A stretch of 64,000 bases of DNA from Raillietiella orientalis (Eukaryota), in contig JAYWIR010000012.1 of the NCBI GenBank assembly GCA_036172245.1, forward strand, positions 3,596,001 to 3,660,000. The letters are read 5' to 3'. Positions 1 through 64,000 of the stretch are shown piece by piece; the first letter of the stretch is position 1; every line of letters begins with the position of its first letter. The notes beneath the pieces were generated by a model that saw nothing but the letters and a program-made list of their open reading frames with translations, was not told where the DNA came from and searched no databases. The position numbers were made by a program, and so were the translations under genes.

Positions 1-1950
1 GGGAAAACAGGGACTCCTGTGCTTTCGCTCGCCGGCGATGAGGTGTTGAAATTTTTCCCCTTTTGGTGGTGTAGCGAACGTGGCGTGTCGAATTCGTTCA
101 CCGCTCAATCACAGGGAAGACGGAGGAGCTTCTGAAGCTCTGAGCTCATGAGCTTTCGGGGTGATCCTTCCTAGAACTTGTGCACATTTTGCCACCCACC
201 CAGTGGGAATAGGTGAGTTGCTAGCTACATCTTTCGGAACAGAATCCAGAACATCCAAAAATGAATTCCAGTCTGTACAAGAGGAAAGTTTTACGCATGT
301 ACATTGTGTCTTATGGATGGTACCGCCACATGCACTGCTCACTCACTGTGTAGCACGTCTTGCGGGCTGGTGGGCAGGGGTGAAGCGAAATTTTTCAAGG
401 TGTAAGGTGACAGTTTATCTGTGGGGAAAGTGAAGTTATTTTTAAAATCCGGTGAGTTCTTCGTAAAAGGAAAAACAAATGAAATATCTCAACGAATGGA
501 TAAATGAACTCTGGTGAGGCATCGGAAAGTTTACTAGTTGTCCCATGACTTGATTGCATTAATAGCAAACTGCATGTGTAGTGCACGCACACACACACAC
601 ACACACGCGCACGCACGCACACACATATATGTGTGTGTGTGTGTGTGTGTTCCTGCGTTTGAGGATGTGTTTTCTGACAGCATGTTTTTTATAATGTATG
701 AATTTGTGGATACGCCACATTCTCGCATTTCCGAGAATGTGGCTTGAAATTTTTGTTCGAGTAGCGTGAAAAGTGAACTGTTGTAATTATGATACATTGT
801 ATTACAAGCAGACTTTTAAATATCCGTGGTCGAGAGCAACAGAAATGCGCGCGTAATGGACGCACAGTCGATCATGACCGCAGCAGAAGTTCTCGTCACG
901 TGTTTTGAGTGGTATGAAAATGAGGTGGATGTTTGAAAAGGTGGAACTCGACGAGAGTATGTCCTTAATCTCGTTAAGCAAAACTTGTGGAATTTTCATC
1001 CGGACGGAATGATGCTGTTGTGTGCTCACTCCTTTTTCGGAATTTTCGTTTCAGTAAACGTGGAGGAGACATTCCGATATGGAGGAGGCGTTCCTCATGT
1101 GAGCCTGTTGAGAAAACTGCTCGCAGATCTGAGAAGCAGTAGCTCCAAAGAAAGTTGCTCGGCGACTGGTTTGTGCAGAGAGAGTACGCGTTAACCTAGT
1201 AGTCAGCCAGCTGCTGCCTTTGATTCATGAAATTCCAGTAAAAAGTCAAGCCAAGTCAAAAAAAAAAAAAAAAAGGGAAATTCCAGAGAGGTCACCAAAG
1301 TTCTGATGAAAAGACGAGGGACTCTGGCGTTTGAGAATAGTTCCCCCCCCCCTCCCCCCGCATCTTAGAATAAGGAGAAGTTTTTCCTCTTAGATGATAG
1401 GCAGGACGGTTTTTTAAGGATTGTGTTCCCAATATCTTCGGAAATTCAGGATTGTTCTCGTTTCTCCGTAGCGCACTTTTAGTCAGCGCCGTGTTTAGTA
1501 CATTTTTTTTTTTTTCTTTATTCTGCTCCTGCTTGTAAAGTGCTCAAGGTACATTGTCCTCGGCATATCGTCCTCTCTAATGATAGCTGTAGGTAGATTT
1601 GGATATGTGTGCCTGGTGCTTGCATGATTAAATAAAGGAACCGGTGGCGACGAAGCAAAGGAAAAGAAGAAGAAAAAAACGCGAGTTACATTATGAAGAA
1701 CTCGGGAGATAGCACCTTTGCGTACACACACACACACACACTCACCTTTCACTTTCATTTTGGTGTTTTTTCTTCCTCCCTCTCTCGTCACGCCGTCGTC
1801 GTTTCATCCGTCCCTTTTTTCCTTTTTTTTTATCCGATATTTATTTTTTAGCTGCGTCGTAAACACTTTAGTGCAAATGTAGAATTTTGTTGCATACACA
1901 CAAACAGCTGTCGATGGTTGCCCATCCTTAAATGTGTTCTTTAATTTTAG

Positions 1951-2016
1951 GGTCTGCTCCATTTCTCAGCAATAGTCTCCCAGAAAATACATACGTTTCA
2001 CACGATACTCCTCAAG
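1951..2016 (+). CDS. Probable last constant exon of an upstream lola-like BTB-ZF locus (locus A)
   Basis: Flanked by ttaattttAG and CAAG|GTAAGG. 66 nt, phase 1-1, open frame xSAPFLSNSLPENTYVSHDTPQ(G). Size, phase and the Q-G|gtaag ending mirror constant exon 3 of locus B (..DGSQ G|gtaag). Zinc-finger terminal exons follow it. Confidence 0.6.
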
Positions 2017-3059
2017 GTAAGGTTGAATTTTGTGCTTTGCATTTTTCTAATTTATTCTTTTCTTTACGAAATTATTTAAAAACGGTTTGAAATAAAGATT
2101 TGAAAATTGAGGTATGAATACTACTTATTTAATTTTTATCATTATTTTTTTTATATATATGCATATATATAAAAAAGATAAAAAGTTTCTACGCATTGTG
2201 AACACTTGATTGCCAAATTTCCAGCAAAACATCTTAATTGTCAGCTTTAGACAGATTGCCGCTTAATCAAAAGAACGCCTCCGTGTTCTTCCTCGCCGCT
2301 GAGACGAAAACGACGTGTCGTGGTGATGGCTGTTGCAATCTGCGCGTTGCAACTGCCTTGGATCTTTCCATTAACGCCGAACTCTCGAAGTATCACGTCT
2401 TGAAAAATTGGTTGCTGATTTGAAATCGTTAGTGGCCTCGGCATTTAATGATCAGTCAGTCAGCTGTTTCTGTTGCCCCGTTCGGCATTCCGTTCTCCTT
2501 TGTCAATTTGACTAAAGTAACGGCAAACGCAGGCGCATGTGATACTCTTTCGGGATGCTGAATTCGACCCTGCTCTTTCGTATTGATTGTCTTAGACTGT
2601 AATTTAAAACCCGAATGTTTTGTTTTCCCGTCGGGTTAGGTGGATATTTTGTGTTCCGCTCAATGTTTGACGTAATCCTTGTTCGTGAAACGTTCGATGT
2701 CTAGATTTTTTTCCACTTCGTGCGCTTCAACCTTGTAGATGTATCCCCCCCCTCCCCTCCTCCCTCCCCTCCCCCCCCCCTTTTTTTTTTAAACGTGCAT
2801 GCACGTGAACATCAATTGTATTATGTCTGTGTATACCTATGTAATCTGTATTCGTCTACTATGTGCCCTTATCATTAGCATCTTGCAGCTTTAGTTTCGA
2901 AACGTCAAGACGTAAAATCGATTCCTGTCTCGTGTTCTCGTGCACTTTAGGAAAGTCACGTGACGCCCGGTCTCCCTTGTGTGAGCCCGTGAAAGCGACC
3001 ACCTAGGAAGCTGCTGGGAGCCATCAGAAATAACAGGAAAAAGTGTAGAACATAAACCG

Positions 3060-3620
3060 TGTGACCCCTGCAAGTTCACGATTGTGGCGTCTTTTAGATC
3101 TTGTGGAGCTCACTTTAGCGCCGTGTACCTTAGTCAGGGGCCTCAAGGAACTTCGATTCAGCTTGATGTCCCCGCCGTAGCTTTTTGATTCGATCGTGTA
3201 GGAGATGAAAGCTGAAAAAAGCACGTTTCTGTAGATCTCTCCGAAGCGATTGCAGCGTGCGTGTTCGTTGGCATTCCGTTCCTCACTCGCACCCAGCAGT
3301 GAAGAAGAAGAAGAACTGTTGCCGCTGTCCCGTAATGCAGCTTCCCACCGCGAGCACCACCGCCGCCATCCGTCGCCAGCACGCTTGTCAGCCACAAGGC
3401 AAGGTTCCCTGTTGTAATAATCGTAGGGTGGGAGATTACGTGATTCGACGCAGTGTCGACCGAGGTTGGGTCAGAGGTTCAGGGAACAACCGCCGTGATT
3501 CCTGCAGTCCCAAGTGGTCAGTACCCAAGTCGCCCGGCACAGATTTCGAAGTGCGTGAAAATCGAAAGCGACGATTTTGGTAGGTTAAGGCGAGGCCTCG
3601 TGGCGTGTTGCTGTTGGTGG
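3060..3620 (-). mobile_element. Highly decayed non-LTR retrotransposon reverse-transcriptase remnant
   Basis: Minus-strand frames give RT-like motifs in the expected order: WLTSVL, RFGEIYRNVLFSAFI (QG..LSP.LF-like), YGGDIKL (YADD-like, about 3161-3180) and HGAKVSSTRSK (G.K.N..KS-like). Frameshifted. Confidence 0.4.
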
Positions 3621-5878
3621 CCACCATTCAAATAGTGTGTTGAAAGTACAGCTTGGGCTCGGTCGTTGCAGCCACTCGATGGGTGCTGTGGAAACCCTGT
3701 CTCGTGCCACGAACGGGAGTACATCTTTGCGACTAGGCACACCGGAATAGTTGTTCTCAGTGGTGGTGGTGGGGGGGGGGCAAATTGCTGACGTTTTAAA
3801 AAACAAACGAATCCTTTGCTGGTAACTTTCAGGTGATGAGTAGTCGTGTGTCTGATGGGGAAAGCAGCAGCAGCAGCAGGAAGATAAGACTTGTGTTAAA
3901 CGATCCGGTTTTGCTGCGAACACGGACAGTCGATCAGCTTAATAACGCATTTCCGAACCTTTCGAACGCTCTCTTTCTTTTTTCTTTTTTTTTATATTTC
4001 CTGGAAAGATACACGGTAATGGTTATTTGACAGATGCACTGTTTGTTTGCCCCTTTTTTGGCCGCAGGCTGTAAAACAACGTGTGTAATGGGCAGGACTT
4101 TGACGTTCTCTGCTGCGTGTGCGTGTGTGTACACAGAACAGTATACAGTTCCACTGGCTTTCACGAAATAAGAACCTTGTATGCGATTTCAGCTTTCCGG
4201 ATCACGCTGTTTCCAGAAAATTCTGAGCAACCGCCAAGTGTTTGTGTGTGTGTGGTGTGTATCAACATTTTTCCCCATTTTTATGATTTTTTTTTTTTTT
4301 TTGCATTTTTTTTGTTATTTTACGTTGTGAGTAAGTGCACAGAAAACGACCACATCTCGAAAACTCCGTATTCCTGAATCGCGTAGGTGTGTGTTCAGAT
4401 GTGCATGAATTCGTGTCCACCACCGACGTCATCACCCATTTTGTGTGCGCGCGCGCCGTTGCCGATGATTTCGAGGCTCTTCGCCTCAAGCAACTCACGT
4501 TGGTGTTTTGCGTGTCCGTTTGTGATTGCGTTTTCCCGTAGGAACAGTGTACTTTGAAGAAGGGGAAACGCCGGCGAACACGTGTTTCTTATAAAATTTT
4601 TTTTTTTTTTTTTTTCCATTTCGTGGCTGTTTTTTTCCCTCTCTTCCTCCCCCCCCCCTCCCTCATCCCATTGATTTTCTTATCCCTGCGGAAACTCTTT
4701 CGGGGTTTCGGGCTACAAAAATGTTTTGTGGGAAAACTAATTAATTTGTTGTAAACTCTCAAATACGATTCCCCGACGATATCCAGATGTGAAGTGCATG
4801 TTTAAAGACAAGGGGAGGCCAAGGCCTCCGTCTGCTTCGGGAAATAATGGTGAACATGCATGAAAAATGGTAACAGCGCTCTCCCGAATAATGAAGGAAT
4901 CTCTGTTGGTCATACGTTTTCCCCCCCCGGCAGAAAATGGTGTTTTGCATTAAGAAAGACGAGAGAGAGAGTACTGAATGCTTGTCTCAGACGAGAGAGG
5001 GTACGTGAAGAACTCGAGGAATGGATCGGACTGATTTCGAAGGAAGAGCCGAGCCACCAACTCTCTTCCAGCAGCCGTCAAGTGCTCTGAACGCAGTGGT
5101 CGAAAGCGGCTTGCCCTTTGGTACAGTTTGAAGAAACATATTTCAGATCCTTGACTGTGTACGGCGAGATCTCCAACTTGCTCGTGGCGGCGGTACGCGC
5201 GGTCGATCCACACAGCTCGTAGTTTGTATCCATTCGAAAATGTCGAAGAGTGTACGGAAATGCTCCACAAAGCTCAAGGTGGTGTGTGTGTGTCGCGATC
5301 CTTCTTCGCTCTCCCGCTGAATATTCTAGAATTTTTTCCTTTCGAAAGTTCCCGAATGAGCTGTCCGAAAACCAGTACGGTACACAATGTAAATGTTTAT
5401 TTTGATTCTGACTTTTTGTTCGTTTTGTTTTTGTTTTTTGTTTTTTGTTTTTTGTTTTTGTTTTTGTTTGTTTCCCCCCCCCCCCCTTCCGTGCTCCCGA
5501 GCATGCCTGTATGTGTGTGTAAGTTCAAGTTGGGCATTTCCGTATGTTTCCGTAATGGCGACACGATTTAGGTGTGTGTGTGTTGCAGGATGCATTCCCC
5601 CGGAACAGATTACGTGGTGATGCCCACCACCACACTGCTTCTTCCTTGACCGCAGCTTCCCACGTGGCGCGCGCTCTGTACACTGGAATTCGAAAAGAAA
5701 AAAAAAAACAAACAAACAAAAAAAACGACAGTGTTCGCAGTGATGTGTTTAATTGGCTTACTTTTAGTAGGTTATTTCAGTAGACTGTATATGGCGCGCA
5801 ATTTGTTACAACTCTTTATTTATCTTTTTATTTGTAGTTTGAGAAATGCATGGTGATTCTTTGTTTTAATCATTTCAG

Positions 5879-6186
5879 AGCAGAAGGAAGGTATTGAAAA
5901 TCCGCGGATACACATTTCTCAAACGATAACAGAATTGTATACCCGATATAGTATACCTGATAGAATGCTTCCAACATCAAAGCCGTGGAAGAACACTTAC
6001 ATTTGTCCGAAATGTGGCCGTGGGTACAGTGTGCCATCCACTTTAAATCGTCACTTGAGGATGGAGTGTGGAGTTGAGCCAAAGTTCTCGTGCGTCGTAT
6101 GCTCCACCAAATTTCGCCATAAACATCATTTAATGCAGCATTTGAATTTGCATTATAAATATTTAGTAGCTAATAAAGATCTTTGA
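5879..6186 (+). CDS. lola-like variable terminal exon A1, CCHC+C2H2 zinc-finger pair
   Basis: Acceptor catttcAG (5877-5878), phase 1. Encodes YICPKCGRGYSVPSTLNRHLRMECGVEPKFSCVVCSTKFRHKHHLMQHLNLH, then stop. Confidence 0.9.
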
Positions 6187-6608
6187 AAATATTCATTTAT
6201 CTTTTCTTATTCCATTAGACATTTTGTTTGTTTCTTGGATAGATTCGTTGAACTTTGGCCCAAATCTTTGTTTAGTAACTGACTTTGCATTATCAGAGCT
6301 GTTTTTCTTGACAGAAGAAAATTTGGATGTATTGTGACTTGCGAAGTGATGCGATGTAACTCTGAGTTTCTTGAAAATCTCCTTTTTGTGTGTGTGTGTG
6401 TTTTTTTTATTTATTTTGTTTGCTTTCTTTTTTTTTCTTTTTCTTTCTTTCCTCTCTCTCTCTTTTTTGTGTGTGTGTGTGTTTTTTTTTTTCCATTACG
6501 GGGAACGCAATTACTTTTTGTTTGTATTTGAATCACCATTTTTGCACATTTCAAAGTGTAGTATTCCAGGCATTATTAATTTTGAGACAGTAAATTTTTG
6601 GTTTTCAG

Positions 6609-6799
6609 GCATCAGGTCTGTAAATTCGCTGAAATTACATTGTCCTCGATGCGGCCGTCAATATCTGTGGAAATCAACTCTGGAGAGACATCTTAAATAT
6701 GAATGCGGGCAGAAACCTTCCTTCGCTTGTCATTTTTGTCAAAAAAAATTCAAACGCAAGGACTCTTTGCAAGATCACGTTATGGCATTGCATTATTAA
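6609..6799 (+). CDS. lola-like variable terminal exon A2, CCHC+C2H2 zinc-finger pair
   Basis: Acceptor gttttcAG, phase 1; an alternative in-frame acceptor would start the exon at 6570. Encodes LHCPRCGRQYLWKSTLERHLKYECGQKPSFACHFCQKKFKRKDSLQDHVMALH. Confidence 0.9.
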
Positions 6800-7060
6800 T
6801 GGAATGTCCGATTTGCAATCATGTTTAAATTGTACATTTCAATTAAAAAAAAAAAAAAAAAATTTTTTTCCTGAGAATAATGGTATTTTATACAATTCGT
6901 GGGCCTTTATTTTTTTTTTTCGTTATACAATTTGAAGGATTTGTGTAGCATGTTGTTCATGGTTTTTTTTTTTTGGTTTTTTTTCCCCTCCCCCACCCCA
7001 CCCGCCCAGCTACCCACCCACCCACCCACCCCCCCAAAAAAAAACAGAAAAAGCAAAAAA

Positions 7061-7062
<2 letters not shown>

Positions 7063-7091
<29 letters not shown>

Positions 7092-7127
7092 AAAGGAGAA
7101 AAGCAAAAAAATATATATATACACAGA

Positions 7128-7177
<50 letters not shown>

Positions 7178-7230
7178 TCGTATGTATGTATATGTATGTA
7201 TATATGTATATATATATATATATATATATT
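7063..7230. repeat. (AG)n and (TA)n microsatellites
   Basis: Directly visible dinucleotide runs. Similar runs occur throughout the window, e.g. 8695-8731 (GTT)n, 9889-9994, 10512-10582, 22196-22230 and 44655-44690. Confidence 0.95.
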
Positions 7231-7379
7231 GATTCACCTAGCTGCGTACACTTCTATGCCTGTGATGATGCAATATTGAATAAGCCTGTATTTTACAAAA
7301 AACTGTATGACTTAATTGAAAGCCATGTGTATAGTTTATGTCAAGTTTTTTATATTTTTGCCAACTTGCATCTTTTTAG

Positions 7380-7702
7380 CGCGGTGGGGTGAATGGGAAC
7401 AAGGGAGCTTGGATGATCCTGCCCCTTATATGTATCCGACGGTTCATATAACCGAAGGGAATGAAAATCACTGGGAAGACGAACACAAAACAAGACCGTT
7501 CATCTGCCCACGCTGTTTCCGAACATACAAAAAAGCCCGTTACTTGCGCCGTCATGTGATGGAAGAGTGCGGAGTCGAGCGCAAATACCAGTGCAGCATT
7601 TGCGGTTCCAAGTTTGCGCACAGTCACCACTTGCGGCGCCACCTGAAGAATGTTCATAGAGACTTGGATACCACGATACCCGAGCTAAAACCTGCGGTGT
7701 GA
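7380..7702 (+). CDS. lola-like variable terminal exon A3, CCHC+C2H2 zinc-finger pair
   Basis: Acceptor tctttttAG, phase 1. Encodes FICPRCFRTYKKARYLRRHVMEECGVERKYQCSICGSKFAHSHHLRRHLKNVH. Confidence 0.92.
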
Positions 7703-8694
7703 TGGGTACTTACGCTGGTCTTTTTTGGCAAATTGTCTAGTCCCATACCTAGTCATTGTTGATGATTTTTTTTCCTTTTTTTTTTGTTCAATCATTATCA
7801 TTATTGTGACCTTCTCTCACCAAAGACATGTTCTAGTCAAGAGGTTCTTATCCCCAATTAATCAAGCTTTAGCTTGTATAGTTTCTTCTGTGCTGTGTGT
7901 GCATATATAAGCTGAATTTGTTTACAATCCAATATAAAGTCTATTATTTAGTGACCAGCGAAGAATTTTATGTTTTAAAATTTTAAAGAAAAATGCAAAA
8001 AGGAAAAAAAAAAAAAAAAGAAAGGAAAAAAATAAAAAAGAAAAAAAAAAAAAGAGAAATCGGAAACGTATCAATAAAACATTGAATAAATTTTGGACTG
8101 TTTTCATTTCTTGTTCTGTGATCTCTGTCCATGCCCTTTGTATTAGTCATAGTGCTTGCCGAAAATCCGAGACATATAGCAGAGATGTTAGTGCAAGAGT
8201 TTCATCCTGCCGTGGGTTGTATAATCATTCATGCCAGTGCGACTTGGGCAGTTCCCATCATTGCCATTCCATAATAAATCTGTGAAGTGTTGTGCTGTCA
8301 AACGGGGTGAGCAAGTGCAAAAAAAAGTAGTGGTGGTGCCGCTTGATTGCTTACATCTGCTTGTGACATAGCTTCAAGATTATAAAATAGTTTGTAAGAA
8401 GAAGAGTGGGGGGAGGAGGGGGGAAGTAACACCATGTAAAGTTCCCGTTGAGTGTACACACACACACACACACACACAAAAGAAATGTAAAACACACACA
8501 CGAAGGAGGGGGGGGGAGAGAGAGAGAGAGAGGGAATAGCGCTGTGTTTCTCCCCCCCCCCTTCCTTTCCTTTCTTTCTGTGATGAGGAATGTGGGTGTT
8601 GGTTTTCCACCGAGCGAATCAGAAACATCGGTAGTGTTCCTACTTCGCACCTTGTAACTGTGTTTGCAGTCATTTTTTATTTCCCCTGGTAGCC

Positions 8695-8732
<38 letters not shown>

Positions 8733-9493
8733 GTATGTGTGTGTTCTTTGTTTCAGTTTTCAGTTTCTCGTTTTTAAAGAGCCGTGACCTGTCAGAGGAC
8801 ACACGTGCAGGAATAGAGGGAACGAGGGCATCTTCGGATGAGTTGCTTGCCGTTTGTTTTGGTATCTCCAGAAACCTCGGTGTGGTCCACCCACCCCCAC
8901 CCCCTGCTTTGCACACACTTTGCTGCTAGACTTGTGGTATCCCTTAGGTGGAACCTACATTTTCGCTTTTGTGTGTGTGTGTGTCTTTTTTTGTTTCGTT
9001 GCATTCTCAAAACAAGCGAGCAGTAACGACAACGGACTTTTCAGAAGTTCTGGACTCTGCTAGAACTAAGCCGATACGTATTTTTCCTCCTCCTCCTCTT
9101 TCACTCCCCCCTCCCCCCCCCCCCAAAAAAAAAAAGAAAACAGAAAGAAAAAAGAACCTTGTGCAAGTGTTAAAAGAGTGTGCCTTAACTGTTTGCCCAC
9201 GTGGTTGAGCTCGTTCCTCACATAGTTTCGGGTAGTGGCAAAAGTGTATGGTGGTTCATGACGGTAGGCACTTGTTGAATGTTCGTCTCTAGGAAAATTT
9301 GTGGTTTGCCCGTTGTGCATGACTAGCAATGCATTCTGCTCGCCATGAGGTTTTTTTTACGTTTGCTTACTTTTAGACAGAAATTTTTGCCTAATTGTGA
9401 AAAGACTTCAGTTACTTTTGTTTTGTTTGCTGTGCTGTAAAAGTTGGTTTGAAAACGAGACAAAATGAATTGACCAGTTCTCTTTATTTTTAG

Positions 9494-9720
9494 AATGGAA
9501 ACGGTTTGTTTGGTCGTCAGGGACTTGGCAGCCGTTAGTCAAAAAGTTTGAATGTAATCGTTGTGGCAGAAGATACACCAATCGAAGAAATATGTTACGC
9601 CATATGAAAAATGAGTGTGGCGTAGAACCGCGTTTTCAGTGTCCAACATGTAACAAGAAATTTGCATACAGGTTCTATTTGCAAGCACACATGAGATCAT
9701 GGCACGTACAGTCACAATAA
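9494..9720 (+). CDS. lola-like variable terminal exon A4, CCHC+C2H2 zinc-finger pair (absent from ORF track)
   Basis: Acceptor tctttatttttAG, phase 1. Hand translation: EWKRFVWSSGTWQPLVKKFECNRCGRRYTNRRNMLRHMKNECGVEPRFQCPTCNKKFAYRFYLQAHMRSWHVQSQ*. The stop overlaps AATAAA (9716-9721). Confidence 0.92.
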
Positions 9721-9883
9721 AATTAACATTGATTACATGTTCTGATATCATTTGCTGTTTTTTTTAACACTCTTTACATCCCTTACGTTGTGTTACAGAA
9801 TTAAGTGTTTACATGTATGGTCTCGAGATTCTACAGAATAATTTATGAACGCCAGAATGATTAAGAAAAAATATATATATATC

Positions 9884-9932
<49 letters not shown>

Positions 9933-9964
9933 CTATCAATCTATCTATCTATCTATATCTCTCT

Positions 9965-9998
<34 letters not shown>

Positions 9999-10061
9999 GT
10001 GTGTGTATCTCGAGATATCTACAAACTAAACAACGTGAAAGATAAATGTGTGTATTTCCAG

Positions 10062-10297
10062 GTGCAAGGCGGCTTGAATGGAATAGTTTTCTGGTTGCAG
10101 ATATAAGAGAATATAACTGCAAAAGTTGTGGCAGAAAGTATCGCAAAGCGAACACGTTACGAAGGCACCAACGCTACGAATGTGGTAAACTGCCGAGTTA
10201 TCAGTGCCGTGTCTGTAGCAAGCGGTTTTCGCATTCGCATCAGTTAAAGCGACACCTTAACAGAATCCACTGTGAAACCACAGTCCACGTGACGTGA
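10062..10297 (+). CDS. lola-like variable terminal exon A5, CCHC+C2H2 zinc-finger pair
   Basis: Acceptor tatttccAG, phase 1; an alternative in-frame acceptor would start the exon at 10101. Encodes YNCKSCGRKYRKANTLRRHQRYECGKLPSYQCRVCSKRFSHSHQLKRHLNRIH. AATAAA at 10715. Confidence 0.9.
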
Positions 10298-10507
10298 AAA
10301 GGCTTTTTGCGAGTTTTGTTATTTTTGGAAGCTTAGAGGTATCAGGAAACAATCTTGAATCAGTGAGTTTCGGCATTCTGGTCAACGTAATGACGAAAGT
10401 GGTCACTCACGTGAACGATTCTGAAATGAAAAAAAAAAAAAAAAAAAAAACCTTTTTTTTTCTTTTTTTTTCCCCCCCTCCCCCCTCCCCACTCTTCCCC
10501 CCCCCCC

Positions 10508-10555
<48 letters not shown>

Positions 10556-10955
10556 ATACACTCTCTCTCTCTCTCTCTCTCTTTTTGAAAGTTTAATAAT
10601 AATAATAATAATAATAAAAGAAAAAAGTTAGAAAGCTGAAGTATTCATTGGCATATATGTGTCTCTTGTTGCATGTGGACCAACATATCAAATGTGTACC
10701 TCCTACAAATATGAAATAAAAATCTGCTCTGTGCTTAATTTTTGAAACTTGTGTGCCTTTTTATTTTCCTCACCGCAGAGTAGTTAAAGGTGGATCGCCT
10801 ACCTCATTCTGGGAGACCTCTACGACTGCATCCGGCATGTCCGTGCCACATCTCCTAAGAGTGTCAGTCAGTGTTTTTGTCTTCTGCAACCACCGTGCCC
10901 TGTTGTCTGTCGTGCACGGTCTCTAGTAGTACTACGTGTGTGTGCGGGGTGTTCA

Positions 10956-11108
10956 TTCATGTGCAAGCGGTGCGCCAGTGGCTCCCACCATGAAAACCCG
11001 AATCACGTCCTATTCATCACGTGCGTTCCGAATGCCAACAACACATTTTGCCGGTTGGTTCGTCTTCGCCACAGAGCTCGCAGTCTTCTGCACTTTGTGG
11101 CCGGGCAC
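10956..11108 (+). pseudogene. Possible frameshifted zinc-finger pseudo-exon
   Basis: FMCKRC in one frame, HHVRSEC (RHxRxEC-like) in another, then FCRLVRLRHRARSLLHFVAGH. No clean in-frame acceptor. Confidence 0.35.
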
Positions 11109-11870
11109 CGTGGAATTTCGGCTCCCGACTCGATTTCGATTCCGTGGTTCAGGCGATGGAAGAGAATCCAAGGCAGAATCCGATGAATGGAAAGAGTAAG
11201 AAAGAAAGAAAAAACAGCACTCGGGGGATCGGAGGTCTTAAGAGGAGGTGCTGCAAACCAAAGTGCCTGCCTGCCGTGCTAGCCGTTTTTTCGTCTTCCA
11301 GTCACTCGAAAGCCCCTCCCACAGCGGGGTCCAGTGCATTCCAAACCTCCTCCAGGTTGGGTTGCCGTCTTTCCACGCGGGAAAGAAGGCTTCAGGTGTG
11401 TTTTCTGCTTTCCCCATTTTCGCATCCGATCCGCCTCCTTTGCGGCTTCGAGTGAGAACTCTCGGCGGGCGAGGTGTTGTGTGCCTTTTTGCGTGCACTT
11501 TTTTTTTTTTTTTTTTTTTCTACTGCCAGTGCGCATCGCCAGAGTTTTTTGGTACCAGAGAGGCATTTCTTCCAACTTTACCGTTCCCAAATAAATGCAC
11601 AGCACCAGGCGAAAAGTGGATGCAGGAAAGGAAAAAAAAATCCCTCTCTCTCCCTCTCTCTAAGAAACAGCAGTGTGTGCTTCCATTGTGTTCAAAGCCT
11701 TGCAGGCGATGTGCGATTTCTGTGACGTGTGGACTGATATCGATTTTCGCGCGGTGTACGCAGTTCGAGACCCACGAGGAACGGCTTGGGCTCGCAAGCG
11801 TCACCAGCCGCAGGCGAACGTAGACCTGCCGAAGAGTTCGCTTCGTTGTGTTTCATTTTACTTTTTCCAG

Positions 11871-12235
11871 GTTTGCGCCCAAGGGTTTCTTCCCAGCTAG
11901 GAATCAGACAAGCCAGGAGGCTTCGCAGCTTCTGTGGTGCCGCGCAAGAGTGGTCGCGGGCAATCTGTCGTTTCTCGGTGGACGCGCCGGGATGTTTTGC
12001 CCGGGGGACAGACGTTTCCATTTCCTGCCCCGGGCAAAGCCATGCGGAAGTTTACGGAACACCTTTCGTCCCCTGTGGACGCCGCTCGCTCGCGTTGGCG
12101 CTGACCGGATGGAAATTTCGAGAGCCAAGACGCGAGATTTTCCTTCCCCCTTATCGGGCGTGGTTCCCACGGCACGTACGGTGGCCTCCGAAATGGGGTA
12201 CGGACAGAGTTATTTTTAGGCGTGCCGCCGCGTAA
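11871..12235 (+). CDS. Candidate non-zinc-finger variable terminal exon of locus A
   Basis: Strong acceptor tttcattttactttttccAG in phase 1, followed by about 120 open codons. Only short, weak resemblances to the exon at 40670. Confidence 0.3.
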
Positions 12236-13526
12236 TCTAACGCTCTTTTAATTGCTTAGCGGCGGCAGTTATTTGCAAACGAAAGTGAAAGCGTAACCGT
12301 AGGAAGCGAAGCGGTCCGCGAGTAACCCTCAGCAGCGTAGGGGCGACCTTCGCGGACGGGTCGGCGAGCGCTCGCAGAATGGTGCTCGCAAGCTGCGATG
12401 ATGCCTGGATTGGACCGGGATGCACCTCGAACTTGGTAAACGTGGTGGCTGCCTGCCGCTCGTAGAGACGCGGGAGGTTGGAAAGGGGGAAACAGTCGGT
12501 TTACGCGAAAAGTGGAGCCGTCCCCGTCTCTGGTCAGTAGAGACGTCCCGGACGTGGGCAAACGGATTACCGCAACCAAAACCGTTCTTTGCTGATAGGT
12601 GACCGAGGGGATTCTGAGGAGACTCGTCATATCGTAAAGTTGCAGCCTCCTTCGAGCGTTGGCCTTGGTAGCTTTTCGATCGAAAGTCTCTCTTTTCTGT
12701 CTTTCCTTTTTTTCATTTGTTTTCTAACTTGCCGGTTCGGATTCGGTCGTCTGCGGGACGAGCAACCACTTCGGAAGATTCCGCGCTTCTGCTGACATAC
12801 AACGCCGCACAAACAGTCGTCGAGGGTGGGCCTCGCCGCCACCGCCTCCCGTCCCAAGATCGCGGATGGACCCGAACGTTTTCCGAGTCGGAGAAGCCAG
12901 GAACACCCCCTGGTTTCGATCACCCCCCCCCCCCCTTCCCTCTCGCTCCCGCACGGCTTTTGGGTGCTACCCCAAGGTCTGTGCCGCTTCACGTTGCCCC
13001 GCGTTTCTTCATTCCGGACGGATCGAACCGGGTGGTGGTTAATATTTCCCCTCCCTCTCCACCCGTCCAACCGTCTCTTGGGTCCTGAAGGTGTGGTTCC
13101 TTCCGCGCGTGAGGATGCGAAGAAAAGGAAGGGGGCACCGTAGCTGCATGCAGTCGTCGACCACCACCCCTACTTCCGGCAGGTCACGCCTTCCTGCGCG
13201 GTGCGCGCGCGTCGCTTGTGGCAGGAGCAAAGAGCAAAGTCTGAGCAGTCGGTTTCCTCCTCCTTCCCCTCCCCTCTTCCCCTCCCCCACACTTCCCATC
13301 GCTATCCGCCTGCTTCTTTCGCTTTCCTTCCCCTCCACCGTCGCCGCCGCCGCTGCTACCTCACTGATTTTCGCATTCTTTGTTTCGTGTGTTTCCAGCT
13401 AGACACCACCGGGTCCACTTTCACGGAAAACGCTGCGAATCATCTACTCTCTCACCCTCGTCATTCTCCTCTCCTCTTCCCCCATCTTGTGCCAATTCAT
13501 GTAAGATGAAAGATTTTTCGTTACAG

Positions 13527-13723
13527 GTTGTCCGGAATATTCCTGTTTCGACTGCGGAAGAGTCTACAGGAATGTAAGCACTCTGAAACGTCACCGGATG
13601 TACGAGTGCGGGAAAGAGCCCCTGCACCAATGCGGCTTCTGCTTAAAGAAGTTTAAGCAGCCGTACAATCTGATACGCCACATTAACAGCCTCCACAAGC
13701 GGTTGATTCTCGCAAAAATATAG
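13527..13723 (+). CDS. lola-like variable terminal exon A6, CCHC+C2H2 zinc-finger pair (absent from ORF track)
   Basis: Acceptor tttttcgttacAG, phase 1. Encodes GCPEYSCFDCGRVYRNVSTLKRHRMYECGKEPLHQCGFCLKKFKQPYNLIRHINSLHKRLILAKI*. AATAAA at 13725-13730. Confidence 0.92.
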
Positions 13724-16079
13724 CAATAAATTTGTGTGGTTTTCACTAAGGGAATCCACCACTTCTTCCACCTCCGCCTTCTCTTCCCTCCCTCCCGGTT
13801 TGCGTCTTCCGACGTTAAGAGAACTACTGCCTTTCGTCATATCTTCCTCTGCTAACTCCTCCTCTTCCTCCACCACCACCACCAACAGCAGCAGCAGCAT
13901 AGTAGCACCAGCAGCGGACACGTCAGGACACGCCGAATGGGAAGAAGCACCGTCGTCGGGAGACGATCGCCGCGGAGTGGCGCGCACCATCGGCGGCAGC
14001 CTGGATCCGTTCCCCTGTCCTTCGCCTTTCCCTGGTTCGGGAACGCAGTTTGCGAGAGAGAGGAAGCCAAGGAAGGACCGGGCGGCGGCGGCGGCGGGAA
14101 GCAGCCCACCCGGGATCCTCCCATACCGTCTTTTTCGGTCTCTTTCGAATCGCGAAGCGGTGCAGGGCAGCCTTGATGAAAGGTGGAGGGGGGGAAGGAG
14201 GCGTGGCTGGACACGTAGGCTCAGGTGACATTCTTGCAAGCGACCAGCGGCTGCGCCTGGCGTCCCGTCGTGAGCAAGTGGCTCCAACGGAAGTGGCTTC
14301 GCGGACGGCCATTTCCGGAGCATCCAGGGGGGGGGGGAGGGTCCAAGGACCCTGTACGGCAAGCACGCATCGAAGGCAGTACGCGACGGACATGCGGTCG
14401 TTCCCTCCTCCACGCACCCTTCCCCACCCTCTTCCTCATCGTCATCTCCCCCTTCCCGAGGTACCCCCGCCCTCCCATTCTCACTTTTGCCGTCATTTGC
14501 CCCCCTGGCCTTCCCCTTCCTTTTCTACCGATTTCGGTGGCGGCTCGTCTCCGGGGAGCTTGGAACGTGATGATCGCCGGGAGGACTGCCGTCCGCTCCT
14601 CAAGGATGTTTTCCTAGGTACCCTTTCTCCCTCTCCTTCCCGCGTGGTCCGAGTTCCGAGCGACCCCCTTGCGCGCACGTGCACATAGCGTGTCCCGTTC
14701 GATTCGTCCCTTCGGATCAACGCGCCGCCTTCCCGATGGCCTCGAGCGGCCGCTTCCGGGGTTTCCCGTGCAAGGAACGCACGGAAGGTCCCCCGTTGTC
14801 CGAGGACTCTCAGCTCCTTCTCGACTGCTGGCATCCCCCGCAGGTCGAGACGTGACCGCTCACCTTGAGCTGCCAACCGACATGACAACCACGTCTCCTG
14901 GACTAAGCTCTGGCTCACCAGTCCAAGATCGCACATCGCCATCAGCATGCTGCTGCAGTCCATCGCTGTTTTTATCGTGATCGTCCATTTGTATTACAGT
15001 TGTTGTAGTCCATCACTGTTGCAATTCTCATTGTTAGGGGTCACGATCGCTGCGATTCTCATCTTCACAGTTTGTCAGTGCTGTTGTTACTCTGAAACGC
15101 ATAGCTGTGAGAGATACTACCGAAAATTCCGGAGACTGTGCTCTTCGGCGAGGGAAAAGAGATGAAAGCTCCCCCGTGACCTACTACCTCGTATTGCATC
15201 CCGACATCCGGCAGAGCTGCCACCGTCTTGATCTGTGTACCTGAATAAAACCGGGATGCTGCTCGCGGAGCGCACGCTCCAAGGCCTGAACGCGCGGCTC
15301 GCGAGCTGCGTTTTGATTGCAATTCTCACCCGGAAGTGCTTTTCGCCTTGCCGAGATCAGACGAGACTGCCCCTCTTGCCTCGACCCTTTGGGAGCAGAC
15401 TCACCCGATCTCCCGAGATGCATTCCTTTTGCTCCCCTCCCCTCCTCCTCCCTTTCTCCCAACGCCTCCGCAGAGAGAGTTTGCGGCCACAACAAGGCTT
15501 TCCAAAGTCCTCATCACCCGGTCTTCGAGAAGCGTCCCCGCCCGATCGCTCATCTTGGGGAGCAGCGCCCTTGAGGAGTGGTGGCACTTGCATCCTGATT
15601 GCGTGTGCCGAGGGGCACTGGAAAAACCGGAGCGGCGCAGAGCGTTTCAGTGCCAGCAAGAGGTGACGGCTCGCTGCAGGTGGTGTTTCTGATCAAAGAG
15701 CGGCTGATAGGCAGTCTTTTCCGAGAATTCGCAAACACAGCTGGGTGGTCTTCCTTAGAAGAGCGTGAGGGGTCACGTGCTCGTTTGGAGACCTTGGTTG
15801 GGAACACCATCCGTGTTGATGTTCTCCTCCAAACCGCCTCTTGAGGATACAAACTGCCGTGCCGGCCAAGAAGAAGAGCCGCAAGCGCCGCTGTGGTCAT
15901 TCTGTCCGAGCAACCAGCTCGGGGAGGAACGGTCCGCAGGCGATTCTCGCACTCCGAGCTTCCCGCGTGGCGTGGCCTCGCCCGACTAGGAACCCACCAT
16001 ACCGCTGTTTCTGCAGCAGCGGCGCGCTGATTCTATACACTCGGTTGCCGGGCCTATTGCCCCGTTGCAGTGGTTACGG

Positions 16080-16382
16080 CTTGAAGTTCCTGGGAGTCGA
16101 GCAGTGAGGGCGCTCGTCCCATTCTATGAGGAAGTTCTCTCCCCCAAGTTCCCGTGGGTCCTTGCCGGAGGAGGGGGGGGAGGAGGGTTGGCGAGAGCAA
16201 CGTCGTTGCGCGATCGACAAGGTGGGCATCCTGTTTCCATGGGCCAAGAAGGTGAACCCGGTGGGGTCATGCGTTCCTGTTCCCCCCCCCCCCCCGGCAA
16301 GGACCAACGGGAACTTGGTGGAGTGAACTTCCTCATAGAACGGGACTCGCGTCCTCATTTCTCGACTCCGGAAACTTTCAAG
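16080..16382. repeat. Imperfect inverted repeat with about 100 bp arms (MITE-like or foldback)
   Basis: Arm 16080-16180 (..gtcccattctatgaggaagttctctcccccaagttcccgtgggtccttgccgg..) is the near reverse complement of 16282-16382. The ORF track shows VPFYEEV..KFP.VLAGGGGG on both strands. Confidence 0.85.
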
Positions 16383-19300
16383 AGCTCACGGCCCTCCAGA
16401 GCGGGCATCGAAAACGCTCTGGAAGTGTCGTTCTCGATTATCTTGCCCGGTGGCCAAGCTTCGCTCTTGAGCTCCTCCCTGGTCACTTGACAGCGTGACG
16501 GAGCGATCCGCGCTTGGATGCTGCGGTTGGCTTGGAGAGGCTGGTGGCGTGCGGCGGCAGCAGGAGCGGGGCTTTCGGCAACCAGCCGCTCCTCGTCGTC
16601 ACTGTCTCCGTTTGCATCCGTGCGCGCGTGGGGCGACACGTCGCCCCACGCGTCACCATGTCGCGGGGTCATCCGGCGATCGGCTCGCTAACGATCCCAT
16701 CCGTATCGATTCCATCCTTTTCCAGTGTCGACCTCCAAGATTTCTCTTCCGTGCGGTGCCCTCAGCCACCGCGGTCAGGGCCGAGAGTCGCCGCGAACGC
16801 CTCCTCGCTCCTCCTCCTGTTGCCTCGCGACGCCTGCCCGCAGTGGCGCGAGGCGCGTCTCTCTGGGCCCTCCGGAGAACTTTGGGAGCCCGCTGATGGC
16901 TGCCCAGACCCTCTCTCGATCGGGAGCTCCCCTTCCTCTCCCAGCCTCGGCGCTTACCAAAAGTCCCGGAAAAAAGGTTTGTAGGACTCGTCATTGGCGA
17001 ACAGATGACGACAGATTCCTCCCCCGTCCTCCTCCTCCCACCTCTTCCCTTCCTCCCCTCCCCTCCTTTTTCACCCCCTTCTATGCCTTCTCCTCCTCCG
17101 CTTCTTGCCCCTCCCCTCCCTCTTCCTCTTCCCCCTCACCTTTTGCCCTTTTCCTCCCTCTCTTTCTGCCTTCCTCCTCTTCCCTTCCTCTGCCCCCGCA
17201 ATGCTCTTTGCGCGCGTTCGATCGCGGCGTGCTACCCCAGCCGGGGAAGGAATCGAGGGAAGTTCCGCTCGTTTCCCTTTCCGGTGCTTTCCCAGTCTCC
17301 CCACTCCCTCTCCCCCCTCCTCGTCTTCCTCCCGCTTTGCCTTGCTTCCCCGCGCGTGCTTGTCGCCTCCCGGATCCTCCACGAGCAGCAACCCGTTTCC
17401 TCTGACGTCACTTCCGCTTCCGCGCGATCCGCTGCCAGCCCAGCTGGTTGCTTCTCCTCATCCCGGCCTCTCTCCCCTCCCCTCCATCCTCGCACGCGCT
17501 CGCCCTTTCCCCGCCGAGGCTCCTCCGCCTCCTCCTCGGGAATCGGGAAATGGCGCGATCCGAACCGCAGCCCGCCGATCGTCGGAGGTCCGGGTGGGTC
17601 CTTTCGCGGAGAGCCAGCAGCTGGCGCTCCGACTCGCTGTGCGGAACGGCGGCTGGTCGAAGTAAGAGAGGAGGGGGAGGGGGAGGAGGCAGCAGGCAAG
17701 AGACGCGATTTCCGGCTCGATTTTCCGGAGTTCCTCCCTCCACCTCCACGCTCCGCGTTCCCCCGTGCGCATCTGGGCCCGGAGACTGACGGACCAACTC
17801 GCTCTGCCATCTGCCGGTCGGCGTACGGATCCAAACGGACGTGGTGCCGCGGACCAAGGCGCTCGCATCGGGCCCCAGCCAGCGAGGATCTCCCGGCAGC
17901 CCTCGTCTCTTACTTCCCTGCTCTCCCCGTGCACTCATCACGGGGGGGGGGGAAAGGAGAAGACGCGAGCAAATGACCGCCGTCCCCGTCCGTGCGCGGA
18001 TCAGGAACCTCCGGCTTCGCTTGTTACCTGAACCGGAAGAGGAACCGAAAAGGTTAAAGAAAAGGTGGAGGGAGAATCTGTAGAACGGACGGGAGACTTC
18101 GACAGCCAGGGATGCTGAGGGAGGAGGAAGAGGATATGGAGAAAAAGAAGGAGTTTGAGAAAGAGGAAGAAGGGAGCAGGAGGAGGGCGAGGAAGAGAAG
18201 AAATGAGGAAGGAGAACAGGTAGAGGTGGAGGAGGAAGGGAAGGGTGTGGGAGGGAAAGATGAAAGAGGTGGAAGGGAGATGCGGGAAGAACTGGACGAG
18301 CAAAAAGGAAACCCTGGAATTTTCCTCTTCCTTTTGTAGGCGGCGGCGGGAGGGCAGGAGGCTTGAGGATCCGGCAGGACGAATGGGTAAGGTGCGGCGT
18401 CCCTGTGCCCCTGTTTGCCCTCCTCTCCCCGCAGCCGTCGGGCCTGGGCTTGCGGGAACACCCGGCGCGCGCGACCCACCTGACTGCCATCTGTGCCGGG
18501 GTGAGCTCGTTGGGTGGGAAGGCGACATCTGGAGGGGCGGTACGGTGCACTCCAGATGGCGAGCGCCCCTCCGAACCTCTCTCCCCTCTACGCTCCAGCA
18601 GGACTCTGTGGGGGACAGGGAGAAGGGTCAGGGGGTGTCGGTCCGCCAGTTCTGCCGCTCTGCATTTCGCGCGCACCGGAGAGCGCAGATGTGGCGTCGG
18701 CGCGGCTGCCCCGCTGGCGTTCGCGGAAAATTCGAAGTTTCCCTTTCCCGGGGGGTCGGTGGGAAGGAACCTTCCAGGAAGGCCGGGAGACAGCTTACAT
18801 GCATCCCGTTTGATATCCAGGAACGCCTGAGAGAGCATTCTGGAGCGAATCCGCGAGAGCTGGCACGGGAGCCGCACTCCCCTCCCTCTGAATAAGGGGA
18901 GGGGGAGGAGAGAGTGGAACGACTCCTGCGATTGTCGCTCCTTACTCCCCATCCCCAGCGGAAGAATCGGGAAGACTCATCCTGCGGAATTTCTGCGGAC
19001 CTACCCGCGCGGCAGTGGCGCCAGGCGGGACGCGCGAGAACCTCTGCGGCAATCGCAGAGCCAGGGTGCGCATCCTGGGAACGTCGCGGGGGTAGGCGAG
19101 CGGTGGGCGCCTCTCGGGGCTCGCTACCTCAAGGTCGTTCCCCCACGCGCCCTTTCCCACAGCGCGCGCCCCTCCGGGAACGGCAGTAGTGCAGCGACCC
19201 GTGTCGGAGAGACTTCGCGACGTCGCCGGAGGGCGCCGGGAGCGCAAGCGAAGGTGCACGCATGTGTCTCCCGCTCGACGCGAGGGTCTTCCTCGAGGGG

Positions 19301-22191
19301 ACGGGAAGGAGGTGTGTGTGTGTGGGTGGGGGATTGGTCTCTTCCTCCTCCGCATCCGCCGCTTCTGGCTCACGGACCCATCCCGGCAGCGCATCGCATC
19401 GCATCGCGTCGTGAAAGACAACCGGGGACAGTCGTGACGACTGTCTCCGGTTTCTGAGAGCGAGGGGACCGCAGCTCGTCGGTGGAGCTGGAGAGGCTGC
19501 CGGGATGAAACTGCTCCTTGCCCGGGCAGATCCTTCCGGTGTGCCCATTTCGCAGCGCAAGTGTCGCCCGCTCGACGCGAAAGAGGAGGAAGTGCCTCCT
19601 CCTCGTCCCTTCCTCTTCCTGCCTTCCGAGGTGCCTCCTGACATGCGAGTGGCAGCGCGTCTTTGCGATGAAGGGTTGGAGGTGCGAAGTATGGGGACCC
19701 TAGCAGCTCGGTAGCTGCGAGCAGACGGAAGATGCTTTGGCGATGGAGATGTCCCCGCGGAAGCGTTGCGAACGTTTCACTCAGCGTTGCCGTTCATTTT
19801 GTTGCGGATGGACAACAGGCAGCCGGGGCACGCCGCAGAGGCCGCGTGGTTCGTGTGAACGCGTCTCCGCGACGCGCTTGTTCCACGCGGTGCTTTTCCC
19901 AAGATGGCGTCCCTATGGTGCCGTCTTGACTCATCCTTGCCCAGTGGGAGGGTGAGCCGGCCGAGCCAGCGGGTGCCCCGAGGCGCGCGGTGGAAAAGCG
20001 GCCCCTTCTCCGAGAGCGTTTCCTTCCGCTTTGGCCATGCGCGCGTCCGGAAGCGGAGGCCCGACGGTCTGAGTGGCCCTCCATCTGAGGGGGGGAGGGA
20101 GGATGTAGATCGGGGCGTCAGCGGAGGTTTTCGCTCTGCAGGGAAACCTTCCGCCAGAGGGGGGTCTCCGAGAGCTCCACTGCCCGTGGAGCGTGCGCGG
20201 AGGCTGGAAGACCAGGGAGCGTGCGTCGCAGGCAGGGCGGAGGAGGAATGCTGTTCCTCATGCGTCCCGAAAGAATCCCCCTCGTGGGGCGACGTTCCGC
20301 CTCCGCGTTGCTTTCCTTTGGGAAGGAGCGAGCGCAGGAGAGAGGGGACTACTTCCCCTCCCCCTTCCCCCTCTCCCTTTCGAAGGGACAGAGGGCTTCC
20401 CGCTCTCCCGAGTTCCCGGTTGTCGTGTCGACAGGAGGAGCGGCTGCTGCTCTCCCCTCCAGGAGACCTTGGCCCAGCTGGAACCCGGCTTCTGCCGGTT
20501 GCGGCGTTCGAGCGTGGGGAGGGTCTTCCTTACCACGTACCTGAGGCCACCAGCCCCAGGCAGTCCGTCGACCTCGACGCGCCCGCAACGTGAGAAAGGG
20601 AGAAGTCCGGAAAGGGTGGTCCGGCTACCAAGATGCCGGCAGCAGGAGAGCCTCCCGAGAGAGGCCGGGCACCCGGGCGGTCTCCCCCCCCGGAGTTCCT
20701 TTCCACCCGTCTCGAACCCGGGAAAGGACGGAAGGGGAGCTCTGCAGGCCGCACGCAGCCTCCGGCCTTTCTTTTTCTCTGGAGCAGCTCCCGTGGGATT
20801 GCCGCCCGCTCCGAGCTGCTCGGGGGACCAGGGAACGCCTTCGGGATGGGCAGGTTCCCCAACGGGTGAAGGAGGGAAGGAGCGAACGGACGTGCCCTCC
20901 CCCGGGAGCGATGCGCGCACCTCCTGCCGCCGTGGGCCCACGCTCTGTCACGAGGCTGACGATCTCGAGGACGGAGGGAGGAAGGGGGGGGGGGGGACAG
21001 CGTTCGCTTCTGTGCAGGGACTCCTCGTCCTCTAGGGGCGGCGGTACGAGAGTCGCTCCCGGTTACATCTTCGGTGCACCATCTTCGGTGTGCCGATGAT
21101 AGCGAGGAAGAGGAAGGGGAGGTGGCGCGGCAGATTCCTCCAGGGCACGCTTCTGGCAGGACGCGGGAACCCTTTTCGGAGAGCGTTTCCCCGCGGCACT
21201 CAGCTCGAAAGGGGAAGGGGAGAAAAGCCTCCCCCTCCCCCCCTTTCCCCCCATGGTATCCCTCCCAAGATGGCGGGGCTACACGCCCGCCGGCCGTGGG
21301 GCGCGCGATCCCGCTCAGCCTCCTTCCTCGCGGGAACTCCTCGAGGAGCAGAAGAGGACCGCGACCGCTGAGGGGCACTTGCCCCGCGCGCGCTGGTTGC
21401 CCGTGAGCGCGTTCTTGTCACGCACGCACACGCGCAAATGCACACACGCACACGTATGCGCGTGCAGGAAAGGGAACACGTGAACTTATGCTGTTGCAAT
21501 CGTAGGTGCATGCGCAGATCAGATCGGATCGCACGAGGCGTGGGCCACCTTTTCCCATGCCGATGGGCGTGTAGGCTCCCACCTGCTCGCGAGCGCGCGA
21601 AAGGGCTGCCCTTCCACCGTGGCCACGCGGAGCACTCGCGTGCTCTCCCCCGAGCTGGAACGCGTCCGCTTGGCAAGCTGCCTCCAATGGCAACCACCCC
21701 TTCAGAAAAGTACCCAGGGTACGCGGTACCGAGACCAGAACAAAAAAAAAAAAAAAGGCACCGGTCCGTTCTGTGCCTGCAACGGACGTTAACACTGGAT
21801 ATCTTTCAAAAGATACGAGGAGAAACGAGAAGGAAAACACACGCACGCACACGCACACGCACTGAATCAATCCTCAGAGACAGCCTCTTCTTCGCATCGC
21901 TTGCAGAGCTCCGGTACAACCAAGTCACGGAGAAAAAATCGATATATCCGGGCAAATCGAAAGCCTGGTGACTCTCCACGGAGATCGATGCTCGTATCCT
22001 TGGTAACTGGCAAGGCTTCGCTTTTCACAGCCGTTCTCACCTCCTGCATAAGGGAATGCAGGGTTATCAGACAAATATGAGACTGTCACGAGGCATTTCT
22101 GTTGGCAGTTCGGGGCGACTTACTTATGATCGATCCTCTAAGGTGCCAACAAAGAAAGCAAATCCCTTCCGATCCTTTTTTCTTTTTTTCT

Positions 22192-22234
<43 letters not shown>

Positions 22235-24399
22235 CGTGTTTTGTGGTTATGGTTTCTCTTCAAGAGATGTTTCCTGTGTTCCTTCCACTTTGCACTTCGA
22301 AAGAGATCTGCTACTGGCTGACCAACGCGTTCCTCCAGTTCACAGTTGAGCAACTGATACAAAATGGTCGCCCTCTGACCAGCAAATGTGGAATAGAGAG
22401 GGCCCCTGCTTGCACACCGACCTCGTGTCGACTCAACTCACTCCGTGGCAGCGAAGGAAGAAGAAACCGGAAGGAAGGAGAGCGTTGCCGTGATGAAAAG
22501 AACAAACCGGTAAGGGGGCACTAGATGAACGTTCCTTTGTGCGCTTCGCGTTCCTCGCTTGCCACCGCCTTCCCGTTGCGACGGGGTTGTCGAGGCGCTC
22601 GAGAGGCTGCGAGGAATAAAAACCACTGACAGAAAACTTTCAGATCTTCTCTGCTTACGTCTCTGCGAGAGCCGACCAGCACCACGGGCAGGAAGCAACA
22701 CAGCACCGCACGACATTCGCATTTCATCGTTATGGTTCCAAGGAAGCACAAGCCTACGAATGAGCACCGCCTAATGGTTTGCGCACCGTCGCCGTAGAAA
22801 TCAATTGCCAAGATGGCGCGCGCGCTTGTTCGTCTCTCCTCCTTGCTCTCCATTGTTGCCTGCTCCCCCCCCCTCCTTTCTCCCCAGTGCAAAAAAGGAA
22901 GGCGTTTCTCTTGCACAGGCTTACCATGTCATTTTTGTCCGTTCGCAAGCGCGCGCGGAGAACGATCAGCTGCGGCAGCCAGAGGCCGTCAGAGGCACTG
23001 CCGTGCACGACCGAAGCGGAAGAGTCATGGACCGTTTCACGAGTTGAAAAGAAGGAAAGAGAAAGAAGGCTCAGAATTCGTAAATGAGTAAACAAGAAAC
23101 GTTGGGTCCTAAGGAGCTGCCGCGAACCGTTGTGGCACTCTCGCAGAAAACAGGAGGCTGCGTCCATGTTGGCAATCTGCGAAGCTCTCTAGGAATATTC
23201 GAGAAAGAACACACGCACACATACACACACACGCACGCACGCACGCACGCACACCACACATGCGCGCATTACGGAGTTTCACCGAAAAAAATGGCGCTCC
23301 CGCATCCGTAATACTTGCAGATCGATTATCATGGTCAACGCGACCCACAAAGCCTTCTTCTGCTCCTTTCTTTGTTCCCCATCCGCGCAAAACGAGTGAG
23401 GTGCGTGCTTATCTCGCCTCTCGCATGCATCGGTAATCTCATCGATTTTCTTGCGATGGGAAGGAAAATTCCTCATCGGGTAATCTCAGGATGCTGCCAT
23501 TCCCGAGATCGTTCTTTTATTTTTTTTTATTTTCCCAGCTTACCCGACCAGCCTTCATCGAGTAAACAGAAATCCTCTCGTTCAGAGTTTTTTCTTCTTC
23601 TTTCTTACACACCGACGCCATGTGCACAAAGCACGAGCGAGGTTCGCATATGTAGCCGTGTTTTCGAAGAACCAAAGAACAAACACCGAACGATGTTCAG
23701 AAGTTTCGGGTGCAGTGCTAAAGTTGGTCTACGGAAGCTGGAAGGTCAAGCGTGCCTCCGAATGGTGCTTCCCTCCTCTGGAGTGGAATAGAACGGGCAC
23801 CGGCCCACCAGGCGATCCCCGAAGACGTCCTGTAGCTTCCAGCCCGACTGCAAGAGATTCTGGCTGGCGCCCTGTGATTTGTACTTTTTGTGTGTGTGCC
23901 TTTTTTTTTTCTTTATGAGATCGAAAGGGTTGTTGGCAAACTGATAAATGAACCGATAAATGAACGTATCTTTGCGTAGTGGCAGTGTCGCAGGCTGTGA
24001 GTTTTGCTGAGCCGCCATCGCCAGCGGTTGCAAACTTCGACCCAGTGCCGCCTAAGCGATGTGAAACACCGTCGCTGAGGGAAGTTCTTCTCGCAGCAGA
24101 CTTCTGTAGTCACGTGGCAGGAATACCGGGGTGGGGGGGGGATCTCCTCTACTAACATACACCACAAGTTGAAAAAGCATCACAGGTGGCCGGTGTGTCT
24201 CACGTGCTTCCGATGGAAGAGGGGAAAATCTTTCTGCTTGCGTTAACTATCGCACAAACGGCGACGTGTTCCTTGACACATACGAATTCCAGGTTCCGTG
24301 TCCTGGAAGAATGAAGTAGAATGCTGTGTCCGCTTCGTGGACACAGCGACGGCAAGACGGCAGCATGGTGTGCCGTTGTTCGTGTGCTCGTGTGATGGC

Positions 24400-25050
24400 G
24401 CCAGCTCGAGCAACACGCGCGCAACCTGGAAGGCGTCAGCCGCGGTGAAAACGCACTTTCGGAAAAGCGCGAGAGATGTCAGCACATGCAGTCGCACGCG
24501 ATCGCACGCTCCAGCCTCTCTCTCTAGGGAGCTGTTCCCAAGGCCTAGCCCACGCAATCGTTGATGCCCTCCTGAAGACCTGAGCTACCCGCAGACAACG
24601 CCTTAACGGTCCAGGCGCCAAGATTGCTGGCGTGGTGGCCCTGAAGGCGAACTGGCAGCGGCCAAACGTCGCAGTTCGAACAGCTCTCCCCCGTCTTCAC
24701 ACGCACCGATCCGTCCAGGATGGTAACTCTTGGTGGAATGGTACTGCGGTTGGGCTCCACAGCATGCAGTCTTCTTTTTGCAGTGATGGGGTGGTGCGAA
24801 CGGGGGTTCCACGTTAACGCCTCCAAGAAAATTCAAAGGCTTCCAGAACGCCTTCCCACCCGCCCACCCCGGTCTCCGGACTCCCCCCATAATGGAGCGG
24901 CAGTCCAGGAGAACTCTGAAGGAGGGCACGCCGCTCCAGGAAGATAGACATTCTCCCCTTTTCCTTCCAACCTTGCCGCAGATCAAAATGGGAAGACTGG
25001 GATGGCCGTGTGGCTCGAAGTGCCGGGACAGCCGTGCCACGGGGGCACCT
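24400..25050 (-). mobile_element. Highly decayed non-LTR reverse-transcriptase remnant
   Basis: Minus-strand fragments in RT order: HPSLPILICGKV (RPISL..K-like), ILDGSVRVKTGESCS..PVRLQG (V..G..S..GVPQG-like), ACADI (YADD-like, about 24475-24489) and AADAFQVA. Multiple frameshifts. Confidence 0.35.
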
Positions 25051-28000
25051 TCGAAAGCTACAGGAACCCCAGCGGCGGTGATGTGCTGCCGCCTAGCATC
25101 TCTTCCTCCGATAGGCGAACGCGACCAGGAAAGTTCCCGAGCTTGTCCCTTCATCGTGGGGAGGGGGAGGGTGGGAAGGGGCGTGCCCGCAGCCCTACGG
25201 AGACGACCTACTGGTGACTGACTCCCTGGGCAGTTCGAAGGAGTCGCCGCCGCGCTTTCAGCCATTCGGCGCGTGAGGGGAGGGGAAGGAAACGGCAGCT
25301 GAGCGCACGAGGAGAGCGAGCCGGGAGCTTACAAGGAGTCACCACATAGAGCACGCCTGCTCGCGCACCGAAATTCAATAAGCGCGCGTTGAAGCGCGTC
25401 ACGGGCTGGCCGCGGACTCGGCGAGTCGTCGGCCTTTTCCCCCGCCCGTCGGTCCGGAGAACGGTGGACTGGGTAGGAGCGCGGCTCACGAAAGATCTCG
25501 GCGCGATGGGTGAGCCGGAGGGAGTGCGGAGAAGGCGCGCGGCAGCGGGGGGGGTAGGACAGTGCTCCCAGTGCAGCATCCGGAGCTGCTGCTCCGCGTC
25601 ACAGGCGAACGGTCCGGGGCGTGACCGCAACATCGGCAGCCACGCAGGGAGCCGTAAATACGCGGGTGGTCACTCTGGAAGAGGAATATTGGTCCCTCTT
25701 CCAAAGCGGACGGGGACCCCCCGTTCCTGCTCTGCGGGTGACGACAACGACTTCTCCCGCGCTCCATCCCCTTTCCTGGACGAGCGCCACTGCCCTCCTG
25801 TTTGCCGCTCTGCAGCGAGGGGCGTTCGACGTGCTGCCACCAGGAGGCAGCAGCTAACTACGCATCGGGAGGAGGGAAGCGGAATCGGGAATGAAGTGGA
25901 ACGGAGAGGAAGATCCGGTAGCGCGGCGACGGGTCTTCCCAAAACATTATCATTGTTGCGCTATCGTTGCCAGCTCACCTTGGCTACCATCGTAGCCGTA
26001 ATCACTGTTACCAGCTTTCTGTTGTTACCGTGCCAGTCGTCGTCACAGCTACCACTGTTCAATTTCCTTTTCTCCTGAAACCCTAGAGAGGTTCCGCCGG
26101 TTGCCGCGCAGCAGCGCCCAGCAGAGCGCAGGGCAACGAAGCCGTGCGCTCTTCAGCTCTTCAGACGGCGTTTCCTCAAGGAAGGTGAAAGCTGGGGTTC
26201 CCTTTCCCCTTTCCCTTTGGAGCGGTGACGGGGAGAGAGGGGACGGCCCGTCTCGGCGAACAGCACCCTCGAGCTTCACCCTCAAGGAAACCGAGGGCCC
26301 CTCTGGCCGGTGAGGGCTCTGGCTGAGGCGGCCTGCGCTACAGTCACGAACCTCTGCAGCGCAGAACGCTGGGCCGCGTTGCGTTGCTCCTGCCTAAGAA
26401 GGCACAGCGGGAGGAGGAGGAGGAACTGCCCCAGAAAGGCGCGGCTGTCGGATCCCTCTGCAGCGGCTGCGCTCAGGTCAGCAGAGGCGTCTTCGCCCCA
26501 GAGTCCTCGCCCCTTCGGCAGGAGGCCCATCGCCTCCTGCCGAAAGGGTGTAGGAGACGAGGACAGTAGGAAGCGGCAGAGCGAAGGGGCGTTTCTCTTC
26601 GTTTTGGAGCAGCTCCGTCGCATCCCTCGTCAACAGTGCCTCCCCCTCCTCATCCTGCTTGCTTCCTACCTTCAGATGAAGATTTTCGGGTCCATGGGAT
26701 CGGACGAAAGGTCGCATGAATGATGCACAGTGGAGGAAGCGCGAAAGCGGTGATGCGGAAGCGGCAGCACGCGATTCTACGGCCGCCTCAAATCCTAGGC
26801 GGAGGATGGTGTCATGAGGCGATGCGCGTCCCGGGAGAAGGGAGCCCTGGATTGTGTCGCACCGCCGCTGCCGGATGCAACAGCCAGAAGTCCCTGCTTT
26901 CCCCGAAGCCGCCTGACGTCCACGTCAGCCTCCCGCGAAACTGGCGCCTTCGTTGCGGCGACTGGAAACCATCCTAGAAATGTCCTCAGAACCGTGCGGT
27001 GTTCACTGGTGTTGTTTCAACTGACGGCACCACGGACTGGCTTTCCTTTTTCTCCTCCATCTCCTCTTTCTCTCTTCCTTCTCCTCCTCTTCCCTTCCTC
27101 CACTCCTCCTTTCCTTCTCCCCCCTTTCTGCTTCCCCTTCTTCCTCCTTCCCCCCTCCCCCCTATTGCTCGTCTTCTTCCTCCTCTCCTCATCCTTTTTC
27201 TCCTCCTCTTCTTTCTCCCTTCCACCTCATTTTTCTTCCCCTTCCCCCTTCCTCCTCCTCTGATCCCGCTCCTCCGGAAGAAGGGATAGGGGAGCTGCCG
27301 CGTCATGGCCGGTGGTGGAGCCCTGCCGTTGCAGAGGCTCCGTGTCCTGCCGTTTTCGGAGAGTGGCGCTCGCTCGCGCGCACGCGGTGGCGGCCCGCAA
27401 GCTTCCAGGCGTCCCGCCGCGGCGCGTTCGTCGCCGCCGTGGGCAGACGCCGTCGGGCAGGCAAGCGCGAAAGAAAGGAAGGGGGAGGAGGGGGCGGACT
27501 GTGGAACGAGGGGAGGGGGGAGGGAGGGGCGAGAAGCGGTGCGAGGGCGCGCCGCGGGTGCCCCTCGGCCGAACTCGCGCCACGCACGTCGGCGCCGGCG
27601 GCTGTCGAGTCGCCCGCGGACTCGACAGCCGCCCGCGGGGCGTCCCAAGGTCACCGCGCCCTTCTCCCCCCCCCTCCCCTCCCTCCCTCACCTGCTCTCT
27701 CCTGCGGCGCGGCGCGGCGCAGCGGCGGCGGCTCCACCAGTCGCCGCCTCCCAGCTGGCTGCCCACGCGTTCCTCGCTCTCTCATTCGCAGCTGCTGCGG
27801 CCCCTTGTGCTCCCCCTCCCCCCTTTCCCCCGCGAGCCCCGAGGCAGTGACGAGGCCCCGAGGCACGCGCGCTTTCCTTTGTGTCCTGCCGGCGCACGCG
27901 GGGAGACCGCGGTCCCCCCCTCCTCTCGTTCGCCTTTCCCGGGTGCGACGGGATCGTCCGGGTTGCTCTCCGTGCCTGGAAGGGGCTCTTCCGGCATCCT

Positions 28001-31000
28001 CATCCTCCTTCACCCTCCCAGTGGCGGCGTTCACCCCCGGGGGAGGAGGTCCTTCCCGGTCCGGACAAGGAGGCAGGCGGCGGCGGTGGGGAGACCGCCT
28101 CGGCTCTTATCTGGCGTCCCTCGTATGAAGTCGGGGTGACCGAGAGGAGAAAAAAGGTGGACCTCTGTCCCTTCCATCGGCTCCCCTCCCCCTCCCCCCT
28201 TTGAATGCGATGGCAGGTCCGCCTGGGGTGACGGCGGCGCGTGCCCGCGATGAACGTCTGGACGCCGCCCGCGGCGAGTGAGCGAACCTCGACGGGAAGA
28301 CGGCGAAGGAAGGGGGCGGAGGAGAGGAGAGAGGAGGTCCTGCCATCCCTGCGGGGGCCGAGGAACTTTTCCCTGCCGAAGGGTAGCCCGCCCTTCGGGG
28401 AGGGCGACGAGCGAGGGTCGGGCGGAGCGCGCGCACGCCGGGAGAGTCGGGGAGGGGGAGGGGGCGTCTATTTTCGGAGAGACGCCGCCGCCGCGAGAGC
28501 GGGCGTCTCTCGAAGGGGGCGTTTCGCCAGGCGCCACGTCGGCGTCGGAGTGTCGGCAGGGCGCGCGCGCACGCGCAGGATGCCGTCGCGACGCGCAGGC
28601 GGCGCCTCCTCCCCCCGCGTCTCTGCCGCCGCCGCTTCTCTGGCGCGGCGCTGCTCCACGCCGTCGTCGTCGGCAGCAGCAACGTAGAGGTGAGCGGCAG
28701 GGGTGGGGAGCGAGTCGGCCCCCTCTCTCCATTCGCCGCAGTGACTCCGCAACCTCGACGGGGCAGCTAAGAGGGAGGGAGGAGGAGGACCGAGGAAGCG
28801 GCGCAGCGCGTCGCCATCGAGACCTTGAAGCTCGGGGGCGCTCTGCAAGCGGATGGACGCAGCCGCTCTCACGCGGCCGCCAGATGTGGCGGCGGCCGCT
28901 GCCTTCCCCACGCGGCGGAAGGAACGGGAGGAGGAGGAGGGGAGAGGAGTCGCAGCCGACCACTCCGCCCGGAACGCGTCACCAGGGTGATAGGCAGGCA
29001 GGGCTCTCGCGCCACCGAAGCAGGCCGACCGCCTGAGGGTCTTGCGTCGGGCGGGCAGGGCGAACGCAGCGAGCGCTCGCAACCTTCCCTCGCCGGGACG
29101 TGTTGCCGTCCCGCAGGCGGGGGAGGCAGCGGGAGCGTCCAGTCGGCCAGCCGCACGGCGCTACCCTCCCTCCCCCTCCTCCGAAGGGACGGACGCGTCC
29201 GGCGGTGCGCCCGGCGTTCCCGCGGGTGGCGGCGGAGAAAAGGCGCGCCCGTTGTTTACCGGCTGCGGAGAGCCGCCGCCCTTCGGACGCGCCCCCAGCC
29301 AGTCGGGGAGGATCCGCCGCCGTCCTCGCGTGTAACGGGTGGCTGCATTCCTGCGTATTTGCGATCGACCTGCGCGCCCTCCGAAACCATGGATACGCGG
29401 GAAAGAACTGCTGCTGGAGACGCGCGAGCCCCGCCTGCATGCCCGCGGCGCCCCCGCGCGCGCGGGCGAACCCTTGTGGAGGTACGCTGCGGTTGTACAC
29501 ACTTGAGTGTACAGCCTCCCCGATGCGACGCCCTCAGCTCCGTACCACCGCCGGGAGGCACCTCCCCGTGCATCCGCTCACCACCTTTTTCCCTCCGTGT
29601 TCAAGCGCGAAGATCAGTGCGCATGCGTTCCCGCTCTTCCCTCTCTCTGCACACTTACACCCTCGTGCGCGTGTGCAGGAGACACGGAATACACCCCTTC
29701 CTTCCTTCCTTCTCCCTGAACACGTACACCTGCGCTTGTTTGTACAGAGATGTACACATTCTGCGCATCATATTTTCTACCCGGCACGCGTGGAAGTGGT
29801 TCACGCGCATGAACATGCTCAACTTTCTGCATCCACGACCGCGTGTACAGGCATGCGTGCTCCCGAGGATGTGTGCTCGTGCAGGGTTCGTCCTGCTCAG
29901 AGGGACGCCCACTGCATGTGTGGACGCGAGATGTGCCTCAGGGCGCCCGGTCCCCAGAAGGACGCTGCGGGGCGCTCCCGCGATCTTTTTTTGTGCGGCT
30001 CCACGGATCTCGTGACGCAGTGATGGTCAGTGGGCGCACGTCGGCAACGCCTCCGAGGTCGAGAACGCTCGCAGCGGTGATGGTGACGCGCGTCCGATTC
30101 GCCTCTCCCCCCTCCCCCTCCCGTCCCCCTCCTTCGCGCCTTCCTCGGCGCTCCGAGGAGGCGGAGAGGCCGCTGCGGCCTCCCGCGCGCGAAGCGCCCA
30201 GGGACTCCGGCCGAGCCAGAAGTCCTCCGGGAGCCTGGGCGGTGGGCCCCGGTTCCCCCTCTCTTGGGGGCTGCAGGGAGCCAGTCGAGCGGGGGTTACC
30301 TCCCCCCCGCGCCCCGCCTTGGAAAACGTACGCGCGGTCCCTCGGGACTCCGCCGCCGCGGCCCACTCCCTGCCCGGCGGTCGTCTTCTCTCCCAGGCCA
30401 AAACGAATCGTCGTAGGAGGCCACGGGGTGCCTGTGGGCTCCCTCCCTCCCCCTTCCCCTCTGCACGGCGAACGCAGCTTTGCCTCCCTCCCGTCTGTTC
30501 GGAGGACGCGCGACCACTGTTTCGTCGTGACTGCAGGAAACCACGTGACCACTCTCATGGTCATCGCTACTTCCCTGCGGACTCCCGCCCGAGACCTGGA
30601 ATGTAAGGGGTGGGGTGGGAGGACAGCGCCTCCTTTCCCTCAGCCGCAAGAAGCTCTCGTGTTTTCCCTTCGCGTCGCGGTGCCGGGTTGGGGTGGAGGG
30701 CGCTGGGCCAGTCTAGTCGCTCCGGACCCTTTCGCCTCCGAATGGTGGTGCCCCCGATGGGAGCCTCCCGGTAGGCAGACTCGCCAACGGCGACCGAGGG
30801 GACGAACCGGCAACCTTACCGGAAATTTCCGGAAAACGGGAGGCCCCAGAGCAAGCGATCCTCCGCCTCTCGTCACCGAGCCCCGAGGCTACTTCGGGCA
30901 CCGGGGTCCCGCGATAGAGAGGCGTCGACACCCTGAAAGGGGAGGGAGGAGGTAGGGACATCCTTCTGACCTCGAAGGGGCGCGCTGGGAAGGATTCGTT

Positions 31001-34000
31001 CCCCCGGCCCTTCTTCCTCCCCGACCGCCATGCGACAGCCGCATCCAGGCTGTTCAGGGGGAGGAGGACCGGGTCGATGGCGAAGGAAGGCCGGCTCGAG
31101 TCTTCCCGTGGTGCGGAAGGTCCTTCGGACCCGCTCTCCGTCCCGCCTCCGAGGAGCGAAGCCCCGGGGGTTCGAAGGGTCCTTGTCTCCACGGCAACGG
31201 CCATGCGGGGGTGGGTTGGAGGGTGGGAAGGAAGAAAAAGGCGAGACGGAGGCAGGCGAACGCGCCCCCCTTCTGTCGGACGGCGGAGAGAAAGAAAGGC
31301 GCGCACGCGCAGCGCGCTCCTTCCCGCTGGCGCGCGTGCCGGCTGGTTGCCGCTTCGACCTCTGCGATCCCGCCTGACCCCCCTCCTCTCCTCTCCCGTT
31401 CGCTTCGTGCGACTCCCGGGAGATGGCGGGACTCGGGCTAGGAGAGGGAGGGAGGTGCCCCATCGCCATCGGCGGCAGCATATCCGAACAGAGCCGCGGG
31501 ACAGAAAGGTCACCAGCCCGGGTGGCCCCCGAGATAGGAGGGGTCCGGAGTCTGTCGCCACTCGCCGGATCACTCCCGGCGCGCGGAGGGAGGAAGACTC
31601 CGGGACCTCGCTGGGAGTCTGGGGCTACCGCCGAGGTCGGCGTCACCGCGGCCCCGGACGAGCTGCGCCCACCGTCCGGTCCTCGTCCGTGGGCAGGACG
31701 GACGCTCCAGGAGGCCGGAACGCCTCGCTTCCGGATGGTCGGGTGGGTGGGCGTGTGGACCGCCGTCCGTCCGCGGCGCGACCCGGTCGCTCCGGCGGCG
31801 TTCGAGTCGCCGGCCATGGCAACCGGCGCCTCCGAGAACGCGGGTTTCAGCCGGATGCGCGTAGGCTGCACCTGCGCACTCTCTCTCCCGCGGCGCTGGG
31901 TGCGAGGGGGTGGACGCAGCGGACAAGAAGCTGACCCCCCCTCCCCCCCTTTGTGGGTCCGGACCTCCACCGCTAGGCACACCCGGGCTGCGGATCCTTT
32001 TGGAGCATTGCCGGAAGGAAGGAAGGAGCAAAATAGGGGAAGAGAAAAAGATTCTGGAAACTGAGGAAGTGACCTCTCTATGCGTGGGATGACCAGCTGA
32101 GACTCCAAGGTGCCTGCCCGCAGAGGCCGGGTGAGCGCGCGCGCTCTTTGAGCCCTCTCCCCTCCTCGTCCTCCTTTTCTTGCAAGGACCTTGCGCTTTG
32201 GGAACGCCGTGGGATGCAATCGATGCCGCAAGGGCCTTCCCGACTCTTCGCCGAGCCCGGAACGCGTCCTCCTCCTACCCTTCCCTCCCCCCGTCGAGCG
32301 AGCGCGTTTCCACGAGACGTGGATTTTCGTTTCAGTCAGCACGGCGCTTTCAAGGACGCATCCGCAGTTTCCAAGCGAGGCGTGGATATCGCGCCCTACG
32401 TCCGTGCAGGAAAGCGTCCGTGGTCTCCCTTGGCAACGGTCGCGCAGCGCCGGAGAAAAATGAAACGCAAGAGGTAACGGATCTCCGGGGCATCTTCTTC
32501 CCGCCGGCCCGCGCGTCTCCTGGAAGAGGGGAATCGCGGGCATCGACGGCTGTTCGTCCCTAGTTAGGGCGCGGGCTGCAAGGTAGAAAAGAGGGCGAGC
32601 GCCCCCTTCTTCGCGCGTGGGGCATCGTGGAACGAGCTGCGATCCCAGTCGCGCGTGCGCAGCCGTCGTCTCCGCGGCCCGGCCGCGCAGCGCGAGCGGA
32701 CGGCGAGGCGTTTTCGTCGTTCGCGCTTTGCAAAGGAAAGCGCACCGCCGCCGCCACCGCCGTCCGTGCGGATCGCGCGCCGCCATCATCGATCGCCCGC
32801 TGCCCCAACTCTCTCCGCGTGGGAAGGGGCCCGGAGGAATCCACATCCCTACGGTTCTTTTCCCAGATGCGCGCCTGTTTCGCCGGGCCCGCATTGGACG
32901 GCGCGAGGGATTCCAGGAGCTGCATGCGTCGCCACAAGCAACCGCGCGACCTTTCAGACAGTGAGGCGAGCGGATCGGAAAAACAAAGAAGAAAAAAAAA
33001 TGGCGCGTTCGGTCGGTTGGGGCGAAGCAGCGGTGCAGCCAGGCTGGCGCACAGGACCGGGGAGCCGAGTCCGTGTCGAGGTGTATCGCGGGCTGGCGAA
33101 AATCGTACACCACCACTCGGGAGCCCTTTGCTCCCGGAACGGAAAACCCGGAGGACAAAGCGGCGTGGTTAGCTGATTGGGCTTTCCCTTCGTTTGGTGC
33201 CAGCTATCGATCTCTTCCCCCCTTTCGACTCCGGGATCGCGGCGGTTTCGGGTGCAGCGGCGACTTGAAGGGAGAACGTTCACGTTCCTCGGGCGGAAGA
33301 AGAGGGGGGGGGCAAATGGCTCCTTGCTTTTGAGATCGAGGTGCCTGCGCTTTTTGTGCGTGAAAGCGCCATCCATTCGGTACGAGCATTACAATGTATC
33401 TGACGCAGAAAAATCGGAAGAACACGCTGACCACTCCGGCGGCGGTCTGAAGCGAGAAGAAGCCTCTTCTTCCGGAAATGTCCTCTTCCCCTCCTCCTTC
33501 CCTCGTTCGCCAGGACGGGAACATCCACGGGAGGATCACGGAACGGGAATGACTCCTCCCTACGCCGAACTCGTTCCGAGTGAAAGCTTGCTCTCATCCT
33601 CCCCCCCGCCCCCACACACACACAGCTTGAGGAGGAGGAGGAGGAATGCAGGGAAACGGGAATTCGGGAACCGCGCTGCGAGCCGACTGACGACGAGCTG
33701 CCTGGAGGATACGCAGCGGCTTTTCGGTCGGAACGGCGAACGTCGCCGTTCGCAGGCTTCTGCAATGTGACTTTGACGGTTCGCAGACGGGGGCCGTGCG
33801 GGGCAAGGACAGCGCGCGGCGTTGTGGAACTGCCGCCGGGCAATTGTGAGGTTTCCGAATAGGCGGCGGCGGCGACATGCGATATGTGAAGTGCCGTGTC
33901 CGAAAGCGAAGGAATGCGCGAGCAGCAGCAGCAGCAGCATCGGCAGGGAAGCGTTTTCGAGCGCGAAACGCGCGCGCTCGCGGTGCGTCGTCGCCGTCGC

Positions 34001-34137
34001 ATCGGCGGCCAAGAGGCGTCCTGCGACCTCAAGGCGGACCTTCGCCGCATTTGCTGCGAGAGAACCGTGCAAGGCAGTCCCTCCTCCTCCTCCCCCTCCC
34101 CCTCCCCCTCCTCCAAAAAAAAGGGGGGGGGGAACGG

Positions 34138-34177
<40 letters not shown>

Positions 34178-37160
34178 AAGGCAGGAGTGAATGGGAGGGA
34201 GCCTGTTACCCTGTGACCTCGAGCGCACTTCCGAGACGCGCGGTGGTCACTCGACGAACGAAGAACAGTTTCCCGTGCGCCCTCATCTGCGGGCCCTGTT
34301 CGATCGAGTTTTGTGCTACCGCCGCAAGTGTGCCACAGAAGCAGCGAGAACAAACGACCCCTGAGAAGGCCGCCGACAGAGCCTCGCAAAGTTCGGCTGG
34401 ACTCCACCCACGCACCCCCTTCCTCTTCCTCCCCCCCCCCTCCCCTCCCCGCAGGCACGAGAACGATCCACGGCGCATGCTCGGTGGTGATTGATGCAGG
34501 TTCATTTTTTCCTTGTTTTGGTAAACCGAAAGGCGATTTCCATTAGCGAAACGGATCTGGACCACGGGAGAGCTCGCATCTCTCGCCGTCCACCACTTCC
34601 GAGATGAACGGTGCGTTCGTCCCTCCGGTGACCGTGCGAATTAGCCGGCGAGGAGTGGGGGGGGGGGGCGAGGAGGCGAAAAAGACGCACCGTTCTTCTG
34701 GCGGGGAACTCGCGGTAATTCTTTTGCGCGTTGTGGGAAAGGCGGCGGTATGGGGCGGAGGGGGTCATCGAGTACTTTCGTTGGACAGGTCAGAGTGCTC
34801 TGTCGTTCGTGCAAAGACAGCGTGACCTCCTCCGGACCGTGGGCGCCGGACCCCGAGTGCCGGATGACCGCGTGGAGTCGACCACGAAGCCCACGGTCGT
34901 TTCCCCCTCCCTCTTTCTGCCCCCTGCACCTTCTCTGTGTTTTGAGGAGTCCCTCCTTTCCCCTCCCTCCCCCCCCGCTCGTTCCTCTCTTGCTTGCAGG
35001 CGCACCTGCGGTCACGCGAAGAGGAAGGAAGACGAGGAGGGAGTCAGCGGGACGCGCGCGCGAACCGCCGACGCCGACGAGGAATTTTTCGTCTGGAACG
35101 GCCCCGCGCGCTTTTCGGCCCCCGCCAGCATCACGCGGGAGCGGCTCTTCGCGCGATGGCGCGCGCGAGCTTCCACCGTCTGCGATGGCAGGGGATGTTT
35201 CCCTCGCGCCCCCGTGCGTCGTCGGGTCGACATGGCGGCGGTTTTTCGACCCGTCTCTTGGAATGACGCGGGCGGTCCGCGGCGTCACGCGTTCCACCTC
35301 GAAAGAAGTCGAGTGTTCCCTCTTGCCCCCCCCTCCTCCGCCCCCCCTTCTTTTTTTTTTTTTTCGATTCTTTTTTCGCAACGTCCAGCGTGCTGCGGCG
35401 GCGGAGACGATGATGCGCTGCAGGTGTCACGAAACGACGCCGTAGACTGCAGTCCTCCTACCACCAGGATCACCTCGGGGTCCGAACCTTCTCCCCGAAG
35501 GGGGCCTTTCCAAAAGGGGAACAACACGGTTCCAAAAGTTCGTTCCCCCTCTCCGTTTTCCGGCCCTTAAAAAACCGGTACCCCTTCCCTTTGTGGAGAT
35601 GTTGGATGGGGTGGTCACTCTCCAGGAAGGAATTCGAGGGGGAGGGAGGGTCCCTGGGTGCAGCATTGGCGGTTGCAAAAATAACCTCTTGCACTCTGTT
35701 CCAGGCAAGACCTTATCCACTTATCTTTTTCCAACTGCAGGCGAGATAACCACTGCTGCGTAGTCGTCATCCATCGTTTTCAGATGGAGAGATAGCTCAG
35801 CTGTGTGATCGAGTCTTACGTGAAGGATTGGGTTTCTCATTTCTTCTTCGCCCTCCGGCACCCGAAATGCCGTGCTTGCTGGCGGCCGAGACGAACAGGC
35901 GAATTCGCCGGCCGACTAATCTGTAATCTGTTTGTTGACTCGAGGTTCGACTTTTTCTCCCCCCCCACCCCCACCCCCCACCCCACCCCAGTAACTGGAT
36001 CCTTTGTCGAGAAGCAGCTTCTTCATTATTGAGTGATTCAGGGATTACAAGGGAAGATGGTAACATACGATAGTTCTCGGATTACCGGGACGGCTTGGAT
36101 TTTCTGGCTCCAAGCATAAGAGGATTGAATTCGAATCTGGAGCTTCGTGGTCAAAGCAACAGAGTCGTAAGGATGCTTCAATACCATAAGCTTTGAAATC
36201 AGTGACGTAACAAATTGTTTCCATCGCCATGGCGGCAGAGTGAAAAATGAGTACCACGTTTCGTTTCCGTAGATGAAGAGGCAAAAACGAGGGGAAAAAA
36301 AAAAAAAAAAAAAAACAAAGCATTTGTGGTCCTCGAAAGCATCTGTTTTAATCCATGTCTTTCCGCGTGGCCTTTTCAGTTGGTTCCTTATAAAAAAGAA
36401 ATAGTGCGTGAGCCCTCATGTTTTTTTTTTTTTTTCCAACTTTGGGTGTGTTTTCATAATGGGTATGTGCGATCGACTGTCACCGGTTGCCGAAAGTTCT
36501 GTGCTCTTCAGTCAGCGTTAAACTGCAGAGGCTTGTTTCCCTTTTTTTTTAAGGGGGGGGGGGGGGGATGAACCCGTGAAACTGAAAACTGATGTCTTTC
36601 GATGATGCGATTTTTCCCCTTCGTTTTTGCCACTCTTGTCGCCGTCTGAATAAGGAAGTGAAGGAAATGACACAGTCGAAAGAAAAAAAATTAAGCAGAA
36701 TGAAAATCGGTTGCGTGCAGTTTTGTGTCGGTATTGGGACACTTGGAAACGATCTTTACGAGCGGCTTTGTTGATGCTACATGACGATTCGCCTCTCTCA
36801 GAGAGCATTGTCTTTTCCGTCGTCATGGAGGCATTTTCTGGAACGTATCGCGTTGGGTCAAATGACTCTTATGCCTGGGAAACCAGAATTGGGACACGAA
36901 GATCGAGACAATATAAACTTACAACCTCAGTAGGAAAAATTACACATACACAAAAAAAAATCATCTCCATACTTCATGGAGCCACAAGTAGTAATAGATA
37001 GACCCTGCTTCATTCATTAACCCAATCAGCGGAGCATTAAAGCCCGTTTACGTTTTGATGGTGAGACGCCGAATTTGTAATGTGTGAGTAAATGTAGTGA
37101 AAGATTCGAGATGACGTAAATGATCGAACTTCAGACAGCAGCATACGTGGGAATGTCCCG

Positions 37161-37191
<31 letters not shown>

Positions 37192-38006
37192 GGAAACCAA
37201 TGGCAACACATCTTCAAAGTGCGGTAGGAAGCTGTGGAAGCCGACACGTTGCCACTCCCGGAACCTGGAGTCCCCCCCCACTGGGAAGAAGGAGATGGGA
37301 ATTTCTGGATTCTTGCGGAGGGGGGCACGGCAATGCAATTTACGAATCTTTTGTTTTCTTCTTCTTCCCCCGCAGATGATATCACATAGCCTTTTTCGTG
37401 GCGTGCTGCACTCGCGTATGAGAGTCGATCCCTTTTGCTTCCCGGTTTTAGAAGGCAATTACGAACATCCGTGCATGAAATCTGGAATTTTCGGAAACTG
37501 CTTCGTTGCCATTTTTCTTCTTCTTCTTCTTCCTCCTTCTCCCAACCGAAGACGATAAACGAACGGTGCAGACCACGGAATCCCCGACGTTTCGTAGGGC
37601 TGCCGCGGAAGCGCCGATTGGTTTTTTTTTTTTTTTTCTCTCTCTCTCTCTCTCTTTTCCTGGCCCCCCACACACAGTCGGAACCGAACGAATATCTCGG
37701 CAGAACACGTTAGCCCCGAAAAGAACCTGCAAATAATAATAATAATAATAACAACAACAACAACAATAATAATAATAATAATATCAACTCGCACCTCCGC
37801 GTGTACCATCTGCCCGTACTTAAATCCATCGAACGAAAAAAAAGGAAAAAGAAGGAAAAAGAAGGGGGGGGGGGAAAAAAAGGAGAAAGAAGGAGAGAAA
37901 AAAAAAAAAACGAAAAAGAAAAAAAACCGCGATAGTTTCCGATGCATTTGCGCATTCGGTTCTACATCCTTATGATTTGACGCGAAGCTTCATGGAAAGT
38001 GCAAAC

Positions 38007-38078
38007 AAAAGTTCTCATATGGCTGCATACTGTATGTGAAGAAAAAGTTCTCATATGGCGGTGTACTGCATGTGAAAA
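38007..38078. repeat. Two-copy tandem repeat of about 36 bp upstream of locus B
   Basis: aaaagttctcatatggctgcatactgtatgtgaaga followed by aaaagttctcatatggcggtgtactgcatgtgaaaa. Confidence 0.85.
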
Positions 38079-38199
38079 GTATAAGGAAACGAAAATCCTA
38101 AAGGTAAGGAAGGTTGCACAGTTGCGACGAGTGTGTTATCTGTCTAATGAGCCATCAGGGCAACGCTAATTCCACAAATTAAATAGTTTCAAAAGTATT

Positions 38200-38260
38200 T
38201 CTCTAGGTGACGTGATTGATAAAATGGCGTCAAGCGTCACAGCTAGGCGTAGCGAGGATT
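38200..38260 (+). promoter_or_regulatory. Candidate promoter / transcription-start region of locus B
   Basis: GTGACGTG (CRE/E-box-like) and AAAATGGCG (YY1/Pleiohomeotic-type motif, 38221-38229), about 0.55 kb upstream of the acceptor of the ATG exon. Motif inference only. Confidence 0.3.
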
Positions 38261-38673
38261 GTGGCGTCCGTTTTCTGGTGATAAAGGGAGGCTATGTGAA
38301 GTTGTGAAAAATACTGTGGGCAAATTGATTGGATGTGATTAAATAGTGTTTGATAATACGTCCTTTTTTTTTTTTTATGTATTGCCTTTATGCAGTTGTA
38401 TGTTGTAGTGTAGCAGCCTTTTGCACAAGAACCTTTCGTTGCGATGCATGCATAAAAGTTTGCAACAAAAGAGTACTACTATCGGGGCATCAGTTATCGA
38501 AAAAAAAGAAAAAAAGATACGTTTTTGAAACAGTAAAACTTAATATGTGCGTGAAGTATTTGTTTACTGTGTAGGTTGCATTCATTTGCTGCAGTCAAAG
38601 GATTACACTTTTTTTATTTTTGACTATTTGCTGTCCGTTCTGTGTGTGTACCCGTTGGTTTCTTTTTTTTTGT

Positions 38674-38707
<34 letters not shown>

Positions 38708-38798
38708 TGTTTCAAGTTCTCTCAAAATATTTTAAAATTATTTCTTTTTAATTTTAGTATCTTTATAATTCATAAATTATTATACAGTGTTGCCCATA

Positions 38799-38966
38799 AT
38801 GGAACAACAATTTTGTTTACGCTGGAATAATCATCAGAGTACTCTTATCACAGTCTTAGATAGTTTATTAACTAATGAAAGGCTAGTAGATGTTACCTTA
38901 ACTGCAGAAGGACAAATGATAGGAGCTCATAAGGTAGTTTTATCTGCCTGTAGTCCATATTTTGAG
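38799..38966 (+). CDS. lola: Locus B constant coding exon 1: N-terminal half of a Tramtrack-type BTB domain, longitudinals lacking-like
   Basis: [56 protein letters not shown]. The [15 protein letters not shown] start is characteristic of Lola. Acceptor at 38786-38787 lies upstream of the ATG; donor GAG|GTAAAT. Confidence 0.95.
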
Positions 38967-39012
38967 GTAAATCTTACTATTGCTAAATACGTTGTATTAT
39001 ATTTTAATGTAG

Positions 39013-39634
39013 CAAATTTTTTCCCGTTGTGGTGATAAACACCCTGTGATATTCCTAAAAGATGTCCGTTATGACGATCTTAAAAGTTTATTAGACTATA
39101 TGTATAGAGGAGAAGTGAATGTGTCACAAGATCAACTACCTGTACTCATTAAAACTGCAGAAAGTTTAAAAATAAAAGGTTTAGCTGATAACACCAATGA
39201 TAAGAAAAAATCCTTTTCTGGTTCTGAAAAAAACAGAACTGTATGCAATATTCCAACTGATAGCAAAGGATGTGATGGATTTGAATGCCCCTTTAAACAA
39301 CAAGAGAATAGTAATTCACCATTACCCAAAAAGCCAAAAAAAGAACGAAAAAAATCTGGAGACAGTGTCCCTATAGAGGACAGTGATAGTCGGGAAGCAA
39401 CTTGTTTTCTTCCTTCATCTCCATCTTCTCAACCTTTGGTTATTGGTGCACAGATCTCTATTACCGAACCTGCTACTCCTGGGGAAGTCCACTCTGATCC
39501 TCTTGGAGTTGAGAGTCCTGTTCAACCAGATCATAATTTTAAAGAAGAACCAATTGATGATGATGAGTGTAGAGAATGTGAACCTGAAACAGATGAAGGT
39601 GATGGTGACTACTCACATTTATCCGAAGGAGAAG
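39013..39634 (+). CDS. lola: Locus B constant coding exon 2: C-terminal half of BTB plus linker
   Basis: Follows a 46-nt GT-AG intron. Encodes [59 protein letters not shown], a basic NLS-like [10 protein letters not shown] and an FKEEP SUMO-like motif. Phase-1 donor GAAG|GTACAT. Confidence 0.93.
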
Positions 39635-39685
39635 GTACATAGTGCAGTAGTAAAATTTCCATGTGTTTACTGTATGGTTTTTTAG

Positions 39686-39769
39686 GATTACCTCCTTGGT
39701 CAAATATTACTAATGCAAATTGTTCTAAAGATGCTAACCAATTTTCAGTCAATCAGGATGGATCTCAAG
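39686..39769 (+). CDS. lola: Locus B last constant exon (phase-1 donor for the variable cassette)
   Basis: Follows a 51-nt intron. 84 nt, GLPPWSNITNANCSKDANQFSVNQDGSQ(G), donor CAAG|GTAAGA. Confidence 0.88.
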
Positions 39770-40292
39770 GTAAGAATAATAAGATTTTTCTAAATTTCCC
39801 AAATGGGTTTAGTCACTTGTCTAATAAGCACCTAAAGGCGCTGGCTAGGCATGACTATTATGTCTGTCAGATTATTTTCACAGTATTTATGTCCCACACA
39901 TTGCATGTGTTTCTCAACATGTATCACATGGTAAAGATACTGCGCATATATTCAAGAAAACAAATTTTATTCAGTTAGCTTATTTAAGTTTGCTATTGTT
40001 TAGATTTCTGTGATGAACATGAACTTTATCATAGAATGGGATAAAAACAATTGAACACAAGTGTGCCAGTTGGCTCATTGCGTTGATATTTTGCAATAAA
40101 GTGGGAGATGTGTATTATCATAAGTAATGCTTGGGTATAAAATAGGCTTAAAATGGATGTGTAGTTGAGCAAGGTCTGAATTCAGTACATGCATTCTGTA
40201 GTATTCGAAAATTTTTACAGGGAGCATGCCACAGCTTGAAGTGGATTCATACCACCTAAAGCCATGTAAATGCTCTTCCTTTCTGGTTTCAG

Positions 40293-40534
40293 CCACTGGT
40301 CCTCATTTGATTTCAACGGAATTGCGAAGTGCAATGCCTTTTGTATGCACTGCGTGCGGTAGACACTACAAGCACAAATTTACCCTCATGCGGCATGTGA
40401 ATTACGAATGTGGCATCCCTCCCCAGTTTGTCTGTCCCTTTTGCCTGCTCAGCTTCAAACGCCAATATCATTTGCGAGATCATATAAAGAAGTTGCATCC
40501 TAAACTTCTTGATAGCACACCAGGTGGTCAATGA
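40293..40534 (+). CDS. Variable terminal exon B1, CCHC+C2H2 zinc-finger pair
   Basis: Acceptor ctggtttcAG, phase 1. Encodes FVCTACGRHYKHKFTLMRHVNYECGIPPQFVCPFCLLSFKRQYHLRDHIKKLH. Confidence 0.92.
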
Positions 40535-40669
40535 ACATTCCTGCAGTAGGATGAGTCGGGAGGGCAAGGCTTGAATGGCTGGGCACAAATTGAGGGAGGG
40601 CGTAAGGTAGGGGTAGGATTTATTATCATCATTGTCTTTCAAATTGAGACCACTTTCCTATTTTCCTAG

Positions 40670-41079
40670 AGGGTAATAGTGCAGAGAGATTGTTTGCCAG
40701 TCGAGATGTCATGTTGCCTTTTCCCACGAAACCCATCAGTCAGCTTGGTAACAGGGAAGTTCGAGAACTGCTTCCACGCTACCTGCGTTTCTTGTCACCC
40801 ATACGAACCCGGCATATGGGCTATGGCAAGCCAGAATACCGACCCATATTCTGGCCTTCTCATATTCCCTGGCATAATATCTTCAAAGTACCTGATGGTA
40901 TGCAGCCGGGACAGTGGACTGAGTGTCTGCGTGAGGTTCTTAGTGCGTGTGTCCGGCAGGCTGGGTTCGATCCTGAGTCCTATTACATGTATGGGTTACA
41001 GTTGCAACAAGGTAAAGGTTGGATTAACGTTTACAGCAAGACTGCAGATCAATGCTCACACAACGTTTTTCAGCCATAG
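40670..41079 (+). CDS. Variable exon B2 encoding an NRF-1/Erect wing (EWG)-like DNA-binding domain
   Basis: Acceptor ctttcctattttcctAG, phase 1, in frame with ORF 40690-41079. Motifs GYGKPEYRPIFWPSHIPWHNI and WTECLREVLSACVRQAG parallel the NRF-1/EWG signatures GWGKESCKPIWWPEDIPWANV and WTQALRTIVKNCYKQHG (recalled, not searched). AATAAA at 41280. Confidence 0.8.
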
Positions 41080-42045
41080 TTGATTCAACTTGAGAATGCA
41101 CAGAATATTGGACTGATTTGGTGAACTCCATCCATCATGTTTGATGGTCTAGTCGTCTAACTTGTTTATAAGCTTGGAAATCATTCTAAAATTTAGCATC
41201 AGGACTACTTCGTTAGTGACAATTTGCCTATTCTGGACCTTTCATCCATTCACACATTGTATCTTGTAATTTGTGTGCAAATAAATTCTTTTCTGATGTT
41301 TTAAGAAAGTTGGTACATTTAATGTAATTAGGTGTAACGTACATTCATTTATGTGTATGTGCATTCTCATGTGTGTATACTGACTGCCATACAGGAATTG
41401 TGTTTCTTATAATAATAATAGCTTGTAAACATTCAAGAATCTCAAGTGATACTAAAATAAGCAAAAATGTCTATAGGTTTCAATTTTAGATTTATGTGTC
41501 ATATAAATACAGTTGAGGCAATATGGGTAGCATCTCAATAAAATTGCTTTCACTGGAATACCTATGTAAGAATTATTATTTTAAGTTTGTGTTTCCTGAT
41601 CAGTTGTGTTTGTGATATGTAGGCAGTGAGTGTTTTATCATTGACATAAGATAATAGTTTATTCCTTTAGCCATTACTTTAGTAGTGTGTTATTATTAGC
41701 ATTAGTAATATATATAGTAGCACCAAGAATCAGAAAACAACAACAACAACAAAAAAAAAAAAAAAAAAAGATGCTTCGTTGAATGAATCGGATTCATTCT
41801 GAGTGCTTGATCTCATTAAAGTGGATGAGTTCCTTGGGAATCGTACCATTTTTACCTTCATGTAATTGTTCCCTTGTTGGCCAGTGAAAAATACGTGTGC
41901 TTCCTTGTATTAGATGTTGGTTTTTGATACATGCGAATGTGTATCGTGAATTCCTGTTCAGAGCTTTATTATTATCCCATAAATTTTGTATATCAAGCTT
42001 AAGCAAAAGCTGTAAGTCAATTGAAGGTATGTTGCATTATTTCAG

Positions 42046-42302
42046 ATGCACCACTGGTACCCTCGTCTCCTCATCCAGCTTTTATGTTAACTGTTCACTA
42101 TTGCCGTCGTTGCTGGAAAACTTTTCAAAACGAGGCGAACTTAAGCTATCACAAGCGCTATGATTGTGGTGTGGAGAGACGCTTCTCTTGCATTCATTGT
42201 GCAGACGGGAAAAAGTTTAAACGAAAGTATCATTTAAACCGACATTTGAAACAAGTTCACGGCGTCCAAGATACGGTGATTCCTTTCAACAGTTCCTTTT
42301 GA
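42046..42302 (+). CDS. Variable terminal exon B3, CCHC+C2H2 zinc-finger pair
   Basis: Acceptor attatttcAG, phase 1. Encodes HYCRRCWKTFQNEANLSYHKRYDCGVERRFSCIHCADGKKFKRKYHLNRHLKQVH. AATAAA at 42510. Confidence 0.9.
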
Positions 42303-42796
42303 GGTCATTCGCATGGGGTTTCGAGTCGATATGGGCAAAGGATGGGAAGATGGTTGACACAGTGTACATACTTGTGTTTTGTACTATCAGTACAGGAAGT
42401 AAGGAAATCCTAGGAATTATCCCGTACATATGGATATGTGAGGTGATGCATCAGATTATCTTATGATTCGTGTTCCTTGTTTTGTAAATATGTATTGCTG
42501 ATATTGATCAATAAAGCAAACTCATACATTGTAAGCTTATTGTTCTTGTACATGATCATTTGCTATCAAAAACATTTCTATTGTTTGGTGCTAGAGCATT
42601 CGTAGATTATATCATTCGTCTGTTTGTTATATAAGTCTGATGTGGTTTGCTGTTGGTCTGCTTATTCTCTTTAAAAAATCACAAATTGTATTTGAAGATA
42701 GAAACTTTTTTTTTTTCTTGGGAAAAGTAGAGATTAGTGGTATTGTTAAAGCTTAACTAAGATGATAGGTTCAGTGAATTCCCCCTTTTTTTCTAG

Positions 42797-43035
42797 GTCT
42801 GAGTGAAGAGTGGATTAAGTCTCCAGAAGACGATTCAAATATAAATAGAATTTATACTTGCGAGCGTTGTAGTAAGGCTTACAAGTTGAACCGTGATCTA
42901 CATAGGCACCGAAAGTGGGAATGCGGGGTTGAACCGCAGTTTCAATGCGTTTTGTGTCAGAAGAAATACAAGCGAAGATATCTGCTCACGAAGCATATAG
43001 CCCGAGTTCATACCGAAATTGAGGTTCTCGATTGA
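42797..43035 (+). CDS. Variable terminal exon B4, CCHC+C2H2 zinc-finger pair (absent from ORF track)
   Basis: Acceptor cccctttttttctAG, phase 1. Encodes GLSEEWIKSPEDDSNINRIYTCERCSKAYKLNRDLHRHRKWECGVEPQFQCVLCQKKYKRRYLLTKHIARVHTEIEVLD*. AATAAA at 43128. Confidence 0.92.
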
Positions 43036-43556
43036 ATCATTTTGTGAGCTTAACGCATCCATCATTGCAGTTTGTATGTTTAAAGGGAGAAGGTATCGAA
43101 TAGTATATTTTCTTTATGAGATTTTGGAATAAAAGTTTTAGTTGAATTAACTTTTTGTCGTTCAGTATTCTGATTTTTCATGATTTTGCAATGTTAAAAA
43201 TTCTCCACACAGTTTGTATTTGAATGTATACGCAATATATATGTGTATACGTGTATACGTACGTTCCATGCTTTTATGTACGTACATACACATTTGGGAA
43301 AACTTTATTGTAAATGCTTTTTCATATTCAAAGAATGAGAATTTGTTACCATGGTCTGTTATGACAGTTTGCGTTAGATTGTGCATATTTACAAATAAAA
43401 TTGTTTTTTTTTTTTTTTTTTTCTCCTCCCTTCCTTCCTTTCTTCCTCTCTTTTTTTTTTGTTTTTTTTTTGTTCCCCCCCCCCTTTTTTTTTTTTGCTG
43501 AAAACCTTTTAATAGTTTTTATGAGAATCGCTTATTCTAGTTTTTCCACATTATAG

Positions 43557-43795
43557 GATCAGCAATCTTAACACAAGGAATGGCGTATCAACCTGCGTTA
43601 CCCACGAAGCCTTTTCATTGCCACAAGTGCCCAAAATCCTATAAAAATAAATCGCATTTGTATCGCCATCTCCGTTATGAATGTGGCGTTCCTCCACAGT
43701 TTGCGTGCTCTTTGTGTGGTTATAAATTCAAGCACAAAAGTCATTTACAAGCACACATGATGATTCATAGGAATATAATGGTAGAGCATCATTAA
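43557..43795 (+). CDS. Variable terminal exon B5, CCHC+C2H2 zinc-finger pair
   Basis: Acceptor ccacattatAG, phase 1. Encodes KPFHCHKCPKSYKNKSHLYRHLRYECGVPPQFACSLCGYKFKHKSHLQAHMMIH. Confidence 0.92.
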
Positions 43796-44645
43796 ACATG
43801 GTCAGATGATGGAGGAAGACATTTTGTATGTGTTTTGTTAGCATATGTTACGACCATGCATATGTATTATGAATTGTGTCCATATTAGTGAATGTTTATG
43901 AAAGAAAGAAAGAAAGGAGGAGGAAAAAAACAAACAAACAAACAAACAAACAAAAACAAACAGATCTTCGAGTACCGCTGATGAAAGAAAGGAGAGAAAT
44001 CTGTTCTTGAAAATGTTGAGAAGCTGAACTTGCTGAAAGGCGGCAGCGGCGCACTTTCCTGGTTTTGCGTAGAGAGCATCGAATTTCGAATTAAATGTGG
44101 AACTGTTAAAGCGATTTTTGGATGTTGAGAAACAAAATTGTTCAAAACCATATCTCATTTAAGTCGAATGTCCCAAGTGAAAGTCTTAATGTATATTGGT
44201 AGTAATTGAAAGTTACAGATAAAGCAGGAAAAGAAAAAAAAAAAAAATGCATGCTGAGACCTGCGAGCATAAATTAAATGTATATGCCATCACATAATAA
44301 ATTTATTTAGAGAATTGTTTCATGTAAATGCATTTCCATGAAATAATTTGCTATAAAGCATCCTGTCTGGCTTGAACGACTCAGGATAATTCATTCATTG
44401 TCTTTGTGTAATTTTTTTTTTTTTTTTTTTCGTTGCAGAGTATAAGTACAGTGTGTACAAGGTACGTTCCAAACCACGAAGAAAGTAGTAATGCCTTCGT
44501 AAACAAGTCAATTTTAACTAAGCCAAGTTTTCTGTCCAAACCATAATCATAATATAATAATAAATAATGAGCAGAAAGGTTGTGCCTCTCGCAAAGAGAA
44601 AAAAAGAAAGAAAGAAAAAAAAAAAAAAAAAAGACACGACATAAA

Positions 44646-44698
<53 letters not shown>

Positions 44699-44770
44699 AT
44701 TAAAAAATCTTCGATAAGAAATAAATAAATAGAAAATTTGAAAACCCTTAACGTCGCCTTTTATTTCCAG

Positions 44771-44988
44771 GTCCTCGAACTCGGGCATCCAAACAATTCG
44801 GTTGCCCTAAATGTGGTAAAGGATACGCATACAAAGAGAACTTGAGCCGCCACGTAAATTGGGAGTGCGGCTCCGCTAAGAAACACTTTCAATGTCCGAT
44901 TTGTTACAAACAGTTTCGACAAAAATATGGTGTTAAAATTCACATGAGGACGCAGCATTTGCATCTTATCAATCCTACTATAATTTAG
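44771..44988 (+). CDS. Variable terminal exon B6, CCHC+C2H2 zinc-finger pair (absent from ORF track)
   Basis: Acceptor ttttatttccAG, phase 1. Encodes GPRTRASKQFGCPKCGKGYAYKENLSRHVNWECGSAKKHFQCPICYKQFRQKYGVKIHMRTQHLHLINPTII*. Confidence 0.92.
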
Positions 44989-45744
44989 ACGAATGGCTTT
45001 GAGTTTTTTTTTCTCTCTTTTTTTTTTTCCTTTTCTTTTTTTTTTTTAAAGAAAAAAAAAGTATTCACGATGGCTGGTGTATGAGAAAGTCGTTTTTATT
45101 TTTTTTTTTTTGTCTAAAAAAAAAAAACAAAACAAAAAGGGAGAGAGGGAGAGAGAGAGAGGAAAGGAAGGGAAAGGAAAGAAAAGAAAAAAAAAAGAGG
45201 AGTCAATTCCCAGTAATGTGGCGGTGGCCCGCCGTGCAGAGAGCGTTTCGGTTGAAGAAGCAATGCGAAACAGTTAGGTACATTACATCTCGCTTGGCTC
45301 CCGTGCTTTCGACGGCTAGGTCGGCATTTCTAGGAATGGGTTTAGCACGACGTTTAGCATCCGTTGGCATCGGAAGATTCCTCCCCTCCCCTCCCCTTTT
45401 TTGTTTTTGTTTTTGCCCGCCCACCACATTCTCTAAGACGGATTGTGTGTACATAGGGTTTTTTTTTTTTTTTGTGTGTGTGTGTGTGTGTGCGGGTGTT
45501 AATCTTCCACTCCATCTCTTGCGCCTAGGTATAACGAGCTGTGTAGCAAAAAGCATAATAAACGGAATTTTTTTTCTTAATGCAGGATTTTCATTTATTT
45601 GATCCCGTTTCCGGATCCACCTTAAAAGCAAAACAAAACAAAGGTATCCAGCAGGTTTCATTCATTTGTATCCCATAGCGTGCACGTGGTGTGTTCGTAG
45701 GCTCCGCACACGTATCCGATGCAAATACTCTTTCTCGTTTCTAG

Positions 45745-45932
45745 GTCCATTTGTTTGCTCCGAGTGCAGTCGTTGTTACAAACAGAAAAACCTCTTACGA
45801 CGCCATCTGAAATCACGAATGCAGCAGACACACAAGTCGTTTGCTTGTACGGTGCGTTGTAAAACGTTTGCGCACAAATTGAGACTGACCCGTCGTGTAC
45901 GAAGTGTTGTCCACGGGATGTCCGCAAAGTAA
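45745..45932 (+). pseudogene. Decaying variable zinc-finger exon B7 (open frame, zinc ligands lost)
   Basis: Good phase-1 acceptor tttctcgtttctAG. Encodes GPFVCSECSRCYKQKNLLRRHLKSRMQQTHKSFACTVRCKTFAHKLRLTRRVRSVVH. The GAA TGC (EC) codons are present but shifted out of frame, and finger 2 lacks its first His. Confidence 0.75.
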
Positions 45933-46174
45933 ATGCGCGCGCCACGAGGAAGCTGTGTTGTGTTCCTCTCCCTCTCCCTCCCTCTCTCTCTCTCTCGCTC
46001 GCTCGCTCGTTGCCCTGACCACCCTTCCTCTCGCACTGTGTGTTTCGGTCGTAACGCTGGCGCACGTGAAGAGCGGTCGGAAGGGAACTCTGGTGAACGC
46101 TTCGAGGTTGACAGAAGAAGAAAGAGAGGCACATTCTCAGTGTGTTTTTCCATGGGCACTGTATGGAATTTCAG

Positions 46175-46392
46175 ATGCTAGATTTGGAAGCCACGTAAAA
46201 TTTCACGAGAAACCATTTATGTGTGATACATGCGGAAGAAGATATCTGCGGAAAATGACTTTAAAACGACATGTCGTTTATGAATGTGGTGGCCGGAAAT
46301 GCTTCCGATGTCCTATTGAGAACTGCAGCAAAACATACACGCAGAACCAAACTCTCAGGCATCATATGACGCTCTTCCATCGATTAACATGA
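46175..46392 (+). CDS. Variable terminal exon B8, CCHC+C2H2 zinc-finger pair
   Basis: Acceptor gaatttcAG, phase 1. Encodes FMCDTCGRRYLRKMTLKRHVVYECGGRKCFRCPIENCSKTYTQNQTLRHHMTLFH. AATAAA at 46409. Confidence 0.9.
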
Positions 46393-47090
46393 GCTCTTGT
46401 GATTACAGAATAAAGATATTGTGTAGCGCCCATGGGCTTTTTCATTTTTTTTAAAAAAAAATAAATGGTGCAATTGTGAAAGACACGGCTTTTCTCTTCC
46501 TTTTTTTTCCTGACCCCCCTCCCCCCCGCTTCCCGTTTTGCGTCCGAACTGGCAAATGTCATGACGAAAGAAGCGACTGTCCAGCATCGCCTCGATCTTA
46601 GACAGACAGAGAGAGAGAGAGAGACATCGATTTTCAGAAATGACGTAACCTTCGTCTTTTTTTTTTTGTTTTGGGAAAGTGCTGCTATATCTGCACTTTT
46701 CCGAGTTATCACTGGGAATACCTATCGTAGTTCCCCCCCCCCCCCTAGTTGTAAACGTAGCTGTCGTAGCGTGCAGCTGCTGTGCTACTGGCAGTGTATA
46801 TTGTGTGTTGCTTGGGTGTTGTTTGACTCTTGGCACAATGCGTTGTTTTGTTTTTTGTTTTGTTTTGTTTTTGCTTGATCAGTTTGGATCAAAAAAGCTT
46901 CTGTGGATTTGCCGTAACTCAGGGACGTGTGAGCCTTTTAAGAAAAGCCGTGAAAAAGCCCCCTTTTGTTTTCTTTTTTTTTTTTTTGCTTGCTTCTGAT
47001 TGATTGATTGCTTGATTAAGAAGCTCATTGCTATTATGTATTTTACTAACCACTCTAATTTTCACTGGTACTGTCTTTTTTCCTTTTCAG

Positions 47091-47395
47091 GAGATTGGTT
47101 ATTAGGTTTTCATTTCCTAGCTGAACCGGTGAACAATGATATTGATAGTAAAATGCTAAGCTCAAGTGGTGTGACCTGGTATTGCTGTGACCGATGTGGA
47201 CGGCGCTACACACAAAAGCCTAATTTGAAGCGACACCAGCGCCTCGAATGTGGCGTCGAACGCAAGTTTCAGTGTAAACAGTGCGGTTTGAAATTTGTCC
47301 ACAAACATCACCTCAAGTCACACATGAGCAGTGTTTGCGGAGCGAGGAGTCAAATATTGTCCGGCATGACATGTGTCATCAAGAAATGCCCTTGA
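47091..47395 (+). CDS. Variable terminal exon B9, zinc-finger pair
   Basis: Branch point TACTAAC (47044-47050), then polypyrimidine tract and cAG, phase 1. Encodes YCCDRCGRRYTQKPNLKRHQRLECGVERKFQCKQCGLKFVHKHHLKSHMSSVC. AATAAA at 47891. Confidence 0.92.
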
Positions 47396-47726
47396 CTGGC
47401 GGCATTTGTCTCGAAAGACGTTTTTTTGAAATGATTGGACCTTTTTTTTCCTTGTTTTTTTTTTTTTTTTTCCTTTTTCCTTTTTTTTTTTTTTTTTGAT
47501 TTCCTCTCGTTATTGCGGAAACCATTCTTCTAGTCCCTGTTATGCGAGGCTTTGTGCTGCCTGTCCGTCGGCACTCTCCATTCCTCAAGTTTAAGATAGA
47601 GTTTTGCCAGAATATCAGTTCCAGTGATCTCTAGTCATTGTAGTTAATTTGATGATCTCATGTGTTTTACCAATATGTGCAATACGTAATTAGTCATTCA
47701 TCTGTTTGTTTGTTTCCATCCTTATA

Positions 47727-47757
<31 letters not shown>

Positions 47758-48372
47758 TTATTTATTTATTTATTTTTTTGTTTTGTTGTTCACCTCCATG
47801 ATTTAGGAATGCTAAAGAATTTATACCTGTTCATGACTGAAATTTGCTATAAAATTTTTGTGTATTCTAAGAATATTGTTTATTGTAATGAATAAAGTAA
47901 AAACTGGCCAACCACCATGATTTTCTAGTGTAGCATTTGCTGATGGCAAGTGTTCCAAATATGTTTTAATCTCATTCACTTGTTTTCTGGTTTGATTTTT
48001 TTTTTGTGAATGTGCAGTTGAATTTTGCATACATGTTTTTTTTCATCAATGTAAGCAACTTTTTAACATTCAAATTGGTAGATATATATATGTATAGATA
48101 GATATATAGATATATATATGTGTGGATATGTGTGTTTATATATATATATATATGTATATATATGTCTATATCTCATTAGCATAGCTAAACAGTGTAGAAG
48201 GAACGCCAGCCAACTTGTAGTAATATTTCAAATAGTAGTAGTAGCAAGCCTGTTATTACATTCCGTTGTGATGGCAGCGTTTAGCTACCAGAAGATTTCT
48301 TTGAGTGGTGGCGCTGTTCTGCCATGCCTTCCCCCCTGACTGGCTATTGACTCCTCCATTTGTGTATTCCAG

Positions 48373-48665
48373 AGACATCGGACGAAAAGCTGAAATTACA
48401 CACTGTTCAAATCGATGAAAGCGCTTTCACCGTAGTCCAGGCGGGGGTCCACTACTTTTGCCCAAAGTGCAATCGGCCTTACTTGTTGCGGAAAAGTCTC
48501 AGCAGGCACCTTCGCTACGAGTGCGGAGTGCAAAAACAGTTCTGCTGTCAAGTGTGTGGCCGGTCGTACACTCGGAGAGCGTCCATGGTCAAACACGTCA
48601 CGAAACACGTTCCGTTTACTTTGCAGAAACAGCCCGAGGTGCAAAGTGATGCGAGCATGCAATGA
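48373..48665 (+). CDS. Variable terminal exon B10, CCHC+C2H2 zinc-finger pair
   Basis: Acceptor gtattccAG, phase 1. Encodes YFCPKCNRPYLLRKSLSRHLRYECGVQKQFCCQVCGRSYTRRASMVKHVTKH. AATAAA at 48778. Confidence 0.9.
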
Positions 48666-49165
48666 TATACCTCAGTTTTTTTTTTTTTTTATATAACAGG
48701 ATATTCCTTCCTTCCTTTTTTTTTTTTTTTTTAAAATTTCCCCTTCATTCATTTGAACAAATATAGTCTGAATAATTAATAAAGATTACTATCTGTTGTT
48801 GGTTTTTATTTATTCCGACGACATACAGCAGGAATCTTTTTTGTTTTGTTTTTGCCTTGGTTAGCTCTTGCATCTCGCGGAAAAAAAAAAAACAAAAACA
48901 AAAAACAAAAAAAAAAAGAAAAGAAAAAAAAAAAATCTGTGATGTGATGATATACGCGTCGAGTTTTGGCACCACTTTGCACTTCGAGAGTTATACTGAA
49001 TGTCTTGTAAAAAAAAAAAAAAAAAAAAACAAAAAAAAAACCCCATGTGAGTTCCCAATTTTTTGTGCATGCCGTGAACTGCATACTGAGCTCTTAATCT
49101 ATGAGTGTAATTGGTTGAATCATTTTCATTTATTTTCTTAATTGTAAGAATCGACCTCGTTTCAG

Positions 49166-49371
49166 GTCACCAGCAAAGCAGGGCAGGGTTCAGCAACAGT
49201 TTCATTTGCGAGAGGTGCGGAAAAAGCTACAAGTATAAGTTTCTGCTTAACAGGCACCGAAAATATGAATGCGGCAACAGAAAATGTTTCCCATGCGATC
49301 AATGCCCCAAGGCATACAGACAAAGCTACACCCTGATACGTCACATGAAACAGATGCACGAGACGACCTAA
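49166..49371 (+). CDS. Variable terminal exon B11, CCHC+C2H2 zinc-finger pair
   Basis: Acceptor ctcgtttcAG, phase 1. Encodes FICERCGKSYKYKFLLNRHRKYECGNRKCFPCDQCPKAYRQSYTLIRHMKQMH. Confidence 0.92.
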
Positions 49372-50049
49372 CACGTGGATGACTGAATCTCGGAGTCGTT
49401 TCCTCCTTTGTGGCCAAGCCAATTGATTGCGAAACGTAACGGAAAGCATGCCGTATCTCTCATATACGTATGTATGTGTGTGTGAGTGCGTGCGTGCTGC
49501 GTGCGTGGTATGTGGTCCAGGGAGAGGAGAAAAGGAAGAAAAAAGGAAAACCTCGTGTCTCGATTTTTTTCTTTCTTTCTTTTTTTTTTTTCTCTTCCGA
49601 GAGCACCGTATTTTCCCGGTTCTGCGTGTTCCTGCTGGACTGCGAAAAATGAGTCCACCGACCTTGGTGTGTGTGTGTGTGTGTGTGTGTGTGTGGAAAT
49701 CGGCAGACCACGAAACTTTTTTTCAACTGAAAACACAAAAACAAAATAAAACACAATGAAATGAAGAAGAAGACGTGCTTATGGATTTGCTTGCATGTTG
49801 TGCAAAAATGAAAGCGCTCCCTTCCTTCCCTCCTTCCCTTTTTTTTGTTGTTTTTGCTGCTGCTGCTGCTGCAAACAGTACAAGTTTAGTGGTTTGTCCA
49901 TTCCCCACTACATGCATTTGAAACAAATTTCTGGTCACCTCTCACCACCATACCACCACACCTTTCATGTTTTTGTGAGTGGCTGTTTCTGACAGCTCAC
50001 AGTAAACTTTCATTTTATAGCAACAAATTCATGGCGCGTTTCTTTTCAG

Positions 50050-50240
50050 CTGAAGTGGGAGATGGCCCATTCATTTGCCGGAGATGTGGCAAGTACTATC
50101 CGTTCAAAACGAGTCTCAACCGACATAGGAAATTTTCTTGCGGAGTTTATCCACAGTTTGAGTGTTACATCTGTTGGAAACGATTCAGTTACAAGCATGA
50201 CTTAAAAAGGCATCAAAGAAATTGTCATTCTCATAATTAA
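50050..50240 (+). CDS. Variable terminal exon B12, CCHC+C2H2 zinc-finger pair
   Basis: Acceptor tttcttttcAG, phase 1. Encodes FICRRCGKYYPFKTSLNRHRKFSCGVYPQFECYICWKRFSYKHDLKRHQRNCH. Confidence 0.92.
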
Positions 50241-52513
50241 AAAAAAAGAAAAAAAAAACAAAAAAAAGGAGAGAGAGACAGAGAGAGGGGGAAAAAAAAA
50301 ACGGAACTCTTTATTCACTCGCATAACCACGTTGTTTCCTTGTCTCAGTTTTTGCGCCAAAGTCTGGAAAAGAAGAATAAAAGTTGGCATAGCGAACATA
50401 GTTCTCTTTATTTTAGATTGCGGAGCCGTCCTTGTACTTGCGAGCATAAAGTGGTTTTTGTTTTTTTGTTTTTTTTGCCACGTGGAGGTGTATTTTTCGT
50501 ATCCGGACCGAGACGGTCAAAGCCGTCAGCGTTCGAGGGGGAGGGGGAGTGTCCCTTCCAGAACAGAGGTTGTGTGTCCTGTACCACAGAGTTGGGTGCT
50601 TTTCCGGGGAGGAGGGGCAACTAGACCAACTGAGAAGTGGTTGCCCTAATTGCCCCTCCCCGGGACGGCTTTTTTTGTGAGGTGTTTCGGGAGTCGCGTG
50701 CGATCGCAACCCTTCGCGCGCGTTCCCCGGAACCAACGACAGTGAGGTCACGCGGGCAAACATCGCAGCGGCAGCCCGTTGGTGCCGTGAAGGGGAACTG
50801 TTGTCTTACGTGTTCGCAAAGGTTACGCACGCGCACACACATGCACACACACACACGGGGGGGGGGGGGGGAAGTCGTGGCTGCTGGCGAATTCAGGCCT
50901 TCCGTTGTTGTTGTTTTTTGTTTTGCAAGCGGCGGCTGATTCGTGTGGATCGACTCCATTGAGCGGGATGCAGTGGGCATGGAAACGCGGAATTGGGAGC
51001 GCAGCACGAGGGAACTCTTCCTGTTCGGAGTCAGCATTTGCCTAACGCCGTTCGCGTCGTGCCCGGATGCGGAAGAGAAGGGAAGAGGGCTCGTAGTGAG
51101 AGCTGAAGTCTCAGCGGTGAGATCCGATCCGTTCGCGCCGGCCACCGCTGCTTCACGGCGAAAGAGTTGCCCTCTTCCCTTTGCGGACCATTGGTACCAC
51201 CGTTCGCAGCAAAGGCAGCATGTGAATCTTTTGCGAAGTGTGTATTCGCCGCTGCAAGTGTGGTTCTTCAGAGTTGAGAATATTTAAAATATGTGCGTGC
51301 GTGTGCTTCTCTCCCGCCCCCGCATTTTTTTTTTTCTTCTTCTTCTTCTTCCGCGGCGTTTGCTTTCAAAGCCTGTATTAACGGGTGTGCGGATTAGAAA
51401 AATATCTGGTTGAACAGTGTGCAAAACTCGTTCGTCGTACGACGGAAGAATGTGGAAAACTTCCGGTATGCATAGAAGATTCGTCAGTGAAACAGAAAAA
51501 CAGCTACTGCAGTGCATGCCGGATTGGAAGGAACGCTTGCACGACACGCCAGACGGGTGGGCAGATGGCTGGGAGCTTTATTTGCTGGCTGAGAAATGCA
51601 TTTTCTTTGGGGTGGGAAAGCGATGAGTGGCCTCCCTGGCTGCGAGCTGTCGCCTTCCAAACGGCGAGGGTTCACTCAGCCTCGTTGCGATTGCAGTCGG
51701 TGTTATCGCTTCCCGCAGTCGTGGTTTCCGAAGCGCTCAGGATTCGCTCTTTTCTGCCCCAAGGGTCACCGCAGATGATGATGGCCTTTGGGTTACCGTT
51801 TTCCCTGCCGCAGTCAACGCGAAGACTTCGCCCCGGTGTTTGGTGAGCCTTCGCGGTGTGGCATGGCTGCGGCGGTTGCGTGGCGCTGATGAACACTTTC
51901 CGAGTGACGCAAATGAGCCACGAGGTGAGATCGGCACTGGTGTCTTTGCGTTTGCCGGGACGAACTCGCGCTGCGAGGAACACGTGAAGGACGGAACCGC
52001 AACGCTCGCGGCAGTTCGGAAGCTGCGCCTCGCACCCGCGTGTAACCCACGCAGCCGGGAGCGCATTCACGCTCCCTACGCATCCCCCCCCGTTCGAGCA
52101 CACACCGCCCCCATGCCTCCCCACCCTCCTTTTCGCGTTTTCCTCTTCGGAATCCTTTAAGGAACTTGTGGTTCTCCGTGAGCCACTTGTCTCGGGGGCC
52201 GTGCGCCTGGAAGACGCGTGCCACCTCACGTCGCGATTCTGCGGTCCTTGCAATGCCAGGAACTTTTTTGCCGGAACAAAACGTTGAAAAGATCCGACCC
52301 AGTGGGCTTTATTGAAGAATGGGGGGGGGGGGGGATTTCGGTTTTGGCAAAGGATCGGGCGGGAATCAGTCGAACGATGTGCGATCCCGCTGAATGCTTT
52401 TGAGGGAGGAAAAAAAAAAAAAAAAAACTTTTGCCGTCCTAATATGTGATGATAGCATGTGTTCTCTTTCAGCTCACGAAAACAATGTTTGCCCTTGAAT
52501 TCTTGTGTTTCAG

Positions 52514-52716
52514 GGATGGATTATAGCTTCTCCTGCGACGAGTGTGGCCGATTCTATAAAACCAAGTACCTACTAAAGCGGCACACGAAATACGAATGTG
52601 GGAGTAAAAAACTGTTCACTTGCAGGGAGTGCCTCAGAAACTTCTCCCGCAGCGATGCACTCCTCCGTCACCTTAGATCAGTTCACAGGATTTCGCAACC
52701 TTATCTGCCTTCGTGA
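52514..52716 (+). CDS. Variable terminal exon B13, CCHC+C2H2 zinc-finger pair
   Basis: Acceptor cttgtgtttcAG, phase 1. Encodes FSCDECGRFYKTKYLLKRHTKYECGSKKLFTCRECLRNFSRSDALLRHLRSVH. AATAAA at 52957. Confidence 0.92.
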
Positions 52717-53059
52717 AACCACGTCCAAGACTTGCCATTCTTTTTGATGTGCTTTAATCGCGCCTTCCTGGCCAAAGCGTTTTCTCTCTCCCTATCTCTC
52801 TCTGTTTTTTTCTCTTTTCTTTGTACACTTCTCGATCTTTTAACATTTATTTTTTTTTTATTTTTTTAAGGACAAACGCTTGGTTCCCCCCCCCCTCTCC
52901 CCCACACGTACAGGATCGAATCCATTTTGGAATCCATAAACACTGGAATAATCACGAATAAATGATGAATTTTTTGGTTTGTTTCTTTGTTCACCGAAGG
53001 TTCATTTCACCACCACTTTGAAAACCTGACTTGCACCCCTCCCCCTTCAGAATGAAAAA

Positions 53060-53090
<31 letters not shown>

Positions 53091-54029
53091 AAGTAAAATA
53101 AAATATGACAGAAACAGCGTAAAATATTTTAACAGCGTCACTCAGTCGTTCTGGCGTGCACGGAGACAGCAGCAAAAGCTCCGATTCTTAGTTTTTGGAG
53201 TCCAGCACGGACGTCCAGGTTTAACGTAAAGTGGGTGCCCATGCCGCGCCTTCCACCTTCCGCTGAATCCAAAGCTCTTGAAAAGACAAACCAGTCGGGA
53301 ACGGGGAGGAAGGGCAAGGACTCACCACCCTGGCAAGGTTGGTTGATGAAATTCGGAAAGCGAACTGTGCAGAGCAGGGGAGGCGTGGTCACGGAAGTTT
53401 CCTTGTGCCTTCCGAGGAGCATCAGTCAGGCGGAGAAGATGCATCGGCGTTGCAATCGTCCACGGGGTTTGCAGCCCGTGGTGCTTTGGCTTCCACCGAA
53501 CGGGAGCCCCTTTCACTCGCCACACGGTGGTATATGTCTTCCTTTCCAGAGGCTCTTCGCATCCCAGGTGCTTTGCGTTTCTCTCAAAGGACCTCAGATG
53601 AGATTTTGATTCCTACGTTTATTATTTGCATCCGCGTACGCTTCCGATAAAACCCGCTCGCTCCAAACGGATGATCGGCACCCTCGTCGTTTTCTTCTTT
53701 TTGCGTAACCGAAACGAACGCAGAGATGAAACCTCAAGGACGAAGGTAGAAGATGAGGAAAGCGCGTTTCTGGACAGCTGCCCTTGCAGTGCGGGGTGCC
53801 GACAAAGCACTTACCTGGAATCGCGGAGTATTCCTCTCCCTTTTTGCCTCCGAGGAAAGGAACTGTTTCGACTTGCGTCTTGTGGACAGTTTGCCTCCTT
53901 GGTAAAACGTAAGGTGGTTGCGATGAATGTGGAAAAAAATTGTGGCCGCGATTGTGGCTTCGCATTTTGCTGCAGCTTGAACGCTGGTTCTTTCTCACCC
54001 TGCTTTTGGCCATCAAGGACGTTTCCTTA

Positions 54030-54700
54030 TTTAAATAGAGGGGAATGGGCACGACAGCTTTCCAGTCAAAATGAAGTGCAAACGACCAATTCCATGCAAA
54101 AGTTGACAGTTTGTGCCATTTCCTGGCTTATGCTTTCTTGCCACTGAAAACGGAAAGCGTCTTGGTTTGCTCACGTTCACCTCGTTCTGGAACAAACACG
54201 TCAGAAACACACACGAAAACGCAATTCAGTGTACTCCGATCTTCCTCGTCGTGTTTGCAAAAATTCAACGGCCACTGTCCCTTTTGTTGTGACTGCGGGC
54301 TTCCAGGGTGGCCATAGGCAAGAGAAGAAGCAGGTCGTCAGCGTGGACAACTCAGGCCGGTGTACCTAGAAAGGAGATATGCAGTTGGAGAGCGTCATCT
54401 TGTAAGTTTTCAGCACCAATTCGAAGAAGATGCTGAAGAGCAGAGCAGATCTGTCGCCTTGTTTGATGGCCTGCCGTACTGGGTATGACGCATAAGTGGC
54501 AGCCACTAAAAGGGAGATACAGCATAACGCGTGGCACCAGCAGGAGCTCAAGAAGGTGCTCTGGAAACCTAGAAGCTTCAAGAGCTCCAGAAGAAGCTCC
54601 CCGTTGATGTAGGCGAATGCCAGCAAGGCACCCGGCGGTGCAACCACCAAGCAACCAGATGGTCCCTATCAGCAGAAAGCGAACTGCTAACTGGTGGCTT
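54030..54700 (-). mobile_element. Decayed non-LTR (L1/Tx1-like) retrotransposon reverse-transcriptase fragment
   Basis: Minus strand: AFAYINGELLLELLKLLGFQSTFL (KAFD....L...L...GF-like), YPVRQAIKQGDRSALLFSIFFE (GVRQGDPLSPLLF-like), VHADDLLLL (HADD at 54334-54345) and downstream PIPLYL. Frameshifted; true ends not determined. Confidence 0.7.
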
Positions 54701-55749
54701 CCCTTTCTTTGCTTCACGGCAGCAGCCACCGGTCTCTCTGAATGCCATGGTCACAGAGCTGAAGCAGCGAAACTGTACGTTGGTGTGCGGTTCCAGTTAG
54801 CTGCCGTTGCGTTCATGAATCTGTTGTTATTCCATCTCGACAAGTATTTGGCGCAGTTGCAGTTTCCTTCTTACACAGGATGCAGCAGCAAGTGCGAACA
54901 TGTGTGTGCGCGATCATTTAGCTCGTGTTTAACGGTAGGTCGACAGGATTTGCGATCGAATTACTGTTGTGTGACCACTGTTGATGATGCCAACGAGAGA
55001 AAGCTCATGTCGGCAAAGCCAAAAGGAACCACTTGTCTCGCTCATGGCTCGCAGCGCGAATGGGAACGCCTGCAGACGCAGGACCGCTTTTCGTCTTCTG
55101 ATGCTTCCCCCGTGTTCGTGCCCAAGGTATCAGCTTTTCAGGATGCAGCACCTACAAACGAAGAGGAGCGTGTTTGTGGGATCACTGGACGTAATCGTAA
55201 CTTCATCATGGAAAGGAAAGGAAATCAGACTCCTTAGCCAATGCAAAGAAAAAAAAGACAAGCAGTGGAAGCTCAAATTGTGCCACACAATTATTTACTT
55301 TTTTTACGGCATCAACACCCCTTTGTAATCTGTGAAAAACAAAAAAAAAATGTAATCGAAAGGATGATGCGTTTTTAAAATGTCGCAAAACACGAAAACA
55401 TGCCGTAAGCAAAGATTCAGAGCTACAGATTATTCTTGGGCTCTGAAAAAACTCTCGAGGAAACGACATTTGTATCCATTCGTTTTATGAAGGAAAAAAA
55501 AAAAACGAAAAACAACGTTATTAATTTGGAAATGAGCTCATTTCACAGAATTCATGACTTTTTGGATTGATAGAGGTTTGAAATAAAGATCTTCTAAATC
55601 TTCAAGCACTTTTGATACGCATGACAAATTCTGAATTACATTCTAAGACGAAATTCCAATTCGACGTGGATTTGAAAGATGCTTCCAAAAGTGTACGCGG
55701 AATGCAAAAAGTTCGAGTTTTCCTCCTGTTTCCTTGGCACTAGAATACT

Positions 55750-55865
55750 CCACAACGACGTCAAGAGCAAACATTTACCTTTCAAAACACCACCTAGGAA
55801 ACGATGGCGGGAAAAACGAAATCGAAAACGTTATAGCAACGCAGGTGATTCCGGTATTTGTAAGT
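55750..55865 (+). promoter_or_regulatory. Candidate promoter / 5' non-coding exon of locus C
   Basis: GACGTCA, then a YY1-like GATGGCGG at about 55803, then a GTAAGT donor-like site at 55860. The ATG exon of locus C has an acceptor at 58493-58494, so an upstream exon is required. Confidence 0.25.
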
Positions 55866-58505
55866 GTTTGTAAGTACATAATAATTTCAAGTTAAGGAAA
55901 TCTGAGGAAGCTGGGCGTCATTACGCCTCGGCATATCCATAACTGCTTTGACAACCTCAAGCTGTGCACGAAGGAAATGAGAAAGGCACACAATATTGCA
56001 AAAACTTTGAACATTCAAGCAACACCAGGACAACTAAGACACAGGGAGCAGCAAGCAGTGCAAAAATAAGGATTGGGTTTGTTCCTGTGAACATATACAC
56101 CTTATCTTATCTTTGCGAGCTTGTATCAATTTTCCTTTCATTATGTCAGAAAAACAGAACTTGACTGCAGGCGAGCTCAAAAGGTAAAGCCATCTTGAAA
56201 AGTAAAATGCCACATACCTCTTGAATGGTAGAGAAAGATGCCATTCAAAACAAGCTATTTCTTGACATGTATGCTATTGAGTTACAGAAATTCATACTTA
56301 GTGCACATGAAAAATTGATTTGAAACTGCCTGGGAGCCATTGATCTTCAAACTCTCTGAGAATACCTCTGAGAAAATTCATACTGATGGAGACATGTGAG
56401 ATATCCACTCCTTCTCATAAGTCTCTAATTACGTTTTCCTTCTACACTGAGCTTTCAGTTCATACCCTCATCTCTGCTAACGTGAAAGCTGACACTTGTG
56501 ACAAATGTCACACGATGAAAGATGCTTAAATCACGACTGCAACTTTCTTAATTTGAAAATTTCCGTGAGTTCGTATTTTTCCCTTTTTAAATTCGATCAC
56601 CGTGGAGAGTGATAATGCTGCATTGAGCATTACCTATCTTCGGGCACTATGCACATTTCAGTGAGTGAAATCCTTTAAATTATTTTTCCAACCGAATTCT
56701 TCACTTTTGCATTACATGGCTACACCATAAGAGATTTCACATTTTGCTGCTCTGGAATATATAAATGTTGAAATAAAATCAACTTAGAAATCGTTTACAT
56801 ATACATACATACACACACAGAACAAAACTTTGGGGATTGTAAGGATTAATGAAAAATGAAAACGAGTGTGTTTGTGAAAATAGGAAATTATAATTGCCAA
56901 TTCGAGTTCGCATGTCAAAGAAATGAACTGAAAGTTTTCGATAGCAGCATCTTTTTTTCGTTTTCCTTTTTTCGTATTACTCATCTAATACGGGAGAAAA
57001 TATGAAATAGTTTATAGCCAAATAGAAAATGCCTGATTAACTCTGGCATATTTTTCGAAATTTTCTCGAAAAGTGCCATTGCCAAGCCATGAAAAGGAAT
57101 CCATCTCGGAAAGATTTAGTAGCGTTATTTTTGCAAAATTTTCGACATTGTTTTGGAAAGTAATGACTGGCAATTTGGTGATGCCTTAAGTATTGATTAA
57201 AGTCAAACATCTCGCCAAGTTTCTGCAGAGTTGATGCTGTAGTCAATGTGAGTGTAGTTTTCATCATTGTCGAAAATAATATAATTCTTGAGTGTAAGCG
57301 TGATGTTGTACTTATGTGGTAATCTTATTTTTTCCGTAAAAGCTACCAGCGTAATTTGTGTAGTGTCATAGGAAAACAAAAGAGTGCTATGTTCCCCCCC
57401 CCCCTCTAACATAATAGTAGTTTGTGAGTTACAGCTGCAGAAAACTCATTACGCCTTTAGATACGTGGAATTAAGAAAACACAAATGAGTTCCATGGAAT
57501 AAGTGGTAGTGTTTAGGATTGTGTGCGTGTCTGTGTGTTTTAACTTCATGGTTGACATTCAGCGTTGAACCACGGAGATCTTAAACTGTCTTGCGTGATG
57601 TGTGCTTGGATGTTTCCTTTGTAAGGAGGTTCGCATTTGCGTATGATATGGAGACAGTTCGAGGACGGAAATCTTCAGTTTAAACTTGGTGCAGCTGCTG
57701 CTAGGTGTCTGCTAGTAATTCTCTGTTGATTTCCATGTATTCGTCTGTGCATTATTCAATTGTGTATTAATTTTGAAGTTTGCCAATATGCGTAGTCGTT
57801 CTAGAGTCCAGCAAGGGAAACCAAACGTGAATTTCAAATTACTATTATTAGTTTGTAGGAATTCTTGAGCCATGTTTTGTGAAAAAAAGATGAGCTTGCT
57901 ATACTTGCGTTTCTTTTATAAGGACGAAACTTGCATCGTTTTTGCAGAAACAAAAACAGGAAACAGAAAGAATTAGTCAGTGAGATAATTTATGGATCAA
58001 GCTTACTTTGACCAAGAATATCGTTAACCAATAGGCAAATTTTCTGGCAAAATTTAAGTAATGGAGTCTACTTTCTTATTTTGTGGTGGTTACGGGTTAA
58101 GTTGGCAGGTTTTATTTTGTAGATTGTGTTGACAGATGGAATGCCAGCTTCCCGGTGTTTATTAAAAAATTGTGAAACTGAATGTTCCTTCAAATTAATA
58201 GAAGTGATTCAGTTAAATTTGTGAGATTCTATTTGTATTTTTACGCAGTGCTACTTTGATAGTAAAGACTGGTTAAATGATTCTAGTGTTTTTCTGGAAT
58301 ATTCCTCTCCATATGTATTATATTAAGTAAAAAATTCATTGGAGAATGTTCAGTAGTGATGCGTAATTCTTACAAACAAATACAGTCAATGCACACACAT
58401 ACAGTGAAATCTAGTGATTTAGGTTCTTATGTTAAGTTATTTGTTTCATTGAAATCTTGTTTTCTTTCACTAAGAAATTATTAATGCTTTTCAGAAGATC
58501 ACAAA

Positions 58506-58673
58506 ATGGAGCAACAGTTTTGTTTGCGCTGGAATAATCATCAGAATACAATCTTAAGAATGCTAAGTGATTTATTTTCAAATGAAAAGTTGACCGATGT
58601 GGTCCTTAGTGCTGAAGGTCAAATGATTAGTGCTCACAAGGTTGTGTTATCAGCATGTAGTCCATATTTTGAG
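58506..58673 (+). CDS. Locus C constant coding exon 1: BTB N-terminal half, lola-like paralog
   Basis: [56 protein letters not shown]; 42/56 identical to locus B by hand count. Donor GAG|GTAAGC at the same position as in locus B. Confidence 0.95.
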
Positions 58674-58718
58674 GTAAGCAACCATGTTGCAAGGATTTTT
58701 CATTTTATTTTTTCCTAG

Positions 58719-59241
58719 CAAATTTTTGCGTATTGTAGTGAAAAAAACTTGGTTGTACTCCTTAATGATGTGAGCTTTGAAGATCTCCGCAGCTTGTTGG
58801 ACTTTATGTACTTGGGTGAAGTTAGTGTATCACAAGAAAGGTTATCCTGTTTTATTAAAACGGCAGAGAATTTAAAAATCAAAGGACTTGCACATACAAG
58901 TGATGAAGGAACTAAACTCGTTTGCCAACCTGAACACTCATCCAGTGCTACAAAGAGAACAACAAATCAGGGTCCTTCTTCACCAAAAAAACAGTGTTTT
59001 TTCAAAGCTGAATTTACTGAAGAAACACCTGAGGGTGTTACTAGTGAATATTCAACTCAGGTTCCTGGATCTGAAGAACCTGTGTTTTCCAGTTCTTTAT
59101 TAGTCTCTGCACAAAAAGATGACAAACAGTTTACATGTCTGCCATTTATCATTGAACCCAAAAAGGAAATGTCAGATGAAGATATGGATTCATTTAATGC
59201 ATTGGAACAAAATCCATATCCTCTTACACATGAATTAGATG
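58719..59241 (+). CDS. Locus C constant coding exon 2: BTB C-terminal half plus linker
   Basis: Follows a 45-nt intron. Encodes QIFAYCSEKNLVVLLNDVSFEDLRSLLDFMYLGEVSVSQERLSCFIKTAENLKIKGLA... Phase-1 donor GATG|GTAAGA. Confidence 0.93.
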
Positions 59242-59290
59242 GTAAGATCCCATAATAGATCCGGAATGCTATCTTATGTTTTCAATTTAG

Positions 59291-59362
59291 CAAATTTAGC
59301 GAACACATCTGCTTATGAGGAAAATGGATCCTGCTCACAAGAAAATCCAGAAGCTGCTAATG
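59291..59362 (+). CDS. Locus C last constant exon
   Basis: Follows a 49-nt intron; an alternative in-frame acceptor would start the exon at 59300. 72 nt, ANLANTSAYEENGSCSQENPEAAN(G), phase-1 donor AATG|GTAAAT. Confidence 0.8.
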
Positions 59363-62300
59363 GTAAATTGGCATACAAATGGACACAATATCATGCTTGT
59401 GTCAAGTAATCCAGATGAACTCTTATATTAAACATAATTCAGCCACATTAAGACAGATGCAAATATCTTGGTTGTGTAGGCTATTTTGTTGATATTGTCT
59501 TGGAAATAACAAGCACTGGAGAGAATTGGCGAATGCAATGCAGGCATTGGGAAACAAGGCTCAGGGCAAAAAAAGTCAGGTTGACGAGTTCTGTCAGTTG
59601 TGCTTATCTTGATGGTGTCAAATAATTTGCATTCTTTATGAGCCATGAGCAATTTGCCATCATTTTGGATTTTTAAATAGGAGTTCTCAGTAGGAGAAGG
59701 GTTGCTCAATTGGTGTTTGTCTTTCAAATGAATGTATAAGTGAATTGTAAACCTTGATAAGTGAGTGATATTTGACTCATGCTTCGTTTTTTTTTTGGCA
59801 TTTGTCATCGGAAAATCCATTCTCTGAAACCTTTGATCTGATGGATATTGAATTCAGTAGTGCTTATGAAGGTGAATGTTAGTTTTCTTGTTGGAAGTGC
59901 AAAATGTGTGCTTTTGGGGGAATTTTAGTAAAAATCAAGGGAATCAATTTTGGAAATCAGAGTAACAACAATTTTTAAGTTTTGGTATATTTTGTTAGAG
60001 CTAACAAATTTGCATGTGTTTATTATTATTCCTTTTTTGAAAATTTGAAATCAAACAAAGAAATCTGTATAATCATTGTTTTCAGTTTTTGTGTTTATAG
60101 CTTGATATGCTGTGCAAATCAACAATTTATTAATTGCTGCAATTTCTTGAAAAATGTAGAACAAAAAAAGATACACTTTCAGTCATTTCTTAATCCAATC
60201 ATTTTATTTTCCGAAATTCTCATACATATGAGTTTAAAGAATGAATAATTTTTTAAACAAGTGTAAGTTAGTGGCAGCATAATACTACTGGTATTCATAC
60301 CATGTTTTCTGATGCAGATGTTTTGCAAATATGTGTAATTGTATTCAGAATGGTTCACATTTGCTTAGCTGAAATGCTGTGTTGAATTCTTTGTAGAATT
60401 CCAATTTCTCTGATTCGTAGCTGTTGTTCCCCCCATTTAAGGTATTACTTTATTAAATTAAGATTATGAAAATTACTGTCTTGGATCTTTGTAGATTGCG
60501 GTTATATGCTTGCCTGCAGTAAGCAGCAGTGCATTCTACAATTCTTATCTCAAAAATGATTTCATTCAGTACTAAGGGTTTTGATCATTCATCTGTTTAA
60601 ATAGTTGAACAGCATTTCGCGTTTTGTATCAGAATGTTGGACAAAAAATTGTTTGTGGAATAATGCCATGTCTATTTTTGTCATCTTCAAAACACATAAG
60701 AATATTTTGTGATCATTAAGTATACGTGGGAAAGATAATGTGATTAAATGGAAATGTATGGAACCATGCATAAAACAATTTTTGTAAACTGGCTGTTTTA
60801 TGTACTTAAAAGTAGAAAAGTATTGGTTACATCACGAAAGGATCTTGTAATCAGTATGAAAGTTCTCCTAATGGAGCTGAAAATGCTTTTTTTTGTAAAT
60901 ATTGAAAGGCAGACATTATAAATACACTTATTTTGTAAAATGGATTTTTTTATTTTCATGTTGGTCTGTTATTCATGCAGAGCAATTTTCTTGCTTTCAG
61001 TATTTAATCTATGAACATTATTCATGTATATTAAAAACAACTTTTCGTACTTTCAACAAAGTCCTAAGCATTTTCTGACAGTACTTAATGGATTTTATCA
61101 TTTCATGAAAACAAGTCATTGAAATTGTGATTACAATTTTGATATGGTTTTTTGTTATTCCCTGCTTCTCATTTGTGCAATGGTTGGTTTCATACTTATA
61201 AGAAATGAAAATTCTTTTATTCAATATCCATTAGCTTATGCTCACAGAAGTATGTGTTAGAAAATACATAGCGTAAAGTGTATGCTCTTGGTAATGTTAA
61301 TCAAGGATGTGTGCTGAATTGTATTTGATGTTCTTGTTATGAGTCCTGTTTGAAACCTTTTGTTCATTAATTTTTTTTAAATTACATTTTAGCTGTTCCC
61401 CAAATTTTGTGGACCTATGTTTAGCTTATGTATTATCAACAGTAAAAAAATTCATTCAGTTTTTGTAGAATAATGTAAAATATGATTGTAGTCAGAAATG
61501 GTGGTGCACAGAACAGTAAAGCATGATTGTGTGTTTCAAATGAAGCATTTTTTTTTATCTGTTGTCATAGTTATACTGTTAAAGTGAAATTGAATTTCTT
61601 TACCTAACCATGATGTTTGAAAATTGATTTTTCTTGCAGTTTACAAACACCATTACTTTTCGGTCAAGTAATATGAAATTGGCATGTTACAGGCAGGCAT
61701 GTACAATTGTGTGAAGCAGTTGGCGCATGTTTCATGTTATTCCACCGTATTTACGTGACATTTTATTGCTGTACATGTGACTATGAAAAAACACACAAGT
61801 TTCCGTTTGATGTTTACTTGTAATTTTAAAAACTGGTATGCACGTGGAGTTATTATAAGGACTTTTCCGTTTAACGAGAAAGAAATTCTGAACGTAACTG
61901 CAATAATCATGATTTCTCTCTGTTCTAAACACAAAAATGTATTTCTACTAGAGATATTGAATGTTAATTATATAAAGACTTGGAAATACCAACTGGATGC
62001 AGGAAAGTGAAACTCGTAGGAAGAAGCAAGCGATAAAATTCATTTTCTAGCCCAAGTTTTTCACCATTTTAATTACAATGATCAATAAGACAACAATCTT
62101 TTTTTAAAAAAGGTCAATAATTTAATGAAATGGTGAGTGTGTTAAGAGAGGTGACGACAGGTAATACCAGTCACTGTAACAGAATGATATTTATTTTGCG
62201 GAGTTTGGAATAACTGATCATTGTACGATACATGATTGATATGCTTGATGTTTGGCAGATGTGCGAAATTGTAATAATAATGTTAGATTTTAATTTAATT

Positions 62301-63415
62301 TAGTTATGCGTGAGAAGTATGATTTCCATGTATGTATTATAAAAATTGATGCTTTTTGGCCATGTAATTGTGGCGATTTCGCAATTGTGCAAGACATAAT
62401 TTTTCAGTGGTGAAAATTATTGCAATAAATTATGCGCAAAGTAGGAACAAAATCATGGAAAATCCTTGAATCCATAAATTTGATATTTACAAATGTTAAG
62501 CATTCATTTATAGTTTCCAAGCTTACACATCTGAAAACAAGTATCCAAAAATACAGAACAAAAGGTGTACAATCAACATAAAACATTATTACCACAGAGA
62601 TAATAGTAGTATATTGTAAGTCATCGATTTTATTATGTAATTTGGAATTACTTACGATTCATTAGTTGAGAGAAGCAATTTTTTTTTTTTTTTTTTTGCA
62701 AATTTTAAAGTATGAGTATGTATATATTTATGCAGTCATAAATCCCCAAACAATAGGGAAAACAAGCTTACATCATCCTAGAATGCTATTTGTTATGAGG
62801 ATTTTGTACAAAGGATTGCATTCCTTGAATTAGCATACTGAAAACAAAGCTAAATTATAGTGTCCACAATTACTGGAAAGTTTCTGATTGATTCTATCAA
62901 GTAAAGACTGTATGTATAAGTTTCTGATGGTATATTTGGTATTAATAAATCCAATTTATGTTTAGATATACTGCTCAGAATTTGTGATTTACAAAGTTTG
63001 TTATCTACACCATATAAGTCCAATATCCTTTTGCGCAGTTATTCTTGAGATGAAAATCGGAGATGTAGGAATGGGTCAGGGAATAACTGGAGGTATTATA
63101 GGGTGTTTGGTCCGGTTGCTAGTCAGGTAAGAGATAGGAATGATGGTAATTTGATTTTACTTTGAAATAAGTAAACATAATTGTGTATAACAATTGAATT
63201 GCCACAATTGAATGTTGCCTTTGTGTATAGTGAGTCTCCAATTTGCAGCAGTGAGTTGTTGATGGTGGTTAAATATTTGATGTTACAATTTGCGGAGTTA
63301 CTTCCTTGAAATTCACATGATATCTTTAGATTATTATTTTTTTTTTTTTCTTTTTTCTTTTTTTAATAATGCTGAAACAGGATTGTTATTTGTTTCTAGT
63401 TTTATTGTTTTACAG

Positions 63416-63723
63416 ATAGGTGGAACAGCACAGCTGATGTTGACCAAAATGCTTTGCTGAAACCGTTTCATTGTTACAAGTGCCCAAAGTCTTATAAATT
63501 TAAATTTGATTTATATCGACATCTTCGTTATGAATGCGGAGTAGAGCCCAAGTTTTCATGTGATGTTTGTGGGACCAAATTCAGGCACAAGTTTCAGATC
63601 AAGTTGCATATTATGAAACACGCAACATGTGCACAAGAATATTTTCCCAAGGTCTGTTTATTGTTTCTGCATTTCACATTGATTTTTAGTGATTTTAATA
63701 GCATTAGATATTTTATAAAGTAA
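63416..63723 (+). CDS. Variable terminal exon C1, CCHC+C2H2 zinc-finger pair
   Basis: Acceptor ttgttttacAG, phase 1. Encodes KPFHCYKCPKSYKFKFDLYRHLRYECGVEPKFSCDVCGTKFRHKFQIKLHIMKH. AATAAA at 63861. Confidence 0.92.
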
Positions 63724-64000
63724 AGGATATGTAGTCCTCTGGTCAGTTTAAATGAAACCAATTAAAGTGAGCCTTGTGCATCGTGCTACAATTAAATCAC
63801 AAACACTGTTAATGCATATTCTCAGTCAGATTTAATTTGCCTTTTGTAAGCTTGGTTTACAATAAATAATATAAATTCAATAAGATCTGTGAAGATGAAC
63901 ATGATGTTGGGTGTTGCTTTCAATACGTTGCCATTGTAGTCCGACATGTGTGATGTGTGATGTCTCTGTTAAGCCTATTGCTATGAAATTCGAATCCTAG

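Follow-up and report, generated by a model that had tools for sequence, protein, structure and literature searches.

A probable tandem array of lola-like BTB loci, each with its own cassette of alternative terminal exons

The lola gene is the textbook case of a single gene that encodes ~20 transcription factors through the choice of one end-piece. A 64,000-nucleotide stretch of DNA (hereafter, the window) raises the question of whether this entire design can be copied in tandem and, if so, whether the neighboring copies keep to their own end-pieces. The best explanation of the window, which we consider fairly probable on the basis of its sequence, is that it carries tandem lola-like paralogs, each picking among its own 3' exons; at least two such copies, and probably three, lie next to each other within the 64,000 nucleotides. 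The same explanation takes the source of the array to be, with comparable probability, a pancrustacean-type arthropod. Exons, domains, phases, open reading frames (ORFs), and paralog divergence are direct observations.

Constant regions of loci B and C

Two complete constant regions with TTK-type BTB domains are encoded on the + strand, at 38799-39769 (locus B) and 58506-59362 (locus C), with the following exons:

38799..38966, +, locus B first coding exon: ATG, FCLRWN, first half of BTB (Pfam)
39013..39634, +, locus B exon 2: second half of BTB and linker (Pfam)
39686..39769, +, locus B last constant exon, phase-1 donor (splice signals, open frame)
58506..58673, +, locus C first coding exon: ATG, FCLRWN, first half of BTB (Pfam)
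58719..59241, +, locus C exon 2: second half of BTB and linker (Pfam)
59291..59362, +, locus C last constant exon, phase-1 donor (splice signals, open frame)

All four candidate ORFs, representing both halves of both copies, match the Pfam BTB family (PF00651) with E values from 9e-8 to 5e-11, and no BTB sets beyond B and C were detected in the window by tblastn. In both copies, the sequence FCLRWN occupies residues 5-10, in agreement with the N-terminal FxLRWN motif that is described as defining the TTK-type BTB domains (PMC11426971). The likely 5'-UTR acceptors set the start of the first coding exon at 38788 in B and at 58495 in C. The two regions follow one plan: a 168-nt first coding exon, an intron that follows the same codon and splits the BTB domain, and a short third exon ending in phase 1; since the exon plans are identical, the constant region was duplicated.

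The BTB domains of B and C are identical in 78 of 120 residues, 256 of 360 bases (71%), and 64 of 120 third codon positions, and their linkers are barely alignable. Judging by these sequences, the two copies are old paralogs and not assembly duplicates; the preliminary description of this DNA had likewise considered an assembly artefact unlikely. In a search of protein collections with exon 2 of locus B, the best matches, which are named lola, span only the BTB part (72-75% identity), and none of the matches is a protein from the same organism. In the BTB tree, B and C fall into a polytomy with the clade of lola and another clade, made up of proteins from sawflies and wasps (variously named lola, tramtrack, bric-a-brac, or mod(mdg4)-like), with 7 of the 19 branches open. 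By analogy with fly BTB domains of the TTK type (PMC11426971), the formation of BTB heteromers is plausible.

Terminal exons and locus A

A scan of all six frames with a loose two-finger pattern identified 18 ORFs in which a C2HC finger precedes a C2H2 finger; they all lie on the + strand, in groups of 6 (5857-13720), 11 (40202-52713), and 1 (63400-63720). The - strand contains 8 single matches to the loose pattern, none with a second finger or with the ECG linker. The predicted terminal finger exons are as follows:

5879..6186, +, A1 (pattern, Pfam zf-C2H2)
6609..6799, +, A2 (pattern, acceptor, alignment)
7380..7702, +, A3 (pattern, acceptor, alignment)
9494..9720, +, A4 (pattern, acceptor, alignment)
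10101..10297, +, A5; an alternative phase-1 acceptor gives a start at 10062
13527..13723, +, A6 (pattern, acceptor, alignment)
40293..40534, +, B1; an alternative phase-1 acceptor gives a start at 40221 (Pfam)
42046..42302, +, B2 (pattern, acceptor, alignment)
42797..43035, +, B3 (pattern, acceptor, alignment)
43557..43795, +, B4; closest relative of C1, 66% identity
44771..44988, +, B5 (pattern, acceptor, alignment)
46175..46392, +, B6 (pattern, acceptor, alignment)
47091..47395, +, B7 (pattern, acceptor, alignment)
48373..48665, +, B8 (pattern, acceptor, alignment)
49166..49371, +, B9 (pattern, acceptor, alignment)
50050..50240, +, B10 (pattern, acceptor, alignment)
52514..52716, +, B11 (pattern, acceptor, alignment)
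63416..63723, +, C1; any further C cassette lies beyond the window (pattern, Pfam)

The pattern scan, tblastn, and alignment thus agree with the earlier count of 18 intact finger exons (6+11+1) on one strand. All 18 retain the invariant residues C, C, H, C, G, C, C, and H in the alignment, and each ORF has its stop 1 to ~45 codons beyond the second finger. A tblastn search with the 18 finger domains hit 19 places, all on the + strand, the additional one being a decayed copy that was absent from the earlier list:

45603..45929, +, decayed finger exon, ECG linker and several zinc ligands lost (tblastn)

Its Pfam zf-C2H2 score of 20 bits is under the cut-off of 25.2.

Identity among the finger domains ranges from 26 to 66% and is no greater within cassettes than between them. 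The cassette labels do not cluster in the finger tree (54 columns, 20 of 39 branches open), in which the well-supported groups comprise one local B clade and pairs of single B exons with exons from other species. Accordingly, of the earlier suggestion that the whole module was duplicated, the part concerning the constant region is supported by the common exon plan of B and C, whereas the part concerning the cassettes finds no counterpart in the grouping of fingers; neither tree fixes the order of the duplications. Of 60 database relatives, 23 have the C2HC-ECG-C2H2 pair at their end; many of these are named isoforms of longitudinals lacking from shrimps, a mantis shrimp, damselflies, and Daphnia. 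Many-fingered gene models, together with zinc-finger proteins of vertebrates, dominated the finger-profile search, from which no orthology was obtained.

In addition to its 11 finger exons, locus B contains a terminal exon of a different kind, which was likewise missing from the earlier list:

40670..41079, +, 12th B terminal exon, NRF1-type DNA-binding sub-domain without fingers, phase 1 (Pfam)

This exon matches Pfam family PF10491 (E value of 1.5e-8) and the PDB chain 8k3d_A of NRF1 (E value of 6.5e-9), has the phase-1 acceptor TTTTCCTAG|, and is in frame with the B constant region in a virtual join. The match covers only positions 126-203 of the 213 positions of the Nrf1_DNA-bind domain, which as a whole includes a dimerization and NLS part; these positions correspond to residues 22-102 of the 109-residue chain 8k3d_A. 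An Atlas search with this exon gave weak leads, with the best score of 0.88 and the Nrf1 cluster in 8th place at 0.82. The exon exemplifies a non-finger DNA-binding domain that could fill the same terminal-exon slot.

The six A exons are located 5' of both BTB sets, so their cis-splicing would require a constant region farther upstream, and for this reason we infer a third one. Its candidate last exon is the following:

1951..2016, +, candidate last constant exon of the upstream locus A, 66 nt, entered and left in phase 1 (splice signals only)

This segment has an AG acceptor and the donor CAAG|GTAAGG, and is the sole strict candidate (with an acceptor rich in Y, a donor that is strong, and a frame that is open and has phase 1 on entering and on leaving) in positions 1-5800; one other was found in ~35 kb of other spacer. 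By tblastn, no resemblance to the third exon of either B or C was detectable, and BTB is absent from positions 1-1950, unlike the equivalent stretch before the last constant exon in B and C. The BTB exons of locus A would therefore lie upstream of the window, which starts 5.9 kb upstream of A1. Of the three or more loci claimed by the preliminary description, two are complete and the third is presumptive.

Splice phase and the choice of a terminal exon

The donors at 2016, 39769, and 59362 all read G|GTAAG or G|GTAAA, and the constant exons of B, like those of C, join without stops and end one base into a codon. A crude acceptor score selected a phase-1 site in 14 of the 18 finger exons (~6 would be expected by chance), and in each of the other 4, a strong YAG site in phase 1 lies no more than a few dozen bases away. 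Phase 1 throughout, as proposed earlier, thus fits all three donors and the acceptors of the finger exons, and the proposal that constant regions are in frame with any terminal exon holds for B and C: all 38 virtual joins of these two with the 19 terminal exons are open up to the exon's own stop. AATAAA or ATTAAA is found 5 to 896 bases past the stop of every terminal exon, which counts for little in AT-rich DNA. Alignment of the introns that follow the three donors revealed no common motif, promoters of B and C were not located, and Rfam gave no matches in the window. A Pfam scan of 150 ORFs of at least 120 aa yielded a single match, itself a B exon, with no recognizable gene between the loci.

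These features suggest a mechanism in which the constant region of each gene would be short, with three coding exons that encode a TTK-type BTB multimerization domain and a linker and end in a phase-1 donor. Downstream, a series of alternative terminal exons would follow, all of them having phase-1 acceptors and separate stops and probably also separate poly(A) sites. In any one transcript, the constant region would be joined to a single terminal exon, so that each locus would yield a family of transcription factors with a common oligomerization domain and differing DNA-binding ends. The predicted repertoire comprises 11 finger pairs and one NRF1-type domain for locus B, at least one finger pair for locus C, and six finger pairs for locus A, with the BTB exons of the latter placed upstream of the window.

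Other readings of the array need to be weighed against that of tandem paralogs. It is scarcely credible that the paralogs are an assembly artefact, consisting of collapsed or duplicated haplotypes, and nothing in favor of this reading came to light. The divergence between the B and C copies, with 71% base identity in the BTB regions and linkers that barely align, refutes this idea, and no long repeats, direct or otherwise, were found in the window (the 20 repeat families listed, out of 26, are all of low complexity). Alternatively, the finger ORFs could be internal exons, belonging to one or several zinc-finger genes with many fingers, given that the 18-exon profile matches models with 2-7 pairs per protein (such as a 1000-residue ostracod model with 7 pairs). 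We regard this as very improbable, because each ORF stops 1 to ~45 codons past the second finger and, in RNA-supported annotations, the named lola isoforms have a single pair at their end; the many-pair models themselves look like terminal exons chained together by gene predictors. A further alternative dispenses with the third constant region, making the A exons either relics or, as in mod(mdg4), acceptors for trans-splicing from B or C; it is consistent with the absence of BTB from 1-1950 and with the dissimilarity of 1951-2016 to exon 3 of B and C. However, the six A exons all retain their zinc ligands, an open frame, and a phase-1 acceptor, relics in this array are exemplified by the decayed exon at 45603-45929, and the window simply stops 5.9 kb upstream of A1, so this reading, too, appears improbable.

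More attention is due to the earlier proposal that constant regions are spliced to the terminal exons of other loci, through cis read-through (from A to B or C exons and from B to C exons) or through trans-splicing, which could also operate backwards. Phase 1 is common to all donors and acceptors, the 38 of 38 open virtual joins would permit such exchange, and the exons all share one strand, the loci having no recognizable gene between them. In addition, fly lola is reported to employ both cis- and trans-splicing (PMC1947980, PMC4667647), and wide heteromerization is described for the fly TTK-type BTB domains (PMC11426971). However, descent from one gene predicts the same phase in all loci, so a phase inherited from the ancestor is expected either way and frame compatibility is no evidence for cross-splicing. 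Moreover, read-through transcripts would have to pass many terminal exons and poly(A) signals before reaching the next locus, a 25-kb spacer separates A6 from B, and the donors have no common downstream motif. On balance, cross-locus joining seems unlikely. The same doubt applies to a two-level combinatorial system of transcription factors, in which three BTB scaffolds would exchange at least 19 ends and assemble into BTB hetero-hexamers, and in which the NRF1-type end, unreported with TTK-type BTB domains, would be placed on that scaffold. Under the preferred reading of tandem lola-like paralogs, splicing presumably proceeds as outlined above, with each locus relying mainly on its own cassette and locus A having a BTB domain of its own.

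Relation to known systems

In Drosophila lola, as predicted for the window, an N-terminal common region of the TTK-type BTB is combined with a unique terminal exon, chosen from many. The majority of the fly ends are described as containing C2HC and/or C2H2 fingers, and a few as having none (PMC1947980, PMC11426971). In the window, a C2HC finger is followed by a C2H2 finger in 18 of 18 finger exons, the same pair that stands at the end of named lola isoforms in other arthropods, and the phases, acceptors, and frames, as read from the DNA alone, fit a common region with many terminal exons. The array differs from fly lola, a single locus with ~20 ends, in having at least two, and probably three, tandem constant regions, each with a cassette, and is further distinguished from it by the NRF1-type end. 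Drosophila mod(mdg4) likewise has a set of BTB common exons and alternative terminal exons, ~30 in number, that encode a DNA-binding module (PMC4667647). However, mod(mdg4) has FLYWCH ends, some of them on the opposite strand, which forces trans-splicing, whereas none of the 300 ORFs scanned in the window matches FLYWCH and none of its 19 terminal exons is on the - strand.

A copepod transcript and a metagenome record also encode an N-terminal BTB domain, a linker, and an NRF1-type sub-domain, and their alignment with the exon at 40670 begins just past its predicted splice junction. Their BTB domains start with FLLKWH instead of the FCLRWN of the window's copies and therefore represent another BTB subgroup; no finger isoforms of these two genes were seen.

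In two barnacles, 29-39 lola-like genes are reported, as compared with 2-17 for other pancrustaceans, along with duplications specific to lineages (PMC8220330, PMC11331182). Multiple lola-like genes per genome are a feature that the barnacles have in common with the window, but the relevant passages of these reports count gene models, without describing tandem loci with separate terminal-exon cassettes. Some of the Lola "genes" so counted may be single terminal exons. It appears that cassettes of this kind are mis-modelled as zinc-finger proteins with many fingers, which can inflate "Lola gene" counts and calls for caution in annotation. The locus offers a natural test bed for how one terminal exon is chosen, whether adjacent paralogs cross-splice, and how new DNA-binding modules enter cassettes. 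The expansion of the Lola family in crustaceans is already published, and the tandem cassettes are a variant on a known design, that of lola, here copied in tandem, with constant parts that have diverged and a splice phase that is kept over at least 19 end-pieces.

Constant regions and family assignment

The Pfam BTB profile matched four plus-strand ORFs, which form two sets with one common plan, and tblastn with both spliced constant regions revealed no further BTB in the whole window, in agreement with the two full constant sets of the preliminary description. These sets belong to the tandem loci B and C.

Constant exons of loci B and C
38799-38966, + strand, locus B first coding exon (ATG, then the FCLRWN motif)
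39013-39634, + strand, locus B exon 2 (BTB set)
39686-39769, + strand, locus B last constant exon (84 nt)
58506-58673, + strand, locus C first coding exon (BTB set)
58719-59241, + strand, locus C exon 2 (BTB set)
59291-59362, + strand, locus C last constant exon (72 nt)

The first coding exons of both loci are 168 nt long and end at the same codon, the last constant donors lie one base into a codon (G|GTAAG in B, G|GTAAA in C), and the joined constant frames are stop-free over 291 (B) and 254 (C) codons. The two BTB domains agree at 78 of 120 residues; at the DNA level, 256 of 360 bases are identical, as are 64 of 120 third codon positions. Their linkers are scarcely alignable, and a repeat search found no long direct repeats in the window. 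An assembly artefact as the source of the two copies, already doubted in the preliminary description, is thereby ruled out, and B and C are old paralogs. Likely acceptors, as read from the sequence, are located 4-5 codons before the ATG of both first coding exons (38788 and 58495). Both are phase 1 with the frame open into the BTB, so that, if the final constant donor of the preceding locus were spliced to either, an in-frame BTB-linker-BTB protein would result; the phase match at both sites may be due to chance (about 1 in 9 with two cases).

The best relatives of B exon 2 are shrimp longitudinals lacking isoforms, a family-unnamed mantis shrimp protein, and damselfly lola isoforms, with 70-75% identity over the BTB part only; no R. 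orientalis proteins were among its database matches. The C2HC-ECG-C2H2 finger pair forms the ending of 23 of 60 relatives. TTK-type BTB domains are described as being defined by FxLRWN and are reported from arthropods only; they assemble into hexamers, and those of flies form heteromers widely (PMC11426971). A BTB phylogeny, suggested in the preliminary description, placed both loci beside the lola clade in an open polytomy, C on a branch of length 0.33 and B on one of almost zero length; the loci are therefore referred to as lola-like rather than as lola orthologs.

Terminal finger exons, the probable locus A, and proposed splicing between loci

A strict C2H2 pattern gave 17 matches in six frames, all on the plus strand. 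A looser two-finger pattern recovered, in six frames, the same 18 intact plus-strand exons counted previously (6 + 11 + 1), each encoding a C2HC finger joined through a short linker (ECG in 16, DCG and SCG in 1 each) to a C2H2-like finger; the 8 loose single matches on the minus strand, none with a second finger, are attributable to chance. When the 18 exons are aligned, no substitution occurs at the ligand positions C, C, H, C, C, H or at the G of the linker; all three finger exons tested matched Pfam zf-C2H2. A tblastn search with the 18 finger domains revealed one additional place. It lacks the ECG linker as well as several of the zinc ligands, scores 20 bits with zf-C2H2, under the cut-off of 25.2, and seems to be left over from a local duplication of exons.

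Terminal finger exons
5857-13720, + strand, six finger ORFs of locus A, A1-A6 (two-finger pattern)
40202-52713, + strand, 11 finger ORFs of locus B, B1-B11 (two-finger pattern)
45603-45929, + strand, decayed finger exon directly before B6 (tblastn)
63400-63720, + strand, one finger ORF of locus C, C1 (two-finger pattern)

In every finger exon, each AG from the upstream stop to the first cysteine was surveyed, and a crude acceptor score (pyrimidine tract plus Y at -3) ranked a phase-1 site first in 14 of 18 exons, against about 6 expected; in B4, B6, B11, and C1 there is a strong phase-1 acceptor nearby. When the B and C constant regions were each joined virtually to every one of the 19 terminal exons (the finger exons and the NRF1-type exon discussed below), all 38 products remained open to the exon's own stop, so the constant regions and terminal exons are indeed frame compatible, as had been claimed.

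Both BTB sets are downstream of the six A exons, whose cis-splicing therefore requires a constant region further 5'; the existence of locus A is well inferred. The candidate exon 1951-2016 is flanked by a T-rich acceptor and the donor CAAG|GTAAGG, and its frame is open, with phase 1 on entry and exit, in line with the preliminary description. It is the only candidate passing a strict filter in 1-5800; other spacer, about 35 kb in total, yielded one more, and this puts a chance origin at odds of roughly one in six. Searched by tblastn with the spliced constant regions, 1951-2016 shows no detectable resemblance to exon 3 of either locus B or locus C, and no BTB exon is present in the preceding 1950 bases, in contrast to B and C. 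Judged by its splice signals, 1951-2016 is only probably the last constant exon of locus A.

Frame compatibility is the sole point in favor of splicing between A, B, and C, and descent from one gene predicts a shared phase anyway. A read-through transcript from A would have to cross a G+C-rich spacer of 25 kb besides six terminal exons, and one from B would have to cross 12 terminal exons; intron alignment detected no common motif downstream of the three donors. It appears improbable that constant regions are joined to terminal exons of other loci, whether by read-through or by trans-splicing.

Origin and setting of the array

The earlier proposal of a whole-module duplication holds for the constant region, which was certainly duplicated; the terminal exons show neither an identity excess within cassettes (rows of alternative terminal exons of one locus) nor clustering by cassette. 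The finger domains are pairwise 26-66% identical, the closest pair being C1-B4 (66%), followed by C1-A1 (55%). A1, B4, and C1 share an H-x3-H ending, and one mantis shrimp exon is the best outside match of all three (56-63%). The finger tree, built on only 54 columns, contains one local B clade, (B11,(B6,B9)), with support 97/97 and a weaker A clade, (A3,(A5,A6)), with 83/81; single B exons pair with those of other species (best supported, B8 with an ostracod exon, 95/85), and cassette labels do not cluster on it (41 of 200 shuffles equally good). These identities and pairings indicate that some exon types predate the R. orientalis lineage and others come from local duplication.

The window is eukaryotic, with a very uneven G+C content (0.30 to 0.70). 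A 24-kb block (12000-36000, G+C 0.57-0.70) separates the AT-rich A cassette from locus B, and a milder rise (0.49-0.52) is seen at 50-54 kb, within the B cassette and upstream of locus C. Long ORFs, reaching 776 codons and with a high content of R, G, P, and A, are abundant on either strand of the block; neither Pfam, run on more than 100 of the block's ORFs of at least 120 aa, nor Rfam gave a match. The observed/expected CpG ratio is about 1 in the block and 0.48-0.66 in the AT-rich segments 40000-44000 and 56000-64000, versus about 1.0 in the rest of the window.

Lola family expansion in crustaceans has already been published, with 29-39 gene models in barnacles versus 2-17 elsewhere (PMC8220330; PMC11331182); no description of tandem lola loci with separate cassettes was found in the open-access literature. 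The top matches of the finger profile were database models with 2-7 finger pairs per protein. Such models with lola-type pairs (P0062, P0064, P0067, P0072, and others), from an ostracod, ants, planthoppers, and others, are annotated as generic zinc-finger proteins. They are probably terminal exons of lola-like cassettes chained by gene predictors, so published Lola gene counts may partly reflect chaining.

An NRF1-type terminal exon in locus B

Among 150 further ORFs of at least 120 aa on both strands, a Pfam scan gave a single match, Nrf1_DNA-bind, in the plus-strand ORF 40648-41076 between B1 and B2 (E 1.5e-8; 35.1 bits, cut-off 23.5; profile positions 126-203 of 213). A strong phase-1 acceptor, TTTTCCTAG|, sets the exon start at 40670; the stop is at 41077, with AATAAA about 200 bases downstream. 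The exon can be aligned with chain 8k3d_A (109 residues) of human NRF1 at E 6.5e-9. This exon and the decayed exon 45603-45929 are additions to the preliminary list. With its 11 finger exons, locus B thus has 12 intact ends, one of them non-finger. Fly lola is described as producing, through cis- and trans-splicing, 20 isoforms, three of them without fingers, that share a BTB region and differ in their ends (PMC1947980; PMC4667647).

No published description of a BTB plus NRF1-type architecture was found in a literature search, including the main text and 12 of the 14 supplementary files of PMC11426971. A full library search with the exon returned 54 relatives, of which 51 were scanned with Pfam (three proteins of <160 residues were left out): 41 contain Nrf1_DNA-bind, and 6 contain both this domain and BTB. 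In four database proteins of 736-1057 residues (P0182, P0184, P0186, and P0200), between one and three NRF1-type sub-domains precede the BTB, and the pattern used found no FxLRWN-type BTB start in them; these proteins represent either a different architecture or gene models in which a cassette is run on into the following BTB gene. In 2 of the 6, a copepod Trinity transcript and a metagenome record, the BTB is at the N-terminus, as in locus B. In both, the NRF1-type part aligns from just past the predicted 40670 junction, and the BTB starts with FLLKWH, versus FCLRWN in the R. orientalis loci.
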